Virus record (IMG/VR): IMGVR_UViG_3300032303_002590
Strand: one strand, 5' to 3'
Source of the DNA: a virus
Lineage: Duplodnaviria > Caudoviricetes
Length of the DNA stretch: 64,000 nt
Part shown: piece after piece, positions 1-64,000 of the stretch
Layout: each line of letters starts with the position of its first letter
Position numbering within the stretch: position 1 is the stretch's first letter
The notes under the pieces: model-generated
Seen by the model: the letters and a program-made list of their open reading frames with translations, nothing else
The model's database searches: none
What the model was told of the DNA's origin: nothing
Position numbers and translations under genes: made by a program

Positions 1-291
1 TCAATGAAGGGTATTGATCCCCAAACTGTAATAACTGTAACAGATTATGATGATTTAGTAAAACAAATATCAAATACTGCTAAACCGGATGTTATTGGAG
101 ATGAAATAGGGCCGGCATTAAATCAAATGAGGAAAATGATTCAGAAAGGGCAAAAACAATTTGTTATATATACTAATGGAGCCTCTCCATCAAAATTAAA
201 ATTTGATCAAAATAAAGGAGAAGTTCAAGCTAAAGTTTATTCACCTGTAGGTAAAACAGGATATAAGATAACAGGTAGTTGTAAAAGATAA
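1..291 (+). CDS. hypothetical protein, probably 5'-truncated by the window edge
   Basis: Frame is open from base 1; no recognisable motif. Confidence 0.6.
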   Translation, partial: SMKGIDPQTVITVTDYDDLVKQISNTAKPDVIGDEIGPALNQMRKMIQKGQKQFVIYTNGASPSKLKFDQNKGEVQAKVYSPVGKTGYKITGSCKR

Positions 292-312
292 TCTTAATAA
301 AATATTTTTGTT

Positions 313-352
313 AGAAGGTTTGCTTATGCAAACCTTTTTTCGTATATTAAAG
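313..352 (+). promoter_or_regulatory. hairpin fused to early promoter
   Basis: AAGGTTTGC-ttat-GCAAACCTT stem runs into TTTTCGTATATTAA. Confidence 0.75.
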
Positions 353-370
353 TATAAAAATGAAGAAGTT

Positions 371-802
371 ATGAAAAAGTTATTAGTAATGCTGTTATTT
401 AGTACAGCAATGTTTTCCCAAACAATTAAAGTAAGAGGTGTTACTTTATCTTATGATAAAGTTCATAAAACAATGATCTTAACCATTCCAGAAAAACTAA
501 TGAGAGTTTATGATATAGGTAATGAGGTAAAAGTTATGATAAACAAACAATATAGTTTACGTATGATTATAAATGGAATGGATGTAGCAACATATTCAGA
601 ATACTTTTTACATCAAGGGCATTCTTATGAAAATATGTGGATGTTTTCTACAATTCAACCTGATAATTGTATAGAGGTGAAAAAAAATTATGTGTATAAA
701 TTTACTAATGTGCAACCCAATGAATATATTTTACAGGTAAGTAATATTTGTGATAATAAATGGGAAAGTAATCAACAGAATTATTCAATTATAATAAATT
801 AA
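371..802 (+). CDS. secreted protein with signal peptide (start revised from 308)
   Basis: GTTATG start downstream of the promoter; MKKLLVMLLFSTAMFS/Q fits the Bacteroidota Q-rule. Confidence 0.8.
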   Translation: MKKLLVMLLFSTAMFSQTIKVRGVTLSYDKVHKTMILTIPEKLMRVYDIGNEVKVMINKQYSLRMIINGMDVATYSEYFLHQGHSYENMWMFSTIQPDNCIEVKKNYVYKFTNVQPNEYILQVSNICDNKWESNQQNYSIIIN

Positions 803-803
803 T

Positions 804-926
804 ATGGTACATGTAATAGTAGGATCAATAGCATTAGGGTGTGTTTTAGGAGGATTCATAATAGGTTTTGGATTAATATTTGAAAATTTAATAAAAAAAA
901 TTAAAAATGACCGAAAAAACAGGTAA
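804..926 (+). CDS. small membrane peptide (40 aa, not in ORF track)
   Basis: MVHVIVGSIALGCVLGGFIIGFGLIF hydrophobic helix plus basic tail; fills the gap. Confidence 0.6.
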   Translation: MVHVIVGSIALGCVLGGFIIGFGLIFENLIKKIKNDRKNR

Positions 927-1176
927 TACTGAAAAACTAAATTATGATTTTAATACCGCTTCTAATTTGGAAGTGTTTATGATCAATTTAGATGATTGGT
1001 ATCGAGTTACTTCAAGAGAATTTCGTTCATTCAACGGAAAACGACGTATAAACAACGTTGATTATAACGGACCAATATACCATTATGCTACAAATAGACG
1101 TGCTAATAAATCGCTGTTTCCTAAAGGAAAAATAGTAGAGCATAACTGGGTAAGTAAAAGAAGACCTAACGATTAG
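907..1176 (+). CDS. hypothetical phage protein
   Basis: ORF with typical codon usage. Confidence 0.75.
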   Translation: MTEKTGNTEKLNYDFNTASNLEVFMINLDDWYRVTSREFRSFNGKRRINNVDYNGPIYHYATNRRANKSLFPKGKIVEHNWVSKRRPND

Positions 1177-1230
1177 TTTGGATTTTGGAGAAAATTTTCG
1201 TATATTTAAGTATAAAAAGAAATTAAGGTT

Positions 1231-1467
1231 ATGGAAGAACAAGGGATTATTTTAGAACGAGCAACATTTGAATTCTCACAAGATGGGAATTGTATATCAA
1301 GCTCAGATCAATACGAATCTTTAACAATTGAATGTGAATCATCTTTAGGAATTGATAGAGATGAAGGATGTTTTTATGTTTTGAAAACAGAAAAGTGGTC
1401 AATTGAAGACGAACAAGATTTAAAAAAATTATTTGATAGAATAAGAAAAGTAATAACAAATAAATAA
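1231..1467 (+). CDS. hypothetical early protein
   Basis: Follows a promoter copy; GGTTATG start. Confidence 0.85.
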   Translation: MEEQGIILERATFEFSQDGNCISSSDQYESLTIECESSLGIDRDEGCFYVLKTEKWSIEDEQDLKKLFDRIRKVITNK

Positions 1468-1471
1468 AAAA

Positions 1472-1669
1472 ATGAATAAATTAACAATTCTAGGATCAGC
1501 TATTGGGGTGTTATTAGTAACAGCAGTTATTTTAGCTTGGCCTACACAATTATTATGGAATTATTGTTTAGTAGGAGCAGTAAATGGAATTAATCCAATA
1601 GGATTTTGGCAAGCATTAGGAATTACGTTTTTATTTAACATATTATTTAAACCAACAAGTAATAAATAA
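1472..1669 (+). CDS. small membrane protein
   Basis: Two hydrophobic segments; PIGFWQALG motif. Confidence 0.8.
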   Translation: MNKLTILGSAIGVLLVTAVILAWPTQLLWNYCLVGAVNGINPIGFWQALGITFLFNILFKPTSNK

Positions 1670-1851
1670 TGGCTGAAAAATATTATCAAGTTGTGTTAAC
1701 CAATGGTAAAACACATACATCAATATATAGAACTATACCTAATGCTATTAAAAATGTAGGTGTAAGTAATATAAAAAAGATTGTTGAGTTAAGAAAAGAA
1801 TTAGTTGAAACTAAGTATTTAGAACAAGTAGGAACACAAAACATAGAATAA
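1669..1851 (+). CDS. hypothetical protein
   Basis: TAATG coupling at both ends. Confidence 0.75.
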   Translation: MAEKYYQVVLTNGKTHTSIYRTIPNAIKNVGVSNIKKIVELRKELVETKYLEQVGTQNIE

Positions 1852-2060
1852 TGCAATTTAGTTTTAAAGGTAAAACATATAGAATGGATGAATCGTATTG
1901 GAAAGGAGATATGCTCAACACATCACCTGAATTTCAGTATGAGCAATTAATTTATTGTATTCAAATAGGTGATTTTAAAACCTTAGAAAATAGAATTACA
2001 AATATGTTAAAATGGGGTGGATTATTAGAAGTAACAAATAAAAATAAAGAAAATGAGTAA
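1851..2060 (+). CDS. hypothetical protein
   Basis: TAATG-coupled. Confidence 0.75.
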   Translation: MQFSFKGKTYRMDESYWKGDMLNTSPEFQYEQLIYCIQIGDFKTLENRITNMLKWGGLLEVTNKNKENE

Positions 2061-2193
2061 GAATTCAGCAAAAAGCAACTACGAACAATTAATGGCTTGG
2101 TTACCAACATTAAATCAACCTAAAGCTAAGGTGGAACAATCAACTACTAAGTTTTCAAAGGCAGACCATTATAAGAAAAGTGGTGTAAAATAA
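2053..2193 (+). CDS. small hypothetical protein (46 aa, not in track)
   Basis: MSKNSAKSNYEQLMAWL...; overlaps the upstream stop and fills the gap. Confidence 0.65.
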   Translation: MSKNSAKSNYEQLMAWLPTLNQPKAKVEQSTTKFSKADHYKKSGVK

Positions 2194-2253
2194 TTTGGAG
2201 ATTTAAGATTTTTTTCGTATATTTAAGTATAGAAATTTAAAAACATAAAGGTT

Positions 2254-3048
2254 ATGAAAAGTTTAAAAGCATTATCAAGAGAGGAATTAAAATCATTAGC
2301 TCCTTCAATTTTCAATCACACAGTTGGTACAAAATTAACTGAAAAATATGTGCATATTCCAACAGATACAATTGTTGATGATATGGAAGCATTAGGATGG
2401 GTTCCTTATTCAGTAAAAACAGTTCGTTCTAGAGCTAAAAATGCTGCTACTAAGAAACATTTAGTACAGTTTTTTAATCCTGATATCGTTATTAATGACG
2501 AAAAGGGTGAAGCTGACATGTATCCGCAATTATTATTGATCAATTCACATGATGGTTCAACAGCTGTTAAATTTGAAATGGGTGTATTTCGTTTAGTATG
2601 TGAAAATGGTTTAGTTATTAAATCACAGGATTTTGGTGGTTTCAAAATGAGACATATGGGATATTCATTTGAGGATTTACGAGTGTATATTAATCAGTTA
2701 GTTGAAACATTACCAACTGTAGTTGCTAACTTAAACAAGTTTTCACAAGTTGAAATGACACCTGAACAACAATATGAGTTTGCTACTAAAGCAGTTGAAG
2801 CTCGTTTTGGTGAAGAAAAACAATTATCTTCAGATGAAATTGATAACTTACTTTCAGCTGAACGTAAAGAGGATCAAGGTAATTCAGTTTGGGTTGTTAT
2901 GAATCGTGTTCAAGAAAAGTTAACAAATGGTGGATTTAGTTACTTAAATGCTAAAGGTAAACCAAGAAAAGCGAGAGCTATTAAGAACTTTACTCAAGAC
3001 ATTGATTTTAATCAAAAGATTTGGTCATTGATTGAAGAATATGTTTAA
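2254..3048 (+). CDS. DUF932/DUF945-family protein
   Basis: PQLLLINSHDGS...GVFRLVCENGLV signature. Confidence 0.85.
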   Translation: MKSLKALSREELKSLAPSIFNHTVGTKLTEKYVHIPTDTIVDDMEALGWVPYSVKTVRSRAKNAATKKHLVQFFNPDIVINDEKGEADMYPQLLLINSHDGSTAVKFEMGVFRLVCENGLVIKSQDFGGFKMRHMGYSFEDLRVYINQLVETLPTVVANLNKFSQVEMTPEQQYEFATKAVEARFGEEKQLSSDEIDNLLSAERKEDQGNSVWVVMNRVQEKLTNGGFSYLNAKGKPRKARAIKNFTQDIDFNQKIWSLIEEYV

Positions 3049-3057
3049 AAGTACTAA

Positions 3058-3095
3058 GGAAGGGGATTTTATAATCCCCTTTCGTATATTTATCC
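3058..3095 (+). promoter_or_regulatory. hairpin/terminator fused to promoter
   Basis: AAGGGGATT-ttat-AATCCCCTT then TCGTATATTTAT, which matches both early and late motifs. Confidence 0.75.
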
Positions 3096-3119
3096 ATAAT
3101 TAAAAAATGATATTTAAAA

Positions 3120-3269
3120 ATGGAACAAAATAAAGGAAATAATCGTAAGTTAGAAAAGGTTCAATTTTCAATGCAGGAAATTTGGGCTGCAAGTAAAACA
3201 AAAGTATTTAAGAATAAAAAGAAATATAACAGAAAGGACTCTAATAAGGGTCCTTTTTATATTTGTTAG
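3120..3269 (+). CDS. small basic protein, ArfA-like candidate (49 aa, not in track)
   Basis: MEQNKGNNRKLEKVQFSMQEIWAASKTKVFKNKKKYNRKDSNKGPFYIC; has its own promoter. Confidence 0.65.
   Translation: MEQNKGNNRKLEKVQFSMQEIWAASKTKVFKNKKKYNRKDSNKGPFYIC
3233..3260 (+). terminator. intrinsic terminator inside the 3120-3269 ORF
   Basis: AAAGGACTCT-aata-AGGGTCCTTT plus T-tract, upstream of the TAG at 3267. Confidence 0.7.
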
Positions 3270-3319
3270 GAGATTTAAAAAATCTTTCGTATATTTAAGT
3301 ATAATAAGAAATTAAGGTT

Positions 3320-3517
3320 ATGGAAAATAAAGAAGATAATTTTTACAAAGACGTAAAAGAAACAGGTAAAGTATTAATAATTTCAGCAATTATATACTTT
3401 TTTATTAAGTGGTTAAATGCAAGACCTATTAGATGGGTTTGGTTTATAGCAATATGTACAGTATTGTATTTTATTTCAAAAAATACAGGTTATCAATATC
3501 AAATTTTAGAACCATAA
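3320..3517 (+). CDS. small membrane protein
   Basis: Two hydrophobic helices; own promoter. Confidence 0.8.
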   Translation: MENKEDNFYKDVKETGKVLIISAIIYFFIKWLNARPIRWVWFIAICTVLYFISKNTGYQYQILEP

Positions 3518-3528
3518 AAAATTAAATT

Positions 3529-3648
3529 ATGTCACATCCAACAACACAGGAATTTTTAGAGTATTGGACAGAGTTTTATATGAATCAAGGAATTGATTTA
3601 GAGAGAGCAATTGAGTTAGCAGAGAAGGAATTAGATAAGTGGGATTAA
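3529..3648 (+). CDS. small acidic peptide (39 aa, not in track)
   Basis: A-rich leader plus TTATG; MSHPTTQEFLEYW... Confidence 0.65.
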   Translation: MSHPTTQEFLEYWTEFYMNQGIDLERAIELAEKELDKWD

Positions 3649-3687
3649 TTTCGTATATTTAAGTATAAATTTAAAAAATAAAAGGTT

Positions 3688-4428
3688 ATGACAAATCAAT
3701 TAGAATTAGAATTAGGGGTATTAACAGATGTTCAACAAGAACGTGTTAACAGTTTTGTAAAATCTCAAAAATCAGAGGTTGAAAAATTAATTAGTCTTCA
3801 AACTAAAATTGAAGGATTATTAATTAGTGGGGGTTTTAAAGCAGGTATTGACTATATTAATGATTTAGAATATAGTATGGTTAATGAATATAGAAATTTT
3901 GGTTATAGAGAAGATGCATTTACTTCTAATGTAACTTATATGAAATCTTCAGGTGGTTGTAAAATTATATTTAAAAGATATAATAAAAGTTCAAATAAAA
4001 TTGAAGTTAATAAATCAATGGTATATAATGAACATAATAAATTAGAATGTTCAGCTATTACTCCACAGTATAGAGCTTACTTACCATCTTCATTATTTGA
4101 TAAATTATTAGAGAATAATAATAAAGCACAACTTGATTATAATAGTGCTAATCGTGAAAAAACAGTTATTAACTATACTATTGACAAATATAAAATATTA
4201 TTTCCTAATGCTACTGTTAATGTAAGTAATGATTATAGTAAAAATTATAAAGGTAATTATACTGAATTTCCAATTATAACTGTAACATTTGAAAATGGTT
4301 CATATGTTAGTTTTAGATTAGGTTATGAAAATGATAAAGAATTTGTTCATAAGAAATTTGATGCAATTGCTTCAAAATTAACAGCAATTGAATTGTTAAA
4401 TGTATTTAATGATCAAAATATTAAGTAA
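3688..4428 (+). CDS. hypothetical early protein
   Basis: Own promoter; GGTTATG start. Confidence 0.85.
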   Translation: MTNQLELELGVLTDVQQERVNSFVKSQKSEVEKLISLQTKIEGLLISGGFKAGIDYINDLEYSMVNEYRNFGYREDAFTSNVTYMKSSGGCKIIFKRYNKSSNKIEVNKSMVYNEHNKLECSAITPQYRAYLPSSLFDKLLENNNKAQLDYNSANREKTVINYTIDKYKILFPNATVNVSNDYSKNYKGNYTEFPIITVTFENGSYVSFRLGYENDKEFVHKKFDAIASKLTAIELLNVFNDQNIK

Positions 4429-4431
4429 TTA

Positions 4432-4470
4432 AGGAAGGGGTTTTTAAAACCCCTTTTCGTATATTTAAGT
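4432..4470 (+). promoter_or_regulatory. hairpin/terminator fused to early promoter
   Basis: AAGGGGTTTT-t-AAAACCCCTT inverted repeat then TTCGTATATTTAAG. Confidence 0.75.
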
Positions 4471-4490
4471 ATAATTAAAAAATTAAAATT

Positions 4491-4940
4491 ATGACAAGAT
4501 TATTTAGAGATGTAGATTATTACATCGTACAAGCTTCTAATAGCACACAAAGAGAATTTGAATTAGACTTTGCAGACATCATAGAAGTATATGATGAACA
4601 TGAAACAGAGCTTACTACTGAGTGTGGGAGAACGTTAATCATTCATTGGTATTCAAACGGCTATTATCAAAGTTATCAAGTAATCTATGAGACTGAACAA
4701 ATGTCTAATAGAGTTGACAGAGAGATGATATTAAAGGTTATTGATTTACTTCGGACAATAGAGGTAGATGGAGAAACAATGCAATACATTCTAAACAAGG
4801 TAGGAATGGAAGATCAAATGTTAAGACAATTAATAATGTCTCAACCAATTGAAGAGGTAAGATATTTGATTGAAGAAAGAGAAGAATTAGAAGAGGAATT
4901 TGAATATGAAGGTGATATAGAAGATTTACAAGGGAATTAA
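4491..4940 (+). CDS. acidic hypothetical protein
   Basis: Own promoter; E-rich C-terminus. Confidence 0.8.
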   Translation: MTRLFRDVDYYIVQASNSTQREFELDFADIIEVYDEHETELTTECGRTLIIHWYSNGYYQSYQVIYETEQMSNRVDREMILKVIDLLRTIEVDGETMQYILNKVGMEDQMLRQLIMSQPIEEVRYLIEEREELEEEFEYEGDIEDLQGN

Positions 4941-5004
4941 ATAATCAAATTTAATTTCGTATATTTAAGTATAAGAAAAATTAATAATTTAAAAAATAAA
5001 GGTT

Positions 5005-5316
5005 ATGTGTAAAAAAACAACTCAAAGTGCAAACGGAACATCATTCCACAGTACAACAATTAATGCAAGTGTTAATCAATTAATCAATACTTTTGGTGAA
5101 CCTACCAATCAATATAATACAGGTGAAGATAAAGTAAATTTTGAATGGGTATTAGAAACTGATGAAGGTGATGTATTTACCTTATATGATTGGAAAGAAG
5201 GTCGTCCATTAAGTTCAGATGAAACTATTGAATGGCATATTGGTTCACATTCAAGAGATATTTCAGGTGAAGCTCAATATGAAGTGATGAGAGAATTAGG
5301 TAATTATGTTGAGTAA
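5005..5316 (+). CDS. conserved phage hypothetical protein
   Basis: FGEP...DKVxxEW...TLYDWK...WHIG pattern recalled from many phages; function unknown. Confidence 0.8.
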   Translation: MCKKTTQSANGTSFHSTTINASVNQLINTFGEPTNQYNTGEDKVNFEWVLETDEGDVFTLYDWKEGRPLSSDETIEWHIGSHSRDISGEAQYEVMRELGNYVE

Positions 5317-5377
5317 GGAATAAGATTTTTAAAATATCTTTCGTATATTTAGGTATCAATAATTAAAAAAGAAAATT

Positions 5378-5653
5378 ATGTCATATAATGAAGTTTTTAG
5401 AAAGAATGCACGTGATTTAGAGGAAGAAAAACAAAACACCTTCCCTTCATGTATCAGTATTATAGAAAAGTTTATTCAAAGTGAAATTGATAAAAACACA
5501 GCATCTAATGAATATATTCTAGCATTAAATGAATGTACAACATTAGAGGACTTGGTTTATGAAGTTGATATGTGGAAAGTTCCTAATGTAATAAAAAATT
5601 ATGGTAGTGTTGCTAATTATATTTTAATGAGTTTAGATAAGGAATATGATTAA
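5378..5653 (+). CDS. hypothetical early protein
   Basis: Own promoter. Confidence 0.8.
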   Translation: MSYNEVFRKNARDLEEEKQNTFPSCISIIEKFIQSEIDKNTASNEYILALNECTTLEDLVYEVDMWKVPNVIKNYGSVANYILMSLDKEYD

Positions 5654-5714
5654 TAAATAAAAGTTCGTATATTTAATTATAAGAAAAATTAATAATTTAA
5701 AACAAAAAAAGGTT

Positions 5715-6092
5715 ATGAAAGTTACAAAAGAAAATGCAATCGCTTCAGTTCAAAATTCAGTTAGTTCTATCTTTTCAAAAGATGATGTGTTATTCCTTCT
5801 TAATTCAGTAGAAGTAGGTTCTAGTAGAAAAATTACTACTGAGGATATTGAAAGAGCGATTGATAAAACTATTAATTGGATTGATAATAATGAAAGAGAG
5901 ATAGTTGATTTAGATTCAGCTGAGTTTGAATTAACTTACAATAATCAAATTGAATGTGTTGGTGTTCCAATTAGTTCTGAAAGTATTAGAGAAGTATTAG
6001 AAAATAACTTCATGGATTTTGGTGAAACAGAAGATGAGGAGGAAGAAGAGTTTATTAGAATAACAGATGTAGTTGTTAATAACGAATTGTAG
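5715..6092 (+). CDS. acidic hypothetical protein
   Basis: Own promoter; D/E-rich. Confidence 0.85.
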   Translation: MKVTKENAIASVQNSVSSIFSKDDVLFLLNSVEVGSSRKITTEDIERAIDKTINWIDNNEREIVDLDSAEFELTYNNQIECVGVPISSESIREVLENNFMDFGETEDEEEEEFIRITDVVVNNEL

Positions 6093-6101
6093 TAAATGAA
6101 T

Positions 6102-6134
6102 AGAGAGCGATTTTAATTAATCGCTCTTTTTTTT
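6102..6134 (+). terminator. intrinsic terminator
   Basis: AGAGCGATT...AATCGCTCT plus long T run. Confidence 0.85.
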
Positions 6135-6209
6135 ATTAAGGAATAAGTTTTTTAAATTTAATTTCGTATATTTAAACGTTCAAGAGATATAAATTAAAAA
6201 AGAAAAGTT

Positions 6210-6410
6210 ATGGAATCAAATAAAAGAATTAGTGATGTAAGGGAATATTTTGATGTAAATTATTCTTATGTAGACATTGGAAGCATTTCAGATGAAGTTA
6301 TTTTAGATTACTTAAGTAATGGTTGGGTGTTAAATGTACCATTTGAAAGAAAAATGGACTTGTTATATGATTATATTTTAGCAAATGATTTAACTTATAT
6401 TAGTAGATAA
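6210..6410 (+). CDS. hypothetical early protein
   Basis: Own promoter. Confidence 0.8.
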   Translation: MESNKRISDVREYFDVNYSYVDIGSISDEVILDYLSNGWVLNVPFERKMDLLYDYILANDLTYISR

Positions 6411-6469
6411 GGAATAAATTTTTTAATATAAATTTCGTATATTTAAGTATAATAATTAAAACAAATGTT

Positions 6470-6766
6470 ATGACTAAGAAAGAACAAAAAAACATTATTA
6501 CAAAACATGTAATTGAAGCAGTACAAAAGAATTTTAATGTAGTTGCAGATTTTAATGATGATGAAGGTCATGGTTATTTTACTTTTTCTATTGAAAGTGA
6601 AGGTAATGAATTTTTCTTTGATATGAGTAGAAATGATTTTTCTATTATATCTTATAAAGTTAGAGGTGAAAAATTATACAATGAAGCTCAACAATTAGAA
6701 CAGGAATTGGATGAGTTTATTGCAAATGAAATAGCAATTGTTGTTATAAATGAATTTTTTATTTAA
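6470..6766 (+). CDS. hypothetical early protein
   Basis: Own promoter. Confidence 0.8.
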   Translation: MTKKEQKNIITKHVIEAVQKNFNVVADFNDDEGHGYFTFSIESEGNEFFFDMSRNDFSIISYKVRGEKLYNEAQQLEQELDEFIANEIAIVVINEFFI

Positions 6767-6823
6767 AATAAATTTCGTATATTTAATCTGTAAGAAAGTT
6801 AAATAATTAAAAAAGAAAATGTT

Positions 6824-7120
6824 ATGAGTAAATTTAGAGAATTAAGAATGAATCCACCTAAATTAACAATTAAAGAAGGTGCGAGAGAAGTAATATTTAA
6901 AACTATTGATGCAATGTGTGATAATGTTCACTACATTACATTTAAGAAAAATGAAGAAGGTGACTTTAAAATGAATGGGAATGGTTTCTCACTTTCTAAT
7001 TGGCAAATGAAACATGAAAAACATGAAGTTGAATGGGAAGCAGATGAAAATATGTGGGGAGGAGTTATTGCAATGATTAATTCAGGAGTATCGGTAGTTG
7101 AATCAGTAATAAGTAGATAA
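6824..7120 (+). CDS. hypothetical early protein
   Basis: Own promoter. Confidence 0.8.
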   Translation: MSKFRELRMNPPKLTIKEGAREVIFKTIDAMCDNVHYITFKKNEEGDFKMNGNGFSLSNWQMKHEKHEVEWEADENMWGGVIAMINSGVSVVESVISR

Positions 7121-7130
7121 ATTAAATAAA

Positions 7131-7192
7131 GGAAGGGAGTTTTTAACTCCCTTTTCGTATATTTAAGTATAATTAAAAAGATAAAAATTATG
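7131..7192 (+). promoter_or_regulatory. hairpin-promoter-leader cassette, near-duplicate of 7591-7652
   Basis: GGAAGGGAGTT..AACTCCCTTTTCGTATATTTAAGTATAATTAAAAAGATAAAAATTATG. Confidence 0.8.
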
Positions 7193-7333
7193 GAAAATTT
7201 AGACAGATTTTACGATTGGATGTTAAGAATGGGAAATGTACATTTAGCTGATAATGAGCAAATGTCAAAAGCATATGAAGCTATAGTGGAAAGTGATAAA
7301 CAAGTGAAAAATGTAATTTTAATAACTAAATAA
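7190..7333 (+). CDS. small hypothetical protein (47 aa, not in track)
   Basis: Starts at the cassette ATG; MENLDRFYDWMLRMG... Confidence 0.75.
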   Translation: MENLDRFYDWMLRMGNVHLADNEQMSKAYEAIVESDKQVKNVILITK

Positions 7334-7335
7334 TT

Positions 7336-7581
7336 ATGATAAACTTAACTATTCAAGATCAAATAAATGGTTCAAACAAAACACAAATGTTAAGAGAAGC
7401 AATTGGTAAGGAATTCAGTGATAATTATAGTTCAACTAATCGAAGTATGTTAATTGATGTAAGCGAATGTGGTAATGTTTGTTATACTATGGAAATTATG
7501 AGTGAATATTCAAAAAATGAACCTAAATTAGGTATTTTTAAACAACCAAGTTGGTTGACTTGGAACGGAATGTTTTATTAA
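7336..7581 (+). CDS. hypothetical protein
   Basis: ORF coupled to the upstream gene. Confidence 0.75.
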   Translation: MINLTIQDQINGSNKTQMLREAIGKEFSDNYSSTNRSMLIDVSECGNVCYTMEIMSEYSKNEPKLGIFKQPSWLTWNGMFY

Positions 7582-7649
7582 AGTAAAGATGGAAGGTGAT
7601 TTTAAATCACCTTTTCGTATATTTAAGTATAATTAAAAAAATAAAAATT

Positions 7650-7862
7650 ATGAAATTTATAAAATTAACATCAGTGGACCAATCCTCAATTTTAATTAAT
7701 GTAAACCAAATAGGACATTTTTATCAAGTTGATGATAAAATGGAATATGGAAGAGTTACAGAAAAAAAACATACCAGAATAGGTGTAACAACACATAATA
7801 ATGGTGGTTTTAAAGTAATTGAAAGTGTAGAAAAAATACTTAAATTAATTAGTGAGAACTAA
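7650..7862 (+). CDS. FlbD/SwrD-like small protein (start revised from 7596)
   Basis: MKFIKLT...ILINVNQI...T.I......F.VIESVEKI pattern resembles the FlbD family. Confidence 0.6.
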   Translation: MKFIKLTSVDQSSILINVNQIGHFYQVDDKMEYGRVTEKKHTRIGVTTHNNGGFKVIESVEKILKLISEN

Positions 7863-7931
7863 GGTATTTGAGAATTAAATAAAATTTCGTATATTTAATC
7901 TGTAATAAGTTAATAATTAAAAAAGAAAATT

Positions 7932-8198
7932 ATGAAAATCGAATTAAACACAGAAGCAAGAGACAAAAGAATTAACCAAAACTATCATGATGCCTTAAAT
8001 AAGATATCTTCTTATGCTGAACAAGGTTTTGATTTAACAGAACATATCTTTCCAAAAGATATATATGAACAAGTAAGGACTAAAATTAGTGATCACATGT
8101 ATGCGTTTGATATTAAATTTGTCTGGGCGAGTATAGGTAATATGAATAGTATTGCTGTTGGGGACGGTCGTTTAATGAGATTTAAACTGTTAAATTAA
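7932..8198 (+). CDS. hypothetical early protein
   Basis: Own promoter. Confidence 0.8.
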   Translation: MKIELNTEARDKRINQNYHDALNKISSYAEQGFDLTEHIFPKDIYEQVRTKISDHMYAFDIKFVWASIGNMNSIAVGDGRLMRFKLLN

Positions 8199-8270
8199 GG
8201 TATTTGAGAATTAAATTAAAGTTCGTATATTTCGAATGTTAAAAAGATAAATAATTAAAAAAGTAATGTT

Positions 8271-8438
8271 ATGAAAGAACAAATTTTAAATTTAGCAGAT
8301 GATTTATTTTTAGAAGATAATTCACCTAAAAGAGAGGCATTTATTAAAGAATTCGAAAGTGCAGTTGCATTAATGAGAGAAAATGATTTTGATCAATTTT
8401 ATGCTTTTGCAGATATTATAATGCAAAAATATAATTAA
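8271..8438 (+). CDS. small hypothetical protein (55 aa, not in track)
   Basis: Own promoter; GTTATG start; MKEQILNLADDLF... Confidence 0.75.
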   Translation: MKEQILNLADDLFLEDNSPKREAFIKEFESAVALMRENDFDQFYAFADIIMQKYN

Positions 8439-8450
8439 AAAATAAATGTT

Positions 8451-8648
8451 ATGAAAGTATTTAAAATTATAACTAAGGTAAAATCAGTTAAAACTATTCA
8501 ATATATTGTTGAAGCAAACTCAATAGAGGAAGCAGAAATGTTAATAATTGAAGGTAATGAAAGAGGTGAAGGTGAAGAAGTTAAAGATAAAATAAAATGG
8601 GGAAGTGAGATTTTAACTAAAATCGAATTTATAGAGGAATTAGATTAA
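8451..8648 (+). CDS. hypothetical protein
   Basis: Y.VEANSIEEA pattern common in small phage proteins. Confidence 0.8.
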   Translation: MKVFKIITKVKSVKTIQYIVEANSIEEAEMLIIEGNERGEGEEVKDKIKWGSEILTKIEFIEELD

Positions 8649-8707
8649 TTAAATTAATTTCGTATATTTAACATGTAAAAAAGATATAATAATTAAAAAA
8701 GAAAAAT

Positions 8708-8950
8708 ATGTTAGTATTTAAAGAAAATGTTTATGGTTTTGTTTATGATTCAGTTGATGGTACTGTTACAAAGGTATATAAGGAACCTTTAAAGGAAAAA
8801 GAAATATTTTTAATAAATAATGTATTAGATAAAGATGTTTATTTATTTACAGATATTGAAGATTGTAATGACTGTTTTAATATTATTACTAAGGAAGATC
8901 TTGATAATGATGAGGAAGGTTTAAATAAGGTATTTGATTTTATAAATTAA
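8708..8950 (+). CDS. acidic hypothetical protein
   Basis: Own promoter. Confidence 0.8.
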   Translation: MLVFKENVYGFVYDSVDGTVTKVYKEPLKEKEIFLINNVLDKDVYLFTDIEDCNDCFNIITKEDLDNDEEGLNKVFDFIN

Positions 8951-8996
8951 TTTCGTATATTTAATCTGTAATAAGATAATAATTAAAAAATAAGTT

Positions 8997-9323
8997 ATGA
9001 AAATACAATTTAAGGTTATCAATTTAGGTTTAAATGAATTTGGTGTTCAAGAATTAAATAATTATTATAAAGATAATATTAGTGAGAATTGGGTTCATAA
9101 ATTCAAATTAGGAGAAATTGTAGATAGTAACACAAAAATATTTAAACAAGAGAAATCATTTTTAAAATTGAAAGAAAATAACTATATTGGAAATTATAAT
9201 TGTACACAATATATTAAAGGTTCAGAATATGGTGGAGGTTATTTTTCAATTCAATTAAAACATATTAATTATAGAATAGTTAAATTAGAAATAATTGAGA
9301 AAGAGAATGAATTTGTTTTTTAA
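8997..9323 (+). CDS. hypothetical early protein
   Basis: Own promoter. Confidence 0.8.
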   Translation: MKIQFKVINLGLNEFGVQELNNYYKDNISENWVHKFKLGEIVDSNTKIFKQEKSFLKLKENNYIGNYNCTQYIKGSEYGGGYFSIQLKHINYRIVKLEIIEKENEFVF

Positions 9324-9380
9324 AATACTTTTCGTATATTTAATCTGTAATTGAGTTAAATAATTAAAAGAAAAAAAGTT

Positions 9381-9638
9381 ATGAAAAATGTATTTGTTAT
9401 GTCCTTTGTTGATGATTTAGAAACTGTTAATAAGTTTGATGAATTTGGTTTTGTTTGTGGAATTGATGATTCGGTAAATGGTATTTGGTGTTGTGAAAGA
9501 GATTTAAGTTATTTAAGTGAAGAAGAAGTAATTAATTTTATTGAAAAAACATCTAAGGAATTGGACTATTTTGTTAATGTAAATGGTGAAAATTTTGATA
9601 AAGAAGATATTGAATTAATTAAAAATAAATTAAATTAA
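9381..9638 (+). CDS. acidic hypothetical protein
   Basis: Own promoter. Confidence 0.8.
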   Translation: MKNVFVMSFVDDLETVNKFDEFGFVCGIDDSVNGIWCCERDLSYLSEEEVINFIEKTSKELDYFVNVNGENFDKEDIELIKNKLN

Positions 9639-9642
9639 GGTT

Positions 9643-9834
9643 ATGAAGAAATTGAATAGTTTTGAAAGTTATTTAGTGATTGAAGGATTAAATAATTTAA
9701 AGGAGGAATATAAAAAAGATATAAGAAGAATTATTGAAGAAGGTAAAAATCCTTTAATGACTCAAGGTTATATAGAAATGGTGGTGGAAGAAACAATAAA
9801 TAAAATAAAACAACTGACACTAAAACAAAAATAA
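9643..9834 (+). CDS. hypothetical protein
   Basis: GGTTATG start. Confidence 0.8.
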   Translation: MKKLNSFESYLVIEGLNNLKEEYKKDIRRIIEEGKNPLMTQGYIEMVVEETINKIKQLTLKQK

Positions 9835-9879
9835 AACTCAGTAAATAAATGATGGAAGATAAAGAAATATTATTAAGTG

Positions 9880-10180
9880 ATTTAGTGGGGGAAAACTAAA
9901 TAAGTAATGTAAAAGAAATGTAGAGGTAATGTAGGGGAAGTGATTTCCCTATCTCTATTATAATGTGGAAAAAACATCCTATGAGGGAACGTATTTAGGA
10001 AAGATAATCCTAATATGAGTGAGGAATAGGATTGTATGTGGAAATGAGTAGTGGTGTGATGTGGTGGTTGGGAGGAAGGTACCGGTACTTTACCTATCCC
10101 AGGAAAACAATTCCTCCCCCCTAAAAAAGTATATACAAACCCTACCTCCAATTTCCAATTCCCTCAATAAAAGCAACGGT
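9880..10180. other. non-coding region with a G-rich to C-rich switch centred on palindrome GTACCGGTAC
   Basis: Perfect 10-bp palindrome at 10079-10088 inside imperfect inverted repeat 10069-10101. Confidence 0.7.
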
Positions 10181-10278
10181 TTATAAAAAATATGTTGTAA
10201 AATGGTTGGAGTTTTAAAATATCTTTCGTATATTTAATATGTAAGAAAGTTAAATAATTAAAAGAAAAATAAAAGGTT

Positions 10279-10650
10279 ATGACAAAAGAACAATTTTTAA
10301 ACGGAACTGAATTTTATATTGGTAGAAAAAGTTACAAAGGAGCGGAAACATATTCCTACAATGCAAAAGACAATTATATGTCTAAACAAATCAGATCTTC
10401 TATTGATGAAAGAGTGGTATTAGAAGACTATGTTTGTAACGTAACAAAGATTGGTCGTGTAGGTTTTGTATGTATTACATTTGTAATGAAAAAGAAAGTA
10501 GTAGTTAAATATAAGTTTGAAGATTTGGTTGAATTTGAAGATCAAGGACCACAATATGATGGTGCGGGATTTAGTATTGAAGATAGAGAAGATGATGATG
10601 AAGAACAATCACACCACTGCGATGATCCATCTTGTAACTGTTCAATTTAG
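10279..10650 (+). CDS. hypothetical protein with acidic His/Cys tail
   Basis: Own promoter; ends EDDDEEQSHHCDDPSCNCSI. Confidence 0.8.
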   Translation: MTKEQFLNGTEFYIGRKSYKGAETYSYNAKDNYMSKQIRSSIDERVVLEDYVCNVTKIGRVGFVCITFVMKKKVVVKYKFEDLVEFEDQGPQYDGAGFSIEDREDDDEEQSHHCDDPSCNCSI

Positions 10651-10695
10651 TAAAATTTGAAGGGGAGAATAGCTAACTCCCCAAGTATTAATCCA

Positions 10696-10766
10696 GACTA
10701 ATAGGCGTAATTGGAAAAACGCTCCGCAATGACGGAAGAGAGTGGGTTCGATTCCCACATTAGTCA
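10696..10766 (+). tRNA. tRNA-like RNA or pseudo-tRNA with shortened anticodon arm
   Basis: Acceptor GACTAAT/ATTAGTC; D arm GCGT-AATTGGAAAA-ACGC; T arm GTGGG-TTCGATT-CCCAC; anticodon arm only TCCG-CAATGA-CGGA; no encoded CCA. Confidence 0.7.
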
Positions 10767-10817
10767 CTATAGTGCTTCTCATAACCACTATTATTTTTTA
10801 ATTATTACAAGCCAGCC

Positions 10818-10838
10818 GCCCCACTATGTGGGGCTTTT
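10818..10838 (+). terminator. intrinsic terminator after the tRNA-like element
   Basis: GCCCCAC-tat-GTGGGGC-TTTT. Confidence 0.7.
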
Positions 10839-11035
10839 GGTGATTAATGGAGGATCCTCCCCATATAGCGCGCCTCATGGTGAAGGATGCTCTACGTTAT
10901 AGACGAAAGAGAAAGGATCCATGAGCAATGCTCAATGAATATCCCAACTTATTGAGCATCTGTTAGTTTGCGTGGTAAATTTGGATACGCTAAAATAATT
11001 TCGTATATTTACATGTAATTAAAAAATGATATATT

Positions 11036-11218
11036 ATGAAAAAGTTTACAGTAGAAATTGGTCTTAGAAAACAAGCTAATAAAGCCTTAATCAATTCAAA
11101 TAAGTTAAAACATGTGTTTTATAATACCGGAACTACCTTTATTGTAAACAGTGAAGATTTAGGTGATTGTATTGATATATTAGATCGAAACATGATAAAA
11201 GTGAATTTGATTAGTTAA
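11036..11218 (+). CDS. hypothetical protein
   Basis: Own promoter (TTGG-N19-TATATT). Confidence 0.75.
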   Translation: MKKFTVEIGLRKQANKALINSNKLKHVFYNTGTTFIVNSEDLGDCIDILDRNMIKVNLIS

Positions 11219-11275
11219 AACAATTTCGTATATTTAACATGTAATAAGAAATTAATTAATAAATAAATAAAGGTT

Positions 11276-11641
11276 ATGAAAAATCAAGAAACAAAATTAG
11301 GTAGACCAGTTAACGTAAATTCAGTAAGACAAATTAGATTGGCCGAATTGGCTGCCAAACGTGAGGCAGGTGAAATTAAACGTGGAAGACCCGTGAATGT
11401 TGAAAGTAAATTCAACCAACGTAAATTGGAATTAGAGGCTAAACGTTTAAATGGAGAATTAAAACGTGGTAGACCAGTAGTGGAAGGATCTAAACGTCAA
11501 TTAAGATTATCAGTTAAGGGATTAGTTAAATTAGGACGTAAGCCAAACCCTCTAAGTAAATCCTACCAACGTAAGTTGGAGTTGCAAACAAAACGTTTGA
11601 ATGGGACCATAAAATTAGGTCGTCCTGCTAAAGCGGAATAA
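11276..11641 (+). CDS. basic repeat protein with AT-hook-like K(L/R)GRP motifs; putative DNA-binding
   Basis: Four K(L/R)GRP motifs plus one KLGRK in repeats of about 28 aa. Confidence 0.8.
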   Translation: MKNQETKLGRPVNVNSVRQIRLAELAAKREAGEIKRGRPVNVESKFNQRKLELEAKRLNGELKRGRPVVEGSKRQLRLSVKGLVKLGRKPNPLSKSYQRKLELQTKRLNGTIKLGRPAKAE

Positions 11642-11653
11642 ATCTCCCATAAT

Positions 11654-11692
11654 GTAGTTTCGGGCCTGCCCTCACAGGCCCACTACTTTATA
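11654..11692 (+). terminator. intrinsic terminator
   Basis: GGGCCTG-ccctca-CAGGCCC with outer GTAG/CTAC pairing and T-rich tail. Confidence 0.65.
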
Positions 11693-11750
11693 TTTGGATA
11701 CGCCAGATCAATTTCGTATATTTAACATGTAATAAGATAAAAATTAGGTT

Positions 11751-11897
11751 ATGACAGACAAAACAACACAACGTGTAGCAAATATTGCTAAAATTGGATT
11801 AGTTATTTTATGGTTAGCATTTATGTGCTCCCTAACATCATGTGCATCACATTGCAGACAACAACACCGTTACTGGAATAACCATAGATGTGTATAA
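11751..11897 (+). CDS. small lipoprotein-like peptide (48 aa, not in track)
   Basis: Own promoter; hydrophobic stretch then LTSC lipobox; Cys-rich tail. Confidence 0.7.
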   Translation: MTDKTTQRVANIAKIGLVILWLAFMCSLTSCASHCRQQHRYWNNHRCV

Positions 11898-12121
11898 TGA
11901 TAATTTCATCTAAAAAATATGCCGCATGGCATAAGAAGGTTACCAATAAGCCCGTTACGCCTACCCTACAAATAGGAGTGGTATACTGGGGCGATACAGG
12001 TAATGGCAACATGGTCTGTGGTATGCTAGTTGGATACGAAAACGATATGGCTATAATAACCGATGCACGTGGTAAAGAGCATATCGTTATACAATCCACG
12101 TTACGCCCAGCGTATAATTAA
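11897..12121 (+). CDS. hypothetical protein (start probably 11897)
   Basis: TAATG coupling to the upstream peptide. Confidence 0.65.
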   Translation: MIISSKKYAAWHKKVTNKPVTPTLQIGVVYWGDTGNGNMVCGMLVGYENDMAIITDARGKEHIVIQSTLRPAYN

Positions 12122-12178
12122 AATTTACTCGCGGGGATAACTCCTCCCATATAGTTATGGTTAAAAATACCATATACT

Positions 12179-12412
12179 ATGAATACATTTAAATCACTTA
12201 CCAAATTATCCGCCCAACTGGCGGATCTTATGGAGCAACTGGATGATGCGTTGAATGATATCGATAATAGCGAGTTATATAGCGAAATTGATAATAACGT
12301 TAAATCTCCCATAGAAAACGCGCTTACGCACCTGGATATCGCTTTGGATGATATTTCCGATGGCTTGTACGAGGATGCTCCCGAGTCTGAGGATTTCGAA
12401 GAGTGGGACTAA
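12179..12412 (+). CDS. highly acidic helical protein
   Basis: D/E-dense with very few basic residues. Confidence 0.75.
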   Translation: MNTFKSLTKLSAQLADLMEQLDDALNDIDNSELYSEIDNNVKSPIENALTHLDIALDDISDGLYEDAPESEDFEEWD

Positions 12413-12431
12413 AAAGGATTTTCTTGGATGA

Positions 12432-12551
12432 TTTCGATCCGCATACGGCCGCTGGCGATCTATAATGGATCGCCCACGCGGCGTTGCTGTCCATACGCGC
12501 GCCGGTGGCGGGTCAGGATCTGAATGCGCCATCTACAGATCGAAAACGATC
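12432..12551. other. GC-rich structured non-coding element with six GATC sites
   Basis: About two-thirds GC; nested stems 12432-39/12538-45 and 12440-44/12524-28; hairpin 12448-12482. Confidence 0.7.
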
Positions 12552-12728
12552 TTTCACCCAACCCCCCATATATACTAATATACCCACAATTCGGAATTTA
12601 ATTTCCGAAATACCCTTTTCAGACTCACTTCACAAGATCTTAAAATCTCCTTTTTAAAAATTTTTTACCAAACGCTTGGATATACAAATCTTTGTTCGTA
12701 TATTAATGGATAATAAAAAAACAGTTAT

Positions 12729-12917
12729 ATGAAAAAGTTTTTAGAAATTTATTTAGGGTTCTGTATAGTCTTACCATTAGCATTTTGTATAGTATTATAT
12801 ACAATAGGATGTTTCTTAACATGGAGTATTATTGAACCAAACATTGAATGGGGAGTTATTAGAGTGTATATGGTAATAGCTCTTATAGTATCAATATTTT
12901 TAGCAGCAGATGAATAA
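12729..12917 (+). CDS. small membrane protein
   Basis: Two TM helices; own promoter. Confidence 0.8.
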   Translation: MKKFLEIYLGFCIVLPLAFCIVLYTIGCFLTWSIIEPNIEWGVIRVYMVIALIVSIFLAADE

Positions 12918-13125
12918 TATGAAAAAGTTATTCTTAAACTTATCTTGGAGGTTCTTAAATTGGATAGGATATGTTATTGTCTTTAGAGATTACTATGATC
13001 CGGAAACATTTACATTGGTAAAAAAGAATACCCATATGGTTATTCATAAATGTACAAGCAAGACAGATGAGAATGGATGGAGAAACGTAAAACAAATATT
13101 TAAAATACAAATCAGAAAGATATGA
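12910..13125 (+). CDS. hypothetical protein
   Basis: Overlap-coupled. Confidence 0.7.
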   Translation: MNNMKKLFLNLSWRFLNWIGYVIVFRDYYDPETFTLVKKNTHMVIHKCTSKTDENGWRNVKQIFKIQIRKI

Positions 13126-13325
13126 CATCAAAAGAAAAAGCAAAAGAGTTATTTGATAAAATGTGGTTAAATTTACCTACACAATATGGATATTTATATT
13201 GTAAACAATGCGCATTAATAGCAGTTGATGAAATAATCAAAGAACTATTAGAGTGTGGTGAAGTTTGGATGAAATCAAAAATTAAATATTGGCAAGAAGT
13301 TAAACAAGAAATAGAGCTATTATGA
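13122..13325 (+). CDS. conserved small phage protein
   Basis: KEKAKEL...KQCALIAVDEI...YWQEVKQEI pattern recalled from flavobacterial phages. Confidence 0.8.
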   Translation: MTSKEKAKELFDKMWLNLPTQYGYLYCKQCALIAVDEIIKELLECGEVWMKSKIKYWQEVKQEIELL

Positions 13326-13555
13326 CAATAAAACAATTAATTGAAGAACTAAGTAAAATCGAAGATCAAGATTTAAGAGTAATGACTTCGGGATATGAAG
13401 GTGGATTTAATGATGTAGAAAACATAAATCTAACACCTATATATATGGCTTTAGACGTGAATACGGAATGGTATTACGGAAAACACGAGCCCGTAGATAA
13501 TCTGTACGAGGCTACCAATAGCAATTACCAAATAGTAAAGGCAATTATTTTATAA
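13322..13555 (+). CDS. hypothetical protein
   Basis: MTIKQLIEEL...GYEGG; ATGA-coupled. Confidence 0.8.
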   Translation: MTIKQLIEELSKIEDQDLRVMTSGYEGGFNDVENINLTPIYMALDVNTEWYYGKHEPVDNLYEATNSNYQIVKAIIL

Positions 13556-13570
13556 ACCATTTTTCTCCCC

Positions 13571-14197
13571 ATGAACACACTCAATATTACTCAGGCTCAA
13601 ACCATGGAACAAAATGGTGAACTTATAATTTACCATACAGGTACTGTAAAATCCATTTTAAACGAATTATCCAACTACTCTATATGGAAATCTAATTTCC
13701 AAGAATTAAAAACCCAGTATAAAAAAATCCCACGTGGTAAATTACTGGATTTTCTTTCCTTCGATTATATTATCGAATGTGAGGAACAATCCAATTGTGA
13801 GGAAGAGAAAATTATATGGACATATATGTATGGGAAGAAAACCGAGTCAGCATCCCGTTTTTACCATTCCCACAATAAGGGGCAATACGTGTATATTTTA
13901 ACTAATGAGGCATATCCTGAGATATGTAAAATAGGAAAAGCCGTTATGCCTATTTCTCGAATTAAACAAATTAATGGTGCAGGAACTGTTTCTGAATGGA
14001 AATTACGTTGGGCTTTACCTGTTTCTGATGGGTATGTTGTGGAAAGTGTAGTACATAAATCCTTAGAGAATTTAAGGAGAGGCTCAATTCAAGGTTCCTC
14101 TAGAGAATTTTTTGAAATTTCTTTAGAAGAAGCTATTGTGGAGGTTGAAAAATTAGGTGAATATTTTAAAACTAGTGAAGGAATTTGGTATGAGTGA
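13571..14197 (+). CDS. T5orf172 (GIY-YIG-like) domain protein
   Basis: YVYILTN...KIGK...RIKQI...ES.VHK.L...REFF. Confidence 0.85.
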   Translation: MNTLNITQAQTMEQNGELIIYHTGTVKSILNELSNYSIWKSNFQELKTQYKKIPRGKLLDFLSFDYIIECEEQSNCEEEKIIWTYMYGKKTESASRFYHSHNKGQYVYILTNEAYPEICKIGKAVMPISRIKQINGAGTVSEWKLRWALPVSDGYVVESVVHKSLENLRRGSIQGSSREFFEISLEEAIVEVEKLGEYFKTSEGIWYE

Positions 14198-14393
14198 GTT
14201 AATTTGGTGGTATATATGGATTTTAGTTGAATCGTATTTGGAGGCAGGCTTACTTATAGCTTTAATCTTTATTATGATTAACTATATTTTCCCATCAGAT
14301 CAAATTTTTACTTTAAAAGATTATTTTATTATTATTTTTTTACATCCTATTGTGATATATCATTTTATAAAAGCATTATATGGAGACGATTAA
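14190..14393 (+). CDS. small membrane protein (start probably MSELIW)
   Basis: Hydrophobic helices; overlap-coupled. Confidence 0.65.
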   Translation: MSELIWWYIWILVESYLEAGLLIALIFIMINYIFPSDQIFTLKDYFIIIFLHPIVIYHFIKALYGDD

Positions 14394-14649
14394 TTTAAAT
14401 AAACAAATAATTCCTTATTTAGAACCTGTTATTTCTCAAACTTTAGATATAATTGAGGAAACTCTTAGTGAGGAAGGTTTTGATGAAGGGGAAGTAAATG
14501 AATTACTTTATCAATTAGATGAAGAATTTGGTGAGTATATTACTATGTTATCACCACAAATTCGTGGAAGACTTATGGAAATACACGATAAATTATTAAA
14601 TAATGATATAGTATATGATTTGAAAAAATCAATCGATATTAATATATAA
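14380..14649 (+). CDS. acidic hypothetical protein
   Basis: E/D-rich ORF. Confidence 0.75.
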   Translation: METINLNKQIIPYLEPVISQTLDIIEETLSEEGFDEGEVNELLYQLDEEFGEYITMLSPQIRGRLMEIHDKLLNNDIVYDLKKSIDINI

Positions 14650-14691
14650 AAATATAAATTATAAATCTTCATTAAATCTTCAGTTAGAAAA

Positions 14692-14722
14692 CTTGGATAT
14701 TAAAGATATTTGTCGTATAATT
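14692..14722 (+). promoter_or_regulatory. host-sigma-type promoter
   Basis: TTGG-N19-TATAAT, same spacing as the early copies. Confidence 0.65.
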
Positions 14723-14761
14723 GAGGGACGGGAAGGAGAAAAAAATAGATAATATAGAAAG

Positions 14762-15061
14762 ATGAGAAAATGGGACATGGTAATATTCACGTTGGAGGGG
14801 TGTGAGTATTGTAAAACGTTAGGAGAGGGGTTACAAACATTAAATATTCCTTTTAATACTATAGACGTTTCATATAATAGTAAAGCAGGGGATATAATTG
14901 AGAATACCTATAAATGTTATTCTTATCCCATAGTAATATTAAAACAACCTACACAGATAACTTGGCTACCTGAAACAGAATTATTACCTTCACCTTCAAT
15001 TAGAACATATTTTTCAATTTATGGATTAATAGATGAAATTTTTAACACATTTAATAAATAA
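14762..15061 (+). CDS. glutaredoxin/thioredoxin-fold protein
   Basis: FT..GCEYC active site; downstream SYP cis-Pro motif. Confidence 0.85.
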   Translation: MRKWDMVIFTLEGCEYCKTLGEGLQTLNIPFNTIDVSYNSKAGDIIENTYKCYSYPIVILKQPTQITWLPETELLPSPSIRTYFSIYGLIDEIFNTFNK

Positions 15062-15066
15062 AAGTT

Positions 15067-15822
15067 ATGCAATTAACAGCCGAACAAATTAAAGAAAACT
15101 GGATTGATTTAGAAGAAACTATTAAAGTCTTTATTGAAGAACCTCGTCGTTCTCAATTATTAGATTTTTACCAAAAATATCAGGAACGTATTATTATGAT
15201 GCCAGCAGCACATAAGAAAGAATACCATAATGCATTTCCAGGAGGATATGTTGATCACGTTTTACGTGTAATTGACTGTTCTCTTAAATTACATAATATA
15301 TGGGAGGAAATGGGAGCTGATATTTCTACATATACCAAGGAAGAACTAGTATTTTCTGCACTTAATCATGATTTAGGTAAAATGGGAGACGATCAATATG
15401 AAGCATATATTCCTCAGACTGATCAATGGAGAAGAGATAAATTAGGAGAAGATTACATGTTTAATACTAAATTAGCATTTGCATCAGTCCCAGATCGTTC
15501 ATTATTTTTACTCATGTCACATGGTATCCAATATACATTTAATGAAATGATAGCTATTCAGACACATGATGGTTTATATGATGAAGGAAATAAAAAATAT
15601 CTTATGACTTATATGCCCGAACAAAAACCACGTACTGCTTTACCATTAATATTACACCAGGCTGATATGATGGCTGCTCGTATTGAATTTGAGAAAGAAT
15701 GGTTACCTAAATTTAAACAAGATAAAAAAGTAGAAGTTAAGGTACCTAATAAATTCTCAGTTAAGGCACCTAAATTATCTAACCCAGACGCTCCATTTGC
15801 TAACTTATTAAATAATATATAA
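15067..15822 (+). CDS. HD-domain phosphohydrolase (YhaM-like)
   Basis: YHNAFPGGYVDH...HDLGK...HDG...LHQAD. Confidence 0.9.
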   Translation: MQLTAEQIKENWIDLEETIKVFIEEPRRSQLLDFYQKYQERIIMMPAAHKKEYHNAFPGGYVDHVLRVIDCSLKLHNIWEEMGADISTYTKEELVFSALNHDLGKMGDDQYEAYIPQTDQWRRDKLGEDYMFNTKLAFASVPDRSLFLLMSHGIQYTFNEMIAIQTHDGLYDEGNKKYLMTYMPEQKPRTALPLILHQADMMAARIEFEKEWLPKFKQDKKVEVKVPNKFSVKAPKLSNPDAPFANLLNNI

Positions 15823-15823
15823 T

Positions 15824-16102
15824 ATGATACTAATTTTAATTAATATTGCAGTAATTATTTTACTTGTAATAGGATACGTTATTTGGAATTTACTTAAAAA
15901 AGTAGAGAAATTAGAAAATCAAATTACAGTACAAGAAACTTATATTCTTGAATTTTATGATTTAGTTAAAACCTCAGAAGTAAAAATAAAAGAAATTGAT
16001 AATAAACAATTATTTCAATCAGATGATGAAGTAGGTTTTTTCTTTACTAATTTGAAAACAATCCAAGAAGCACTTTCGGATTACGTAAAATTTATAAAAT
16101 AA
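15824..16102 (+). CDS. membrane-anchored coiled-coil protein
   Basis: N-terminal TM helix followed by heptad pattern. Confidence 0.8.
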   Translation: MILILINIAVIILLVIGYVIWNLLKKVEKLENQITVQETYILEFYDLVKTSEVKIKEIDNKQLFQSDDEVGFFFTNLKTIQEALSDYVKFIK

Positions 16103-16103
16103 C

Positions 16104-16904
16104 ATGGAAGTATTAAATTCCGAAATAAAAGTTCTTCATGTACCCCAAGAAGAAACAGAAGTACAATATACAAAAAAGGGAACAGTTCGTAAAAGAAAAC
16201 CCAAAACCAAAAAAATGTACTTCACTCAAGATACAGAAGATGCTATTATTGAGTATTTAGCTGAAACTGATCCTATAAAAAGAAATAGAATTTATAATGA
16301 ACGTATTGATTATGGTTTTTTTAAATTAACAGAAAATATAATTCATACCTTTAAGTTTTATTATACTGAAGTAGAAACAATTGCCGAACTTCAACACGAA
16401 GTAACTTCATTTTTACTTGAAAAACTCCATTTATATAATCAAGCTAAAGGAAAAGCTTATTCTTATTTTGGTACTATTGCTAAAAGATATTTAATTCTTT
16501 ATAATAATAAAAATTATGAAAAATTAAAAGGTAAAGCTGAAGTAGAAGCTATAGATGAAGATAAAACAATTGTTTTAAATATAGTTAATAACTCAGAAAG
16601 TGTAGATGACCCATTAATGGGTGAAAATTATTTTATGGATAAGTTTATAGCGTATGTAGATTTATATTTGTTTAAAATTTTTACAGAACCAGAAGATTCT
16701 AAAACAGCAGATGCTATTATGCAATTATTTAAACATAGAGAAAGTTTAGATATTTTTAATAAGAAAGCTATTTACATCTATATTAGAGAACAAACCGAAC
16801 AAGATACTCCTCAAATAACTAAAGTAATGAAAAAATTAGAGAGAGTTTATAAACGTTTACATAATCAATATTTAGATTATGGGTATGTTAGCTTAAATTA
16901 CTAA
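16104..16904 (+). CDS. late-transcription sigma factor, T4 gp55-like
   Basis: YFTQDTEDAIIEY...KLTENII...GKAYSYFGTIAKRYLI resembles gp55 region 2; lies just before the late genes. Confidence 0.7.
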   Translation: MEVLNSEIKVLHVPQEETEVQYTKKGTVRKRKPKTKKMYFTQDTEDAIIEYLAETDPIKRNRIYNERIDYGFFKLTENIIHTFKFYYTEVETIAELQHEVTSFLLEKLHLYNQAKGKAYSYFGTIAKRYLILYNNKNYEKLKGKAEVEAIDEDKTIVLNIVNNSESVDDPLMGENYFMDKFIAYVDLYLFKIFTEPEDSKTADAIMQLFKHRESLDIFNKKAIYIYIREQTEQDTPQITKVMKKLERVYKRLHNQYLDYGYVSLNY

Positions 16905-16943
16905 AAAATTTTTAAGATTTATATTTATAAATAAAACAAAAAT

Positions 16944-17318
16944 ATGGATTTTAACACAGTAACCCTTTTTGGTAAAAAAACATTTGCCGATTTATTAAAA
17001 GAGATACATACTAATTCTTCTAATAAAGAGAAAGAAATTAGAAATTTAATAGAAAACCTAAAACCATTTATTAATTCAGCAGGTGATGCGGTTATTATTG
17101 TTCCTTTAATTAAAGATTACTTAGATGTATCGGTTAAAAATGATGATTTATTAATTAAAATGGCAGGTATAGTTCAAAGAGCTATGAATGCTACTTCAAG
17201 TGATGATGGCATGTTAATTTCTGACGCTGAAAAAGAAATGCTTTTTGAATCAATTCAACAACTAAATTCTAAATCTGAAGAAGAGATTCCAGTTAGAAAA
17301 TTAAATATGAATGAGTAG
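16944..17318 (+). CDS. conserved helical late protein (small-terminase candidate, unproven)
   Basis: First late-promoter gene; size and helical pattern only. Confidence 0.4.
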   Translation: MDFNTVTLFGKKTFADLLKEIHTNSSNKEKEIRNLIENLKPFINSAGDAVIIVPLIKDYLDVSVKNDDLLIKMAGIVQRAMNATSSDDGMLISDAEKEMLFESIQQLNSKSEEEIPVRKLNMNE

Positions 17319-18162
17319 TTTATATCCTAGTTTACAGCAGAGCATATCTAATATTTCATCAGGTAAAGGAAAAGGTTCACCAACACCTTTTTTCTTTGCT
17401 CGTGTTAATGATATTGTTTTGTCTCCAAATACCTATACTACAGATTTTTTTACGGCAGCTGGTGGTTGGGCAGGATTAGGATCTGTTAAATTTACTCCAT
17501 TAAATTCTAAACCTGATAATGATAAACCTTCAAGTTTAATAGCTAAACCTTTATTTAATAATATTTTCAAATATCCTCTTTTAAATGAGGTAGTTTTAAT
17601 ATTAAGTGCTCCTTCATATGATTTGAATGAAAAACCTAATGCTAAAACTTTTTATTATTTAACAACAGTTGGGTTATGGAATAGTGTTCATCATAATGCT
17701 TTTCCCGATATAGCTACGTATAAAGGTGGCGAGTTAAATTTTGGTCATACATTCACCGAAAAAGAAGATATACGCAGTTTATTACCTGAAGAAGGAGATG
17801 TATTGTTAGAGGGGAGATGGGGTAATTCAATTAGATTTTCTTCCACTACTAAACAAAAACAACCAAATAATCCTTGGAGTTCAATAGGTGATATAGGAAT
17901 GCCTATTACTATTATAAGAAATAATCAATCAATGGTTGATATAAATCCTGATCCATGGGTTCCTGTTTATGAAGATCCAAATAATGATGGTTCTTCTATT
18001 TATATGTGCGCAGGGCAAGATATTCCTTTAGAGTATGCTTCTAAAAATTTACAAACATTTGGAGTAACAATAGGAGCTGCATTTAATAGTTCATTACAAA
18101 TACCAGATCCTGCATTTCCAAATTTAGATCAAACACCTAAACAAGCAGATAGTTTAAAATAA
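17311..18162 (+). CDS. baseplate hub/spike protein, N-terminal part (gp5-like)
   Basis: YPL.NEVV OB-fold-like region; EGDVLLEGRWGNSIRF; baseplate context. Confidence 0.65.
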   Translation: MSSLYPSLQQSISNISSGKGKGSPTPFFFARVNDIVLSPNTYTTDFFTAAGGWAGLGSVKFTPLNSKPDNDKPSSLIAKPLFNNIFKYPLLNEVVLILSAPSYDLNEKPNAKTFYYLTTVGLWNSVHHNAFPDIATYKGGELNFGHTFTEKEDIRSLLPEEGDVLLEGRWGNSIRFSSTTKQKQPNNPWSSIGDIGMPITIIRNNQSMVDINPDPWVPVYEDPNNDGSSIYMCAGQDIPLEYASKNLQTFGVTIGAAFNSSLQIPDPAFPNLDQTPKQADSLK

Positions 18163-18163
18163 T

Positions 18164-18598
18164 ATGATTACATCTTATAAACCCGAATTCCCTTATACAG
18201 GAGACCATTTAATTTTTAATTCTGGTAGAGTTACTATTAACTCTAAAGATGATTCTATAATGTTATTTGCTAAAGAATCAATTAGCTTTTCAGCTGCGGG
18301 TTCAATTCATTTTAATTGTGATAGTAATTTAATTATTAATGCAGATAAAATTTATTTAGGGTTAGAAACAGATATAGATAAACCAGAACCTGCTATTAGA
18401 GGGCAAAAATTATATGATTTATTAGATTCTTTAAATACGGCTTTAATGAATTTAGGAGAAGGATTATCATATGCTACAGATAGTAATGGTATAGGGATAC
18501 CTTCAGTTTCAGTATCTGGGGAAAGTTTAATGGTTGATACTTTACAATTACAAACTTTAGTAGAAAAAATTAGATCTGAAAAAACCTTTTTATTATAA
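18164..18598 (+). CDS. spike beta-helix, C-terminal part
   Basis: Beta repeats of about 8 residues ending KIYLG...EPAIRG. Confidence 0.6.
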   Translation: MITSYKPEFPYTGDHLIFNSGRVTINSKDDSIMLFAKESISFSAAGSIHFNCDSNLIINADKIYLGLETDIDKPEPAIRGQKLYDLLDSLNTALMNLGEGLSYATDSNGIGIPSVSVSGESLMVDTLQLQTLVEKIRSEKTFLL

Positions 18599-20046
18599 TG
18601 GCAGTACCAGCAGGATTATCAAGAATATTATGTGATGTAGCCCCTAAAAGAATTAGTAAGGTTACAAATCAAATTCTTAAAATTTTATTTAAAATTAATA
18701 ATGTATTAATGGAAATTAATTCTATTGATTTTTGTAATCCATTAGGATATATTTTAACTAAAGCTTTACCTCCTGGGGGATTTTTAGAAGCTAAACTTTT
18801 AAAATATGGAAAAGCAATAACTGATTTTATTAATAAAGCAGGTGATAAATTAAATCCTGCTAAATTAACAGGAGAAACAGATGAACAATATAAAGCCAGA
18901 ATAAAATCTTATCAAGCATCTCTTGAAGAAATTAGATTAGCTTTAGAAGATATAATACCTCCAGATGATTTAATAACAATTATTCCTGGTGGGGAAGGTT
19001 TAGCAAAAACTATTCAATCTATAAATTTAGCTTTAGTTGCAACTAGTGATACTATAGATCCTACTATTAATATTATTAATAAAATCACTATAGTAAAATC
19101 TTTTACTAGAAAATTAACTCCATTCTTATCTCCAATTAATATTGCTACTTTAGCTATAGGAGGACAAGAAGCAGAAATAAATAAAAAATTAGCAGGTATT
19201 ATTAAACCTGAAAGATTTAGAGAAAGTGTTGGATTTTTAGTTAGACAAGTAAAAGCTGTTGATCAAGCCATAGTTCAAATACAAGCTACAGTTAAATTAA
19301 TTAATACTATTGTACGAATTATTAATATTTTAGCTAAAGTATATAAATTTGTTGTTAAAGTTTTAACTCGTTTGAATACTCCATTAGCCATAGGTGGAGG
19401 AGGTAGTCCTGTTATTTCACAAACTAATGCTTCAACTAATACTCAAGCAGATAGAATTTCTAAAAGTAATCAAATAGTTGATGATCTAGAAAAGATAACA
19501 GGTATAGTTGCTAATTTCTTAAAGGGACCAGTTTTATTAAATATAAAACGTATAAGAAAACAAATATTACAATTACTAACAGGACTTAATATATTATATC
19601 AAAATCTCCATGCTTGTCAATATACTAACGGAGATAAAGGGTTATTAGATTCAGTACAAGGAAGTATTAATTCATTAACCAGTAATTTAGAAACTTTAGA
19701 TAATTTATTCCCTACAGCTAAAACTACAAACTTACCATTATTATATAGTGGTTATACTATTAATATAATAAAAGAAGAGGTAGTTGATACTGGTATTAAA
19801 TTAATAAGAAGAACTGTAATAGTAGCAGATCAAAGAGGAGTTATTGAATACGAAGGTACTCCAACTTATGCTACAGATGATCAAGTATTAATTAAAGAAG
19901 GTCAATACTATCTTGATAAGAAAAATCAAACTGGTACTAGTAATACAGGTAATGATTCACCAACAGATCAAGAAGTAATAGATATAACAATGCAAACTGG
20001 ATTAAATCCTGATGATACAATAGGAGGTCCAGTAACACCAAATTAA
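18598..20046 (+). CDS. long amphipathic helical protein, probably virion-associated
   Basis: Coupled within the baseplate operon; I/L/V-rich helices. Confidence 0.6.
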   Translation: MAVPAGLSRILCDVAPKRISKVTNQILKILFKINNVLMEINSIDFCNPLGYILTKALPPGGFLEAKLLKYGKAITDFINKAGDKLNPAKLTGETDEQYKARIKSYQASLEEIRLALEDIIPPDDLITIIPGGEGLAKTIQSINLALVATSDTIDPTINIINKITIVKSFTRKLTPFLSPINIATLAIGGQEAEINKKLAGIIKPERFRESVGFLVRQVKAVDQAIVQIQATVKLINTIVRIINILAKVYKFVVKVLTRLNTPLAIGGGGSPVISQTNASTNTQADRISKSNQIVDDLEKITGIVANFLKGPVLLNIKRIRKQILQLLTGLNILYQNLHACQYTNGDKGLLDSVQGSINSLTSNLETLDNLFPTAKTTNLPLLYSGYTINIIKEEVVDTGIKLIRRTVIVADQRGVIEYEGTPTYATDDQVLIKEGQYYLDKKNQTGTSNTGNDSPTDQEVIDITMQTGLNPDDTIGGPVTPN

Positions 20047-20076
20047 AATAAGTTTTAATATTAAATATTTATACTC

Positions 20077-20565
20077 ATGAAATTAGACGCATTCAGAAAA
20101 GTAATTAGAGAAGAAGTTAAAAAGGCTATTCAAGAAGAAATGAGAGATATTCTACTTGAAGCAGTTAAAGCTGCTAGTAAACCTAACTTAACTGAAAACA
20201 AATCTACTCAACCTTATTCTAAAGTAGAATCTACTTACAAACCCTCATTTTCAGAAATAATTTCTGAAGAAAGAAAACCAATACCTTCAACAGGTAATCC
20301 AATGTTAGATATTTTAAATGAAACTGCTCAAGCAGGAGAATGGAGAACCTTAAATGGAGGAGAATTTAATGCTTCACAAGCAGTAGGTTGGGCTGGAGGA
20401 GCTCCAAATATGATGGGTGGAGGAAATAATGTTCCTGTAGTAGCTACAGTAGATGAAATGATTAAATCACAAGGTCCTGTTAGAGATATAAATGATGTAC
20501 GTATTGATGTTGTACCTGATTTTTCAAAAATAATGGGTGCTTTAAAAGAGAAAGGTAGTATTTAA
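20077..20565 (+). CDS. late protein with (I/L)xE leader
   Basis: MKLDAFRKVIREE...ILLE...LTE; own late promoter. Confidence 0.7.
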   Translation: MKLDAFRKVIREEVKKAIQEEMRDILLEAVKAASKPNLTENKSTQPYSKVESTYKPSFSEIISEERKPIPSTGNPMLDILNETAQAGEWRTLNGGEFNASQAVGWAGGAPNMMGGGNNVPVVATVDEMIKSQGPVRDINDVRIDVVPDFSKIMGALKEKGSI

Positions 20566-20978
20566 TGGCCTATAGTATAGTACATATTAATCCTTTAGAC
20601 TTACAACCTAGTAAGGGTGTAGGTATTCAATTACCATTTGATGGTCCAACTGGATTAAATATTACTTATACTACTGCTGAATCTATAAAATCAAATATTT
20701 TAAATTTTTTCTTAACAGGGAAAAGAGAAAGAATAATGAATCCTACTTTTGGGGCAGGTATTAGAGAACAATTATTTGAACAAATTACTCAAGGCACAAC
20801 TCAAAATATAGAAGATATTATAAAATTTGGATTAAGTGATTATTTCCCACAGGTTAAATTAAATCAACTTACAGTTAGTGCTTCACCAGATAAGAATTTA
20901 ATTCAAGTATATTTTAGTTATTCTATATCAAATACAAACATACAAGACCAAATTGCAATAAATTTTAATAATGGCTAA
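20565..20978 (+). CDS. baseplate wedge protein, gp25-like
   Basis: IKSNILNFFLTGKRERIMNPTFGAGI. Confidence 0.9.
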   Translation: MAYSIVHINPLDLQPSKGVGIQLPFDGPTGLNITYTTAESIKSNILNFFLTGKRERIMNPTFGAGIREQLFEQITQGTTQNIEDIIKFGLSDYFPQVKLNQLTVSASPDKNLIQVYFSYSISNTNIQDQIAINFNNG

Positions 20979-22845
20979 TACTAAAGCGGTACAATATTTA
21001 AATAAGGATTTTGATAGTTTAAAAGCACAGTTAATTAATTTTGCTAAAACTTATTATCCTAATACCTATAATGATTTTACAGATGCCTCACCAGGTATGA
21101 TGCTTATTGAAATGGCTTCATATGTTGGTGATATTCTTTCATTTTATACTGATAATCAAATTCAAGAGAATTTCTTACAATTTGCTAAACAAAGAAAAAA
21201 TTTATTAGCTATAGCTTATAATTTTGGATATCGTCCTAAAGTTACTAGTGCTGCATCTGTTGAAGTTACTGTTTTCCAATCTGTACCTTCAACTTTAAGT
21301 AATAATCAATATGTACCTGATTTTAGCTATTCTTTAGTACTAGAAGAAGGAACCCAATTACAATCTACAATAGGAAATGTAGCATTCTATATTGATAATA
21401 AAATAGATTTCTCAAATTCAGGATCATCTCCCACAAATATTTCGGTTTTAAATTATGATATCCAAGGTAATCCATTATTTTATTTATTACAAAAAACTGC
21501 GAAAGCTACGGCGGGAGCTTTAACTACAACTACCTTTACATTTGGTAATCCTGAGCGTTTTCCTACCGTTACTCTTACTGATACTAACATAATTTCATTA
21601 ATTGGTGCAGTTGATTCTGATAATAATAAATGGTATGAAGTACCTTATTTAGCACAAGATACTATTTTTGAAGAAGTTGAAAATACTGCTACAAATGATC
21701 CTAATTTATCTCAATTTAGTGATACTACCCCTTATTTACTTAAACTAAAAAAAGTACCTAGAAGATTTGTTTCTCGTTTTAAAACAAATAATTCACTAGA
21801 ATTGCAATTTGGTCCTGGAGTATCTTCAGGAGCAGATGAAGAAATTATTCCAAATCCTGATAATATAGGTTTAGGTTTACCTTATGGAGTTAATAAAATG
21901 ATGACTGCTTGGGATCCTTCCAACTTTTTATATACACAAACTTATGGTATCTCCCCTTCAAATACTACTTTAACAGTAACTTATTTAAAAGGAGGAGGAG
22001 CTACTTCAAATATACCTTCTAATACTTTAACTAAAAGAATAGGTGGTAATACTACATTTGCTGGAACTGGTTTAGATCCTACTATGCAAACCACAGTACT
22101 TAATTCTTTAGCTTTTACTAATGATAGTGCAGCAGTAGGAGGAGGAGATGGAGATACAAATGAAGAGATAAGACAAAATTCTTTAGCTATGTATCCTACA
22201 CAGTTAAGAACTATTACAGCTGATGATTATATCATTAGAACTTTATCTTTACCTTCTAAATTTGGATTAATCTCTAAAGCATATCCAACACAAGATATGG
22301 GAATAAGTGTTAATTACCCAACAGATTTATTAGCTACACAAAACCCCAATGCTATTTCATTATATATTTTATCTAAAAATACTTCAAATAATTTAACAGT
22401 TTCTAGTTTAGCTTTAAAACAAAACCTAAAAACATTCCTTTCAGAATATAGAATGTTAACTGATGGTGTAACTATAAAAGATGCTTTTATTATTAATATA
22501 GGAGTAAATTTTGATATAATAGTTAGACCTAATTATAATGGGAAATTAGTATTAAATAATTGTTTAAATGTACTACAATCCTATTTTAATATAGATAAAT
22601 GGCAAATTAACCAACCAATAATTTTATCTGATATTTATAGTAATTTAGACCAAGTTGACGGAGTACAAACAGTACAAAATATTGAAATAATAAATAAAGC
22701 AGGAACCAATTCAGGTTATTCACAATACTCATATGATATTAAAGGAGCTACAATTAATAAAATTATTTATCCTTCTTTAGATCCTAGTATTTTTGAAGTT
22801 AAAAATTTAACATCTGACATTCAAGGTAGAGTAGTTACTTTTTAA
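20971..22845 (+). CDS. baseplate wedge protein, gp6-like
   Basis: DFDSLKAQLI...YVGDILSFY.D...GG.D..E.IR...QLRTITADDY. Confidence 0.9.
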   Translation: MANTKAVQYLNKDFDSLKAQLINFAKTYYPNTYNDFTDASPGMMLIEMASYVGDILSFYTDNQIQENFLQFAKQRKNLLAIAYNFGYRPKVTSAASVEVTVFQSVPSTLSNNQYVPDFSYSLVLEEGTQLQSTIGNVAFYIDNKIDFSNSGSSPTNISVLNYDIQGNPLFYLLQKTAKATAGALTTTTFTFGNPERFPTVTLTDTNIISLIGAVDSDNNKWYEVPYLAQDTIFEEVENTATNDPNLSQFSDTTPYLLKLKKVPRRFVSRFKTNNSLELQFGPGVSSGADEEIIPNPDNIGLGLPYGVNKMMTAWDPSNFLYTQTYGISPSNTTLTVTYLKGGGATSNIPSNTLTKRIGGNTTFAGTGLDPTMQTTVLNSLAFTNDSAAVGGGDGDTNEEIRQNSLAMYPTQLRTITADDYIIRTLSLPSKFGLISKAYPTQDMGISVNYPTDLLATQNPNAISLYILSKNTSNNLTVSSLALKQNLKTFLSEYRMLTDGVTIKDAFIINIGVNFDIIVRPNYNGKLVLNNCLNVLQSYFNIDKWQINQPIILSDIYSNLDQVDGVQTVQNIEIINKAGTNSGYSQYSYDIKGATINKIIYPSLDPSIFEVKNLTSDIQGRVVTF

Positions 22846-22886
22846 AAAAATTTATCTAATGTATATTTATATTATATATTAGATTT

Positions 22887-23906
22887 ATGGCTGTATACAA
22901 AATATTCTCCGAGAAAGATACTTTTATTTCTTCATATCGTTCATCTCAAAACTTCGGTAGAGATGAAATATTAGAAATTTTTAGATATGCTTCTGATTCT
23001 TCTACTAACTTAGATACTACAAGAGCATTAGTTCAATTTCCAAATACATCTATTCAAGATGTAATCACTAATACTATTAGTGGAAGTACTTATAGTGCTT
23101 CTCTTAGATTATATTTAGCAAGTGCTACTTTACCTGCTAATTATACTATTTTTGGTCATAGAATAACTAAAGCATGGGATATGGGATTAGGTAAATCTGC
23201 TGATATTCCTACAACTACTGTTGGGTGTACTTGGAATTCTCCTTGGACTACAGCTGGTGGTGATTATAATGCTACAGCATATACTCAAAGTTTCCTTTAT
23301 ATTGATAATAAAGATATTAATATGGATGTTACTTCTCTAGTTAATTACTGGTATAGTAACCCAACTTCTAATTATGGAGTTTTATTAAAGCAAAGTAGCA
23401 GTATAGAAAGTAATACTACTTCTTCATTTGGTACTAAGTTTTTTTCTATGGATACTCATACTATCTACCCTCCTCAAATTGAATTAAAATGGGATGATAG
23501 TTATTATACTTCATCACTAACACCACAAACATCATCCGATTTTGTAGCAGTTATTTCTAATTTAAAAAGTGAATTTTCTGAAGGAACTACTTATACTTTT
23601 ACATTAAGAACAAGAGATAAATTCCCTGCTAGGGCGTTTACTACTACTTCTGTATATTTAGTTCCAAAAAGACTACCTATTACTACTTACTGGGCATTAA
23701 AAGATGCTAAAACTGAAGAAATGGTAATTGATTTTGATACTAATTACACTAAAGTAAGTTGTGATAATTCAGGTAATTATTTTAAAATTTATATGAATGG
23801 TTTAGAACCTGAAAGATATTACCAAATTGTAATAAAAACTATACTTGCGAATGGTGAAACTATGGTTATAGAAGATCCACTAAATTACTTTAAATTAGTT
23901 AGATAA
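22887..23906 (+). CDS. virion protein with DNRLRE/CBM96-like domain
   Basis: KDTFI...NFG...RALVQF...W...GGD...DVT.LV..W...NYGVLLK...F.S. Confidence 0.7.
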   Translation: MAVYKIFSEKDTFISSYRSSQNFGRDEILEIFRYASDSSTNLDTTRALVQFPNTSIQDVITNTISGSTYSASLRLYLASATLPANYTIFGHRITKAWDMGLGKSADIPTTTVGCTWNSPWTTAGGDYNATAYTQSFLYIDNKDINMDVTSLVNYWYSNPTSNYGVLLKQSSSIESNTTSSFGTKFFSMDTHTIYPPQIELKWDDSYYTSSLTPQTSSDFVAVISNLKSEFSEGTTYTFTLRTRDKFPARAFTTTSVYLVPKRLPITTYWALKDAKTEEMVIDFDTNYTKVSCDNSGNYFKIYMNGLEPERYYQIVIKTILANGETMVIEDPLNYFKLVR

Positions 23907-24247
23907 TGGCTGAAGTTATTCGATTAAATAGAAACGTTTATGGTAAAATTACCTACCCTAACGTAATTAATACTGAATTTTCCCAATTAACTAAACCTGC
24001 TACTCAAGTAACTGCTTCAGTATTTACCGTAGATCAATTTTTCAATGAATATAATAATTTATTTTACGAAATACCTACTGAAGGAAATTTTAATTCACAT
24101 TTAGAATTAATACAAAGAAGTACAGAGTATGTAGGTGTAAACCAAAACACAGGAGAGATAGATGCCTTATTAGACGAGATAAACCAATTAAGACTAGAAA
24201 ATCTAACATTACAACAAACCGTAGATGATTTAACAAAATCTAAATAA
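23906..24247 (+). CDS. baseplate-region hypothetical protein
   Basis: TAATG-coupled; C-terminal coiled coil. Confidence 0.75.
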   Translation: MAEVIRLNRNVYGKITYPNVINTEFSQLTKPATQVTASVFTVDQFFNEYNNLFYEIPTEGNFNSHLELIQRSTEYVGVNQNTGEIDALLDEINQLRLENLTLQQTVDDLTKSK

Positions 24248-27200
24248 TGGAAATTACCAACATATCAAATATTGATTCAAATCAATTTTTAAATCAAAAT
24301 TATACTTCAAAAGATGAAGCTTTATTAAATTCATTAAATGTAAGTAAAGAATTTGGTTTACCTGAAGATAATGTAGAATTACATGTTATATCAAATAATG
24401 GAGATTTATTAGATATTGTATATGATTTTAAAAATTATACTACATATAAAACTACTGAAGGGACTTCTTTATATAATCAAATAGTTGTTGACCCTAAATC
24501 CGATTTAGAATCATTTGGTTTAAATCAAGGAACATATGATGTAGTTTATAACTTCTATAGAACTATGTTTTCTAGTTCTGAAGCAAATCAATTCTATATT
24601 ACAGAAATATCTTCAAATAGAACTGAAATAAAAGTTTCTACTAATAATACTTCATATACTGCTTTAGGTCAATCTTATTTAACATTTGTTGCTGAAAGAA
24701 ATTCAAGAGCCTTTTATTCTGATTTTATCTTAAATTTTGGTGATAACAAAACTTATATAGGGGTAAATGTTGCTTTTGATAATGTTAATCAAACATTACC
24801 TAGTTTATATATTAAATTATATGAACCCTTACCTGCAAATATTACAACTAAAGATACATTTTGGTTAGTAGAAAATATTTCTGACCCTTATGCTTTTCAA
24901 GTTACTACTAATTTTATAGCAGAAACTACAATAGATAGTTCTCCTTTAAGAGGGCCTAACATTAATATTGAATTAGCAGAAAAGGCTAATTTAACTACTC
25001 CATATTTAAACTTATCTTCTTTATTAAGTTCTAATATTTCTTCTTCTTACCAACAATTACAATCTTGGTTAGAGGAAAAAAGTATTGAAATTTCAGTTGA
25101 TTATAGTAATTTTTCTAATTTTGTTCATTTTTCTTCTGCAAACGAACGTTTACAAAATTTTAAATATAAATTACATCAAATCCAATTATTACAAGCAGAT
25201 ATTAATGCTATTAATAGTTTAAATATATCTTCAAGTGTAACTTACATTTCATCAAGTGTACTTACTTTACAAAACCAATTAAATACTCTTATCCAAAAAT
25301 TAGATGGATATGAATACTATTTGTACTATGAATCAGGAAGTAATGCTTGGCCTAAATCAAATACTACTAAACCCTACACTAACACTAGTACAACTGATGC
25401 AGTTGCTATTACTTGGTTTAACAATCAATTAATAAATGCCACTAATTATGATACTTCTAATAGAGATTATGTTTGGAATAATTTACCAGAATATATCACG
25501 GTAGATCAGCAAAATTCAAATTTAGAATTATTTGTTTCCATGCTTGGTCAACACTATGATTATATTTGGACTTACATTAAGGATATCACTGATTTACAGG
25601 TAGCAGATAATAGAATCGATCATGGTATTTCAAAAGACTTAGTAGCAGATACCTTAAGAAATTTTGGTATTAAACTTTATACTAATTCAAGAGGACAAGA
25701 TGATCTTTATATTTCATTGTTAGGAATAAACCCTAATAATAGTACTTTACCTTCTACAGGTTCATTAGTAATTAATAATTATGTAAGTGCTTCTCAATAT
25801 ACTATTCCAGGTAATGATATTACAAAAGAAACATATAAAAGAATTTATCATAATTTACCTTACTTACTTAAAACTAAAGGTACAAGAAGAGGATTACGTG
25901 CTTTAATCAATTGCTTTGGAATTTCAGATACTATATTAAAAATAAAAGAATATGGTGGTAATAAGAAAGATCAAGATATAATTGAACAAATTACTCCTAA
26001 GTTTAATTATGCTTTAAATTTAAATAATACTGGTATATTATTATCACAAATGTTTGCTTCTTATAAACAATATTTAGATACTGGACATGATGATATAGTA
26101 CCTGATACAATAGAATTTAGATTTAAATTAGATTCTACTAATTACTTTCCTACCCAATCCCTCTTAGAAAGTGATAATAGTTGGAAACATATAAGAGTAC
26201 TAAAAACCACAGGTTCAAATGCTAATATATCTTTTGGTTTAAGTAATGGCTCAGGTCTTACTTATTCAACTCCTATAGAATTACCCTTATATAATGACGA
26301 TTGGTGGACTTTAAATTTAACTAGAGAAACTGGAAGTTTAGGACTTTCACAAACTGGTTCTAATCAAACCTACACTTTAACTATTGGTAATAAAGATTTT
26401 AATGGTATTCAATACTTAGCTTCTTGTTCAATTTATAATACGGGTTCTGGTAGAGCAAATTATAATAATTATGGATGGTCACAATTTGATACATTATATC
26501 TTGGAGGAGCCAGTTACATAGCTCCATTTACGGGTTCATTTCAAGAATTTAGATATTGGATAGGATCTATTCCTATTAATGATTTTAAAGATCATATTTT
26601 AAATCCTCGCTCTATTGTATTTAATGGGGTGACAGGTTCTTATAATAATCTAATTTTTAGATTACCCTTAGGAAGCGAATTAGATAATTACATAGTTGAT
26701 ACTTTATACTCAGTCCATCCATCCCCAACATCTTCATTTTGGGATGGTTCAGTTTCAAGTTCATTAGCTAGTTTATACTATACTGAATCTATTACTTACA
26801 ACGTTAATCATGAAACCTATTTAATTAATACTCCTAATATAGGAAACTTTACAGAAATAGATGAAAAAGTAAGAATTGCTACTCCTAATTTAGTACCTGG
26901 AGATGTTTTAACACCTTATATTTCAATACAAAAACCTGAAGAATATCCTTATTCTACAGATTTAAATGTAGTTGAAGTAGCTATTTCACCTCAAGATTCA
27001 ATTAATGCTGATATAATAGAGCAATTAGGTTCATTTAGTATAGATGAATATATTGGAGATCCAAGATTAGCATCTTCGGGTTCATATCCTGCTTTAACAG
27101 ATTTAAGAAATTTTTACTTTAAAAAGTATTCTAATAAAGAAAATGTTTTTGATTTAATAAAACTTTTATCTTATTTTGATAACTCGTTATTTAAAATGAT

Positions 27201-29793
27201 AAAGGATTTTGTTCCTGCTAAAGCTAACTTATCAACAGGATTAGTTATTAACACTAATATCTTAGAAAGAAATAAGATGGCAAGACATGAGCCTGTAATG
27301 ATCTTTGTAGATTATAGTGGTTCAATAGAAACAGCTTTTATAAGTGGATCAAACGGATTAAACAAAATATATAATACATCCTATACTTCTTCTATACCTA
27401 CTATTTCAGGTAGTGTACAAAGAATTAATACTCAAGGTAAAGAATTATTTACAGGTGAATTGGGTGGAACAGTTTTAGTAGTTCATTCTCAATCTTTAGA
27501 TAACGTTGTATATGAATTAAATCATATATCAACTAATGCTGATCAGGGTTTACATGATGCTTTTTACAAATTACCATTCAATCCCGAATTAAATAATGTA
27601 ATGGGTGCAAGAATATCTTCAACTTATCTAAAAGTAGATTATTCTTCAAATCCAATATTACCAGTTAATTATGATTACTTAACTGCAAGTTTAGCTAACT
27701 TAAATAATACTGCTTACCCATTTTTAAGAGCTGCAATCCAAGATAGTAACTATACTTTATATAGACATTTTACCCCAAGGTACGATGGAAGTAAATTATT
27801 TAATACCCAAAATAATGTTTATAACCCAAATGATATATCATATGGTAATAATCCTGTAATTAATTATAATTCTGTTAAATTTGCTTATTTTAAAGAAATA
27901 ACTTCTCAATCCCTTACTTTACCAGGTAGAGTAAATGCTAATATTAAGTATTTAATTGATAGTGCCTCTAGTGTAATTGAATTAACAGAAGCCAATAAAA
28001 ATTTATTTGATATACAATCTATATTTAATAGAGTAGATGCAAATATATCTTTAGACAATGTTAATCAACCCTCTGATCAAAAAATATTAAACGGTTTAAA
28101 ACCAATCTATGCTGGAGGATTTAAATATTACCCTATATTACAAAATATAAATCCAACATCAGGGAGTATATCATTTAATTTAAGTACTCCTATGAAAATT
28201 AATAACCCATCTGGTTCAGGATCAACAGTTCCCGTATCAGCACCAGGTGCATTAACAGTTCAAAATTATAGTTTAACTAACCCCGTAAGTTTTTCCCCTT
28301 TAAATACTGTAAGAGGAAATGTTACCTCAAGTATAGATTCAACTATTACTGTTAGTGTAAGAAAAACCCAAAATATTAATACTGATCTTTATCAAAGGGT
28401 AACAGGAAATGTTACATTTAGTTTTTATATTTCTACCGCAAACCCAACAGGAGGTTATCCAAGATATTATGACTTCGATCATAACTTAAAATTTACCCCT
28501 TCAGGATTAGGTACTTATGGAATTGAAGATGGTATGCTTAGTGTTCCTGGTGGTTTTAATGATAATATAAAAACTGTTGAAATTCCAGCAGGATTTGTAG
28601 TTAATTCATGGAATTATGGAGGTCCAGGATATACTGATTTTGGACCCTCTACAGCATCATATGCAGGAGGTTCTCTGGTTTATAGACAAGGACCATCAGG
28701 TATAGATGCTACTTGGATAGGGGGAATTGATAGTTCAGCTTCATTAGAATTATCTAATATTACCAATCAATTTAACCCCTCAGGTATTACCCAAACTTTC
28801 AAACAAGGGAATGATATAAATCTTACTAATGGTGCTATTAATTATACATCAACCAACTTTACAAGTAATAATGTAGGTTTAACTGGTATACCATTTAGTA
28901 ATGGTTTAGGATGTGTAATTACTTATAATATTGAGGGAATAGTTATAGTTCCTAATACTGTAAATGCCGGAGAAACTTATACTACCACATTATTAAATTT
29001 AAGTAATCAAGCAGCCACTATAAAGGGTACTATGAAATTTCTTAGTATAATCCGTAATGCTATTAGTATAACATCCACACCCACCATTACTACCCCAATA
29101 TATACTAACACCAATCCATACTATGGAGGATCACCACCAGCATATTATTACAATTATACTATAATAGATAATGGATTTGTCTCAGGTTCAGGAGCAGCCA
29201 ATTATTATTTTGAAAGAGGAGTACAAGGATATGATAGTGATTTAAATACAACCGGATCTAATTATTATTGTTATTTAACTGCATCTTACGATTTATCTAA
29301 TTATTATTATAGTAATATAACAAATTATATAGGTGGTAATAACAGTATCAATTCTTTTATTCAAGTTGAAACTACATCTTCTCAAGCATCTTTTTTAAAT
29401 TATGAAGATATAAAAACTCCCTTTTTACCTAAACCTGGAGATTTAATTAGATTTTATGACCATGATAGAAATATATTCCCAATAGAATTTGAAAGAGAAA
29501 TTTTAGATGTATTACCACCATTAAATACACCCCAAAGTGGTTCCATTTATAATAGACTGGTATTCAAACTCTCAGATTCTATACCAAATCAATCATGTTC
29601 TGATTATATAAAACATATCCAAAACTTTATTTTCCTTTCTAAAGTAGAAGATGAAACTAATGTAGTATTATTTACTGATAAAAACCCTGGACAAACATCA
29701 GCAGGTATTTTACTTCCTGAGTATTTAGATCCAAAAACTAAAGAAGATGCTGGTAATATTGTTAAAAGATTAAAATCACAAAACTTAATTTAA
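24247..29793 (+). CDS. large baseplate protein (gp7/P2 gpI-like core, LamG-like domain, fibre-like C-terminus)
   Basis: LLKTKGTRRGLRALINCFG; TIEFRF...W....L.LGG...F.G..QEFRYW LamG-like pattern. Confidence 0.75.
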   Translation: MEITNISNIDSNQFLNQNYTSKDEALLNSLNVSKEFGLPEDNVELHVISNNGDLLDIVYDFKNYTTYKTTEGTSLYNQIVVDPKSDLESFGLNQGTYDVVYNFYRTMFSSSEANQFYITEISSNRTEIKVSTNNTSYTALGQSYLTFVAERNSRAFYSDFILNFGDNKTYIGVNVAFDNVNQTLPSLYIKLYEPLPANITTKDTFWLVENISDPYAFQVTTNFIAETTIDSSPLRGPNINIELAEKANLTTPYLNLSSLLSSNISSSYQQLQSWLEEKSIEISVDYSNFSNFVHFSSANERLQNFKYKLHQIQLLQADINAINSLNISSSVTYISSSVLTLQNQLNTLIQKLDGYEYYLYYESGSNAWPKSNTTKPYTNTSTTDAVAITWFNNQLINATNYDTSNRDYVWNNLPEYITVDQQNSNLELFVSMLGQHYDYIWTYIKDITDLQVADNRIDHGISKDLVADTLRNFGIKLYTNSRGQDDLYISLLGINPNNSTLPSTGSLVINNYVSASQYTIPGNDITKETYKRIYHNLPYLLKTKGTRRGLRALINCFGISDTILKIKEYGGNKKDQDIIEQITPKFNYALNLNNTGILLSQMFASYKQYLDTGHDDIVPDTIEFRFKLDSTNYFPTQSLLESDNSWKHIRVLKTTGSNANISFGLSNGSGLTYSTPIELPLYNDDWWTLNLTRETGSLGLSQTGSNQTYTLTIGNKDFNGIQYLASCSIYNTGSGRANYNNYGWSQFDTLYLGGASYIAPFTGSFQEFRYWIGSIPINDFKDHILNPRSIVFNGVTGSYNNLIFRLPLGSELDNYIVDTLYSVHPSPTSSFWDGSVSSSLASLYYTESITYNVNHETYLINTPNIGNFTEIDEKVRIATPNLVPGDVLTPYISIQKPEEYPYSTDLNVVEVAISPQDSINADIIEQLGSFSIDEYIGDPRLASSGSYPALTDLRNFYFKKYSNKENVFDLIKLLSYFDNSLFKMIKDFVPAKANLSTGLVINTNILERNKMARHEPVMIFVDYSGSIETAFISGSNGLNKIYNTSYTSSIPTISGSVQRINTQGKELFTGELGGTVLVVHSQSLDNVVYELNHISTNADQGLHDAFYKLPFNPELNNVMGARISSTYLKVDYSSNPILPVNYDYLTASLANLNNTAYPFLRAAIQDSNYTLYRHFTPRYDGSKLFNTQNNVYNPNDISYGNNPVINYNSVKFAYFKEITSQSLTLPGRVNANIKYLIDSASSVIELTEANKNLFDIQSIFNRVDANISLDNVNQPSDQKILNGLKPIYAGGFKYYPILQNINPTSGSISFNLSTPMKINNPSGSGSTVPVSAPGALTVQNYSLTNPVSFSPLNTVRGNVTSSIDSTITVSVRKTQNINTDLYQRVTGNVTFSFYISTANPTGGYPRYYDFDHNLKFTPSGLGTYGIEDGMLSVPGGFNDNIKTVEIPAGFVVNSWNYGGPGYTDFGPSTASYAGGSLVYRQGPSGIDATWIGGIDSSASLELSNITNQFNPSGITQTFKQGNDINLTNGAINYTSTNFTSNNVGLTGIPFSNGLGCVITYNIEGIVIVPNTVNAGETYTTTLLNLSNQAATIKGTMKFLSIIRNAISITSTPTITTPIYTNTNPYYGGSPPAYYYNYTIIDNGFVSGSGAANYYFERGVQGYDSDLNTTGSNYYCYLTASYDLSNYYYSNITNYIGGNNSINSFIQVETTSSQASFLNYEDIKTPFLPKPGDLIRFYDHDRNIFPIEFEREILDVLPPLNTPQSGSIYNRLVFKLSDSIPNQSCSDYIKHIQNFIFLSKVEDETNVVLFTDKNPGQTSAGILLPEYLDPKTKEDAGNIVKRLKSQNLI

Positions 29794-29839
29794 AAGATAA
29801 AAACTATACATATTTATAATTGTAAATTAACAAAAACTT

Positions 29840-30499
29840 ATGGGATTCTTAAATAACACATCTGTAACCGTAGATGCTATTCTAACTAAAAAAGGTAGAG
29901 AATTATTAGCTAAAAATGACGGTTCATTTAGAATTACTCAATTTTCATTATCTGATGATGAAATTGATTATACTTTATATAACCCTTCTCATCCTTCAGG
30001 ATCAGCTTATTATGGTGAAGCTATTGAAGCAATGCCCATAATTGAAGCATTTCCTGATGAGACCCAAATAATGAAGTATAAACTTTTAACCTTACCAAGA
30101 GGTACAGCTAAATTACCTGTATTAAATGTAGGTTATACTACTATTGTTTTAAAACAAGGTGCTACATTAGCTATTACTCCTCAAACATTAAATTACTTAG
30201 GAGCTTCTACAGCATTTGAATCTTCAGGTTATACAGCAACAATTGGTGATTCTAGATTATTATCTACATTCAATGGGGTAGGTATTAATACTACAGAAGC
30301 TACAACATTAAATTCAACTACTACTATTGGAACTAATGTTTCAAGAACAGTAATTGGATCTACTATAAATTTAACAGCAACTACTGTTAATACTTTATTT
30401 GGTGCTCAACCTTCATTATCAACTGTCTTAACTATAATTGGTAGAGATTCAGGAGCCCGATTAACAATCCCTGTAACAATAACTAAAGTAACTCAATAA
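29840..30499 (+). CDS. baseplate/tail-collar structural protein
   Basis: DAILTKKGRELLA...ITQFSLSDDEIDY. Confidence 0.65.
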   Translation: MGFLNNTSVTVDAILTKKGRELLAKNDGSFRITQFSLSDDEIDYTLYNPSHPSGSAYYGEAIEAMPIIEAFPDETQIMKYKLLTLPRGTAKLPVLNVGYTTIVLKQGATLAITPQTLNYLGASTAFESSGYTATIGDSRLLSTFNGVGINTTEATTLNSTTTIGTNVSRTVIGSTINLTATTVNTLFGAQPSLSTVLTIIGRDSGARLTIPVTITKVTQ

Positions 30500-30503
30500 T
30501 AAT

Positions 30504-31538
30504 ATGAGCTTTGTATCTTTTAACCCTGAAGACTTTGTAGTAAGTGCTGATTCAATTACTTCAGTATTATGGAGTAGTGGAAATACTACTTTAACTACTT
30601 TCTTTACTTCTTCAACTGCAATTACCAATAATGCTTATTTACCAGTATACTGGAGAAATCCTTCTATTTATACTTCGGATCAATCTCAATTCTCAATTGC
30701 ATATGGACATATAGATGGAACAGGATCAGCTCCTATTAACCCTTCAGTTGCAGGTAAATCACCATCAAGAATTACTTATGGTCAATTTAGAACATTAGTT
30801 AATGGTGATGAGAATATTCCTTTTAATTTTGGAGCAGGTAATACAACATCCCCTGATGTTTTTGTGATAAATGTTAATAGAGCTAATTATAAAGAAAAAT
30901 TATTCCCAGGAACATTTAATTTATCACTATCAGGTTCAGCTCAAATTAATTTAACAGATAATAGTAACCAAGTAACTACTTTAACCTATTGTGATGCAGG
31001 TAGAGTATTTGATATAGTAAGTGGTTCAAATGGAACAGCTACAACATCTATCCCATTTTCTAGTTCAGCAGCAGGATATACAGTTTCAGGTTCATATGGT
31101 AAATACTTACCAGATGTAGGTTTAATTTTATTAAACCCAAGAGCATTAGCTTTATCTGCTAGTTTTGGTGGTGTAGGATTAAGTATACCAACTTCTAATA
31201 CTTCAAATAATTTAGGAAATATAAATAGTGCCTTATTTACAGCTATGAATTTAGCAGGAGGAGCTGGATTTTCATTAAATAGCGAAGAAACAATAACATC
31301 AGATTACATTTTTACTAGAATAAAAAATGGTGATTTTAATTATACTACTAACCCTTCTATGATAAGTGGTAGTGGAGATTTTTATTATCCAACTCTAGTA
31401 AACAATCCAAGAACCTATATTACTACAGTAGGTATGTATAATAGTAGTAATGAGTTATTAGCTGTAGCTAAATTATCAACTCCATTAGCCAAAGATTTCA
31501 CAAAAGAAGCTCTTATTAGAGTAAAATTAGACTTTTAA
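30504..31538 (+). CDS. baseplate/tail structural protein
   Basis: C-terminal YITTVGMYN..NELLAVAKL; paralogous to 34532-34837. Confidence 0.7.
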   Translation: MSFVSFNPEDFVVSADSITSVLWSSGNTTLTTFFTSSTAITNNAYLPVYWRNPSIYTSDQSQFSIAYGHIDGTGSAPINPSVAGKSPSRITYGQFRTLVNGDENIPFNFGAGNTTSPDVFVINVNRANYKEKLFPGTFNLSLSGSAQINLTDNSNQVTTLTYCDAGRVFDIVSGSNGTATTSIPFSSSAAGYTVSGSYGKYLPDVGLILLNPRALALSASFGGVGLSIPTSNTSNNLGNINSALFTAMNLAGGAGFSLNSEETITSDYIFTRIKNGDFNYTTNPSMISGSGDFYYPTLVNNPRTYITTVGMYNSSNELLAVAKLSTPLAKDFTKEALIRVKLDF

Positions 31539-31541
31539 TGA

Positions 31542-34532
31542 ATGAGTTTTTCATACAAAACATTAAATTCAAATGATATAGCACTAACCTCCTATATTGC
31601 TAATAAGCAATGGGAGGTTACTGATGCTACTCTATCTCAAAATGGTGTTGCGATTTATATAGGTGAAAATTTACCTATTAATAAAGCTAACCCATTTGAT
31701 CCAATAAATGACTCTCAAACTGAAAATGAAGAATATAGAAGATTAGTATTTGACTCTATAAAAAATCTTTATTACCAAAACTATGTTTCTGGAACACTAT
31801 CAGGACAATTTTTTCAATCATCTTCATTTTTTAATTACGAGCAATCTACATTAGTATCAGGTACTATTAGGAATTTACCTACAATTACAGGTAGTTCAGC
31901 TATAGCTAATAATCCAACACTATATGGTTCTAGTTTATATGATATTTCTTCTAGTTTATATGATACAACAGGATATGACCCTGATAAAGGGAGTAAAATA
32001 GTAGTTATATCAATAAATCAAAATATATTTGGATCAGGATTATCACCAAACACTGTAATAATTTCAGGTTCAACCTATAATTTACAAGATGATGGTGAGG
32101 GTAATATAATGGATACTTTAACTTCTATTTATGTAGGTAACGTATTTTATTCTCAAGGATTAATAGTAATAACTAATCAAGATTACTTATGTGTATTTGG
32201 AGCTCCTCCAACTACAACAAACGATTATTTTTCATATTTAAATGTTAATTATAATCCCCAAACTTTAGATATATTAGCAAATGATTTTGCTGATTGTGGA
32301 GTAATAGATCAAACCTCAGTACAACTAATGACTGTACCAGGTTTTAGTTTTCCTAATTATACTTTAAGTAATGGTATTATAACAATAACACCTGATCAAA
32401 CAAGTATAATACCTGGTAATTATCAACTAAATTATACTGTTGGAAATCTCAATGGAATTAGAAGTAATACTAGTTCAATTAATTTAACTATAACATCTAG
32501 ACCTTTAAATCTTAGAATTTCTAATGCAGTTAAATCTTGTTTTGATACTCCATCTTCAAATCTTGTAACTTTTACAATTAATAATGGGGTACCACCATAT
32601 AGTTATTCTTTAGATAATGGAGCTACTTATACAGGAGTACCTGGATTTTTTAATCAAACTATTAATGCCTATATGACTTCGGGTATGGGTAATAAAATTT
32701 ATATTAAAGATTATTTAGAAGATATAATAACTGGATCATTTGATTCACTATATCCTCCTATAACTTATACTATATCCTCTAAACTAAACCCCTGCTCAGG
32801 TTCAAGTAACGGTAGATTAGGAATAACTCAAGGGAGTACAGATACCGCAACACAAGCCTCAATAGATGGAGGTGCCACATATTATTCATTGCCTAAAACC
32901 TTTACTGGTCTAAATTCAGGATCTTATACTTTATACACTAAAGATTCTCATGGGTGTGTTACTAGTTCAATAGTAACTCTAGGAATATATCCTGCTTTAA
33001 CATCTAGTGCAACCCAATCTAATGTATCTTGTTATGGATCAAGTAATGGTTACATATCAGTAGCATTTACTGGTGTTACGGATACATTAATTGTTAATAT
33101 GACAGATGCTACTGGTAGTTATATATATTCAAGTATTAATTTAAGTGATTTTCCTAATAATACAGTTACTGCTTCTAATTTAGTAAGTGGAAGTTATAGT
33201 TTAGTATTATCTTCTATAGGAATGAACCAATGTCAATCTTATAATAATACATTTACTATAACATCTCCAACTCAACTAACATTTAAAACAACAGCATCTT
33301 ACATAGATTCATGTTCTAATGCTATAATATTTTCAGGTTCAGGTGGTACCTCTCCTTATACTTACTATGCTGTAGAAACAGCTTCAAGTACTATATATTC
33401 ATCAACTTCTAGCTCTGTAACCTTAAATGGATTAACAGGAGGTACATTTAATACTTTTATAGTAGATAATAGTGGATGTATATCAACTTCTTCTTTAGTA
33501 ACATCTTATGGTAGAATTTATAACTATACTGGATCATATTGTGTTACATCAAGTGGAAGTAATACTGGATATGTCTCAAGTTCGGGGATACAACAAAACT
33601 TTATTTCGGGCCCATATTCAGGTTCTATTGTAACTTCTAGTTACTCTAGTGGTTCTACTTTATTAGACCCTACTGTTAATTTTAAACAATTATTTATCTC
33701 AGGAACATTTGATAATATACAACCACTAGGAGAGGATACCCCTTGGTATCAAAGATATTATTCTAATCCTACTTTATGCCCTCCAGGAGGATGTTATGCT
33801 CCTATTTTAGTAACAGCTTTCCCAATAAGTTGTTCAACTAACTGGTCATCATCATATTCAGTGACTTATAATTCAGGATCATCTTTAGCTACTAAAACTA
33901 TAATTGAATATAGTTACACTTCTGATTTTGCCAATAAAGTTACTCATAGTATAAATAATGCTTCCCCAACAATCTCTCCTTTTTATACATTAACTGATTT
34001 TGGGGCATTTAATACTCCTAATACAATAATGTATTTTAGGGCTTATAATAGTTGTAGTATAGGAACTACTTCATCTTACAGTAATATTTTAACTGCAAGT
34101 TGTGCTACTATCCCACCCCCATCTCTTTTTACAGTACAGATTAAAAACCATACAGGAGCAACTTTAAATTATACTACAGGATCTATTCAATATATTATAT
34201 ATAATAATAAATCAGCTAGTGTTTCATTCACTAGTCAAACTAAAGATATAAGTTTATATACTATACATCCCGTTCATAGTGGAGCAGGAGGTGATATTCA
34301 TAAAGTAAATGTTTCTAGTAGTAATGATGTAAATAATAATGTTTATACTTTATTACACTGCCCCATAAATCCTACAGCATACCCTGATTATACAGTATCA
34401 ACAGAATATATTGATGGTGGGTATAATTTTTTCTTTATAGATGATATTAGTAATTTATATACGGATTTAACAGTTCATATTGATAGAGATACTTACACAA
34501 ATGCAGGGACTATAACTTTAGATATAACGTAA
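31542..34532 (+). CDS. tail fibre/adhesin with SprB-like and Ig-like repeats
   Basis: NVSCYGSSNGYI, GGTSPYTY, GVPPYSYS, GL..G.Y....D..GC. Confidence 0.75.
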   Translation: MSFSYKTLNSNDIALTSYIANKQWEVTDATLSQNGVAIYIGENLPINKANPFDPINDSQTENEEYRRLVFDSIKNLYYQNYVSGTLSGQFFQSSSFFNYEQSTLVSGTIRNLPTITGSSAIANNPTLYGSSLYDISSSLYDTTGYDPDKGSKIVVISINQNIFGSGLSPNTVIISGSTYNLQDDGEGNIMDTLTSIYVGNVFYSQGLIVITNQDYLCVFGAPPTTTNDYFSYLNVNYNPQTLDILANDFADCGVIDQTSVQLMTVPGFSFPNYTLSNGIITITPDQTSIIPGNYQLNYTVGNLNGIRSNTSSINLTITSRPLNLRISNAVKSCFDTPSSNLVTFTINNGVPPYSYSLDNGATYTGVPGFFNQTINAYMTSGMGNKIYIKDYLEDIITGSFDSLYPPITYTISSKLNPCSGSSNGRLGITQGSTDTATQASIDGGATYYSLPKTFTGLNSGSYTLYTKDSHGCVTSSIVTLGIYPALTSSATQSNVSCYGSSNGYISVAFTGVTDTLIVNMTDATGSYIYSSINLSDFPNNTVTASNLVSGSYSLVLSSIGMNQCQSYNNTFTITSPTQLTFKTTASYIDSCSNAIIFSGSGGTSPYTYYAVETASSTIYSSTSSSVTLNGLTGGTFNTFIVDNSGCISTSSLVTSYGRIYNYTGSYCVTSSGSNTGYVSSSGIQQNFISGPYSGSIVTSSYSSGSTLLDPTVNFKQLFISGTFDNIQPLGEDTPWYQRYYSNPTLCPPGGCYAPILVTAFPISCSTNWSSSYSVTYNSGSSLATKTIIEYSYTSDFANKVTHSINNASPTISPFYTLTDFGAFNTPNTIMYFRAYNSCSIGTTSSYSNILTASCATIPPPSLFTVQIKNHTGATLNYTTGSIQYIIYNNKSASVSFTSQTKDISLYTIHPVHSGAGGDIHKVNVSSSNDVNNNVYTLLHCPINPTAYPDYTVSTEYIDGGYNFFFIDDISNLYTDLTVHIDRDTYTNAGTITLDIT

Positions 34533-34837
34533 TGGCAGCAATAGTACAAGATCCAAATGCAACTCTAAGATTCAAAAATGAATATATCATTTATGAACAG
34601 GAAGTTCGTTGTAAAGTAGGAGAAAATGATTTTAACATGACTCTAAACCCTACAATATCAACTGATAATTCAGGTTCATTAAGAGATTTTGCTACAGGAT
34701 CAGATTTTTCTCCTTATGTTACTACAGTAGGACTTTATAATAATAGAAGTGAATTATTAGCTGTAGCTAAATTAGCTCAACCAATTCCACTTTCTTCAAC
34801 AACAGATACAGTTTTTGTAATTAAATATGATATTTAG
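34532..34837 (+). CDS. structural protein; detached C-terminal domain paralogous to the 30504 C-terminus
   Basis: DFNMTLNP...YVTTVGLYN..SELLAVAKL..P. Confidence 0.75.
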   Translation: MAAIVQDPNATLRFKNEYIIYEQEVRCKVGENDFNMTLNPTISTDNSGSLRDFATGSDFSPYVTTVGLYNNRSELLAVAKLAQPIPLSSTTDTVFVIKYDI

Positions 34838-34872
34838 TATTGCATATTGCAATACGCAATCTAAAAAATAAA

Positions 34873-35562
34873 ATGGAAAATACATTTAATTTAAAAAAAT
34901 TCCTTGCTGAAGGGAAATTATTAAAAGAAGAACAAACCTCGAATTTAGAACAAATAAACCCTGATTTTACCTCAGATAAAATAGTTACTACTTCTAATTA
35001 CGCTAATGATAGGGGACAACTTAAATCTCAATTTGGTAAACAATCCTATGATTTTGGAGGAAGTGAAGATCCTATTCCAAATTCTATAATAGTAGATGAT
35101 GCTGAACCTGAAGGTGATAATGAATGGATTCAATTCGATTTAAATAAAGTTGGAAAATTTCCACCAAAAAAATATATCAATTCAACTTTTACTATAGATT
35201 ATATTGATAATCAAAATAATTTAATAAAAACTATCCTAAACTCATTAGAAAGTGGTGGTATATTAGTTGTTTCTGAAAATGTGAAATCTGTATCTGATTT
35301 TTACAATAAACTGAAAAATAATTTTGATATATTAGAAGTTTATGATTTTATGGGTGATTTAAACGAAGGTGTATATACTCCCGAAGAAAGACAAGAAATG
35401 GCTGATAATATAAGAAAAAAATATACCATAAATGGTGTATACTATGATCCTTATTATCCCCTCCCACCTGGACTTAAATATGATAATGAAATGGGGGGTG
35501 ATGGTGAAGACGAAGAAGTAGATGAAAATTCAGTAATATCCCTAATTTTAAAGAAAAAATAA
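34873..35562 (+). CDS. leader-bearing protein with class I SAM-methyltransferase-like fold (start revised from 34840)
   Basis: Leader MENTFNLKKFLAEGKLLKEE; YDFGG...IVD...IQFDL...SLESGGILVV. Confidence 0.55.
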   Translation: MENTFNLKKFLAEGKLLKEEQTSNLEQINPDFTSDKIVTTSNYANDRGQLKSQFGKQSYDFGGSEDPIPNSIIVDDAEPEGDNEWIQFDLNKVGKFPPKKYINSTFTIDYIDNQNNLIKTILNSLESGGILVVSENVKSVSDFYNKLKNNFDILEVYDFMGDLNEGVYTPEERQEMADNIRKKYTINGVYYDPYYPLPPGLKYDNEMGGDGEDEEVDENSVISLILKKK

Positions 35563-35566
35563 AATT

Positions 35567-36010
35567 ATGTGGTTATACGAAAATAAAGAAATAAAAGAAT
35601 TAACAGATATGCCCGAATCTACATTCGGGTTTATTTATGAAGTAACTCATTTACCTACAGGAAGAAAATACTTAGGTAAAAAGCAATTAATATCTGTTCA
35701 AAGAAAAGCTTTAGGTAAAAAAGAATTAGCTTTAATTACTGATAAAAGAGCTTCTAAAAAGAAAACTGTTACTAAAGAAAGTGATTGGAAAACCTATTAC
35801 GGATCAAATCCAACAATTAAACAGATGTTAAAAGAAGGTAAACAAGACGAATTTACAAGAGAAATTATTATGTTTGTACCTAACAAAAAATTATTAACTT
35901 ACTATGAAGACAAATATCTTTATATTAATGAGGTAATAGAAAAAGGAGATACATATTTTAATGACAATATTTCAGGTCGTTTCTTTAAAAAAGACTTTAT
36001 AAAAAACTAG
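35567..36010 (+). CDS. GIY-YIG endonuclease, T4 endonuclease II (DenA)-like
   Basis: GFIY.....TGRKYLGKK...ESDWKTYYGS...FNDNI. Confidence 0.8.
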   Translation: MWLYENKEIKELTDMPESTFGFIYEVTHLPTGRKYLGKKQLISVQRKALGKKELALITDKRASKKKTVTKESDWKTYYGSNPTIKQMLKEGKQDEFTREIIMFVPNKKLLTYYEDKYLYINEVIEKGDTYFNDNISGRFFKKDFIKN

Positions 36011-36038
36011 GATACCACAAAATAATTTATTATATTAC
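36007..36038 (+). promoter_or_regulatory. host-sigma-type promoter for the primase operon
   Basis: TAGG-N19-TATATT. Confidence 0.6.
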
Positions 36039-36055
36039 CATAAAAACCTCTTATT

Positions 36056-36208
36056 ATGAAACGTTACAGCTTATATAATAAAAATTTAACCGAGGCTATT
36101 AATTCAATTAAATCGGCTAATTTAGAAGGAGCAATATTATTTTTTGCTTCTCAAAAAAGATTAGAAATTGATCAATTTCATAAGTTATTTGACGTAAGAG
36201 AATCATAA
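36056..36208 (+). CDS. small hypothetical protein (50 aa, not in track)
   Basis: Fills the gap after the promoter; MKRYSLYNK... Confidence 0.65.
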   Translation: MKRYSLYNKNLTEAINSIKSANLEGAILFFASQKRLEIDQFHKLFDVRES

Positions 36209-36224
36209 ATAGAAAAACAAGGTT

Positions 36225-37160
36225 ATGATAAACGGAATATTATTAGGTCTAGTACAATCTGTACTAGGAAAGGGTAATGCTACCTCAAAAGGTAATTATG
36301 CTTTTCACTGCCCTTTATGTAATCATAGAAAACCCAAATTAGAAATTAATTTAGTACCAACAACTAAGAATGAAAATCCTTGGCATTGTTGGGCTTGTGA
36401 TATTAAAGGAAAAACAATTGCTTCTTTATTTAAATCAGTAAAAGCAGATAGAGAAAAATATTCTGAATTAAATTCCATCTTAGGTACCACAACTAAAATA
36501 GACCAATCAGATTTTAACCTTAACGTAGAATTACCGAAGGAATATAAACCATTATATAATCTGTCAAAAACAGATATTATCGCTAAACACGCGTTATCTT
36601 ACGTTAAAAAACGTGGTATAACACCCACAGATATACTCAAATACCAAATAGGATATTGTGAGATAGGAAGGTATGCTAATAAAATTATTATACCCAATTA
36701 TGATGCTGAAGGTAAATTAAATTACTTTATAGCTCGTTCATTTGAAAAAGATCCGTCTAGAAAATACGATGCAGTATCTACTGATAAGAATTCAATAATT
36801 GGATTTGAAAATTTAATAAATTGGAACTTACCTGTTATACTTTGTGAAGGAGCATTTGATGCAATTGCTATTAAAAGAAATGCAATACCTTTATATGGTA
36901 AAACAATGTCAAAACAATTAACTAAAAAATTATTGTCTAATAATATAAAAGACATATATTTAGCCCTGGATAGTGATGCTTTAAAAAGTACACTTAAAAT
37001 TGCCGGAGATCTACTCCACTCAGGAAAACAATTACATGTTGTGAAATTAGAAGGTAAAGACCCATCAGATATGGGCTTCGAACATTTTACACATTTAGTA
37101 CAAAATTCTCAAGAATTTACCTTTTCTGATCTTTTCTCACTCAAATTAGAAGTAAACTAA
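36225..37160 (+). CDS. DNA primase (zinc finger plus TOPRIM)
   Basis: CPLC...HCWAC; EGAFDA; LDSD; KDPSD. Confidence 0.92.
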   Translation: MINGILLGLVQSVLGKGNATSKGNYAFHCPLCNHRKPKLEINLVPTTKNENPWHCWACDIKGKTIASLFKSVKADREKYSELNSILGTTTKIDQSDFNLNVELPKEYKPLYNLSKTDIIAKHALSYVKKRGITPTDILKYQIGYCEIGRYANKIIIPNYDAEGKLNYFIARSFEKDPSRKYDAVSTDKNSIIGFENLINWNLPVILCEGAFDAIAIKRNAIPLYGKTMSKQLTKKLLSNNIKDIYLALDSDALKSTLKIAGDLLHSGKQLHVVKLEGKDPSDMGFEHFTHLVQNSQEFTFSDLFSLKLEVN

Positions 37161-37924
37161 TGAAAAAATCTTACGACAGAATTCTCCAAATTTCAGATGA
37201 CCACAAACAAATCACATTACCTGATTCTAGGTTTTACAGACGAAATGGAGATTATTATCCTTCAATAACACACGTTTTATCTTATTACCCAAAAGGTCCT
37301 CATTTTGAAGATTGGTTAAAAAAGGTAGGTTATGCTTCAGAATACATTGTAAAAAAAGCAGCTGAAGAAGGTACTCAAACTCATAATTTATGTGAAGATT
37401 ACTTAAATGGAGAAGAATGTTCATTCTTAAATCAATATGGTAATCCTGCTTATCCACCTCATGTGTGGCAAATGTTTTTGAATTTTGTTGATTTTTGGGA
37501 AACACAAAAACCAACTTTAATTGAAACTGAAGTACATTTATTTTCAGATGTTTTAAGAGTAGCAGGAACTTGTGATTTAATTATTGAGTTAAATGATGAA
37601 TTATGGGTATTAGATTTAAAAACTTCTAATCACTTACAAACCACTTATGATTTACAAACAGCTATTTATGGTCAATGCTATGAAGAATGTTATGGTAAAA
37701 CTATAAATAGACGTGGTGTATTATGGTTAAAATCAAAATCAAGAGGTGAAGATAAAACCGGTAAACGTTTAAAAGGTAAAAATTGGGAAATTGTTGAATC
37801 TGAAAGATCACAAGAACAAAACCTAAGCATTTTTAATAATGTTAAGGCTTTATTTGATTTAGAAAATCCTGCTCCTAAACCACACATTTTAACATTAAAA
37901 ACCACAGTTAAAAGGGAAGTGTAA
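37160..37924 (+). CDS. PD-(D/E)XK exonuclease (RecB/Cas4-like)
   Basis: YPSIT.VL...GT..H...E...AGTCD...DLKTS...Q...Y. Confidence 0.9.
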   Translation: MKKSYDRILQISDDHKQITLPDSRFYRRNGDYYPSITHVLSYYPKGPHFEDWLKKVGYASEYIVKKAAEEGTQTHNLCEDYLNGEECSFLNQYGNPAYPPHVWQMFLNFVDFWETQKPTLIETEVHLFSDVLRVAGTCDLIIELNDELWVLDLKTSNHLQTTYDLQTAIYGQCYEECYGKTINRRGVLWLKSKSRGEDKTGKRLKGKNWEIVESERSQEQNLSIFNNVKALFDLENPAPKPHILTLKTTVKREV

Positions 37925-37947
37925 ATATTTATATTAATAATATAAGA

Positions 37948-38700
37948 ATGATCAAACTAGCTACTTTATTAAAAGAAATACAAGGTACACCAAAAGCTAT
38001 ATTTTTAGCAGGTCCTGCTGGTAGTGGTAAGTCTACTTTGACTAAACAACTATTACCTTCCTCATACCAAGTTATTAATTCAGATGACACTTATGAAGAA
38101 CTTTTAAAAGCAAGTGGAATAGGTTTAAAACAAAAAGATTTTACTCCTGATCAATTATCACAAGCAGCTAAATTACAAGCACAAGCTAGAAAAACAACAC
38201 AAGATACATTAGCTAAATCCATCGAAGGTAAAAACAATATTATTATAGATGGAACTGGTGCTGCTTCAGGTCCTGTTTTAAAGAAAAAACAACAATTAGA
38301 GGATTTAGAGTACGAAACCTTAATGTTAATGATTTATGTTTCTCCTTTAACTTCACTTGAACGTAACCAAGAACGTGATAGAAGTTTAATACCCAGTATT
38401 GTGTTAAGAACATGGAGAGATGTTAATAAAAATATTAGTACTTACGAGCAAGCATTTGGAGATAATTTTATATTATTAAATAATGATTCTAAAGATTCAA
38501 ATAAAGGATTTTCACCCGAACTAATCAAACCCTTTACACAAGCCTCTTCTGCTATAGGAAAACCTAAAACACCAGAAGAAATGGCTAAATCTAAAGCTGA
38601 AAAAGATGCTTTGAATCAAGATATTGAATCAATGGTAAAAACTTTACCTAAATTTGATGATATAAGTTCTGCTAAATCTAAAATTCAAAATTTTATTTAA
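37948..38700 (+). CDS. P-loop kinase (AAA_33/zeta-like) with leader
   Basis: GPAGSGKST, INSD, IIDGT, ERN..R.R; N-terminus MIKLATLLKE. Confidence 0.85.
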   Translation: MIKLATLLKEIQGTPKAIFLAGPAGSGKSTLTKQLLPSSYQVINSDDTYEELLKASGIGLKQKDFTPDQLSQAAKLQAQARKTTQDTLAKSIEGKNNIIIDGTGAASGPVLKKKQQLEDLEYETLMLMIYVSPLTSLERNQERDRSLIPSIVLRTWRDVNKNISTYEQAFGDNFILLNNDSKDSNKGFSPELIKPFTQASSAIGKPKTPEEMAKSKAEKDALNQDIESMVKTLPKFDDISSAKSKIQNFI

Positions 38701-40145
38701 TGAATATTGGTAGACAAATAGTACAAGAACTATTAGAAGGTACAGAAAAAACAGTAGCTATTTATGGTGGTGGTTTTAAACCACCTACAAAAGGTCACTT
38801 TGAAGTAGCTAAATTAGCTTTAGAAAGACATCCAAATATAGACGAACTTATAATATATGTTGGTAGTGGAGTAAGAGATGGTATTACACAACAACAATCT
38901 GTAACCATTTGGAATATTTATAAAACTAAACTATCAGATAAAGTTCAAATAGTTACTCCTGATGTTCCTCCTGTTAGAGCAGTATTAAGATATGCTAAAG
39001 ATAATCCTGATACTAAGGTAATATGGATCTTAGGAGCAAGAGAAGACAGAGAAGAGGATTTTACAGATATAGCTAAACGAACTAAATCTATAGCTCAATA
39101 CCCAAACCTAACAGTAGATATAATATCAACTCAAGGTGGTATTTCAGGTACTGCAGCTAGACAAGCACTTAATTCTTCTAAAGAAGATTTCTTTCAATTT
39201 TTACCTGATGAGGTAGGACAACAAAAAAATGATATTTATGATATTTTAACCAATAACCAGTTTGAAGAAAGATTTATTCCTGGTCCTTTATTACATGAAT
39301 CTAAAATATTAAACGAATCCTTTACCCCTCAAAAAGCTCCATTAATGAAAAGATTTGTGGAATATGCTTGTAATCATTTAGATATAGATGAGCCTAAAAT
39401 AATGATAATAAATTCTCCTGAATACACTCAGGAACATCATAGTTTTGGAGGTTATTTTCCTCAAGAACATAAAATAAACGTTGTAGTTCATAATAGAAAC
39501 ATGGCTGATATTTTAAGAACATTAGCACACGAATTAGTTCATCACCTCCAAAATTTAAATGGGATGGAATTAAATGGTGAGGATGGTTCTGATACAGAAA
39601 ATGAAGCTAATGCTAGAGCAGGAGTAATAATGAGAGAATTTGGACGTAGTAATCCTGAAATTTTTGAAAGTAAATTAAATGAAGCAATAGTTGGTGATAG
39701 GATTGAATGTGATAATTGTGGTTGGAGTTGGCCAATAGCAGATGGGGGTGATGATCTTTTTATTTGTCATAAATGTGGACACGACAATACTGAGGAATAC
39801 GATGTTGAAAATGAACAAGATTTAAAAGAATTTATTTCATTTTTAAAAGAATATTCTCAACAATTATCTGAAGGAGAATTAACTGAAGCTGAATATCATG
39901 GACGTAAAGTTCAACTTGGTAAAATAATGCAAGGTGATATTAAGAAATTTAAAGTATACGTTAAAAATAACAAGGATAAAGTAGTTAAAGTTAACTTTGG
40001 GTTTGGTGGTTCATCAGCTCATGGTAAAAGAATGAACATTAAAGTACACAATCCTAAAAGAAGAGCAGCATATAGAGCAAGACATAATTGTGATAACCCA
40101 GGACCACGTTGGAAAGCGAATTATTGGTCTTGTAGAAAATGGTAA
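38700..40145 (+). CDS. multidomain protein: HIGH-type nucleotidyltransferase, HEXXH domain, Zn ribbon and C-terminal Cys/Trp domain
   Basis: GGFKPPTKGH...ISGTAAR; AHELVH; CDNC...CHKC; RHNC...YWSCRKW. Confidence 0.85.
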   Translation: MNIGRQIVQELLEGTEKTVAIYGGGFKPPTKGHFEVAKLALERHPNIDELIIYVGSGVRDGITQQQSVTIWNIYKTKLSDKVQIVTPDVPPVRAVLRYAKDNPDTKVIWILGAREDREEDFTDIAKRTKSIAQYPNLTVDIISTQGGISGTAARQALNSSKEDFFQFLPDEVGQQKNDIYDILTNNQFEERFIPGPLLHESKILNESFTPQKAPLMKRFVEYACNHLDIDEPKIMIINSPEYTQEHHSFGGYFPQEHKINVVVHNRNMADILRTLAHELVHHLQNLNGMELNGEDGSDTENEANARAGVIMREFGRSNPEIFESKLNEAIVGDRIECDNCGWSWPIADGGDDLFICHKCGHDNTEEYDVENEQDLKEFISFLKEYSQQLSEGELTEAEYHGRKVQLGKIMQGDIKKFKVYVKNNKDKVVKVNFGFGGSSAHGKRMNIKVHNPKRRAAYRARHNCDNPGPRWKANYWSCRKW

Positions 40146-40148
40146 TAA

Positions 40149-40688
40149 ATGATATCAATAAGTAAACTTTTCGAAGAAGAAAAACCAAAAATAAATTACG
40201 ACATCTATTGTGATATGGATGGTGTTTTAGCAGATTTTGAAGGTCGTTTTGAACACTTTACAGGAATGTCTCCTGATCAATATAGAGCAGAAATGACTAA
40301 AAAATACGGTGAGAAAAAAGCTGTAGATATGTTTTGGGATTTAATTGATCATGAAGTTGGAGTAAGATTTTGGAGAGGAATGTCTTGGATGCCTGGTGGT
40401 AAAGAATTATGGAATTATATTAAACCTAATAAACCTACTTTACTTACTGCCCCTTCATATAATGATTCCAGCAAAATTGGAAAAACTTTATGGGTACAAG
40501 ACCACATCCCAGGAGCTAAAATGATATTTAAGCAAGCTAAACAGAAAGCTGATTTAGCAGGTCCTAATAAAATATTAATTGATGATAGAGAAGATACTAT
40601 TATGAATTGGAAATCCAAAAATGGTATCGGAATTTTATATAAAAATACAGACCAAGCAATAAACGAATTAAAACAATTAGGAATATAA
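40149..40688 (+). CDS. HAD 5'(3')-nucleotidase (NT5C-like)
   Basis: DMDGVLADF...LLTA...K..W...ILIDD. Confidence 0.9.
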   Translation: MISISKLFEEEKPKINYDIYCDMDGVLADFEGRFEHFTGMSPDQYRAEMTKKYGEKKAVDMFWDLIDHEVGVRFWRGMSWMPGGKELWNYIKPNKPTLLTAPSYNDSSKIGKTLWVQDHIPGAKMIFKQAKQKADLAGPNKILIDDREDTIMNWKSKNGIGILYKNTDQAINELKQLGI

Positions 40689-40691
40689 GTT

Positions 40692-41261
40692 ATGTCACAA
40701 TTAAATAGAGAATTCGAAGAAAGAGATATCCAAAGAATGAGAAACATCATTTCAGGTAATACTGGAAATACTACTCGAATTCAATCCGGTTATAGTAAAG
40801 ATAAAGTTACTCATAGTGAAGGCGATACATGGGAAGAAAACGGTAAAACCTGGACTATTCACAGTGGTATTAAACAAACCGTCACCAAACACGATGCATT
40901 AAAGGCAATGGTAGAATTTCCACTTACTTGCCCATGTTGTTCTAAAGCAATGAAAGACATTCCATTAAACAGAAAAATGTATAACATACATTCTACATGT
41001 TTTGATTGTGTTGTTGAAATGGAACATAAATTACGTATGGAAGGTAAGTATGAAGCTTATGAAAAGCAAATGTTAAATGATAACAAAAATGCTACTATAG
41101 ATGATGCTGAACAAATGTTTGATGAGTATTTTAATTCAAAAAATAATACATACGTTACCGAAGCAGGTGATATAGAAAAATGGGATGGTGGTAGTATTGA
41201 CCCTGAAGTTATAAAACTAGTTAAAGATAATATAAAACGATTAAGAAAATTAGAAATATAA
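40692..41261 (+). CDS. hypothetical Zn-binding protein
   Basis: CPCC...CFDC. Confidence 0.75.
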   Translation: MSQLNREFEERDIQRMRNIISGNTGNTTRIQSGYSKDKVTHSEGDTWEENGKTWTIHSGIKQTVTKHDALKAMVEFPLTCPCCSKAMKDIPLNRKMYNIHSTCFDCVVEMEHKLRMEGKYEAYEKQMLNDNKNATIDDAEQMFDEYFNSKNNTYVTEAGDIEKWDGGSIDPEVIKLVKDNIKRLRKLEI

Positions 41262-41284
41262 ATATTTATATCAAAAAATAAACC

Positions 41285-41899
41285 ATGAGCAAATTAGACT
41301 TAAAAAACATAATTAAAGAAAGTATTACTGATTACTTATCAGAATTAAACTCCGTTAATGAAAATGATCCTGCTGTGCCATCTGATTCTACAGGTATGGC
41401 TTTGGATATGATAAATAAAACTCCAACACAAACTACAAGTGGAAATCCTCTTAGAGAAAAATCTCCAGATATCGTATTAGAAAATAATATTTCTAAAGAC
41501 GGTAAACTTTATTTAGTTAAAGAAGCTTTAAATGAATCAACTGATTCAAATATGATAGAGGAAAAACTACTATTAGACTTGATTGGTGAAGGATATACTG
41601 GTGTTTTTAATGATAAAAACAAAGCCATGGCTCATAGTAAAAAAGCTCTTAAAGAGAGAGATTTACTAATGAAAGAAAATGTTAAAAAAGGTCAAGCTAA
41701 AATTGGTGGTTTAGAAAAACAAGTAGCTGATTTAAAAGCTCAAATGCAAAAATTAATTGATAGTCCTGAAATGAGAGGTGAATTATCAAACTATACTGCT
41801 AAATTAGAAAAAACTGAACAAGTATTAGAAAAATTAAAAGCAGCAATAGAAAAATCTTCTCCTAAAAAAGCAAAGAAAGAAACTAAAGATGATGAATAA
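41285..41899 (+). CDS. leader-bearing coiled-coil late protein
   Basis: MSKLDLKNIIKE; several L/VxE sites. Confidence 0.75.
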   Translation: MSKLDLKNIIKESITDYLSELNSVNENDPAVPSDSTGMALDMINKTPTQTTSGNPLREKSPDIVLENNISKDGKLYLVKEALNESTDSNMIEEKLLLDLIGEGYTGVFNDKNKAMAHSKKALKERDLLMKENVKKGQAKIGGLEKQVADLKAQMQKLIDSPEMRGELSNYTAKLEKTEQVLEKLKAAIEKSSPKKAKKETKDDE

Positions 41900-43292
41900 T
41901 CTTGAACTTTTAAAAAATCATTTATATAAGTTAATTAAAGAGGAACTTGAAGGTGGTGAAGAGGAAAAACAAGCAGGACTTGAAAAAGCTCTGTATGATT
42001 TAGTACTTGAACCTGCTGATTTGCAAGCCACTTTATCAGCATTATCCGATATCAAAAATTATGGTATTTATGCTAATAATTTAAGAGATCCTAAAATTAT
42101 TGCTAAAATATTTGGTCCACCTGTACCTGCAACTAAAGGTAGAGTAGCTAAAGAAACTTGGGACCAAAGTAATGAAAACGAAAGACTTTCCAAAATAATT
42201 GATATTAAAAGTAGAGTACCACAAGAATGGACTAAAGTAGAACAACAGCTACAAAGCAAATTCGATGATTGGTCTGTTGAAAATGATAACGATTCATTTA
42301 ATGAATTTATAATTACATTAGATTCTAAAGAATTACCAATGGATTTCTTTGGTAAATATGCTTCTACATTTTATCCAATGAAAACACCTGATAACTTGAA
42401 AAAGTATAGTGGTGTAATGGCTAAAGATAAAGATTTTGTTGTTAATGGAGATAAAATTATTTTCCCACAAAAGAAAAACCCATTTGAAACTAAAGATTAC
42501 TTAACTAAAGTACTTAAAACTATAATGGGTAATGCTAAACTACAATATAGCTTATCCCAACAAGAATCAGAAGGTCAACCAGCAACTACTTCAAATACAC
42601 AAGGTAAAGTTGAAAAAATTAACTTCGTTAAAACATTTGACTCACCTGAATTAGCAGCTAAATTTAAAAAATTAATACCAAAAGATTTTGCTGAAAAAAC
42701 TACTATTGAAGGTAATAAAATCACAGTATCCGATATAACAGACTCACAAAAGAAAAATTTAATAGCTGCTGCATTAAAATTTGCAGAATCACAACCTAAA
42801 AAGAAACCAATGAAAGAATCATTAAAAGAACAAATATCTCAAATGGTAAGAGAGGTATTGATTGAAAAAAAATTAACTAAAGCACAACTTGTAGCTAGAG
42901 ATAAAGAAGGAAAAGATATTAAAAAGAAAAATCCTAAAATGCCCGAAGGTGAAGCTTTTGCTATTGCTACTAAAAATGTAGAAAAGAAAAAAGCTGTAAA
43001 AGAGGATTTAGATTCTGCTTTATCTAAATTAGTTAAAGATGATGATGCTTCTGAATTAGTAGCTCTTATAAAAAATTTACCAAATGCAGCTAGAGAAAAA
43101 GTAGCTCAAATGCTTAAAATAGATTTAAGTAAAGGAGAAATGGAAGAAGCTCGTTTTCCAAAAGGAACAGACATTGGTAAAAAAGGACCTGGATTTAAAG
43201 CTGTAGAAAAAGCTGCTGAAAAAGAATATGGTTCAAAAGAAGCAGGACAAAAAGTAGCAGGTGCTATACTTAAAAAAGTAATGAAAAAATAA
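41889..43292 (+). CDS. leader-bearing multidomain late protein
   Basis: KLIKEE leader; internal second leader-like segment SLKEQISQMVREVLIE; basic C-terminal modules. Confidence 0.75.
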   Translation: MMNNLELLKNHLYKLIKEELEGGEEEKQAGLEKALYDLVLEPADLQATLSALSDIKNYGIYANNLRDPKIIAKIFGPPVPATKGRVAKETWDQSNENERLSKIIDIKSRVPQEWTKVEQQLQSKFDDWSVENDNDSFNEFIITLDSKELPMDFFGKYASTFYPMKTPDNLKKYSGVMAKDKDFVVNGDKIIFPQKKNPFETKDYLTKVLKTIMGNAKLQYSLSQQESEGQPATTSNTQGKVEKINFVKTFDSPELAAKFKKLIPKDFAEKTTIEGNKITVSDITDSQKKNLIAAALKFAESQPKKKPMKESLKEQISQMVREVLIEKKLTKAQLVARDKEGKDIKKKNPKMPEGEAFAIATKNVEKKKAVKEDLDSALSKLVKDDDASELVALIKNLPNAAREKVAQMLKIDLSKGEMEEARFPKGTDIGKKGPGFKAVEKAAEKEYGSKEAGQKVAGAILKKVMKK

Positions 43293-43399
43293 TGTCAAAG
43301 TCAAGAAAAGTAGGTAAACAAAAACCTAACCACGGTAATCAAGTTAAAAGACAAAACGTTATTAAGAAAAACGAGCAAATTTTAACTAAATTAAAATAA
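43292..43399 (+). CDS. small basic peptide (35 aa, not in track)
   Basis: TAATG-coupled; MSKSRKVGKQKPNHGNQVKRQ... Confidence 0.6.
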   Translation: MSKSRKVGKQKPNHGNQVKRQNVIKKNEQILTKLK

Positions 43400-43400
43400 C

Positions 43401-43661
43401 ATGACAGAATCTACATTACGATACTTAATCAGAGAAGCAATAGAAGAAATTCATTTACAAAAACTATCTGAAAAATCTACTAATCCAACAGATAAAGTAA
43501 CTTTGGATATTCCACTTTTTATTCGTATGTTAGAATATGCGAGAGAGGATGCTCAAACTGATATGGATTTACATGATGTAACTGAAAAAACTATTGCTTT
43601 AAGCGCTAAAGGGAGAACTTTAACTATGGCTGACTATAATAAAATAGTAAGTAAAAAGTGA
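43401..43661 (+). CDS. leader-bearing small protein
   Basis: LRYLIREAIEE then DKVTLDIPLFIRMLEYAREDA. Confidence 0.8.
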   Translation: MTESTLRYLIREAIEEIHLQKLSEKSTNPTDKVTLDIPLFIRMLEYAREDAQTDMDLHDVTEKTIALSAKGRTLTMADYNKIVSKK

Positions 43662-43996
43662 TTAAATTAAGTCAATTAATAAACGAAATGGATTGTTGGG
43701 ATGGTAAAAAAATAGGCAATCCCAAAACTAAAATATCTTCTAAAACAGGTAAAAGAGTAAATAATTGTGTACCTATTAAAGAGGAAGAAGAAACATCTCA
43801 ATTAAATTTTCCTGATGGTTTTCAACCTGCAAAATCTGTTCCTCAAGGAGGAGCAATGTGTGCTAATTGTGCTAAATGGGATGAAAAAAATCAAGTTTGT
43901 AAAGGACAATACTATATTGAATGGAATGGTAATGGTGAAATACCTGCCGATCATACAGAATACGTTTGTATTTGGTGGGTAGATAAAAGAAAATAA
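43658..43996 (+). CDS. leader-bearing Cys-rich protein (HiPIP-like C-terminal motif)
   Basis: MIKLSQLINE; CWDG...NCVP; CANC..W...C...CIWW. Confidence 0.65.
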   Translation: MIKLSQLINEMDCWDGKKIGNPKTKISSKTGKRVNNCVPIKEEEETSQLNFPDGFQPAKSVPQGGAMCANCAKWDEKNQVCKGQYYIEWNGNGEIPADHTEYVCIWWVDKRK

Positions 43997-43998
43997 TT

Positions 43999-44343
43999 AT
44001 GATATCATTAAAAAATTTATTAAACGAAGGTACTCTAGATAAAATATTCCACTTAGATGGAATATTAATTGTAGACGATACTAATAGAAATCAAAAAGAT
44101 ATTCTATCTGATGTTCGTTCTTTACCTGGTATTACAGTAGTAAGAAACGTAGAGATGGAACAAGATGCTACTTCACGTTATTTTAGAAGTAGACTAGAAA
44201 TAAAAATTGATCCTTACCCATACGTTAAACAAGATAAATTTGATCCTACAGATACTATCCAAGTAATATCAGATAATATTAGAAAAATACCTGGAGTAAT
44301 AGGATTTAAAGAACAAGGAGACGTAACAACAACACAAGACTAA
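43999..44343 (+). CDS. leader-bearing small protein
   Basis: MISLKNLLNE; LSDVRSLPGIT...IRKIPGV. Confidence 0.75.
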   Translation: MISLKNLLNEGTLDKIFHLDGILIVDDTNRNQKDILSDVRSLPGITVVRNVEMEQDATSRYFRSRLEIKIDPYPYVKQDKFDPTDTIQVISDNIRKIPGVIGFKEQGDVTTTQD

Positions 44344-44346
44344 ATC

Positions 44347-44637
44347 ATGACTAAATTAGAACTTAAAAAATTGATAAAAGAAACCATATTAAATGAAATG
44401 GTTAATACCCATCCAGTACATAAAAGTATTAATAATAAATTAATGCAAATTGCTAATCGTGAAAAAATGAATAGCGATGAAGACAAGGTTGTTGGGTATG
44501 TTTTTTGGGATAAACCCGAAGATCCTGAAAATTATCTTCAAACTAGAGTTTATTTAAATAAAAAAACAGGAGAAAGATATGTTAAACAAGTAGGTGATGG
44601 TGTAGGAGAAGATTTAAATCAACCACCAAATGACTAA
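44347..44637 (+). CDS. leader-bearing small protein
   Basis: MTKLELKKLIKETILNE. Confidence 0.75.
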   Translation: MTKLELKKLIKETILNEMVNTHPVHKSINNKLMQIANREKMNSDEDKVVGYVFWDKPEDPENYLQTRVYLNKKTGERYVKQVGDGVGEDLNQPPND

Positions 44638-46468
44638 ACTATCAATATTAAGAAGATTAATCAAAGAAGAGATTGAGGATTTCCAAAATTCTCAACCTTT
44701 GACTTTTGAAAGTGATCCATTAGAGTATATTCTTCAAAAGTATTCTTCATTAAATGATACATTAGAAGATTTAATGACACCACACTATAGAGATTTTATT
44801 TCTGGTGTATTTGTAATAGCTCCTAAACCAACTACATTTAGAGTTATACTTCATAATAAACAAGAATTTCTTTTAATTTATGGAGAAACTTGTTATACTG
44901 CTAAAATAGCAGGTAAAAAGTATTATTTAGAAAATTTATCTGAAGAAGAATTTGCTATTACTTCTATTGCTCAATTATTAGAACTAGGTTTACCTCCAGG
45001 AAGTACTGGACCTGAAAAACCAGAAGAAAACGAAGCAAACCCAACCGAAGAAAAACCAGCAGAAGAAGCACCAGAAGAAGAAACTAAACCAGAACCTGTA
45101 AAAGAAGGGGTAAAAAAAAACTTAAAATTCGTTATTAAGGAGGCAAGTTTATCACCTGCCGAATTAGAAAAACCATTTACTTCAAAATCCGAATTTAAAG
45201 ATCAATATAGTGATAGAGGTGAAAGATTTTTAGATAAAATAAAAAATCAACAACCTTTTGAATTAAATGATGGTACTCAAGTAGTTTTAGATCCTAAAGC
45301 AACTGCTGAAGCTATTAAAGATTTACAATCTAAAGATTACAAAACTTTAGGTAAAGGTAAAATCTTTATTGATACTGAAGGTAATGCTTATGGGTTATCT
45401 GCATTTAAAAAAACACCTGAATTTGGAAGTGGAGCAGGACAAGGTGGAGGAGCTGAAAATACTGATGTACAAGAATCTGCTCAAAGCGTAGTAAATTCTA
45501 TTGCCTATAAAATTTTAGGAAAAACTATTAAAGCTGAAGATTTAACACCTGAAAATTTAACCGCAGCATATGCTATAAGTGATGTTACTGCTGGATTAGA
45601 TTCTATTATAGAATATGTTACTACTAAAAAACAATGGACATCAACCTTTGTTAATACTGCAAATTTATTATTAAAAACTTTCCCAAGTAAATCTTTACAA
45701 CAACATAGAGGTTCTTCATTTGTAAAATCAATATATGGAGCATTTTCTGTTGCTAAAAAACAAGAAGGTAGTTCATTAAACAATGACAAATGGAACCCAG
45801 CTGATATTTGGATGGTAGATGAATCTATATTAGGAATGGAATTTCCAACTAATTTAGAAGAACTAAATGGAGTAATGGCTGATTTATATACTAATAAAAA
45901 ATTAATTGGTGTTTCATTAAAACAATTAGCCGGAGAAGGAGAAATTAAAGTCTATAATTTAGATAAGGAAGCTACTAAATCACATCAATATAAAGGATAC
46001 GAATCAAGAGCTACAAATAACAATACTGTTTTAAATTATGATGATGGATCTATTACATTCAGAACATTTAATTTTGCAGGTAATTTTGCAGGTGAAATAA
46101 AAGGTAAAAAAGCTGCTCATGGTAAAATAGGTCAGGGCCCTATTAATGATGTGTTAAAATTAAATGGGTTAACATTATTACCTAATGCTAAAGAAGTTCA
46201 AGATGGGTTTAAAAGCAATAATCAAAAGCTAATTGATGACTTTTATCAATCATATAAAGAAATAGTTGAAAATATTAACCCTGAACAATTTGATGAACTT
46301 GTAAAATCAAAAGATTTAAACTGGTTAACATCTAAGTATTTATCTACTAAATTAGCATTTATATTAAAATCATTAGAACCTGAAAAACAAAATGAAGTAA
46401 TATCAGATATGTTAAATTATGCTTCTTCATCAACAAAATCTAGTTCAGTATTTGTAAAAGTATCTTAG
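44630..46468 (+). CDS. leader-bearing protein with PD-(D/E)XK-like C-terminal domain
   Basis: LRRLIKEE; P/E linker; QES...KWNPADIW...IGVSLK. Confidence 0.65.
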   Translation: MTKLSILRRLIKEEIEDFQNSQPLTFESDPLEYILQKYSSLNDTLEDLMTPHYRDFISGVFVIAPKPTTFRVILHNKQEFLLIYGETCYTAKIAGKKYYLENLSEEEFAITSIAQLLELGLPPGSTGPEKPEENEANPTEEKPAEEAPEEETKPEPVKEGVKKNLKFVIKEASLSPAELEKPFTSKSEFKDQYSDRGERFLDKIKNQQPFELNDGTQVVLDPKATAEAIKDLQSKDYKTLGKGKIFIDTEGNAYGLSAFKKTPEFGSGAGQGGGAENTDVQESAQSVVNSIAYKILGKTIKAEDLTPENLTAAYAISDVTAGLDSIIEYVTTKKQWTSTFVNTANLLLKTFPSKSLQQHRGSSFVKSIYGAFSVAKKQEGSSLNNDKWNPADIWMVDESILGMEFPTNLEELNGVMADLYTNKKLIGVSLKQLAGEGEIKVYNLDKEATKSHQYKGYESRATNNNTVLNYDDGSITFRTFNFAGNFAGEIKGKKAAHGKIGQGPINDVLKLNGLTLLPNAKEVQDGFKSNNQKLIDDFYQSYKEIVENINPEQFDELVKSKDLNWLTSKYLSTKLAFILKSLEPEKQNEVISDMLNYASSSTKSSSVFVKVS

Positions 46469-46489
46469 AATAAAAATAAATTAAATAAA

Positions 46490-46533
46490 GCTGCAACTCC
46501 ACTTGGATGTTGCAGTCTTTTTATGTATATTAA
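46490..46533 (+). terminator. terminator overlapping a TTGG-N19-TATATT promoter
   Basis: CTGCAAC..GTTGCAG stem plus TTTTT; TTGG lies in the hairpin. Confidence 0.7.
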
Positions 46534-46554
46534 TCCCTAGTAAAAATTTAAAAC

Positions 46555-47871
46555 ATGAGTAAAAAAATTGTAATTGTAGGTGCTGGTGTAGCAGGTATTA
46601 ATGCTGCAACTAAACTAGTAGATAACAACTATAAAGGTAAAATTACCATTATTGACATGGGTAAAGACCCACATAAAAGATTACCAAGTGAAGTAATGAC
46701 AGGAATGTTAGGAGCAGGAGGATGGTCTGATGGTAAATTAACTTATCATACTGCTATTGGTGGTCAATTAAAAAAATACTGTGGTGAAGAAAAAGCTATG
46801 GAGTTAATGGATCAAGTCATAACTAACTTTAAACGTTTTCATCCTAAACCTGAAGAAGTACAATGTTCAAATCCTGTTGCTGAACCTGACTTTATTAAAC
46901 CCCAATTTGGTTTACGTTTATTTCCTGTATGGCATGTAGGAACTGATTATCTATTAGAAATTGCTAAAAATTGGTATAAGTATTTAGTTGATAATGGTGT
47001 TGAATTTATGTGGGAAACTAAAGTATCTAATATTGATTTTAAAAAACAATTAGTTGATTTTCACCAAAATGATCTTAGATATACAGGTATGTATCATTAT
47101 GATGAACTCATATTTGGTGTAGGTAAATCAGGTATTGACTTTGGTAAAAAATTAGCTGAAAAATATAATCTACCAACTGAACCTAAATCAGTACAAATAG
47201 GTGTCCGTTTTGAAGCACCACAACATCACTTTCAAAAATTAATTGATGTATCTTATGACTTTAAGTTATATAGAAAATTTGATGATAAAGGAGTATCACT
47301 ACGTTCATTCTGTACTAATAATAATGCTGCTTATGTCGCTGTAGAAGAAACATACGGAAACTCTACTTACAACGGTCACGCTAAAAAAGACGAACGTTAT
47401 AGAAATGATATGACTAACTTTGGTATTATAATGGAGTTAAATGGTATTGAAGATCCATTTACTTGGAGTAGAGATGTTGTAAAACAACTTCAATCAATTG
47501 ATGATAAAGGTTTATATTACTCACCTTCAAGAAAACCATCATTAACTTCAGAAGGAGAACAAGTAGAAACTTTCCAAGTATCAGATGCCGATATGATTAG
47601 TGTAAGAAAAACATTTCAAGGTTACTTTAGATACATTGATGATTTTATTGATGATATGAAAAAAGTATTTCCTACATTAAAGGACGACTGGGGGATCTAT
47701 ATACCCGAGTGCAAATATCTTTCCCCAGAACCTCTTACAAATTATGAGGATTTATCCTTAACCAAATATCCCAATGTTCATTTTGTAGGGGATGCTTTAA
47801 GTGCAAGAGGAATCAGCGTTTCTGGAGGGCAGGGTATATATGTGGCTGAAAGTCTTTTAAAGAGAAATTAA
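46555..47871 (+). CDS. FAD-dependent oxidoreductase (uncharacterised dehydrogenase family)
   Basis: IVGAGVAG; GAGGWSDGKL; GVRFE; RSFC; VGD...GI. Confidence 0.9.
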   Translation: MSKKIVIVGAGVAGINAATKLVDNNYKGKITIIDMGKDPHKRLPSEVMTGMLGAGGWSDGKLTYHTAIGGQLKKYCGEEKAMELMDQVITNFKRFHPKPEEVQCSNPVAEPDFIKPQFGLRLFPVWHVGTDYLLEIAKNWYKYLVDNGVEFMWETKVSNIDFKKQLVDFHQNDLRYTGMYHYDELIFGVGKSGIDFGKKLAEKYNLPTEPKSVQIGVRFEAPQHHFQKLIDVSYDFKLYRKFDDKGVSLRSFCTNNNAAYVAVEETYGNSTYNGHAKKDERYRNDMTNFGIIMELNGIEDPFTWSRDVVKQLQSIDDKGLYYSPSRKPSLTSEGEQVETFQVSDADMISVRKTFQGYFRYIDDFIDDMKKVFPTLKDDWGIYIPECKYLSPEPLTNYEDLSLTKYPNVHFVGDALSARGISVSGGQGIYVAESLLKRN

Positions 47872-47912
47872 TTTTAATGTCTGGGACGTATATTTATAAT
47901 AAAATATAACAT

Positions 47913-48563
47913 ATGCGTCCTTACATTTACTTAGTTAAAAATCAATATAATATTATAGTTTATATTGGTCAACAAATAGGAACTAAATCCTTATTAGAAT
48001 ATAAAGGGTCTGGTTTATTATTAAATAGAGCCTATAAAAAATATGGAGAAGATAAATTTACAAGAGAAATAATTGAATATTGTGATATTGATGAATTAAA
48101 TAGTAATGAAAAATTCTATATAAAATATTATAATACTAAATTTCCTCATGGTTATAATTTAACTGACGGTGGAGATGGGAATAAAGGTTTAAAATTTACT
48201 AAAGAGCAAAAGCAAAAAATTAGTCAAAATAAAAAGGGACACGAATGTTATTCTAACCCTGAAAGGGGAGAAAAAATAAGACAATCTAAATTAGGCAAAA
48301 CCCACACACAAGAAACTAAAGATAAGATTATTAAAACCAAAGCCTCTAAACATAACATAACCCCAGACCTAAATTTAAAAGGGCAATATAAAAGTAACTC
48401 ACAAAAATCTATAAAACAATACAATTTAGAAAATCAGTTAATTAATGAATATCAATCAGCCCAAGAAGCAGGAAGATGTTTAGGGAAATCAGGAAATCAA
48501 ATAGCAGATTGCGCCTCAGGTAGACAAAAAACAGCTTACGGATTCACTTGGAAATACAAATAA
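47913..48563 (+). CDS. free-standing GIY-YIG homing endonuclease with NUMOD3/NUMOD1-type DNA-binding modules
   Basis: YIY...YIGQ...YKGSG...GYNLTDGG; HTQETKDKI; SAQEAGR...TAYGFTW. Confidence 0.88.
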   Translation: MRPYIYLVKNQYNIIVYIGQQIGTKSLLEYKGSGLLLNRAYKKYGEDKFTREIIEYCDIDELNSNEKFYIKYYNTKFPHGYNLTDGGDGNKGLKFTKEQKQKISQNKKGHECYSNPERGEKIRQSKLGKTHTQETKDKIIKTKASKHNITPDLNLKGQYKSNSQKSIKQYNLENQLINEYQSAQEAGRCLGKSGNQIADCASGRQKTAYGFTWKYK

Positions 48564-48582
48564 TTTTTATTATATTAGACAC

Positions 48583-48825
48583 ATGGAAGAACAAGATTAT
48601 AAATCAAGAACACTAACCACTGAAGATGGTAGAACTATCATTTATTTTGATGGTAAACTACATTCATGGGATGGACCAGCATTAAGATATGCTAAGGAAT
48701 TAAAGAAAAAAGATGAATATTATTTATATGGGTTTCAGTACACTAAAGAAGAATGGTTAGAAGCACGTAGAGATAGACATGGAGTACCACCAGATAAAAA
48801 TCCACAAGTAACATCAAGATTTTAA
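48583..48825 (+). CDS. small protein with LH..DGPA motif
   Basis: GKLHSWDGPAL...EYYLYG; preceded by TTGG-N19-TATATT. Confidence 0.75.
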   Translation: MEEQDYKSRTLTTEDGRTIIYFDGKLHSWDGPALRYAKELKKKDEYYLYGFQYTKEEWLEARRDRHGVPPDKNPQVTSRF

Positions 48826-48855
48826 TATTTATTATTATAACCAAAAAATTAAAAA

Positions 48856-49194
48856 ATGGAAAACACATTTAATTTAAAATCATTCCTTGCTGAAGGGAAA
48901 TTACTAAAAGAAGAAATTCAAAACCTAGAACCTAAAATTCAAGCCTTTAAAAATTATGCAGAACCTAAAGTAGAAGACTTTAGAGACTTTTTACTATTTC
49001 TTGCTGAAGGTATGGGACATCACCAAGATTTTACTAAATATTCTGATATTGACTTAATCAAAATGGCTATTGAATTTGATGAGGAAGAATCAGGAAATGA
49101 CTGGTTAGAAGATAACTATGGAATTGATGTGTTAGATGGAGAGATAGCTTCATATAATGATGAAATAGAAACTTCTGGTAAAAGAGAAAGATAA
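48856..49194 (+). CDS. leader-bearing acidic protein
   Basis: Leader MENTFNLKSFLAEGKLLKEE is almost identical to that of 34873. Confidence 0.8.
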   Translation: MENTFNLKSFLAEGKLLKEEIQNLEPKIQAFKNYAEPKVEDFRDFLLFLAEGMGHHQDFTKYSDIDLIKMAIEFDEEESGNDWLEDNYGIDVLDGEIASYNDEIETSGKRER

Positions 49195-49216
49195 TTTCAA
49201 CTTACACACAAACTAA

Positions 49217-49248
49217 TTTGGCTCCTTAAAGGAGCCTTATTACATTAT
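49217..49248 (+). promoter_or_regulatory. hairpin fused to host-type promoter
   Basis: GGCTCCT-taa-AGGAGCC within TTGG-N19-TACATT. Confidence 0.6.
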
Positions 49249-49274
49249 ATAAATAAAACTAATAAAAACAAGTT

Positions 49275-49805
49275 ATGAAAATCGGATTAACAGGAACCAT
49301 GTCATGTGGCAAAACTACTTTAGTTAATGCTTTAAAAGAGCTACCACAATTTAAAGATTATCACTTTGCTACTGAACGTAGTAAATATTTAAGAGATTTA
49401 GGTATTCCATTAAATACTGATTCTACATTAAAAGGTCAAACTGTATTTTTAGCAGAACGTTGTGCTGAATTAATACATGAAAATTTAATTACTGATAGAA
49501 CAGTTATTGATGTAATGGCTTTTACACAAGCTGCTAAATCAATTAATTCGACTGATAAAATTTCATATGAAGAATATGCTCGTAATTTTATTGGAGAATA
49601 CGATTATATTTTTTATGTTTCTCCTGATGGAGTAGAAATAGAAGATAATGGAGTAAGAGAAACTAATTCAGAATACAGAGATCAAATTGACTTTATTATT
49701 AGAGATACTCTTAAATCCTATAATCATAGATTAAAGTGTTATACACCTATAAAAGGTAATACTAAACAACGTATTAAACAAATATTAGAAACCATTTCTT
49801 TGTAA
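49275..49805 (+). CDS. nucleoside/nucleotide kinase (NadR-like AAA_28)
   Basis: GTMSCGKTT; TDRTVID; YDYIF; EDNGVR. Confidence 0.85.
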   Translation: MKIGLTGTMSCGKTTLVNALKELPQFKDYHFATERSKYLRDLGIPLNTDSTLKGQTVFLAERCAELIHENLITDRTVIDVMAFTQAAKSINSTDKISYEEYARNFIGEYDYIFYVSPDGVEIEDNGVRETNSEYRDQIDFIIRDTLKSYNHRLKCYTPIKGNTKQRIKQILETISL

Positions 49806-49842
49806 TATTTATATCAAAACACTAATCTAAAAAATATTAAAC

Positions 49843-50805
49843 ATGAACATTAACGATAATTTTGATTTACGTAAACATAGAGATGCTTTATTAGCTGAAT
49901 CAACAATTAATGAAAGATTTGCTGACAAAATATATGATGTAAATCCTTTAACAGGTGAAAAAGAAAGAGTAATCTACGAAAATGATTTTGAAGTATCTAG
50001 AATGGGTATCTTTGATGATATTGATGGAGATTTAGAATATGAAGATGATAGAATAGGATACTTAGACGCTATTATCAAATATTGTACTAAACAAATGGAA
50101 GATATAGGTAATGATAATGGTGGGTTAGATGATATTGATTCTTCGGATGAAGAAGTTCCTCTAGAAGAAATGGCTAAATTAACTGGTGCTGGAGGTGTTT
50201 TTACAACTTTAGGAAAAAGAGCAGCTGATATTATCCAAAATAACCCGGAATTAGAAAAATCAGCTCTATTAAAAGCTTTAAATTCAGATCCTGAAATTGC
50301 TCAAATTTTAGATGCTAGTGAAGAAGAATTACATCAAAACCAAACAAATAAATTTGCTGCTTTAGTTCGTGGTTCAAGAGAATTAGGACAAAGAGGTAGA
50401 AAAGCAGATCCAAATAAACCAGCTGCTGAACCAAAAGCAAAAGTAGAAAAACCAACTTCACAAAAATTAAAAATAACTAACCCAAAAGCTAACGAAAAAC
50501 CTGTTTCTACAGTATTTGGTGGTGAAGAAAATGATGCCGAAGATATTGCTGATGAAATGGCTGCAACAAGAGCTGCTAAGGGTAATAAAAGATTAGGTAC
50601 GGCTGCTGAAAAATTAGCTCAAGTAACTAAAGAAATGAAAGCTTTAGTTCCTGCTTATCAAGCTGCTAAAGGTACTCCTAAAGAAGCTGCTATTGTAGCT
50701 CAATTAAAAGCTTTAACTGCTGAGAAAAAATCATTAGAAGCTAAAGTATACAAAGAACCAAAAGCATTAAGTGCTGCTGATTTGATGGGTGGAGAAGAAA
50801 TATAA
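49843..50805 (+). CDS. leader-bearing late protein (acidic N-half, basic C-half)
   Basis: NFDLRK...LLAE..INE; internal PLEEMA. Confidence 0.75.
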   Translation: MNINDNFDLRKHRDALLAESTINERFADKIYDVNPLTGEKERVIYENDFEVSRMGIFDDIDGDLEYEDDRIGYLDAIIKYCTKQMEDIGNDNGGLDDIDSSDEEVPLEEMAKLTGAGGVFTTLGKRAADIIQNNPELEKSALLKALNSDPEIAQILDASEEELHQNQTNKFAALVRGSRELGQRGRKADPNKPAAEPKAKVEKPTSQKLKITNPKANEKPVSTVFGGEENDAEDIADEMAATRAAKGNKRLGTAAEKLAQVTKEMKALVPAYQAAKGTPKEAAIVAQLKALTAEKKSLEAKVYKEPKALSAADLMGGEEI

Positions 50806-50830
50806 TTAAAAAAATTAATAAATTTAAATT

Positions 50831-50858
50831 AGCCTAACTTAAAATGTTAGGCTTTTAT
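50831..50858 (+). terminator. intrinsic terminator
   Basis: AGCCTAAC...GTTAGGCT-TTT. Confidence 0.75.
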
Positions 50859-50890
50859 CTCCTTTATATATTTATATAGAAACATATTAT

Positions 50891-52492
50891 ATGAGTGAGC
50901 AACAAGCTATGCCATTAAAGGAAATGATAAAACAGGAATGGGTAAGATGTGCTCAAGATCCTGTGTACTTCATGAAAAAATATTACTGGATTCAACACCC
51001 ACAAAGAGGTAGAATCCAATTTAACCTTTTCCCATTCCAAGAAAAGGTATTACACCAATTACAAAAGAACGAGTATACAATTATCAATAAATCTCGTCAG
51101 TTAGGTATATCAACACTAGCTTCAGCTTATGCTTTATGGTTAATGTTATTTAATAAAGATAAAAACGTACTGTGTATTGCAACTAAGCAGGAAACTGCTA
51201 AAAACATGGTAACTAAAGTACGTTTTGGATACGATAACTTACCTAAATGGTTAAAAACAAGTGATAAACCATCAGAGAATAATAAGTTATCACTTAAATT
51301 AACTAACGGATCACAGATTAAAGCAGTTGGTGCTACAGCGGATGCTGGTCGTTCAGAAGCCGTTTCTTTTCTTATTATTGATGAGGCTGCTTTTATTGAA
51401 GGTATTGATGAGATTTTTGCTTCAGCACAACAAACCTTAGCTACTGGAGGGCAATGTTTAGCATTATCTACACCTTATGGTACAGGTAACTGGTTTCACA
51501 AATCCTTTACTAAAGCACAAGCTAGAGAAAATAAATTTGTTCCATTATCTTTACCTTGGACCGTTCACCCTGAACGAGATCAAGTATGGAGAGATGCTCA
51601 AGATGAAATCTTAGGACTAAGACACGCATCACAAGAGTGTGACTGTAATTTCAGTACATCAGGGGATACTGTTATTGAACCAGATTTACTTAACTTTTAT
51701 GAATCTACCTTCATTTCAGAACCAATGGAAAGAAGAGGAGCAGGAGGAGATTTATGGATTTGGGAATTACCTGATTATTCAAAATCATATATGGTAATAG
51801 CCGACGTTGCTAGAGGAGATGCTACGGATTACTCAGCGTTTCATGTTTTTGATGTAGCTGAAGCCAAACAAGTAGCTGAATTTAAATCCCAAGTACAAAC
51901 AAAAGATTACGCTAATATATTATTTTCAATTGCAACTGAATATAATGATGCTTTATTAGTAGTAGAAAATGCTAATATTGGATGGAGTGTAATAGAAACT
52001 TTAATAGACAGAGGTTATAGAAATTTATACTATTCCTCAAAAGCCGATACCACAATGGGTGCTAATGAAAATCAATTAGCAAGAATGGAAAACGGTCAAG
52101 GTATGATACCAGGTTTTACAACTTCAATGAAAACAAGACCACTTTGTATTTCAAAATTAGTTTCCTATATACAAGAAAGATCAGTTATTTTTCAATCTAA
52201 AAGACTAATGGATGAATTGAGAGTATTCGTTTGGAAGAACGGAAAAGCTCAGTCCCAATCAGGTTACAACGATGACTTGGTAATGGCGTTTTCCATTGGT
52301 TTATTCCTGAGAGACACCGCATTACGCTTCAGACAACAAGGTATAGAATTAACTAGAGCAACTTTAGGAAGTTTCCATACTAGTACACAACAAGCACCTG
52401 GTATTTTTTCTTATAACTCTCAAGTTGATAATCCATATCAAATGAAAGACAGTATGGGGAATACCGAAGACTTAAATTGGCTTCTTGGTTAA
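50891..52492 (+). CDS. terL: terminase large subunit (gp17-like)
   Basis: KSRQLGIST; LIIDEAAF; STP.G; ADVARG...D.S; DDLVMA. Confidence 0.97.
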   Translation: MSEQQAMPLKEMIKQEWVRCAQDPVYFMKKYYWIQHPQRGRIQFNLFPFQEKVLHQLQKNEYTIINKSRQLGISTLASAYALWLMLFNKDKNVLCIATKQETAKNMVTKVRFGYDNLPKWLKTSDKPSENNKLSLKLTNGSQIKAVGATADAGRSEAVSFLIIDEAAFIEGIDEIFASAQQTLATGGQCLALSTPYGTGNWFHKSFTKAQARENKFVPLSLPWTVHPERDQVWRDAQDEILGLRHASQECDCNFSTSGDTVIEPDLLNFYESTFISEPMERRGAGGDLWIWELPDYSKSYMVIADVARGDATDYSAFHVFDVAEAKQVAEFKSQVQTKDYANILFSIATEYNDALLVVENANIGWSVIETLIDRGYRNLYYSSKADTTMGANENQLARMENGQGMIPGFTTSMKTRPLCISKLVSYIQERSVIFQSKRLMDELRVFVWKNGKAQSQSGYNDDLVMAFSIGLFLRDTALRFRQQGIELTRATLGSFHTSTQQAPGIFSYNSQVDNPYQMKDSMGNTEDLNWLLG

Positions 52493-52525
52493 AAAACAAA
52501 TATTTATAATATATAATAGAATTTT

Positions 52526-54454
52526 ATGGTAGATACTTCATTTTTTGGTAGATTACAACGATTATTTTCAACAGACGTAGTAATAAGAAACGTTGGGGGT
52601 AACCAATTAAAAGTAATGGATACTGATCGTATTCAACAGCTTGGTACTATCCAAACAAACTCACTTTTTGACAGATACAATAAGGTTTATACTACAACAG
52701 GTGGTTTAAACTTCAACTTTAATAGCGATTTAACATATCCAACTACTCGTATCCAGTTGTATACTGATTATGAAATGATGGATAGTGATTCTATTATTGC
52801 TTCTACATTAGATGTATTAGCTGATGAGACTTGTTTAAGAAATGATATGGGAGAAGTATTACAAATACGTTCTTCTGATGAAACTGTTCAAAAGATATTA
52901 TATAACTTATTTTACGATATATTAAATATTGAATTTAATCTTTGGTCATGGACTCGTAATATGTGTAAATATGGAGATTTTTATCTAAAATTAGAAATAT
53001 CAGAAAAATTTGGTATTTTTAATGTAATACCATTCTCTTCTTATTCTATTATTAGATTAGAAGGTAGAAACCCAGAAAAACCACAAGAAGTAAAATTTAG
53101 ATACGATCCTACCTTTACATCACAACAATCACCTAACGGACCTACAGTAATGTCTTCATATACTCGTAATAATAGTGAAGCTATTGTATTTGATAATTAT
53201 GAAATGGCTCACTTCAGATTATTATCTGATTTTAACTATTTACCTTATGGTAGATCATATATTGAACCTGCTCGTAAAGTATTTAAACAATTAATGTTAC
53301 TAGAAGATGCGATGCTTATACATCGTATTGTTAGAGCACCTGAAAAACGTACTTTCTTTATTAATGTTGGTAATATTCCACCAAACGAGGTAGAAAACTA
53401 TATGCAGAAAACCATCAATAAGATGAAAAAAACTCCATATATGGATCCTCAAACAGGTGAGTATAACTTAAAATTTAATATGCAAAACATATTAGAAGAT
53501 TTCTATATACCAGTTAGAGGAGGAGATACAACAACTAAAATTGAAACTACAAAAGGTTTAGATTATACTGCAATTGAGGATGTTGAATACTTAAAAAATA
53601 AATTATTTGCTGCCTTAAAAATACCAAAAGCATATTTAGGATATGAAAGTGATTTAACAGGTAAAGCAACTCTTGCAGCAGAAGATATTCGTTTTGCTCG
53701 TACAGTAGAAAGATTACAAAAAATACTAATCTCAGAATTAACAAAAATTGCTTTAGTTCACTTATATTCACAAGGATATGATGGAGAAGCATTAACTAAT
53801 TTTGAATTATCATTAACTGTTCCATCTATCATATACGAACAGGAAAAAATTGCTTTATTAAAAGAAAAATCTGCATTAGCTACTGAGTTAATACAAAATA
53901 AAATTGTTCCAACTGATTGGGTTTATGATCATATATTTAACTTTAGTGAAAACGAATACGATGAGTATAGAGATCTAATTATAGAAGATGCTAAACGTAA
54001 ATTTAGAATTGATCAAATTGAAACTGAAGGAAATGATCCATCTAAAACAGGTGAAGCATATGGTACACCACACTCATTAGCATCACTTTATGGTTCAGGT
54101 AGATATCCAGGTACTAATGGTGTGCCAAAAGGATATGATGAAGATGGTGATACTTACCCTGATCAAATTTTAGGTAGACCAAAAGAAAAAGCATCAAATA
54201 TTAATACACAAGAAAATCCATTTGGTAAAGATAGATTAGGTAGAGATGGTATGAAGAATGGAGATAATGAAGCTAAAGGATTTAGAACTGCATATAAAGG
54301 TGGGTCTCCATTAGCATTAGAAAATGCAAGTACACAAGCAGTGTATCATCAAATCTCAAGTAATTTAAAAAATATGTTCCCACAACGTAAAGTAAGTTTA
54401 TTTGAAGAAAGTGACTTATTAAATGAGAATAACCTTCTAAAAGAAGACAAATAA
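52526..54454 (+). CDS. portal protein (gp20-like) with C-terminal extension
   Basis: LEDAMLIHRIVRAPEKRTFFINVGN; LEDFYIP.RG; LF.ALKIP. Confidence 0.95.
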   Translation: MVDTSFFGRLQRLFSTDVVIRNVGGNQLKVMDTDRIQQLGTIQTNSLFDRYNKVYTTTGGLNFNFNSDLTYPTTRIQLYTDYEMMDSDSIIASTLDVLADETCLRNDMGEVLQIRSSDETVQKILYNLFYDILNIEFNLWSWTRNMCKYGDFYLKLEISEKFGIFNVIPFSSYSIIRLEGRNPEKPQEVKFRYDPTFTSQQSPNGPTVMSSYTRNNSEAIVFDNYEMAHFRLLSDFNYLPYGRSYIEPARKVFKQLMLLEDAMLIHRIVRAPEKRTFFINVGNIPPNEVENYMQKTINKMKKTPYMDPQTGEYNLKFNMQNILEDFYIPVRGGDTTTKIETTKGLDYTAIEDVEYLKNKLFAALKIPKAYLGYESDLTGKATLAAEDIRFARTVERLQKILISELTKIALVHLYSQGYDGEALTNFELSLTVPSIIYEQEKIALLKEKSALATELIQNKIVPTDWVYDHIFNFSENEYDEYRDLIIEDAKRKFRIDQIETEGNDPSKTGEAYGTPHSLASLYGSGRYPGTNGVPKGYDEDGDTYPDQILGRPKEKASNINTQENPFGKDRLGRDGMKNGDNEAKGFRTAYKGGSPLALENASTQAVYHQISSNLKNMFPQRKVSLFEESDLLNENNLLKEDK

Positions 54455-54495
54455 AATCAATATTTATAATTAGTAGTTAAATATATTTTGAATAA

Positions 54496-55356
54496 ATGGC
54501 TAATATAAAGCACAACAAATATAAAAATACTGGGATCCTATTTGAATTACTTGTAAGAAAAATTACAGCTGATACAATGTCCAGTCATGATTCTAAGGCT
54601 GTTTCTTTGATTAAAAAGTATTTTGTGAATACTGAATTATCTAAAGAAAATAAATTGTATCAATCGATATCTAAATCCCAAAGTATTAGTGAAGCTCAAG
54701 CTGATTCAATCCTTTCAACCATCTTAGAAGTAAACAAAACTTTAGATAGAACTAAAATATCAAAAGAAAAATATAATTTAATTAAAGAAATTAAATCTAA
54801 TTTTGATATTGATGATTTTTTTAAAGCTAAAATTAATAATTACAAATTATTATCTTCCACTTATACATTATTAGAAGCTAGTTTAGCACCATCTAAATTT
54901 TTAGATGATATTCTTTCTGCTAAAATGAATATTTTAGAGAATATAGCACAAACTAACGCTATAAGTGTTCCACAACCCACAGTAAGTGAGTTTGAAACAT
55001 TAGATAAAGGAACTCGTGCTTTAGTTTATAAAATAATGTTAGAAAAATTCAATGACAGATTTAATACATTATCTGATGATCAGAAAGAAGTATTAAAAGA
55101 GTACATTAATAATATTTCTAACACTACCAATTTAAAAAAATACGTGGATACTAAATTCACATCATTAAAAGAATCTCTTTTAAAACTTTTACCTACAATA
55201 GAGGACGCTACAATTAAAATTAAAGTGAATGAGACAATAAATCTTATTAACCCTATTTTAGAATCTAAAGTTATAAAAGACGATAATATAGTTGCATTAT
55301 TACAATATCAAGAACTACATAGTGAATTAACAAAAATTCATAATGCAAATAGATAA
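54496..55356 (+). CDS. conserved head-region protein
   Basis: Between portal and protease; own late promoter. Confidence 0.75.
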   Translation: MANIKHNKYKNTGILFELLVRKITADTMSSHDSKAVSLIKKYFVNTELSKENKLYQSISKSQSISEAQADSILSTILEVNKTLDRTKISKEKYNLIKEIKSNFDIDDFFKAKINNYKLLSSTYTLLEASLAPSKFLDDILSAKMNILENIAQTNAISVPQPTVSEFETLDKGTRALVYKIMLEKFNDRFNTLSDDQKEVLKEYINNISNTTNLKKYVDTKFTSLKESLLKLLPTIEDATIKIKVNETINLINPILESKVIKDDNIVALLQYQELHSELTKIHNANR

Positions 55357-56077
55357 ATTAAAAGAATTAGTACTAAAACATCTAGCTGAACTTCTTGATG
55401 AAGAATCAGCTTCTGGTGACGCTGGAGGTTATTTAGGAATTAAAGCTTTTAAACCTAAATACGAAGCAGTTAATAAAGTATTTAATCGTAATCCTGCCCG
55501 TCCTAAAACAGCACAAGATACTAATTCACCTGCTGGATTTGAATCAATGCCTGATTCAGCTAAAGTTTATATAAAAGGTGGATTTAAAGTAGTTAAACCT
55601 GAAGAAAGAATTGATGCTAAGGATTTATGGAAAGGACAGCATTTAAATGAAGAAGAAAGAATAGCACATGCTCGTAAACACTCCTTTAAAAAACCTACAA
55701 AACAACATGAAACCTCTAAATCAGGACATGAAGATTTACCAAACCCCGATAAATATTTTGAACTAGTGAAATTTAAAATTGTAGATCCTAAGAAAACTAA
55801 AAAGAAAGAAGAACCACTTAATGAAGTTCGTTATTCTCAATTTAAATCTCAATCTAAAACTCGTACACCTCAAGAGCAATTACATATGGGTGTTAAACAA
55901 ATTCAACATAAATTAGATGAAATTAATAAATTAGTTGAGTTTGCTACTAGAATGAAAACTGAATTAAAAGGTGATGCTGATCAAATGAACTACTTAAAAC
56001 GTACTCATAATGCATTGTTTAAAATAAACGAAAGAATACAAGATATTAATAATAAAATAAAAGGTTTAACTGAATAA
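55343..56077 (+). CDS. probable prohead core/internal protein
   Basis: LLDEE and two LNE sites; head operon. Confidence 0.65.
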   Translation: MQIDKLKELVLKHLAELLDEESASGDAGGYLGIKAFKPKYEAVNKVFNRNPARPKTAQDTNSPAGFESMPDSAKVYIKGGFKVVKPEERIDAKDLWKGQHLNEEERIAHARKHSFKKPTKQHETSKSGHEDLPNPDKYFELVKFKIVDPKKTKKKEEPLNEVRYSQFKSQSKTRTPQEQLHMGVKQIQHKLDEINKLVEFATRMKTELKGDADQMNYLKRTHNALFKINERIQDINNKIKGLTE

Positions 56078-56223
56078 TGGCAGCAAAAGTAAAAGCAGCT
56101 TCATCTACTACTAAAGTAGAAAAAGTTAAGGTAAAAAGACCTGGTGTTCACTCTAAAAGTAAAACATCAAAGTTAAAAAATTCTAAGAATTACAAAAAAC
56201 TATACAGAGGGCAAGGTAAATAA
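56077..56223 (+). CDS. small very basic peptide ending YRGQGK (48 aa, not in track)
   Basis: TAATG-coupled; K/S-rich; C-terminal motif recalled from T4-like phages. Confidence 0.75.
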   Translation: MAAKVKAASSTTKVEKVKVKRPGVHSKSKTSKLKNSKNYKKLYRGQGK

Positions 56224-56237
56224 AAATATTTATACAC

Positions 56238-57794
56238 ATGACAGTTCAAAACTTATACACACAATACCTAGATGGTAAGGTAACCAAACAAAAATTTCTT
56301 TACGAAGTACGTAGAGACCAAAACCTTACTATGATATCCCCAACTAACTCATTTGATGATGTTATTAAGATATTAAAAAACAAATCTATAATTTCAGAAA
56401 AGGCTTCTAAAGAGTCTAAACAATCAACTGGAAAACAAGAAGTAGATATTATATCTAAAACTATTGATATGGTTAATCCATATGAATATGCTAGAGGTAT
56501 GGATTATGAACTTAATATTATAGATGTACCTGTAACTTCTGGAGATTTACATACAGATAATGTACTTAGAGCTCAGAAAAAAGTATTAGCTAATCTTACT
56601 AAAAATCCTCAATATTATTTTGAAAAATTATATGGTAAAGATAAATTTGACGGTGATGAAACTGTTGAAATTAATAAAAAATCAACTGATGCTATTGGTA
56701 AAGGTAAAAATGCTAAGATAATTAGAGAAGTAACCGACGCTCAAGAAAAGTACAGAGTAAAACCATCTGCAAAACCAACACAATTTAAACAAGATATTGC
56801 AGCAGCTAAGAAAATGATTAATGCTGGGAAATCTGAAAAAGAAGTAGTAGCAAAATATGGTCAAGCCGCTTTTAATGCCGTAAATGCACAAAACTTAGGA
56901 GAAGGAAATTTAGGTCATAATGAAAAATCTAGTATTCATCAAGAAGGAGGTTCTTGGATAGTTACCTATAAAAAAGATGGTACAAAAGAAAAAGTATTTA
57001 AATCTGAAGCAGAAGCTAAAAAATTCCAAAATAGTTTAGATGAAGGATTAGAAGGAGATCATATTACAAAAGAAGATATAGCAAATGAACTTTCTAACAG
57101 AGGAGCTAGTGATTCTGAAATAAACCAATATCTTGATTCATTAGAAAGATCAAATGATAAATTTGAAACACTAGAAGACTATGTTGAAGACTTTTTAAAC
57201 TATGTTGCTGATAAAAGTTTAAATGAAAGCTACAATCCATTCCCAATGAATGAAGACCAAGAAGCAGTATTAAAAAGATATGCTGAATCAACTGGTATAG
57301 CTTTTGAAAACCTATTAAACATGGTTGCTGAAGCTAAAGCAAAAAAAAAAGCTAAAAAAGACTATGATGGTAATGGTAAAATAGAATCACCTGAAGAAGA
57401 ATATAAAGGCTCTCGTGATAAAGCTATAAAACAAGCTATTGGTGAAGATATAGATTTAGGTCACCAAGATAACGAACCACATATGGTTAAAGCTGATTTG
57501 TATCAAATAGCTAAACAAGCATCTGAATTATATAAAATAATTGATTCTGTAGATAATATGGGAGAAGTTGATTTTCCTAGCTGGTGGCAAGCAAAAATAA
57601 CTTTAGCTAAAAGTTACTTAGAAGGAGCAAAAGATTATTTAGAAAGTGCTTTAGCAACAGGTAATGAAGAAGGAGAATTAGCAGAAAACGAAACTCCAGA
57701 AGAAGCTAAAGCTAGAACTTTAGAATTACAAGCTGAAAAAGCTAAAATAGCAGCATCGCAGAAAAAAATATCTGATCTTAATCAAGGAAGATAA
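56238..57794 (+). CDS. probable internal head polyprotein
   Basis: Modules separated by ISE, IRE, LGE, LDE, LNE, IGE and LAE; DYDGNGKIE; WWQAKIT. Confidence 0.7.
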   Translation: MTVQNLYTQYLDGKVTKQKFLYEVRRDQNLTMISPTNSFDDVIKILKNKSIISEKASKESKQSTGKQEVDIISKTIDMVNPYEYARGMDYELNIIDVPVTSGDLHTDNVLRAQKKVLANLTKNPQYYFEKLYGKDKFDGDETVEINKKSTDAIGKGKNAKIIREVTDAQEKYRVKPSAKPTQFKQDIAAAKKMINAGKSEKEVVAKYGQAAFNAVNAQNLGEGNLGHNEKSSIHQEGGSWIVTYKKDGTKEKVFKSEAEAKKFQNSLDEGLEGDHITKEDIANELSNRGASDSEINQYLDSLERSNDKFETLEDYVEDFLNYVADKSLNESYNPFPMNEDQEAVLKRYAESTGIAFENLLNMVAEAKAKKKAKKDYDGNGKIESPEEEYKGSRDKAIKQAIGEDIDLGHQDNEPHMVKADLYQIAKQASELYKIIDSVDNMGEVDFPSWWQAKITLAKSYLEGAKDYLESALATGNEEGELAENETPEEAKARTLELQAEKAKIAASQKKISDLNQGR

Positions 57795-57796
57795 TC

Positions 57797-58414
57797 ATGA
57801 GTAAATCACTATTAATAGAATACGCTTTATTTACACCTAAATCTGCAGTACTAACTGAAGGTAAAGGTGATAGAAACTTAATGGTTGAAGGTGTTATTCA
57901 AAGAGCAGATGCTAAAAATCAAAATGGTAGAGTTTACCCAAAAACTATCTTAGCACGTGAAGTTGAAAGATATATTGATGGACCAGTTGCTGAAAATAGA
58001 GCATTAGGTGAATTAGATCATCCTGAATCAATGGTTATTAACCTAAAAAATGTATCTCATAACATTAAACAATTATGGTGGAATGGAGATGATTTAATGG
58101 GTAAAGTAGAAGTATTACCAACACCTTCAGGTAACATCTTAAAAGAATTATTCTTAAATAACATTACAGTAGGTATCTCTTCTCGTGGTATGGGTTCAGT
58201 TCAATCATTAGGAGAAGGTACAGTTGAAGTACAAGATGATTTTGAATTATTATGTTGGGATTTTGTTTCTACCCCATCAACACAAGGTGCTTTTATGACT
58301 CCAACAGGATTAAGCGAAGGATACAAACCACAACAAACAAGTAAATACTCAAAAATTAATACTCTAGTATCAGACATTATCTGCTCTCAATCAGGTGTAT
58401 GCTGTATTAGATAA
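57797..58414 (+). CDS. prohead core protease (gp21-like)
   Basis: NQNGRVYP; ALGELDHP; GISSRGMGS; DFVSTPS. Confidence 0.95.
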   Translation: MSKSLLIEYALFTPKSAVLTEGKGDRNLMVEGVIQRADAKNQNGRVYPKTILAREVERYIDGPVAENRALGELDHPESMVINLKNVSHNIKQLWWNGDDLMGKVEVLPTPSGNILKELFLNNITVGISSRGMGSVQSLGEGTVEVQDDFELLCWDFVSTPSTQGAFMTPTGLSEGYKPQQTSKYSKINTLVSDIICSQSGVCCIR

Positions 58415-58453
58415 CAATACTCTCCCGATTTTACAAGTCTATTGTAAAAGACT

Positions 58454-58484
58454 AATGCACTCCCTAAAAAGAGTGCATTTTTTA
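58454..58484 (+). terminator. intrinsic terminator
   Basis: AATGCACTC...GAGTGCATT-TTTT. Confidence 0.8.
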
Positions 58485-58517
58485 TCTCCCTGCATATATT
58501 TATGACCGTCTTATGAT

Positions 58518-58580
58518 AGATTATCTCAATATAATCTCCCTCAATATAAAAAAATTCTATATTACTTCTCAATAAGTAAT
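58518..58580 (+). promoter_or_regulatory. 5'UTR twin hairpins with identical CTCAAT loops
   Basis: AGATTAT-CTCAAT-ATAATCT and ATTACTT-CTCAAT-AAGTAAT, plus a third CTCAAT at 58540. Confidence 0.65.
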
Positions 58581-58602
58581 CAAAACAATCACAAAAAACA
58601 TT

Positions 58603-59619
58603 ATGGCAAACGAAAACACTAAAATCTTTAGTGAAGCAATCGCTGAAGCAAAGGCTATTAGAGAAACAGCTATGGTTAATGCAAAACTTGCTCTAGAAGA
58701 AGCTTTTACTCCTCGTATTCAAGAAATGATGAACAATAAGTTATCATCAATGGCTGAAGACGATGAATTGGAAGAAGATTCTCACACAAAAAATGGCGCA
58801 GCGCCAGAAGATCAAATGGATGAAATTTCATTGGAAGAACTTTTAGCTGAATTAGAAGGTCTTGAAGAAACTTCAGGATACGCTAATGACCCAGAAGACA
58901 AAGACACTTACATGAGTAATGATGGGTACGAAAAAGTATCATCTAAAAAAGGAGTAAACGATCCTTACATGGAAGAAAACGAAATTTTTGAAGAAGCTGA
59001 AGATGACGACACCGTAGCTGAAATTACAGTTGATGATTTAAAAGATATCATCAGAAATGTAGTAGCAGATCTAATGGGTGGTCCAGAAAGCGAAGAAAAT
59101 GACGAAGGTGAAGGCGAACCAGGTCACGAAGAAGGAGAAACTCCTGAAGAAGAAGCTGGTGAAGGTGAAAAAGAACTAAGTTTAGAAGAAATTTTAGCTG
59201 AACTTGAAGAAGATTCAGATATGGATGCTTCAGAAATGGCAGGTGAGCTTCAAAATGAAGAACTTGAAGAAGCTATGTCAACTATTGCTACTTTACGTTC
59301 TGAATTAAACGAAGTTAATCTTTTAAATTCTAAATTACTTTACGTTAACAAGTTGTTTAAATCTAAAAACTTAACAGAAGCTCAAAAAGTAAAAGTAATC
59401 AACGCTTTCGATAGAGCTGAAACAGTTAAAGAGTCTAAAAACATCTATGAAACGTTACAAGAATCATTAACAACAACATCTTCAACTTCTAACACTAAGT
59501 CTCAAATCAAAGAATCTCTTTCATTTGCTTCTAAAGCATCAGGAGTTGCTGACAGAAAACCAATCGTTGAAAACAACGATTTTGTAAAAAGAATGCAACA
59601 ACTTGCAGGAATTATTTAA
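58603..59619 (+). CDS. prohead scaffolding protein (gp22-like)
   Basis: Very acidic coiled coil between protease and capsid genes; many L/IxE sites. Confidence 0.85.
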   Translation: MANENTKIFSEAIAEAKAIRETAMVNAKLALEEAFTPRIQEMMNNKLSSMAEDDELEEDSHTKNGAAPEDQMDEISLEELLAELEGLEETSGYANDPEDKDTYMSNDGYEKVSSKKGVNDPYMEENEIFEEAEDDDTVAEITVDDLKDIIRNVVADLMGGPESEENDEGEGEPGHEEGETPEEEAGEGEKELSLEEILAELEEDSDMDASEMAGELQNEELEEAMSTIATLRSELNEVNLLNSKLLYVNKLFKSKNLTEAQKVKVINAFDRAETVKESKNIYETLQESLTTTSSTSNTKSQIKESLSFASKASGVADRKPIVENNDFVKRMQQLAGII

Positions 59620-59657
59620 AAAAATTAAAAACAACAAAAATCTAAAATTACATTATT

Positions 59658-61307
59658 ATGTCAAACATGATTAATTCATTATTAGAGACTGCTAACCCAT
59701 ACCAATCATTGCAGAAAGATACTGCTAGATTAGCTGGAAAATGGGCTAAATCAGGTCTTCTAGAAGGTATTTCTAATGAAACAGATAAGTCTAACATGGC
59801 TCTTATCTTAGAAAACCAAGCAAAACAATTAGTAGTAGAATCTTCTTCTACAGGAACAGGTGGTACTTTTACCGCTGGTACAGGTGAGCAATACGCTGCA
59901 GTAGCATTACCATTAGTACGTAAAGTATTTGGTCAAATCGCTGCTAAAGAATTTGTTTCTGTTCAACCAATGAGCTTACCAGCTGGATTAGTATTCTTCT
60001 TAGATTTCCAATATGGAACGAACAACCAACCATTTAGTGCTAACACTTCATTATATGGTTCTCAATCTGCTAACTTTGGTAACGAAGCTAAAGATGGTTT
60101 ATATGGTGCTGGTAGATTTGGATACTCAATCAATGAGTTTACAGGTGCTTTTACAGCAGGTACAGGTTCATTTGTAACTTCTTCTGCATTCTCTGATATT
60201 AACTACACTTCAGAATTATCAGCTTCATTCTTAGCAGGACAAATCCTTAAATTGACTGTAACTACTTCATCTTTATCTGGATTTGATACTAATGGTGTTA
60301 GATCATTTGTAGCAACTTCAGGATCAGCTTTAGCAGCTGCTAACTCTTTACCAGCGTTTACTAGACTTAATTCAAGTGCGGGTACAATTGATTTCTTCTT
60401 TACAGGGTCATCTGTAAGTTTACCAGTTACTACTACTACTAACGTAATTACTGTTTACTACAGTAAAGGTCCTAAAGATAACTCACGAGGTGATTTTGAA
60501 GATGCTTCAGGTGCTGGTTACCCTAACGCATTATCTCAAACTGCAATTTCTATCCCAGAGATTAACGTTCAAATGAGATCAGAAGCTATTGTTGCTAAAA
60601 CACGTAAGTTAAAAGCACAATGGACACCTGAGTTCTCTCAAGATTTAAATGCATTCCACTCACTTGATGCTGAAGCTGAATTAACTTCTATCTTATCAGA
60701 GTATATCTCATTAGAGATTGACTTAGAGATTTTAGATATGTTGATCCAAAACGTTCCAACAAACCAAGTTGAAGTATGGTCTGCAAGAGTAGGTAACTCA
60801 ATTACAGGTGGTACTGTTTCTAGTAACACATCAGGCGTTTACTACACTCAAATGTCTTGGTTCCAAACTTTAGGAATTAAATTGCAAAAAATCTCTAACA
60901 TCATCCACCAAAGAACCTTAAGAGGTGGTGCTAACTTCATTGTTATTTCTCCAACTGTAGCTACAATCTTGGAATCAATCCCAGGATTTGCTGCAGATAC
61001 AGATGGTGATTCAGCTAGAATGACTTATGCATTTGGTGTTCAGAAAATTGGTTCATTAAACTCTAGATATAAAGTTTACAAAAATCCTTATATGTTAGAG
61101 AATACTATCTTGTTAGGATTTAGAGGTAACCAATTCTTGGAATCAGGTGCAGTTTATGCTCCATACGTTCCGTTAATCATGACTCCATTAGTATACGATC
61201 CTAATACTTTCACACCAAGAAAAGGTATTATGACTCGTTACGCTAAGAAAATGGTACGTCCTGAATTCTATGGTAAAGTATTAGTTGCTGACTTAAACGT
61301 AGTTTAA
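59658..61307 (+). CDS. major capsid protein (gp23-like)
   Basis: LENQ; VQPM..P.GL.F; TRKLKAQWT.E..QDL.A.H; YAPYVPL; P..GIMTRY. Confidence 0.97.
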   Translation: MSNMINSLLETANPYQSLQKDTARLAGKWAKSGLLEGISNETDKSNMALILENQAKQLVVESSSTGTGGTFTAGTGEQYAAVALPLVRKVFGQIAAKEFVSVQPMSLPAGLVFFLDFQYGTNNQPFSANTSLYGSQSANFGNEAKDGLYGAGRFGYSINEFTGAFTAGTGSFVTSSAFSDINYTSELSASFLAGQILKLTVTTSSLSGFDTNGVRSFVATSGSALAAANSLPAFTRLNSSAGTIDFFFTGSSVSLPVTTTTNVITVYYSKGPKDNSRGDFEDASGAGYPNALSQTAISIPEINVQMRSEAIVAKTRKLKAQWTPEFSQDLNAFHSLDAEAELTSILSEYISLEIDLEILDMLIQNVPTNQVEVWSARVGNSITGGTVSSNTSGVYYTQMSWFQTLGIKLQKISNIIHQRTLRGGANFIVISPTVATILESIPGFAADTDGDSARMTYAFGVQKIGSLNSRYKVYKNPYMLENTILLGFRGNQFLESGAVYAPYVPLIMTPLVYDPNTFTPRKGIMTRYAKKMVRPEFYGKVLVADLNVV

Positions 61308-61330
61308 TCAACATTTAATTCTTTGATATT

Positions 61331-61361
61331 AAGAGACCTAGCGCAAGCTAGGTCTTTTTTT
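61331..61361 (+). terminator. intrinsic terminator after capsid gene
   Basis: GACCTAGC-GCAA-GCTAGGTC plus T7; GNRA loop. Confidence 0.92.
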
Positions 61362-61393
61362 ATCATATTTATACTAAACTAAACGTTACTAAC

Positions 61394-62080
61394 ATGGCTT
61401 CAAACCACCACACTGATGAGGTTTTCACACCAAAAAGAAAACCCAAAAATCCAATTAAGTTCCAACTCCAACTTAATGAAGAACAAAAATTAGCAAAAGC
61501 ACTTATCGTAGAAAATCCAGTTGTCGTTTTAAAAGGAATGGCAGGATCCGGAAAGACTTTAGTAGCAGTGCAAGCAGCATTAGATATGCTATTTTGTAAA
61601 GAAGTAGAAAAGATTATTATAACAAGACCTACTGTAGCTAAAGAAGAATTAGGATTTCTACCAGGCGATTTAAAAGAAAAGATGGATCCTTGGTTGGCAC
61701 CAATTTATCATAATCTTTATATGCTTTATGGTAAAGAAAAGGTAGATAAAGAATTAGAATATGGTAATATAGAAATTGTACCATTTGCATTTATGAGAGG
61801 TAGAACATTTGTTAATGCCTTTGTAATAGTAGATGAAGCACAAAACGTAACACACGATCAAATGGAAACTGTTTTAGGAAGACTAGGTAAAGGTTCTAAA
61901 ATGGTGATATGTGGAGATTTAGCTCAAATTGATTTAAAGGTAAAAAAAGAAACAGGGTTTTCATTTTTAACTAGAGTTGAAGAGCAAGTAAACGGATTTA
62001 GAGTATTTGCTCTAAAGGCTAACCATAGGCATCAAATAGTAGAACCTATACTAAAAGTATACCAAGACTTTAGAGATTAA
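61394..62080 (+). CDS. phoH: PhoH-family ATPase
   Basis: GMAGSGKT; LGFLPG; FMRGRTF; DEAQN; GD..Q.D. Confidence 0.95.
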   Translation: MASNHHTDEVFTPKRKPKNPIKFQLQLNEEQKLAKALIVENPVVVLKGMAGSGKTLVAVQAALDMLFCKEVEKIIITRPTVAKEELGFLPGDLKEKMDPWLAPIYHNLYMLYGKEKVDKELEYGNIEIVPFAFMRGRTFVNAFVIVDEAQNVTHDQMETVLGRLGKGSKMVICGDLAQIDLKVKKETGFSFLTRVEEQVNGFRVFALKANHRHQIVEPILKVYQDFRD

Positions 62081-62104
62081 AATATTTATATCAAATAATA
62101 CACT

Positions 62105-63271
62105 ATGGCAAATTCACAAGTCTGGGCAGGAACTGCAACTTTTATACCAGGAACATCAACTCCTTTTGGTTTTTATGATAACGATTATCAATTCCAACTC
62201 GATGCTGTAAAAGTAGCAAAATTCTGTGCACAAAGATTAGGATACCCTTCAATGGATGTTGAAATGGGTGATGTTGAATTCTTTACTTGTTTTGAAGAAG
62301 CCGTAACAACTTATGGTAATGAACTTTACCTATATCAAATTAGAAATAACTTCTTATCTTTAGAAGCTAATTCAAATCAAATTTCTCTTAATGATAAAGT
62401 TATAAAACCTTCATTAGGTAATTTAATTAGAATGGCTGCTGATTATGGTAGTGAAGCTGGAGTAGGTGGTCATACTGCTTATTATACTGGTTCATTAGAT
62501 ATGACACCAGGTCTTCAGGATTATGATTTAACTGCTTGGGCTTCTTCTTCAGGAGTTGTATCACCAGATGATTCAATTGAGATAAAAGCAGTTTATTATG
62601 AAAATGCTCCTGCTATTGTTCGTTATTTTGACCCTTATGCTGGTACAGGATATGGTTCACAGCAATTATTAGATGCATTTGGATTTGGTAATCAATCTCC
62701 TGCTATTAACTTTATGTTAATGCCATTAAATTATGATATTGCTACTATACAAGCAATTGAATTAAATGATCAAATTAGAAGATCAGCTTTTTCATTTAAT
62801 ATAGTAAACAACAAATTAAAAATATTCCCAGTTCCAACTGTAGCTAAAAGATTATTTTTTGAATATATAAAAACATCAGAAAGAGATAGTGTAATAGCTA
62901 CTACAGGACCAGGATCAGGAGATAATTTAATTACAGATATTTCAAATGTACCTTATAATAATCCTACCTATATGAATGTAAATGCTCCTGGTAGATATTG
63001 GATATTTGAATATACATTAGCATTAGCAACTGAAACTCTAGCATTTATTAGAGGTAAATATACTCAAGTGCCTATACCTGGTGCAGAAGTAACGTTAAAT
63101 CAGGCAGATTTATTATCTAAATCTAGAGAATTACAAGCCGCGTTAATTGAAAAATTACGTACTGATTTAGACGAGGCTTCACGTAGAAGTCAATTACAAA
63201 GAAAAGCAGACGAAAACGATGCAATGGCTAGAACCATGCAACAGGTTCCAATGAACATTTTTATAGGATAA
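62105..63271 (+). CDS. neck/head-tail adaptor (gp13-like)
   Basis: RLGYP..DVE...; WI.EY.LAL....L..IRGKY..V..PG..VTLN. Confidence 0.8.
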   Translation: MANSQVWAGTATFIPGTSTPFGFYDNDYQFQLDAVKVAKFCAQRLGYPSMDVEMGDVEFFTCFEEAVTTYGNELYLYQIRNNFLSLEANSNQISLNDKVIKPSLGNLIRMAADYGSEAGVGGHTAYYTGSLDMTPGLQDYDLTAWASSSGVVSPDDSIEIKAVYYENAPAIVRYFDPYAGTGYGSQQLLDAFGFGNQSPAINFMLMPLNYDIATIQAIELNDQIRRSAFSFNIVNNKLKIFPVPTVAKRLFFEYIKTSERDSVIATTGPGSGDNLITDISNVPYNNPTYMNVNAPGRYWIFEYTLALATETLAFIRGKYTQVPIPGAEVTLNQADLLSKSRELQAALIEKLRTDLDEASRRSQLQRKADENDAMARTMQQVPMNIFIG

Positions 63272-63272
63272 T

Positions 63273-63797
63273 ATGGCGTATTTTGGACGAAGTAGGGATA
63301 TAGATATGTTTTCAAACATCAACAATGAATTGTTAGGTCAAGTAATCGAACAAAAAGTTGGTTTTTACCAAGTTATTTTAAGTGAAACTGATCATAACAT
63401 TTATGGTGAAAGTTTACATAAAAAATATATTGGACCCGTATTATTAACTTGTTTATTAGAAAGAGGTGATACAGAACCTGTAACAGATGATTTTGGAATG
63501 GATTTTACAAGAAAATTAGTTGTAAGATTTTTTAGACCTCACTTAGTAGCAGCAAATGTTGAACCTTCAGTAGGTGATATTATTTTATGGAATGAAGATT
63601 ATTACGAAGTTAATAATGTAAATGAAAACCAATTAGTAGTTGGTAAAGATCCAGATTACGCTTATACAACTGATGATTACGTTCCTGATACAGGTACTAG
63701 TTTATCTGTTATATTAGAATGTTTCTATACTCATCCAGAAAAAGTTAATATTAGAGAAAATAGATTTCCAGGTGATCCTGGTTCAATGGTAGTATAA
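63273..63797 (+). CDS. head closure/neck protein (gp14-like)
   Basis: IYGE...; FG.D; P.VGDII......YEV; follows gp13. Confidence 0.7.
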   Translation: MAYFGRSRDIDMFSNINNELLGQVIEQKVGFYQVILSETDHNIYGESLHKKYIGPVLLTCLLERGDTEPVTDDFGMDFTRKLVVRFFRPHLVAANVEPSVGDIILWNEDYYEVNNVNENQLVVGKDPDYAYTTDDYVPDTGTSLSVILECFYTHPEKVNIRENRFPGDPGSMVV

Positions 63798-63803
63798 TAA
63801 ATT

Positions 63804-64000
63804 ATGGAAATTAAACCACGTCCTTTAAATACTAGAGAGTTTTTAACTACTCTTTCAGAGCCCTACCAAGAGCCTGAAAGAGATATACAACCTTATTCTA
63901 ACCCTAACTCTAAGGCTTCATTAGATGCCCAACCTGGTCAACCTGAATTTAATAGAGCTTTACAAATCTCTTTAAAAGACGATAATCAATCTACTATTAA
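63804..64000 (+). CDS. partial late gene, truncated by the window end
   Basis: Open from ATG 63804 to the end; position would suit a tail-completion protein. Confidence 0.6.
   Translation, partial: MEIKPRPLNTREFLTTLSEPYQEPERDIQPYSNPNSKASLDAQPGQPEFNRALQISLKDDNQSTI

What the first reader, a model, noticed from the sequence alone, without database searches (positions are those of the whole stretch)
3120..3269. Unannotated ArfA-like peptide gene whose terminator precedes its stop codon
Seen: a 49-aa ORF with a basic KVFKNKKKYNRK segment. A 10-bp hairpin plus T-tract (3233-3260) lies inside the CDS, ahead of the TAG at 3267, so a terminated transcript would be non-stop. Known: E. coli ArfA has RVEKNKKGKGSYMRK, and arfA and Bacillus brfA are expressed from non-stop mRNAs, so protein accumulates only when trans-translation is limiting. 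Inference: a phage ribosome-rescue factor with the same sensing logic, useful against defences that cleave mRNA or tRNA. Sequence similarity is weak; the shared architecture is the main evidence.
Basis: partly seen in the sequence, partly recalled or inferred. Interest (0 to 1): 0.7.

Follow-up and report, generated by a model that had tools for sequence, protein, structure and literature searches.

The report
Small phage gene ending inside its terminator
A real 49-residue, very basic phage protein gene has its transcription terminator inside its last 13 codons, as the bacterial ribosome-rescue genes arfA and brfA do; it also shares a short motif with ArfA, but a rescue function is not shown.

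Summary
ORF 3120-3269 (+) is real. A strong hairpin (3231-3258) and T-tract lie ahead of the TAG at 3267. It is the only clear terminator-like hairpin (of about a dozen on this strand) inside the 3' end of an ORF in this 64-kb window.

The window is a T4-like phage of Flavobacteriia. Its early region is an array of about 25 promoter-ORF(-hairpin) cassettes.

The ORF belongs to a widespread, uncharacterised, mostly phage-borne family of 38-55 residues. The core is QEIW...KNKKKYxRKxKHK, and synonymous codon use shows selection on the protein.

In the window's close clade (six distinct sequences) the internal hairpin is kept by compensating base changes that cost amino-acid changes. The stop always lies beyond the T-tract. 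About 30 more distant homologues end normally, with no internal hairpin.

ArfA is the only Protein Data Bank hit of the family profile (E 2.5), aligned on KNKK..YxRKxKH. The Pfam ArfA model and a profile-profile comparison give no support, ArfA's KGKGS loop is missing, and the window's copy has lost the KH.

Best reading: a small basic protein, probably binding nucleic acid or the ribosome, in a mobile cassette whose terminator sits in the variable tail. An ArfA-like rescue factor remains possible (about 15%).

An earlier first-reader note covers this same stretch.

The parts
2254..3048 (+). upstream gene, DUF932-family protein (264 aa)
   Evidence: Pfam PF06067, E 4.8e-27. The same gene neighbours the small ORF in L004 and L005, and lies near it in L001-L003.
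3058..3083 (+). stem-loop closing the DUF932 gene and overlapping the -33 region of the next promoter (PeSL-like composite)
   Evidence: 11 pairs, 5 GC. The same hairpin-plus-promoter design occurs at 4433, 7131 and 7591.
3081..3092 (+). promoter core TTCGTATATTTA of the small gene
   Evidence: 22 exact and 3 one-mismatch copies, all on the + strand, between 339 and 12706; 0 of 100 shuffles reach the count. Each is followed 20-42 nt later by an ATG opening an ORF, here 27 nt.
3120..3269 (+). 49-aa ORF, member of a phage small basic protein family
   Evidence: 24 true homologues by exhaustive phmmer. 35 distinct loci sequences; invariant residues use all synonymous codons, Arg by five.
3210..3236 (+). 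codons 31-39, KNKKKYNRK: the invariant basic motif of the family and the segment that aligns with ArfA 31-42
   Evidence: Alignment A2; PDB profile alignment to 5u4i chain w; hhalign.
3231..3258 (+). intrinsic-terminator-like hairpin inside codons 38-47
   Evidence: Conserved in six distinct clade sequences, 95.8% of cells paired, with one C-G to U-A double change and two one-sided changes.
3254..3266 (+). T-rich tract (TTTTTATATTTGT), encoding F-Y-I-C
   Evidence: Sequence. T-rich in all clade members although the residues differ: FYIC, FYVY, YLVC, FYSLCK, YLVY.
3267..3269 (+). TAG stop, at the 5' edge of the next promoter module
   Evidence: In other cassettes the upstream gene's TAA lies in the conserved TAAGGAAT edge of the module. 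TAGGAGATTT is the equivalent here (inference).
3286..3297 (+). promoter core of the next cassette
   Evidence: Exact TTCGTATATTTA; ATG at 3320.
3320..3517 (+). downstream gene, 65-aa hydrophobic protein of unknown function
   Evidence: only weak sub-threshold Pfam matches.

Best explanation
ORF 3120-3269 is a genuine protein gene of a widespread, uncharacterised, mainly phage-borne family. Members have a short helix around QEIW and then an invariant basic stretch, KNKKKYxRK, usually followed by xKHK.

It is one cassette (host-type early promoter, A-rich leader, ORF, hairpin) in the hyperplastic early region of a T4-like phage of Flavobacteriia.

In this phage lineage only, the cassette's intrinsic terminator lies within the variable C-terminal tail of the ORF. 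The RNA hairpin is the feature under selection there. The stop codon is supplied further on, at the edge of the next promoter module.

Inferred consequences: RNA polymerase that terminates releases an mRNA without a stop codon. Ribosomes on it stall at the 3' end, and the product is tagged by tmRNA. Protein yield would then come from read-through transcripts or from times when trans-translation is saturated. Whether this is exploited or merely tolerated is open.

The protein most probably acts by binding nucleic acid, the ribosome being the leading candidate target. This step is inferred from composition and the ArfA-like motif only.
For: The gene is real and under protein-level selection:
- phmmer finds 24 small homologues.
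- 35 distinct loci keep W, KNKKKY and RK while using all synonymous codons.

Cassette context:
- 25 copies of the promoter module, each followed by an ORF.
- The window carries T4-type portal, Gp23 capsid and terminase genes. Its portal is 64% identical to that of Flavobacterium phage immuto.
- The cassette sits at different places in related contigs, as described for PeSL-mediated shuffling (PMC2839356, PMC4122927; titles and abstracts).

Hairpin:
- MFE -18.2 kcal/mol, z -4.3.
- It is the only clear terminator-like hairpin inside the 3' end of an ORF in 64 kb.
- In six clade sequences it is kept by C-G to U-A and by U-G to C-G or U-A changes. These alter the residues (Gly to Asp or Asn, Ser to Pro). 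The tail residues and the stop position drift.

The tail is dispensable:
- After RK, the family's C-termini vary in length and sequence.
- Distant members, including one behind the same promoter type (L136), end with ordinary stops; terminators, where present, follow the stop (L274, L284).

AlphaFold2 gives one helix at residues 18-25 and coil elsewhere.
Against: The layout has persisted through several substitutions without a stop arising ahead of the hairpin. This hints that it is at least not harmful and may be used.

Two ArfA-like traits, the tunnel-type motif and the terminator before the stop, coincide in one gene. A purely incidental reading does not explain that.

No transcript or protein data exist. 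Ribosomes closely coupled to the polymerase could suppress the terminator, so that most mRNA carries the stop.
Confidence: 0.5

Rival explanations
1. ArfA/BrfA-like phage ribosome-rescue factor. The basic segment occupies the empty mRNA tunnel of a stalled ribosome, and the N-terminal part recruits a release factor. In this clade the non-stop mRNA makes the protein accumulate only when trans-translation is overwhelmed, for example after host nucleases cut mRNA or tRNA.
For: - The family profile's only PDB hit among 177,635 sequences is ArfA. It is aligned on residues 28-51, the part that lies in the mRNA tunnel (PMC5378476).
- E. coli ArfA scores 10.8 bits against the family model; 1 of 5000 shuffles reaches that.
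- YxRKxKH is shared. KH is reported as the only motif common to ArfA and BrfA and binds a pocket of the tunnel (PMC8012679). It is present in 27 of 35 family members.
- brfA has a terminator before its stop, and the arfA stem-loop causes termination or RNase III cleavage.
- The internal hairpin is conserved with compensation in the clade.
- A few chromosomal copies follow RNase_T and cREC_REC genes beside alaS; this is weak support.
Against: - PDB E-value 2.5; hhalign probability 6.4%; no Pfam ArfA hit in 25 members.
- The ArfA model does not pick out the homologue in the F. aciduliphilum genome.
- The KGKGS loop is absent.
- The likeness weakens with divergent ArfAs.
- No likeness in the RF2-binding N-terminal half.
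- The window's copy lacks KH.
- About 30 distant members have normal stops, so sensing by a non-stop mRNA is not a family property.
- Some copies lie nested in a late structural gene.
Confidence: 0.15
2. A ribosome-tunnel or A-site binding peptide that acts against the host. It would block tmRNA-SmpB or other factors, or damp host translation, rather than rescue ribosomes.
For: It rests on the same motif evidence. A synthetic peptide equal to the SmpB tail is reported to inhibit tmRNA-SmpB binding (PMC8012679). The gene has an early promoter, as host-takeover genes do.
Against: There is no direct evidence. A peptide that blocks trans-translation yet is itself made from non-stop mRNA would be self-limiting only in part. 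The motif statistics have the same weakness as above.
Confidence: 0.07
3. A basic DNA- or RNA-binding protein unrelated to the ribosome, for example one that condenses nucleic acid or is associated with the virion. The ArfA likeness would be chance among lysine-rich peptides.
For: Lys/Arg make up about a third of the residues. Eight loci carry the ORF inside the scaffold-like gene of the head module of Flavobacteriia podophages. The ArfA match is statistically insignificant database-wide.
Against: Expression in the window is from an early promoter. The conserved non-basic QEIW helix and the invariant Tyr point to a specific partner rather than bulk charge neutralisation.
Confidence: 0.1
4. The ORF and hairpin form a translation-coupled attenuator. 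Ribosomes translating the ORF melt the hairpin and let transcription run on into the downstream genes, so the peptide's own activity is secondary.
For: The hairpin lies wholly within translated codons 38-47 and is the most conserved DNA block of the cassette.
Against: The downstream gene has its own promoter 17 nt after the stop. The peptide sequence is strongly conserved in phages without any hairpin, unlike leader peptides.
Confidence: 0.05
5. The promoter-to-terminator unit (about 170 nt) is a non-coding small RNA and the ORF is fortuitous.
For: Promoter, short transcript and terminator is the anatomy of a small RNA.
Against: Protein-level conservation with free synonymous variation across 35 loci. 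No Rfam match.
Confidence: 0.02

Closest known systems
ArfA (alternative ribosome-rescue factor A, Pfam PF03889; E. coli YhdL)
   Same: A small basic peptide with the same 30-residue offset to KNKK. Shared string (R/K)x(R/K)V.KNKK...Y.RK (then .KH in most relatives) over ArfA residues 26-45, which lie in the A site and mRNA tunnel. In this clade, an RNA stem-loop ahead of the stop codon.
   Different: No significant sequence relationship. A single Lys replaces the KGKGS loop. There is no likeness in the RF2-binding N-terminus. The window copy lacks KH. Most family members lack the internal hairpin. The family occurs in phages of Bacteroidota, and on contigs binned to other phyla, rather than in beta/gamma-proteobacterial chromosomes.
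BrfA (Bacillus ribosome rescue factor A, YqkK)
   Same: A rho-independent terminator ahead of the stop codon, so that the mRNA is non-stop. A KH motif is found in the basic C-terminal part of most family members.
   Different: No sequence match: the PDB holds BrfA-ribosome entries and none was hit. BrfA is reported as limited to Bacillus. The window copy lacks KH.
PeSL cassettes of T4-type phages (promoter-early stem-loop composite motifs)
   Same: A repeated stem-loop-plus-early-promoter module flanks small, variable early ORFs in a T4-like genome. The small gene changes position among related contigs.
   Different: The promoter is of the Bacteroidota type, TTnG about 19 nt before TATATTTA (my reading, from published consensus). 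In this one cassette the stem-loop lies inside the ORF, not after it.
Pfam DUF7230 (PF23876)
   Same: 14 of 25 family members give weak hits to the model over the basic half.
   Different: The six members re-scanned singly were all below the 27-bit cut-off, and the window's protein gives no hit at all. A canonical member (L043, 36.9 bits) has a different core, NPVARNLNKFNKPATHKDKKK. It shows no profile-level relation to this family or to ArfA.

Membership tests
ArfA (PF03889) | Match to the family HMM above the gathering score | tested here: not met
   No hit at E <= 10 for the window protein or for any of 25 family members. The ArfA model searched over the F. aciduliphilum genome does not pick out the homologue.
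ArfA (PF03889) | Profile-level relationship to ArfA sequences | tested here: inconclusive
   PDB profile search: ArfA is the only hit, at E 2.5 and 11 bits. hhalign probability 6.4% over 21 columns. Shuffle test: 1/5000 for E. coli ArfA, 65/5000 and 4082/5000 for two divergent ArfAs. My ArfA alignment was of low diversity.
ArfA (PF03889) | Conserved KKGKGSY loop | tested here: not met
   The family has KNKKKY, with a three-residue gap opposite GKG in the alignments.
ArfA (PF03889) | Basic tail with RKxKH reaching the mRNA tunnel entry | tested here: not met
   YxRKxKH is present in 27 of 35 relatives but absent from the window's protein, which reads YNRKDSNKGP.
ArfA (PF03889) | Stem-loop inside the ORF giving a non-stop mRNA | tested here: inconclusive
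   The hairpin and T-tract lie ahead of the stop in the window and five other clade sequences. They are absent from about 30 distant homologues. RNA 3' ends were not measured.
ArfA (PF03889) | Binds non-stop ribosomes and recruits RF2 for peptide release; synthetic lethality with ssrA | not testable with these tools
   Needs biochemistry or genetics.
BrfA | Sequence relationship to B. subtilis BrfA | tested here: not met
   No BrfA chain among the PDB hits of the protein or the profile at E <= 10. No NCBIfam hit.
BrfA | Rho-independent terminator before the stop codon | tested here: met
   function as a terminator is inferred.
PeSL-type cassette (T4-like phages) | Repeated composite of stem-loop and early promoter flanking variable small ORFs in a T4-like genome | tested here: met
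   25 promoter modules, four with a GC stem overlapping the -33 region. T4-type portal, capsid and terminase. The cassette position varies among relatives.
DUF7230 (PF23876) | Match above the 27-bit gathering score | tested here: not met
   Window protein: no hit. Six relatives re-scanned singly score 13-20 bits, over the basic half only.

The most novel reading that the evidence does not exclude
The KNKKKYxRKxKH family would be a phage-borne class of release-factor-dependent ribosome-rescue factors, or at least sensors of the mRNA tunnel, analogous or distantly related to ArfA. It is spread among phages of Flavobacteriia and also occurs on contigs binned to other phyla. In the T4-like Flavobacteriia phage clade it would have independently acquired the arfA/brfA trick of being made from a non-stop mRNA, so that it accumulates only when trans-translation is saturated, for instance after host anti-phage nucleases cut mRNA or tRNA.
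Probability: 0.15. Interest if true: 0.85.

Novelty: new variant of a known kind. Interest (0 to 1): 0.5.

Why it matters
A terminator ahead of the stop codon is the hallmark regulatory device of arfA and brfA. Here it occurs in a phage gene and is kept by compensating base changes that override the protein sequence. The protein carries the same short basic string that ArfA lays in the ribosome's mRNA tunnel.

If the family binds stalled ribosomes, it would be the first phage-encoded alternative rescue factor, or an antagonist of rescue. It would link phage early genes to host defences that cut RNA.

If it does not, the locus is still a clean natural example of a conserved intragenic terminator in a PeSL-like cassette. 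It also defines an unstudied small-protein family that is easy to test.

Tried and rejected
1. Cultured-phage records: tblastn of the window protein and three relatives found nothing. The low-complexity filter may be the reason.
2. DUF7230 as a bridge to ArfA: a canonical member (L043) and its relatives show no relation to ArfA or to this family. Rejected.
3. More diverse ArfA sequences. The word-index search returned only Enterobacteriaceae, as did the loci scan. A class-wide genome sample gave two divergent ArfAs, and one of them had a single relative. The ArfA profile therefore stayed shallow.
4. A -1 frameshift at AAAAAG ahead of the hairpin, ending at the TAATAA in the loop: the -1 frame meets TAA after two codons and would remove the conserved KYNRK. 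Rejected by reading the sequence.
5. Small-RNA reading: rejected on codon evidence; no Rfam family.
6. A conserved gene partner: neighbour clustering over 37 loci found none beyond close relatives.
7. Protein Atlas look-alikes: only unnamed clusters.
9. No tmRNA gene in the window.
10. Selection on the nested copies: variable sites are spread over all three codon positions, so this was not informative.

Full report
**What is there.**

Window 3120-3269 (+) is a 49-codon ORF whose product contains KVFKNKKKYNRK. Bases 3231-3258 form an 11-12 bp hairpin. The RNA MFE of 3215-3275 is -18.2 kcal/mol, z -4.3, and none of 200 shuffles fold as well. The hairpin is followed by TTTTTATATTTGT and only then by TAG (3267-3269).

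The consensus scan finds 18 terminator-like sites in the first 12 kb, against 1.9 expected. I made my own census of the + strand of all 64 kb. Every other convincing hairpin with a T-tract that closes a gene lies 5-40 nt after that gene's stop. This is the only one inside the 3' end of an ORF.

That the terminated RNA ends near 3260-3263, before the stop, follows from what is known of intrinsic terminators. It is not measured.

**Setting.**

The window carries a T4-type portal, Gp23 capsid protein and terminase. Its portal is 64% identical to that of Flavobacterium phage vB_FspM_immuto.

The first 12.7 kb hold 22 exact and 3 near-exact copies of TTCGTATATTTA, all on the + strand. The consensus module is AAGGAATTnGATTTTTAAAATnAAT-TTCGTATATTTAAGTATAA. 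Each copy is followed 20-42 nt later by an ATG that opens a small ORF.

From published Bacteroidota promoter consensus (my knowledge), TTnG about 19 nt before TAtaTTTa looks like a host sigma-A promoter. Four modules have a GC stem over the -33 region (3058, 4433, 7131, 7591). These are composite terminator-promoters like the PeSLs of T4-type phages (PMC2839356, PMC4122927).

The upstream gene's TAA usually lies in the module's TAAGGAAT edge. The small ORF's TAG lies at the equivalent edge (TAGGAGATTT) of the module at 3286, so its stop seems to be supplied by the next cassette (inference).

**The gene is real.**

Exhaustive phmmer found 26 hits at E <= 0.001. Twenty-four are 40-76-residue proteins sharing LEKIxxTMQEIWxAx(K/R)PxVxKNKKKYxRKxKHK.

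More came from metagenomes.

Across 35 distinct loci sequences the invariant residues are written with all synonymous codons: Arg with five, Lys, Tyr and Asn with both. Selection is therefore on the protein, not on an RNA.

AlphaFold2 with the alignment gives one helix at residues 18-25 and coil elsewhere, mean pLDDT 76.

The family is not in Pfam in any useful sense. The window protein hits nothing. Relatives give weak hits to DUF7230 over the basic half only; the six re-scanned singly scored 13-20 bits against a 27-bit cut-off. A canonical DUF7230 protein has a different core and no profile-level link. DUF7230 was seen in 1 of 301 sampled Bacteroidota genomes, weakly.

The family is mostly phage-borne and sporadic in chromosomes.

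**Is the internal terminator conserved?**

In the close clade, yes. That clade comprises the window, L001/L002, L003, L004/L005, L228 and L230: six distinct sequences, all behind the same promoter type.

The hairpin is the best conserved DNA block of the cassette. All GC-core pairs are kept, and 95.8% of cells are paired. Pair 16-27 changes from C-G to U-A in two sequences. Pair 17-26 changes from U-G to C-G or U-A.

These changes alter the encoded residues (Gly to Asp or Asn, Ser to Pro). The residues after the hairpin drift (FYIC, FYVY, YLVC, FYSLCK, YLVY), and in L228 the stop lies 6 nt further on. The RNA structure, not the peptide, is what is kept here, and the stop always lies beyond the T-tract.

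With six related sequences this is suggestive covariation, not proof: 26 of 500 shuffles reach the covariation score.

Outside the clade, no. About 30 more distant homologues end with ordinary stops a few codons after RKxKHK, with no hairpin ahead of them. Where a terminator exists it follows the stop (L274, L284). One member behind the same promoter type (L136) has a normal stop directly before the next promoter.

The non-stop layout is therefore a lineage-specific feature set in the family's variable tail.

**Is it ArfA-like?**

For:
- The family profile searched against all PDB sequences has a single hit at E <= 10, ArfA. Residues 28-51 (RQRVEKNKKgkgSYMRKGKHGNRG) align to kpkVhKNKK...KYnRKdkhkkkk.
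- That is the part of ArfA that lies in the A site and mRNA tunnel. Truncation after Met40 abolishes activity (PMC5378476).
- The KH motif is reported as the only sequence feature shared by ArfA and BrfA, and it binds a pocket of the tunnel (PMC8012679). YxRKxKH occurs in 27 of 35 family members.
- Against composition-matched shuffles, E. coli ArfA's score of 10.8 bits is reached once in 5000.

Against:
- E 2.5 is not significant.
- hhalign gives 6.4% probability.
- The Pfam ArfA model hits none of 25 members and does not find the homologue in a Flavobacterium genome.
- ArfA's most conserved element, the KGKGS loop, is replaced by one Lys.
- The likeness drops with two divergent ArfAs (p 0.013, then none). 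This is not what true homology to the conserved core predicts.
- The N-terminal halves are not alike.
- The window's own protein has lost five codons, including KH, relative to L003-L005.

I therefore do not file it under ArfA or BrfA. A shared mode of binding, by convergence on the mRNA tunnel, remains a fair possibility.

**Weighing.**

Starting from a small basic gene with a terminator ahead of its stop, a unique PDB hit to a rescue factor's tunnel segment is unlikely by chance. Several things pull the other way: the missing hairpin in most of the family, the missing KGKGS and KH, and the shallow statistics.

I put an ArfA-like rescue function at about 0.15 and another ribosome-directed role at about 0.07.

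The most probable account (0.5) is this. A small nucleic-acid- or ribosome-binding protein sits in a mobile early cassette. Its terminator has come to lie in the dispensable tail, so much of its mRNA is probably non-stop, and this is either tolerated or used.

**Context that did not decide.**

No conserved gene partner exists. A few chromosomal copies in Weeksellaceae lie tail-to-tail with alaS, after RNase_T and, in one, a cREC_REC gene. Others sit beside SIR2/SLOG, RecN/pirin or an ABC-F-like gene.

Eight loci from podophages of Flavobacteriia carry the ORF in another frame inside the acidic N-terminal part of a scaffold-like gene, between the portal-sized gene and the structural (likely capsid) gene. 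A cultured relative (elemoF) has a shorter scaffold gene without it.

**Novelty.**

The layout (terminator before stop) is known from arfA and brfA. Finding it conserved in a phage gene of an unrelated or only motif-related family is a new variant. The literature search found no paper on DUF7230 or on the KNKKKY motif, and none on phage-encoded ArfA-like factors among those retrieved.

An earlier first-reader note of this scan covers this same stretch. Another describes the promoter array and suggested the PeSL comparison, which I checked.

Noticed in passing
window 339-12706 (+): An array of 25 promoter modules with the consensus AAGGAATTnGATTTTTAAAATnAAT-TTCGTATATTTAAGTATAA. Each is followed by an A-rich leader and a small ORF. 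The upstream gene's TAA is usually embedded in the TAAGGAAT edge. Four modules (3058, 4433, 7131, 7591) have a GC stem over the -33 region. This looks like a Bacteroidota-promoter version of T4-type PeSL cassettes.
   Followed up: partly
L016:2998-3135, L038:2995-3129, also L026, L027, L029, L034, L037, L040: Family members of 40-48 aa lie in a different frame, wholly inside the acidic N-terminal region of a 378-397-aa scaffold-like gene. That gene sits between the portal-sized gene and the structural (likely capsid) gene of elemo/Cellulophaga-like podophages. KNKKKYSRK in one frame reads EQEEVQPE in the other. The cultured phage elemoF has a shorter scaffold gene (339 aa) without the nested ORF. 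This is either an overprinted or an inserted gene.
   Followed up: partly
L031:2863-3405: In a 430-kb viral contig the small-protein domain is fused in frame to a downstream lipoprotein-like sequence (signal peptide with LFSGC lipobox). This is either a lost stop or an assembly error.
   Followed up: no
L009:2673-3147, L295, L296, L010: Chromosomal copies in Weeksellaceae lie tail-to-tail with alaS, at the end of a variable islet. The islet holds an RNase_T exonuclease and, in one genome, a cREC_REC (cyclic-phosphate processing receiver) gene that overlaps the small ORF's start by 11 nt. A WYL-WCX regulator lies upstream in L010.
   Followed up: partly
window 10696-10766 (+): Rfam finds a tRNA (38.3 bits) that ARAGORN did not report. 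It lies within the early cassette array.
   Followed up: no
window 3224-3236 versus L004:4947-4976: Relative to L003-L005, the window and L001/L002 copies lack five codons (EKHNK). This removes the KH element that most of the family shares with ArfA and BrfA.
   Followed up: yes
window 3270-3285 (+): A second, AT-only mini-hairpin (AGATTT aaa AAATCT) lies directly against the next promoter core. It occupies the place where other modules have the -33 element, so the promoter at 3286 has an atypical upstream half.
   Followed up: no

What the first reader, a model, noticed from the sequence alone, without database searches (positions are those of the whole stretch)
34868..48915. One leader module duplicated at DNA level onto two unrelated cargoes 14 kb apart
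Seen: the first 60 coding bases at 34873 and 48856 differ at only about 4 positions (MENTFNLKKFLAEGKLLKEE vs MENTFNLKSFLAEGKLLKEE). Similarity stops abruptly after KEE. One body looks like a SAM-methyltransferase fold; the other is a small acidic domain. Both genes sit as isolated insertions between conserved genes. Inference: the leader is a recently copied, portable module and a recombination point for swapping cargo.
Basis: partly seen in the sequence, partly recalled or inferred. Interest (0 to 1): 0.75.

Follow-up and report, generated by a model that had tools for sequence, protein, structure and literature searches.

The report
Shared capsid-address tag on phage genes
Two unrelated genes of a T4-like Flavobacterium phage start with the same 20-residue tag, which is found on hundreds of other small acidic proteins in related uncultured phages and most likely loads them into the phage head, as the capsid targeting sequence of T4's internal proteins does.

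Summary
The first 60 coding bases at 34873 and 48856 differ at 4 positions, similarity ends after codon 20, and the two bodies are unrelated: one has a class I methyltransferase-like fold, the other is a small acidic helical protein.

The leader is not special to this pair. A profile of it finds 376 protein clusters in public metagenomes, almost always at residue 1. The bodies fall into dozens of unrelated families, about 94% of them acidic. A cultured relative, Flavobacterium phage immuto, has four such genes.

The window also holds a T4-type head module: portal, gp21-type prohead protease, a scaffold-position protein and a gp23 capsid protein. The leader carries two (L/I)-x-E sites. The first, F-L-A-E/G, closely matches the T4 capsid targeting sequence F-I-A-E/A.

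The methyltransferase-like body occurs in relatives behind two other N-terminal tags. One copies the C-terminal peptide of the scaffold-position protein.

Best reading (about 0.55): a capsid-targeting, protease-cleaved propeptide on head-packaged cargo proteins. "Portable module" is supported. "Recently copied" is not. No virion proteomics exists, so packaging is inferred. Other first readers of this scan proposed similar ideas for the same genome.

The parts
34873..34932 (+). Leader copy 1 (MENTFNLKKFLAEGKLLKEE), with predicted cleavage motifs FLAE/G and LLKE/E
34933..35562 (+). Cargo 1: class I methyltransferase-like fold, acidic (whole protein pI 4.4). It lacks a canonical GxGxG motif, and sequence hits to MTase families are below threshold.
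48856..48915 (+). Leader copy 2 (MENTFNLKSFLAEGKLLKEE)
48916..49194 (+). Cargo 2: small acidic (pI 4.2-4.3), predicted helical domain. Only one other cluster is known, and no family or fold could be assigned.
48825..48833 (+). ATATTTATT, a one-base variant of the ATATTTATA motif that precedes the structural genes. It lies 23 nt upstream of the ATG at 48856.
57797..58414 (+). gp21-type prohead protease (Peptidase_S77), the predicted processing enzyme. Its own N-terminus reads LLIE, like LLIE in T4 gp21.
58603..59619 (+). Acidic protein in the scaffold (gp22) position. Its N-terminus MANENTKIFSEAIAEAKAIRE is the best N-terminal match to the leader in the window. Its C-terminus is KRMQQLAGII. The scaffold assignment rests on position and composition only.
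59658..61307 (+). gp23-type major capsid protein. LLE/G and ILE/N sites lie before the Gp23 domain, which starts at residue 78.
55343..56077 (+). Head-module protein between portal and protease (the gp67/68 position). Its N-terminus LKELVLKHLAELLDEE is a 'class B' type leader.
52526..54454 (+). Portal protein (T4 gp20 type)
35567..36010 (+). SegE-like GIY-YIG homing endonuclease directly downstream of leader gene 1. A neighbour, not part of the mechanism.
47913..48563 (+). Homing endonuclease-like gene (PHROG homing-endonuclease families, NUMOD1 domain) 290 nt upstream of leader gene 2. A neighbour.

Best explanation
The 20-residue leader is a capsid-targeting propeptide of the kind known from the T4 internal proteins. 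During head assembly the leader binds the scaffolding core of the prohead, so whatever protein follows it is enclosed. The gp21-type prohead protease (57797-58414) then cuts after Glu in the leader's (L/I)-x-E sites: FLAE/G at residue 13 and LLKE/E at residue 19. The freed cargo stays in the head and would be ejected into the host with the DNA. Because the address is a short self-contained cassette at the 5' end, recombination can put it in front of any small gene, which explains the many unrelated cargoes. Shown here: the leader, its portability, the T4-type head machinery and the motif matches. Inferred: binding to the core, cleavage, packaging and ejection.
For: (1) The window encodes a T4-type head module. 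It has a portal (phrog_213, 1.5e-63), a Peptidase_S77 protease (5.7e-31), an acidic protein in the scaffold position, and a Gp23 capsid protein (7.9e-74).
(2) The leader core T-F-x4-F-L-A-E/G parallels the T4 capsid targeting sequence (CTS) M-K-T-Y-Q-E-F-I-A-E/A and the gp23 site F-L-T-E/A, read directly from the T4 record. The reviews PMC9026906 and PMC5694885 describe 10-20-residue CTS propeptides cut after Glu by gp21.
(3) T4 ipII and ipIII share an identical first 30 nt and then diverge, which is the same DNA pattern.
(4) Among 86 other ORFs in the window, the N-terminus most like the leader belongs to the scaffold-position protein (score 32, next best 18).
(5) Two or more (L/I)xE sites in the first 22 residues occur in 12 of 58 ORFs beyond 12.7 kb. 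These include the protease, the scaffold-position protein, the core-position protein and both leader genes. The count is 0 of 30 in the early array (Fisher p = 0.0067).
(6) The same methyltransferase-like body carries alternative tags in relatives. One is MKKLQLKxIIKEE, the type found on the head-module protein between portal and protease. The other is KRMQQLAGI, a copy of the C-terminal peptide of the scaffold-position protein.
(7) Leader genes co-occur with an S77 protease in every sufficiently complete record: this genome, immuto (four leader genes), G001 and G008.
(8) 48856 sits behind the motif that precedes the structural genes, 34873 closes the tail-spike gene run, and two immuto leader genes lie directly upstream of terL and portal.
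Against: No virion proteomics or cleavage data exist for this phage group, so packaging is an inference. About 94% of the cargoes are strongly acidic (median pI about 4.1-4.3), whereas T4 internal proteins are basic. (L/I)xE is a short motif that is common in K/E/L-rich proteins (0.015 per residue). The similarity to the scaffold N-terminus is modest and does not co-vary: the immuto scaffold keeps AIAEAK while the immuto leader reads FLVENK. The scaffold assignment is positional only; BLASTP against T4 gp22 gives E = 0.14. Several leader genes lie among replication genes, and in G001 they lie behind the TTTCGTATATTTA motif of the small-ORF array. T4 IP genes also sit behind early-type promoters, so this last point does not exclude the reading.
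Confidence: 0.55

Rival explanations
1. The leader is a cytoplasmic interaction or sorting tag unrelated to the capsid. For example, it could be a docking helix for a host or phage factor, shared by a large set of small acidic early effector proteins such as DNA-mimic or anti-defence proteins.
For: The bodies are small and very acidic, which is typical of phage early inhibitors. Many leader genes lie among replication genes. In G001 both copies follow the TTTCGTATATTTA motif of the small-ORF array.
Against: It does not explain the F-L-A-E/G match to the T4 CTS. It does not explain the alternative tags on the same cargo that copy head-core protein ends. It does not explain the absence of the leader from all 30 ORFs of the early array.
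Confidence: 0.27
2. The leader proteins are accessory prohead core or scaffold components, like the acidic T4 gp67 and gp68. They would be degraded or expelled at maturation rather than delivered as cargo.
For: T4 gp67 is small and acidic with N-terminal (L/I)xE sites. The leader resembles the scaffold N-terminus.
Against: Dozens to hundreds of unrelated, folded bodies (one with a methyltransferase fold) are unexpected for a structural filler.
Confidence: 0.1
3. The conservation lies at the DNA or RNA level only: a translation-initiation element, a small hairpin, or a recombination or homing-endonuclease target. The peptide would have no role.
For: The unusual Leu codon CTT at codon 11 is kept in 10 of 11 copies, and a 6-bp hairpin can form. 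Both window copies lie next to homing endonuclease genes.
Against: Fold z-scores are -0.9 and -1.0, and there is no Rfam hit. The commonest Gly codon (GGA) breaks the hairpin. Synonymous changes are frequent while the residues stay invariant. The immuto variants keep the peptide pattern with different DNA. Only 2 of the other loci have a related endonuclease nearby.
Confidence: 0.05
4. The two genes are ordinary paralogues whose bodies have diverged beyond recognition.
For: They share an N-terminus in one genome.
Against: BLASTP of the bodies gives E = 0.44. One body has a methyltransferase alpha/beta fold and the other is predicted all-helical. The methyltransferase-like body exists with three different leaders.
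Confidence: 0.03

Closest known systems
Capsid targeting sequence (CTS) of the phage T4 internal proteins IPI, IPII, IPIII and Alt, cut by the prohead protease gp21 (Mullaney and Black 1996; reviews PMC3012670, PMC9026906)
   Same: A short N-terminal propeptide on otherwise unrelated proteins. It is identical at DNA level between paralogous loci (ipII and ipIII share their first 30 nt). It has an F-(I/L)-A-E/(A/G) core, and the phage has a gp21-family protease and a gp20-gp21-gp22-gp23 head module. The genes lie in variable regions, sometimes next to seg-type endonucleases.
   Different: The leader is 20 residues with two predicted sites, against 10 in IPII and IPIII. The cargoes are acidic rather than basic. 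The repertoire is far larger (hundreds of clusters). Some ORFs hold several leader-cargo units fused in frame. There is no detectable sequence homology to T4 IPs beyond the motif. Packaging has not been shown.
Propeptides of ejection and inner-body proteins of giant phages (phiKZ, 201phi2-1, SPN3US), cut at (A/S/G)-x-E (PMC5694885)
   Same: A related protease family that cuts after Glu, N-terminal propeptides thought to target proteins into the prohead, and identical N-termini on diverged paralogues (SPN3US gp53 and gp54).
   Different: Those propeptides are mostly over 100 residues, the motif has a small residue at P3 rather than L/I, and the cargoes are large virion proteins.
Cargo-loading peptides of encapsulins
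   Same: A short conserved peptide directs diverse cargo enzymes into an HK97-fold shell.
   Different: The peptide is usually C-terminal and is not cleaved, the compartment is cellular rather than a virion, and there is no sequence relation.
Phage P1 Dar antirestriction system (DarB, a head-packaged methyltransferase/helicase) (DarB details recalled from general knowledge; the P1 paper listed was not read)
   Same: It is a precedent for a methyltransferase-type protein packaged in a head and injected to protect incoming DNA.
   Different: Incorporation is ordered and depends on Hdf and DarA, there is no short shared leader, the proteins are very large, and the phage lineage is unrelated.

Membership tests
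T4-type CTS / internal-protein system | The phage encodes a gp21-family (Peptidase_S77) prohead protease within a T4-type head module | tested here: met
   Peptidase_S77 5.7e-31 at 57797-58414, Gp23 7.9e-74 at 59658-61307, and portal phrog_213
T4-type CTS / internal-protein system | A 10-20-residue N-terminal propeptide ending in an (L/I)-x-E cleavage motif | tested here: met
   FLAE (10-13) and LLKE (16-19) occur in both window proteins, and a second LxE is kept in all variants (LTE, LLKE, LINE)
T4-type CTS / internal-protein system | The same propeptide on otherwise unrelated proteins, conserved at DNA level | tested here: met
   the T4 comparison is
T4-type CTS / internal-protein system | Proteins present in the mature head with the propeptide removed | not testable with these tools
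   No proteomic data were found for immuto or its relatives
T4-type CTS / internal-protein system | The leader is sufficient to package a foreign protein | not testable with these tools
   This needs a fusion experiment
T4-type CTS / internal-protein system | Cargo is basic, DNA-associated internal protein | tested here: not met
   Median body pI is 4.1-4.3, about 94% are below 5.5, and about 4% are above 8
T4-type CTS / internal-protein system | Sequence homology to T4 IPI, IPII, IPIII or Alt | tested here: not met
   P0001 and P0002 have no PHROG or Pfam hit to IP families, and tblastn against phage records gives nothing relevant. Only the motif is similar.
Class I SAM-dependent methyltransferase (cargo 1) | Rossmann-like methyltransferase fold | tested here: met
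   The AF2 model has pLDDT 81, 114 PDB hits have E <= 1e-3, and every hit listed is a methyltransferase or methyltransferase-containing enzyme (TM-scores about 0.3-0.5)
Class I SAM-dependent methyltransferase (cargo 1) | Canonical SAM-binding motif I (GxGxG) and a score above the family threshold | tested here: not met
   Motif I reads YDFGGSE. All Pfam methyltransferase hits are below the gathering score. The best sequence hits are the N-terminal domain family of phosphoethanolamine N-methyltransferase 2 (Pfam PF17987 PMT2_N) and the PMT-2 chain 4krh

The most novel reading that the evidence does not exclude
T4-like phages of marine and freshwater Flavobacteriia run a modular head-cargo system with at least three interchangeable N-terminal address tags. 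Two of the tags resemble the two ends of the scaffold-position protein. The system loads hundreds of unrelated, mostly acidic effector proteins, among them a methyltransferase-fold protein and in-frame multi-cargo polyproteins, into the capsid for co-injection with the DNA. That would be a large, unexplored reservoir of injected host-takeover or anti-defence proteins, recognisable from sequence alone.
Probability: 0.35. Interest if true: 0.8.

Novelty: new variant of a known kind. Interest (0 to 1): 0.6.

Why it matters
If the tag is a capsid address, any gene carrying it can be read from raw metagenomes as a protein delivered into the host with the phage DNA. That would give a catalogue of hundreds of candidate first-minute effectors in an ecologically important phage group. 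It would show that the T4 CTS principle, so far documented mainly in T-even coliphages, is ancient and widely used. It would also offer a short tag for loading proteins into Flavobacterium phage heads. The reuse of the scaffold-position protein's C-terminal peptide as a tag suggests how such addresses can arise.

Tried and rejected
- **RNA element:** the two leader regions fold no better than shuffles (z = -0.9 and -1.0), and Rfam finds nothing in 34-50 kb.
- **Paralogy:** BLASTP of the two bodies gives E = 0.44.
- **Homing-endonuclease target:** both window copies have an endonuclease gene as neighbour. Among 12 other loci, only L005 and the immuto locus have a related one within a few kb.
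- **Co-variation of leader and scaffold N-terminus:** none seen. The immuto scaffold keeps AIAEAK while its leader reads FLVENK.
- **Promoter timing as a discriminator:** not decisive. The two motif classes share the core TATATTTA, leader genes occur behind either class, and T4 IP genes themselves sit behind early-type promoters.
- **Phage isolate records:** tblastn with P0001 found nothing, and only the immuto isolates carry a variant leader.
- **Cargo 2:** the AF2 model is too poor for a fold search (pLDDT 52), the Atlas gave no usable hit, and only one related cluster exists.
- **Scaffold-position protein against T4 gp22:** not significant, E = 0.14.
- **Whole genome:** none is held. The third leader gene of this genome (P0055) could be placed by its gene neighbours only, because no DNA was returned.
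- **Profile search with a 21-residue alignment:** It was redone with 40 residues.
- **Miller 2003 T4 genome review:** not held.
Full report
**Observation.** The ATG at 34873 opens a 229-aa ORF (P0001), and the ATG at 48856 opens a 112-aa ORF (P0002).
- The first 60 nt differ at four positions. Two are synonymous third-base changes, and a two-base change gives K9S.
- The repeat finder lists the pair as a 70-nt repeat of 90% identity (D13).
- The shared 21-mer occurs twice, against 0 in 100 shuffles.
- Upstream of the ATG there is only generic A-rich sequence. Downstream, similarity ends after codon 20.
- BLASTP of the two bodies gives E = 0.44.

**The phage.** The window is from a roughly 160-kb phage; the protein database lists P0001 on a 160,191-nt contig.
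- It is related to Flavobacterium phage vB_FspM_immuto.
- It holds an array of small ORFs, each behind TTTCGTATATTTA (25 copies in 0.3-12.7 kb).
- It also holds baseplate and tail-fibre genes, and replication and nucleotide-metabolism genes.
- Its head module is T4-type:
  - terminase at 50891;
  - portal at 52526;
  - three unassigned genes;
  - a Peptidase_S77 (gp21-type) protease at 57797 (5.7e-31);
  - an acidic 338-aa protein in the scaffold position at 58603;
  - a Gp23 capsid protein at 59658 (7.9e-74).

**The leader is widespread and portable.**
- IMG/VR contigs carry the same leader on other bodies.
- A 40-column profile finds 368 proteins at E <= 1 in the 90%-identity database.
- The same profile finds 376 clusters at E <= 0.001 among 1.84 billion 50%-identity representatives. 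In 141 of the best 150, the match starts at residue 1-4.
- 131 unique leader proteins give 41 body clusters at E < 1e-5 and at least 50% coverage.
- Bodies are 30 to about 700 aa and strongly acidic: median pI 4.1-4.3, about 94% below 5.5.
- At one syntenic slot (polA-like gene | 155-aa gene | X | SSB-like gene) related contigs hold different leader-cargo genes. This genome's third leader gene, P0055, sits in that slot.
- The cultured immuto phage has four leader genes with the variant MEN(T)FDLKKFLVENKLT..LLxE.
- Some database ORFs contain two to four leader-cargo units fused in frame.

**Not a recent duplication.**
- The 34873 leader matches the L003 leader at 55 of 57 nt, but its partner in the window at only 53 of 57.
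- Across 11 copies, invariant residues (N3, F5, N6, G14, L16) use several codons.
- Some codon choices are kept (Leu11 CTT and Ala12 GCT in 10 of 11 copies), which points to descent of a DNA cassette.
- The module therefore spreads by recombination and is held by selection on the peptide.

**What it most likely does.** I noted the capsid-targeting idea, before looking at earlier notes of this scan. The evidence is as follows.
- **Match to the T4 CTS.**
  - The T4 record shows ipII and ipIII sharing an identical first 30 nt (MKTYQEFIAE) and then diverging. That is the same DNA pattern as here.
  - The reviews state that T4 internal proteins have 10-19-residue propeptides that target them to the prohead core and are cut by gp21 after Glu. 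They also state that only the CTS is conserved among diverse internal proteins (PMC3012670, PMC9026906, PMC5694885).
  - The leader core T-F-x4-F-L-A-E/G parallels T-Y-x2-F-I-A-E/A of the T4 CTS and F-L-T-E/A of T4 gp23.
  - A second L-x-E follows in every variant.
- **Cleavage-type sites in the head proteins.**
  - The capsid protein here has LLE/G and ILE/N before its Gp23 domain.
  - The protease begins LLIE, as T4 gp21 does.
- **Resemblance to the scaffold-position protein.** Among 86 other ORFs, its N-terminus (ENTKIFSEAIAEAKAIRE) is the best N-terminal match to the leader (score 32, next best 18).
- **Enrichment of N-terminal sites.**
  - Two or more (L/I)xE sites in the first 22 residues occur in 12 of 58 ORFs beyond 12.7 kb.
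  - These include the protease, the scaffold-position protein, the core-position protein and both leader genes.
  - The count is 0 of 30 in the early array (p = 0.0067).
- **Alternative tags on the same cargo (the strongest point).**
  - The body of P0001 occurs in relatives behind two other tags.
  - One is MKKLQLKxIIKEE. That type is also the N-terminus of the small head-module protein between portal and protease.
  - The other is KRMQQLAGI, a copy of the C-terminal peptide of the scaffold-position protein (window ...KRMQQLAGII, G001 ...LRMQKLAGII, immuto ...RWQKLAGIIK).
  - Immuto has a further gene starting MKKQILSEQFRRMQKLAGIITE.
- **Co-occurrence with the protease.** Leader genes occur together with an S77 protease in this genome, immuto, G001 and the 25-kb fragment G008. 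The other records are 14-55% complete.
- **Gene context.**
  - ATATTTATA lies 18 of 19 times on the + strand, mostly just before structural genes.
  - A one-base variant of it lies 23 nt before 48856.
  - 34873 follows the tail-spike genes after 35 nt.
  - Two immuto leader genes lie directly upstream of terL and portal, one behind the same CTATTTATA as the portal gene.

**Cautions.**
- No proteomics exists for this group.
- The cargoes are acidic, unlike the basic T4 internal proteins.
- (L/I)xE is a short motif.
- The scaffold assignment is positional only.
- The leader does not co-vary with the scaffold N-terminus.
- In G001 the leader genes follow the small-ORF-array motif. T4 IP genes also sit behind early-type promoters, so this does not decide the matter.

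**Cargoes.**
- **Cargo 1:**
  - It models well (pLDDT 81), and its Foldseek hits are class I SAM methyltransferases (TM-scores about 0.3-0.5).
  - Motif I reads YDFGGSE, and all family hits are below threshold. The best are the N-terminal domain family of phosphoethanolamine N-methyltransferase 2 (Pfam PMT2_N) and the PMT-2 chain 4krh.
  - Catalytic competence is therefore open.
- **Cargo 2:** it is a small acidic helical domain with one known relative and no assignable fold.

**Rivals.**
- A cytoplasmic docking tag on early acidic effectors (0.27).
- Accessory core proteins that are degraded at maturation (0.10).
- A purely DNA- or RNA-level element (0.05; fold z about -1, no Rfam hit, frequent synonymous change).
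- Plain paralogues (0.03).

**Verdict.** The best reading is a CTS-like head-cargo address, which is a new variant of a known kind in a distant branch of T4-like phages, with an unusually large and acidic cargo repertoire. Other first readers of this scan proposed similar head-cargo ideas for the same genome. I treated those as leads only.

Noticed in passing
window 58603-59619 (C-terminus at 59584-59616); P0128, P0134-P0136; immuto MW353175 near 111.65 kb (L033): The C-terminal peptide of the scaffold-position protein (KRMQQLAGII) recurs as an N-terminal tag on non-scaffold proteins in relatives. These include methyltransferase-like homologues of P0001 and a 154-aa immuto gene (MKKQILSEQFRRMQKLAGIITE). 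It may be a second kind of capsid address that mimics the scaffold end.
   Followed up: partly
window 37948-46468, also 20077 and 55343: A run of consecutive genes, among them a P-loop kinase-like protein and a 5'-3' deoxyribonucleotidase, start with M..L..L(I/L)(K/R)E-type N-termini ('class B'). The same type sits on the head-module protein at 55343 and on methyltransferase-like homologues P0125-P0133. N-terminal (L/I)xE density is 0.035 against 0.013 in the rest of these proteins.
   Followed up: partly
window 340-12706: There are 25 copies of TCGTATATT(T/A)A, each before one or a few tiny ORFs and often right after a terminator-like hairpin. This is probably the early promoter class.
   Followed up: partly
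window 13190-62090 (for example 16921, 20065, 22863, 29810, 37925, 41262, 47890, 49805, 50868, 52500, 54460, 56226, 61365, 62082): The ATATTTATA motif is not more frequent than chance, but 18 of 19 copies are on the + strand and most lie 15-40 nt before gene starts of structural and some replication genes. It is a candidate middle or late promoter, comparable to TATAAATA in T4.
   Followed up: partly
P0003, P0005, P0006, P0014, P0016, P0028, P0063 (database proteins): Some ORFs contain two to four leader-cargo units in one frame, joined by ...ENK(M/I)NN before the next FDLRKYLAEGKLLKE. They may be polyproteins that the protease would separate, or lost stop codons between tandem genes.
   Followed up: partly
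window 35567-36010 and 47913-48563: Two homing endonuclease-type genes (SegE-like GIY-YIG; a NUMOD1-domain gene with PHROG homing-endonuclease hits) flank the two leader genes. The homologue of the first is annotated 'NAD synthetase' in immuto, which looks like a mis-annotation.
   Followed up: partly
window 31416-31475 and 34715-34774: A 60-nt repeat of 87% identity encodes the shared C-terminal motif (Y.TTVG.YN...ELLAVAKL) of the genes 30504-31538 and 34532-34837, which lie among the tail-fibre and tail-spike genes.
   Followed up: no
immuto MW353175: 125626-126867, 117631-118632, 125241-125468 (L032): The scaffold-position gene is annotated 'DNA polymerase phi-like protein', and a leader-bearing gene is annotated 'cob(I)alamin adenosyltransferase'. 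A 75-aa ORF with a leader-like start (MENNFDIHKWQAKFLKE) sits between the protease and the scaffold-position gene.
   Followed up: no

What the first reader, a model, noticed from the sequence alone, without database searches (positions are those of the whole stretch)
34873..57794. Modular head-cargo system: shared (I/L)xE leaders fused to many unrelated enzymes
Seen: at least 14 late-region proteins with unrelated bodies begin with a short amphipathic leader ending in (I/L/F)xE. They are MIKLATLLKE (37948, kinase), MNIGRQIVQELLE (38700, nucleotidyltransferase), MISISKLFEE (40149, nucleotidase), MSKLDLKNIIKE (41285), ..LYKLIKEE (41889), MTESTLRYLIRE (43401), MIKLSQLINE (43658), MISLKNLLNE (43999), MTKLELKKLIKE (44347), MTKLSILRRLIKEE (44630, nuclease-like), MENTFNLKxFLAEGKLLKEE (34873 and 48856), NFDLRK..LLAE (49843) and KLKELV..LLDEE (55343); 20077 outside this span has one too. 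Genes under host-type promoters (primase, exonuclease, oxidoreductase, NadR-like kinase) lack the leader. Known: T4 internal proteins carry a 10-aa capsid-targeting sequence (MKTYQEFIAE) removed by gp21 at (I/L)xE, and a gp21 homologue is encoded at 57797. Inference: this phage packages a large, swappable payload of enzymes in its head and injects it with the DNA, far beyond T4's few internal proteins.
Basis: partly seen in the sequence, partly recalled or inferred. Interest (0 to 1): 0.88.

Follow-up and report, generated by a model that had tools for sequence, protein, structure and literature searches.

The report
Clip-off capsid address tags on phage proteins
A T4-like phage of Flavobacteria puts short, interchangeable N-terminal tags, built like phage T4's "load me into the head" peptide and ending in its head protease's cutting motif, on about 15 unrelated late proteins. 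This most likely loads a changeable protein cargo into the capsid, but nobody has measured that here.

Summary
All 15 listed N-termini are in the sequence. A T4-CTS-type motif (hydrophobic-x-x-hydrophobic-hydrophobic-x-Glu, ending at residue 8-20) occurs in 17 of 98 ORFs against 5 expected. It is in 11 of 22 genes at 34.9-49.8 kb against 2 of 47 early ORFs.

The window is a T4-type Flavobacterium myophage, nearest to Immutovirus. It has a T4-type portal, an S77 prohead protease with the catalytic triad kept, a scaffold and a Gp23-type capsid protein.

In 80 related loci the same four leader classes each sit on 12-13 unrelated bodies. Leader identity is 57-84%; body identity is 6-11%. One class copies the scaffold protein's C-terminal tail and another resembles its N-terminus. 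The 10-residue class has T4's register (hydrophobic 4, 7, 8; Glu 10).

The best reading is capsid-targeting propeptides removed by the protease, a variant of T4's internal-protein system.

Overstated or unverified:
- Only three cargoes match enzyme families.
- The "nuclease-like" protein has no detectable known fold.
- "Host-type promoters" could not be checked.
- Packaging, cutting and injection are untested.

The scan has reported the same theme on other phage genomes.

The parts
34873..35562 (+). Class-2 leader (MENTFNLKKFLAEGKLLKE, nt 34873-34929) on a 210-aa body of unknown function
   Evidence: The same leader is on 12+ unrelated bodies in public data. Only a weak PHROG methyltransferase hit.
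37925..37933 (+). Late-promoter-like motif ATATTTATA ahead of the operon 37948-41261
   Evidence: 17 of 18 copies are on the + strand. Others lie ahead of the terminase, portal, neck, baseplate and fibre genes.
37948..38700 (+). Class-1a leader MIKLATLLKE on a P-loop kinase (AAA_33/Zeta_toxin-like)
   Evidence: the domain match starts at residue 18 (profile position 2). The P-loop follows the leader.
38700..40145 (+). Leader MNIGRQIVQELLE on a multi-domain protein: HxGH nucleotidyltransferase, HExxH-like segment, Zn ribbon and a C-terminal domain
   Evidence: Homologues head 600-1400-aa polyproteins with similar leaders.
40149..40688 (+). Class-1a leader MISISKLFEE on a 5'(3')-deoxyribonucleotidase (NT5C/HAD fold)
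   Evidence: AF2 pLDDT 96. Z 15 to human dNT-1/dNT-2 over model residues 14-179, so the leader lies outside the fold.
41262..41270 (+). Late-promoter-like motif ahead of the operon 41285-46468
41285..41899 (+). Class-1b leader MSKLDLKNIIKE on a 192-aa body of unknown function
   Evidence: No Pfam or PHROG family. No immuto homologue.
41889..43292 (+). 18-residue leader ending LYKLIKE on a 449-aa Lys/Glu-rich body
   Evidence: No family.
43401..43661 (+). Class-1b leader MTESTLRYLIRE on a 74-aa body
43658..43996 (+). Class-1a leader (GTG start) MIKLSQLINE on a 102-aa body
43999..44343 (+). Class-1a leader MISLKNLLNE on a 104-aa body
44347..44637 (+). Class-1b leader MTKLELKKLIKE on an 84-aa body
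44630..46468 (+). 13-residue leader MTKLSILRRLIKE, small N-domain, disordered linker, then a widely conserved 440-aa domain of unknown fold
   Evidence: Model: helix 3-20, a low-confidence break at 19-27, C-domain pLDDT above 90. No Foldseek or VIA match.
48856..49194 (+). Second copy of the class-2 leader on an unrelated 92-aa body. The gene is absent from close relatives.
   Evidence: 56 of 60 leader nucleotides are identical to 34873 and the flanks are unrelated; no homologue in L010, L014 or L015.
49843..50805 (+). Class-2-like leader MNINDNFDLRKHRDALLAE on a 301-aa body, behind the late motif at 49805
   Evidence: The family is kept just upstream of the terminase only in the closest relatives.
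55343..56077 (+). Head-cluster protein (in the position of T4 gp67/gp68) with a 20-residue leader ending LAELLDE
   Evidence: Counterparts in immuto and L050 carry MKKSQIVKAVQEVLEE and MNREILEALVQEVLDE.
20077..20565 (+). Leader MKLDAFRKVIRE on a 150-aa protein among the baseplate genes, behind a late motif at 20065
   Evidence: The immuto homologue has MKLDLLKKLIKE.
57797..58414 (+). Prohead serine protease (Peptidase_S77, gp21 homologue)
   Evidence: E 6e-31. H75, S128/S129 and D155 align with T4 H85, S140 and D165. The N-terminal LLIE is conserved with T4.
58603..59619 (+). Acidic scaffold protein. Its C-terminal tail (KRMQQLAGII) is the template of leader class 3 in relatives. Its N-terminus resembles class 2.
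59658..61307 (+). Gp23-type major capsid protein with a predicted 61-residue propeptide ending LVVE|S
   Evidence: E61 is invariant and aligns with the T4 gp23 FLTE|A and gp24 LLRE|S sites.

Best explanation
The short N-terminal leaders are capsid-targeting propeptides of the T4 kind.

Proposed mechanism:
1. Late in infection, each tagged protein binds through its leader to the assembling prohead core (scaffold) and is enclosed by the shell.
2. The S77 prohead protease (57797) then cuts after the Glu that ends the leader, at a hydrophobic-x-Glu site of the same type as in the capsid protein and scaffold. This frees the mature body inside the head.
3. Folded bodies that cannot leave the shell stay with the DNA and can be delivered at the next infection.
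4. Because the address is a separate 10-20-residue module, cargo genes can be gained, lost or exchanged without changing the assembly machinery.

Shown here: the motif, its enrichment, its modularity, its likeness to T4's experimentally defined CTS register and to the phage's own scaffold termini, the protease and its likely site in the capsid protein, and the late-operon context.

Inferred: binding, cleavage, retention and injection.
For: 1. Register. The 10-residue class (MIKLATLLKE, MISISKLFEE, MIKLSQLINE, MISLKNLLNE) has hydrophobic residues at 4, 7 and 8 and Glu at 10. T4 IPII/IPIII (MKTYQEFIAE) and gp24 (MAKINELLRE) have the same. In T4, residues 4 and 7 carry targeting and 8 and 10 carry processing, and gp21 cuts after L/I-x-E (PMC9026906).

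2. Machinery. T4-type portal, S77 protease and Gp23 capsid protein are present. The catalytic triad is kept. The T4 gp23 cleavage site aligns with LVVE|S here.

3. Enrichment and placement. The T4 control recovers the known substrates.

4. Modularity:
- In 80 related loci plus immuto, four leader classes each sit on 12-13 unrelated body clusters.
- Leader identity is 0.57-0.84 and body identity 0.06-0.11, with the break at the Glu.
- A database search with the class-2 leader returns a dozen unrelated bodies behind a near-identical leader.

5. Link to the prohead core:
- Class 3 (MKKQLNEIKRMQQLAGIITE) copies the extreme C-terminal tail found on all 21 scaffold homologues.
- Class 2 shares F..(I/L)(A/T)(E/D)(A/G)K with scaffold N-termini. 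All 49 N-terminal hits are scaffold or class-2 proteins, against 6.8 expected (a pattern chosen after looking).
- Leader-bearing genes also lie inside the head cluster (55343).

6. The leader is an appendage:
- Pfam domains start 5-8 residues after it.
- The NT5C model matches solved deoxyribonucleotidases from residue 14 on.
- The 44630 model has a separate N-terminal helix.

7. The same hydrophobic-x-E joints precede the NT5C module when it is internal to 600-1400-aa homologous polyproteins (82 of 87). This argues against a role tied to translation starts.

8. Late context. The leader operons start behind ATATTTATA, as do the terminase, portal, neck, baseplate and fibre genes.
Against: - There are no virion proteomics, N-terminal data or genetics for this phage or any relative. 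No paper was found in the held library.
- The motif is short and the proteome is rich in Leu, Ile, Lys and Glu, so 4-5 hits are expected by chance.
- Two listed leaders (38700, 49843) fit only the looser rule.
- Glu-rich linkers raise the background for hydrophobic-x-E at internal joints.
- Nucleotide-handling enzymes would be useful in the cytoplasm, and nothing shows they act after injection.
- In immuto, some leader genes lie in non-late regions (1803, 25061), and its nucleotidyltransferase protein has no obvious leader.
- The late-promoter assignment rests only on association with structural genes.
Confidence: 0.65

Rival explanations
1. The leaders do target proteins to the prohead, but most tagged proteins are accessory core or scaffold components. 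They would be chopped up and expelled at maturation (like T4 gp22, gp67 and gp68), not a payload kept and injected.
For: - Several bodies are Lys/Glu/Ala-rich and low in complexity, with many internal hydrophobic-x-E sites (41889, 49843, 55343, 56238).
- 55343 sits in the gp67/gp68 position.
- Two leader classes mimic the scaffold itself.
- T4 core proteins are cleaved into fragments (PMC9026906).
Against: - Compact folded bodies (NT5C pLDDT 96; the kinase; the 440-aa domain of 44630) are unlikely scaffold material.
- High cargo turnover between close relatives does not fit essential assembly parts.
Confidence: 0.15
2. The shared leader is a recognition tag for another common partner, such as a modifying enzyme, a chaperone (relatives encode GroEL/GroES) or a membrane or secretion route. 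It would not be a capsid address.
For:
- Immuto encodes GroES and GroEL.
Against: - Every leader class ends in the protease's motif.
- One class is a copy of the scaffold tail and one resembles its N-terminus.
- Among 50,697 cultured-phage records, class 3 is found only in immuto phages.
- Every database relative fetched here was reached through the T4-type terminase.
- No candidate modifying enzyme was seen among the families scanned in 34.8-61.3 kb.
Confidence: 0.08
3. The N-terminal likeness is a by-product. It could come from AT-rich start regions that favour translation initiation, or from an ancestral N-terminal helix kept by paralogues. It would have no sorting role.
For: - The genome is 28-30% G+C.
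- Leaders are made of residues with AT-rich codons.
- The two class-2 copies are 56 of 60 identical at the DNA level.
Against: - Early genes of the same genome lack the motif (2 of 47 against 11 of 22).
- The fixed positions are the hydrophobic ones and the Glu, while the others vary.
- The bodies are unrelated, so paralogy does not explain it.
- The same joints occur inside polyproteins, far from any start codon.
Confidence: 0.05

Closest known systems
Phage T4 internal proteins IPI, IPII, IPIII and Alt, with the capsid targeting sequence (CTS) removed by gp21 (Mullaney & Black 1996; reviews PMC3012670, PMC9026906)
   Same: - A roughly 10-residue N-terminal tag with hydrophobic 4, 7, 8 and Glu 10.
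- A cleavage motif of hydrophobic-x-Glu.
- An S77 protease.
- The tag is conserved while the mature parts are unrelated.
- One T4 cargo (Alt) is an enzyme.
- The cargo set varies between relatives.
   Different: - At least four distinct leader classes in one lineage, of 10, 12, about 19 and about 21 residues. Two of them resemble the scaffold's own termini.
- About 15 tagged genes in 64 kb, mostly clustered in two late operons beside the head genes.
- Cargo includes kinase, nucleotidyltransferase and deoxyribonucleotidase domains, which are fused into giant jointed polyproteins in relatives.
- The host is a Bacteroidota species, and nothing has been measured.
T4 gp24 and gp23 propeptides, and multi-site cleavage of gp22, gp67 and gp68
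   Same: - The gp24 N-terminus MAKINELLRE|S is nearly a class-1a leader.
- The gp23 site aligns with LVVE|S of the capsid protein here.
- The LLIE near the protease N-terminus is conserved.
   Different: Those are structural or core proteins, not exchangeable cargo.
Ejection and inner-body proteins of phiKZ, 201phi2-1 and SPN3US, processed by a diverged gp21-type protease (PMC9026906, PMC5694885, PMC7411985)
   Same: - Many head-internal proteins, including enzymes (virion RNA polymerase subunits).
- They carry propeptides cut after Glu.
   Different: - Their motif is S/A-x-E, not hydrophobic-x-E.
- No short shared transferable leader has been described.
- These are jumbo phages of another lineage.
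Scaffold C-terminal coat-binding tails (for example the P22 scaffolding protein; from my own knowledge)
   Same: A short terminal helix of the scaffold is the element that holds it inside the procapsid. Here, relatives reuse such a tail as an N-terminal tag.
   Different: Binding of this tail to the capsid protein was not tested. The window's own cargoes use classes 1 and 2, not the tail copy.

Membership tests
T4-type CTS-bearing, gp21-processed head-internal proteins | N-terminal propeptide of about 10 residues with hydrophobic residues at 4, 7 and 8 and Glu at 10 (an L/I-x-E site) | tested here: met
   Four window proteins fit exactly. The 12-13-residue class has the same spacing shifted by 2-3 residues. 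The class-2 internal site LKKFLAE also fits (rule from PMC9026906).
T4-type CTS-bearing, gp21-processed head-internal proteins | The phage encodes a gp21-type (Peptidase_S77) prohead protease with intact catalytic residues | tested here: met
   Pfam PF03420, E 6e-31, 108 bits against a cutoff of 27. H75, S128/129 and D155 align with T4 H85, S140 and D165. The triad numbering is from my own knowledge.
T4-type CTS-bearing, gp21-processed head-internal proteins | The tag is conserved while the mature parts are unrelated and vary between related phages | tested here: met
T4-type CTS-bearing, gp21-processed head-internal proteins | The protease cleaves after the Glu that ends the tag | not testable with these tools
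   Indirect only: the aligned capsid-protein site and the same motif at polyprotein joints.
T4-type CTS-bearing, gp21-processed head-internal proteins | The tag is sufficient to place a protein in the prohead core | not testable with these tools
The likeness of two leader classes to the scaffold termini is circumstantial.
T4-type CTS-bearing, gp21-processed head-internal proteins | The mature protein is present in DNA-filled virions and is ejected into the host | not testable with these tools
   No proteomic data were found for this lineage.
phiKZ-type processed ejection/inner-body proteins | Cleavage motif S/A-x-E | tested here: not met
   The leaders end in hydrophobic-x-E (L, I, F or V two residues before the Glu), as in T4. 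The phiKZ motif is taken from PMC9026906.
NT5C 5'(3')-deoxyribonucleotidase (cargo at 40149) | HAD fold with the DxDG nucleophile motif, and likeness to solved dNT enzymes | tested here: met
   - Pfam NT5C is just under its cutoff (24.1 against 24.8 bits).
- PHROG 2643, E 6e-25.
- D22 is invariant and D24 and G25 are nearly invariant.
- AF2 pLDDT 96. Z 15, rmsd 2.8-2.9 A over 152-157 residues to human dNT-1/dNT-2.
NMN/NaMN adenylyltransferase (cargo at 38700) | Full-length match to an NMNAT model above its cutoff | tested here: not met
   Only the HxGH-motif region (residues 14-60) matches, far below the cutoffs (16-24 bits against 112-240). Pfam CTP_transf_like gives E 3e-5. The protein has the class-I nucleotidyltransferase motif, but its substrate is unknown.
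PD-(D/E)XK nuclease (claimed for 44630) | A family or fold match to a restriction-endonuclease-like core | tested here: inconclusive
   No Pfam or NCBIfam family, and PHROG 1462 is of unknown function. A confident model (C-domain pLDDT above 90) has no Foldseek hit at E<=0.001. The best VIA Z is 5.9, and only on the small N-domain.

The most novel reading that the evidence does not exclude
Aquatic T4-like phages of Bacteroidota may run a lineage-wide plug-in loading system. It would have at least four interchangeable address tags, two of them borrowed from the scaffold protein's own ends. These would load a fast-changing cargo into the capsid. The cargo would include a nucleotide-handling set (P-loop kinase, HxGH nucleotidyltransferase with HExxH and Zn-ribbon modules, and a deoxyribonucleotidase). 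In relatives this set is strung into 600-1400-residue chains joined at head-protease sites. The enzymes would be delivered ready-made with the DNA and act before any phage gene is expressed, for example on nucleotide or NAD-type pools that host defences attack.
Probability: 0.3. Interest if true: 0.85.

Novelty: new variant of a known kind. Interest (0 to 1): 0.65.

Why it matters
If confirmed, T4's capsid-targeting trick would not be a peculiarity of T-even coliphages. It would be a general, modular loading system in a large environmental phage lineage: more than 590 related terminase loci were found in IMG/VR.

It would also give:
- a sequence rule for predicting injected proteins from genomes alone;
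- a list of candidate first-minute effectors and anti-defence proteins of unknown function;
- ready-made tags for packaging foreign proteins in phages of Bacteroidota.

The scaffold-mimic tags would give a testable clue to what a CTS binds, which is still unknown for T4.

Tried and rejected
- No whole genome is held for the window, so the count of tagged genes covers 64 kb only.
The context of the database hits and leader-scaffold binding could therefore not be examined.
- Sequence searches of the PDB with the kinase, nucleotidyltransferase and NT5C proteins found nothing.
- Foldseek and VIA-align on the 44630 model gave no convincing fold.
- The protein atlas gave no lead for 49843.
- The sigma-70 promoter scan is at chance level and does not suit Bacteroidota, so "host-type promoters" stays untested.
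- I considered that 49843 might be the small terminase because it sits just upstream of the large one. I rejected this as a positional argument, because the gene in that position differs among relatives.
- tblastn of a class-3 leader against 50,697 phage records hit only the immuto phages.
- Literature searches for Mel-JY01, immuto/Immutovirus and capsid targeting in metagenomic phages found no proteomic or mechanistic work on this lineage.
- ARAGORN found no tRNA in 9.5-14.5 kb.

Full report
**What the window is.** The 64-kb window has 23-34% G+C, with almost all genes on the + strand. Pfam finds the following:

| Gene | Coordinates | Match |
|---|---|---|
| Large terminase | 50891 | T4-type |
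| Portal | 52526 | T4-type, E 2e-68 |
| Prohead protease | 57797 | Peptidase_S77, E 6e-31 |
| Major capsid protein | 59658 | Gp23-type, E 8e-74 |

An acidic scaffold-like protein lies between the protease and the capsid protein. The nearest sequenced phages are the Flavobacterium phages vB_FspM_immuto (Immutovirus). Capsid-protein identity is 59%, and the order from fibres to the cargo block to terminase, portal, protease and capsid is the same. More than 590 related terminase loci exist in IMG/VR.

**Checking the observation.** Every N-terminus in the finding is there. 43658 uses a GTG start.

- The loose (I/L/F)xE rule is weak by itself, so I used tighter forms. Hydrophobic-hydrophobic-[KRNEQ]-E ends at residue 8-20 in 16 of 98 ORFs against 3.8 expected, with a sharp pile-up at residues 10 and 12.
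- The heptad hydrophobic-x-x-hydrophobic-hydrophobic-x-E ends at residue 8-20 in 17 of 98 ORFs against 5.0 expected (Poisson 2e-5).
- It is in 11 of 22 genes between 34873 and 49843, but only 2 of 47 ORFs in the first 15 kb (Fisher 2e-5).
- As a control, the same kind of detector on 112 kb of T4 picks out ipII, ipIII, gp22 and gp24. Otherwise it gives roughly the chance number of hits.
- The leaders are only modestly more amphipathic than other N-termini.

**What the leaders look like.** There are three kinds in the window:
- a 10-residue class (MIKLATLLKE, MISISKLFEE, MIKLSQLINE, MISLKNLLNE);
- a 12-13-residue class (MSKLDLKNIIKE, MTESTLRYLIRE, MTKLELKKLIKE, MTKLSILRRLIKE);
- a 19-residue class (MENTFNLK[K/S]FLAEGKLLKE, twice, and a looser relative at 49843).

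T4's own sequences, read from the T4 record, are MKTYQEFIAE (IPII, IPIII) and MAKINELLRE (gp24). The 10-residue class has the same register: hydrophobic at 4, 7 and 8, and Glu at 10. In T4, residues 4 and 7 were shown to carry targeting and 8 and 10 processing. gp21 cuts after L/I-x-E (PMC9026906). The longer classes keep the same spacing before their Glu.

**The protease and its likely sites.** The 57797 protein keeps the residues that align with T4 gp21 H85, S140 and D165, and the LLIE near the N-terminus. In an alignment of capsid proteins, the T4 gp23 site (FLTE|A) and the gp24 site (LLRE|S) fall on LVVE|S here (Glu61, an invariant column) and on IVSE|A in immuto. The enzyme, and the kind of site it should cut, are therefore in place.

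**Modularity.** tblastn shows that most small cargo genes have no counterpart in immuto, although immuto has its own leader-bearing genes in the same block.

| Leader class | Example | Proteins | Unrelated body clusters |
|---|---|---|---|
| 1a | MIKLxxLLNE | 17 | 12 |
| 1b | MKKSELKQLIKE | 20 | 13 |
| 2 | MENTFNLKKFLAEGKLLKE | 31 | 13 |
| 3 | MKKQLNEIKRMQQLAGIITE | 15 | 12 |

These counts come from the 80 related loci plus immuto and the window. Identity is 0.57-0.84 within leaders and 0.06-0.11 just behind them.

- A search of 5.8 billion proteins with the first 40 residues of the 34873 protein returned a dozen proteins with a near-identical leader and unrelated bodies.
- The two class-2 copies in the window are 56 of 60 identical at the DNA level, with unrelated flanks.
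- The 48856 gene is missing from relatives whose terminase is 84-89% identical.

**Link to the prohead core.** All 21 scaffold homologues in the data end in ..R(M/L)Q(K/Q)LAGI(I/K), preceded by a PIVE site.

- Leader class 3 is that tail moved to an N-terminus and followed by x-Glu. The window has no class-3 cargo, but its scaffold has the tail.
- Class 2 shares F..(I/L)(A/T)(E/D)(A/G)K with scaffold N-termini. All 49 N-terminal matches of that pattern are scaffold or class-2 proteins, against 6.8 expected. I chose this pattern after seeing the sequences, so it is suggestive only.
- Leader-bearing genes also lie inside the head cluster (55343 here, and its counterparts and class-2 genes in relatives).

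**The leader is an appendage.**
- Pfam domains begin 5-8 residues after the leader: kinase residue 18 is profile position 2, the nucleotidyltransferase starts at residue 21, and NT5C at residue 19.
- The NT5C protein folds with pLDDT 96. It matches human 5'(3')-deoxyribonucleotidases at Z 15 (rmsd 2.8-2.9 A, 152-157 residues) from model residue 14 onward, where the solved chains themselves begin.
- The 44630 model has an N-terminal helix (3-20) followed by a low-confidence break.

**Same joints inside polyproteins.** An exhaustive HMMER search with the NT5C protein found 4674 relatives.

- Many of the best hits are modules of 600-1400-residue proteins. These start with a leader plus the same HxGH nucleotidyltransferase (for example MNQLTKFLVDGILNE, then GGGFKPPT.GH). 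They continue through an HExxH segment, a Zn ribbon and other modules, and end in NT5C.
- A hydrophobic-x-E site lies within 18 residues upstream of the NT5C module in 82 of 87 internal cases. Glu-rich linkers make this less striking than it sounds.
- The window's kinase, nucleotidyltransferase and NT5C genes, each with its own leader, thus look like a split form of such chains.
- This also argues against any explanation tied to start codons.

**Expression context.** ATATTTATA occurs 18 times, 17 of them on the + strand. It lies just ahead of the terminase, portal, 54496, 56238, neck, baseplate and fibre genes, and ahead of the two leader operons (37948-41261 and 41285-46468) and 49843. A different, very regular motif (TTTCGTATATTTAA) precedes about 20 small early genes at 2.2-11.3 kb, none of which has a leader. 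That the first motif is a late promoter is inference from its company.

**What is overstated.**
- Only three cargoes match enzyme families.
- The nucleotidyltransferase cannot be called an NMNAT.
- The "nuclease-like" 44630 body belongs to a large family of unknown function, and its confident model matches no solved fold.
- "Host-type promoters" for the leaderless genes could not be checked. It is true that primase, exonuclease, oxidoreductase, the NadR-like kinase and the two homing endonucleases lack a leader.
- The idea that a conserved CTS carries diverse proteins into T-even heads is already in print (PMC3012670; PMC9026906).

**Verdict.** The most likely reading (about 0.65) is a T4-type capsid-targeting and propeptide system with several interchangeable tags and a fast-changing cargo. 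Rivals:
- core proteins that are degraded rather than delivered (0.15, probably true for some);
- a tag for another partner (0.08);
- a by-product of composition or paralogy (0.05).

Nothing has been measured. Virion mass spectrometry on a cultured relative would settle it. The scan has already reported the same theme on other phage genomes, including another Flavobacterium T4-like phage with the scaffold-tail tag. I reached the scaffold-tail observation independently, before reading that note.

Noticed in passing
window 2200-11300: A very regular early-promoter-like motif, TTTCGTATATTTAA(G)TATAA, lies 25-45 nt upstream of about 20 consecutive small genes, often after a short GC hairpin. It differs from the late-type ATATTTATA.
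   Followed up: partly
window 58603-59619, and 21 scaffold homologues in L009-L083 and immuto: All scaffold proteins end in the same tail..PIVE-xxDFVxRMQ(K/Q)LAGII. In relatives (not in this window) the tail is reused as an N-terminal leader on at least 12 unrelated proteins.
   Followed up: yes
P0019-P0167 (relatives of window 40149-40688): The NT5C module is mostly found inside 600-1400-aa multi-module proteins: HxGH nucleotidyltransferase, HExxH, Zn ribbon, HELEHLTQ-type modules, then NT5C. A second family has repeated (L/I)NEI(K/Q)(I/V) joints. The window's 38700 and 40149 genes look like a split version.
   Followed up: partly
window 56077-56223: A 48-aa, extremely basic protein (Lys/Ser-rich, no leader) lies inside the head cluster. 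It is 80% identical to a 45-aa immuto protein that lies in the cargo block instead. It may be a DNA-associated internal protein.
   Followed up: no
window 35567-36010 and 47913-48563: A SegE-type GIY-YIG endonuclease and a NUMOD-domain endonuclease sit within or at the edges of the cargo block. They may help gene turnover there.
   Followed up: no
L010, L014, L015 (about 2.3-7.5 kb in each): Close relatives carry a roughly 5-kb cassette of five leaderless genes (about 391, 355-370, 391, 235-245 and 160 aa). It lies between the oxidoreductase and the 48583 homologue, where the window has only the homing endonuclease.
   Followed up: no
window 44630-46468; P0184-P0287: The 440-aa C-domain family has more than 549 members. 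Most carry a different N-terminal module of about 45 residues (MDILEKFL..ISYKFPKGYPDMNN...) instead of the leader plus N-domain. An immuto protein has the same module.
   Followed up: partly
window 9880-13340: This stretch is richer in G+C (0.34) and has only short, odd ORFs, several on the minus strand. Rfam finds one tRNA-like match at 10696-10766 that ARAGORN does not call.
   Followed up: partly
T4 (L002, L007): The T4 CTS (MKTYQEFIAE) resembles the N-terminus of T4's own scaffold gp22 (MLKEQLIAE). This parallels the scaffold-like leaders seen here. I do not know whether this has been pointed out in print.
   Followed up: no
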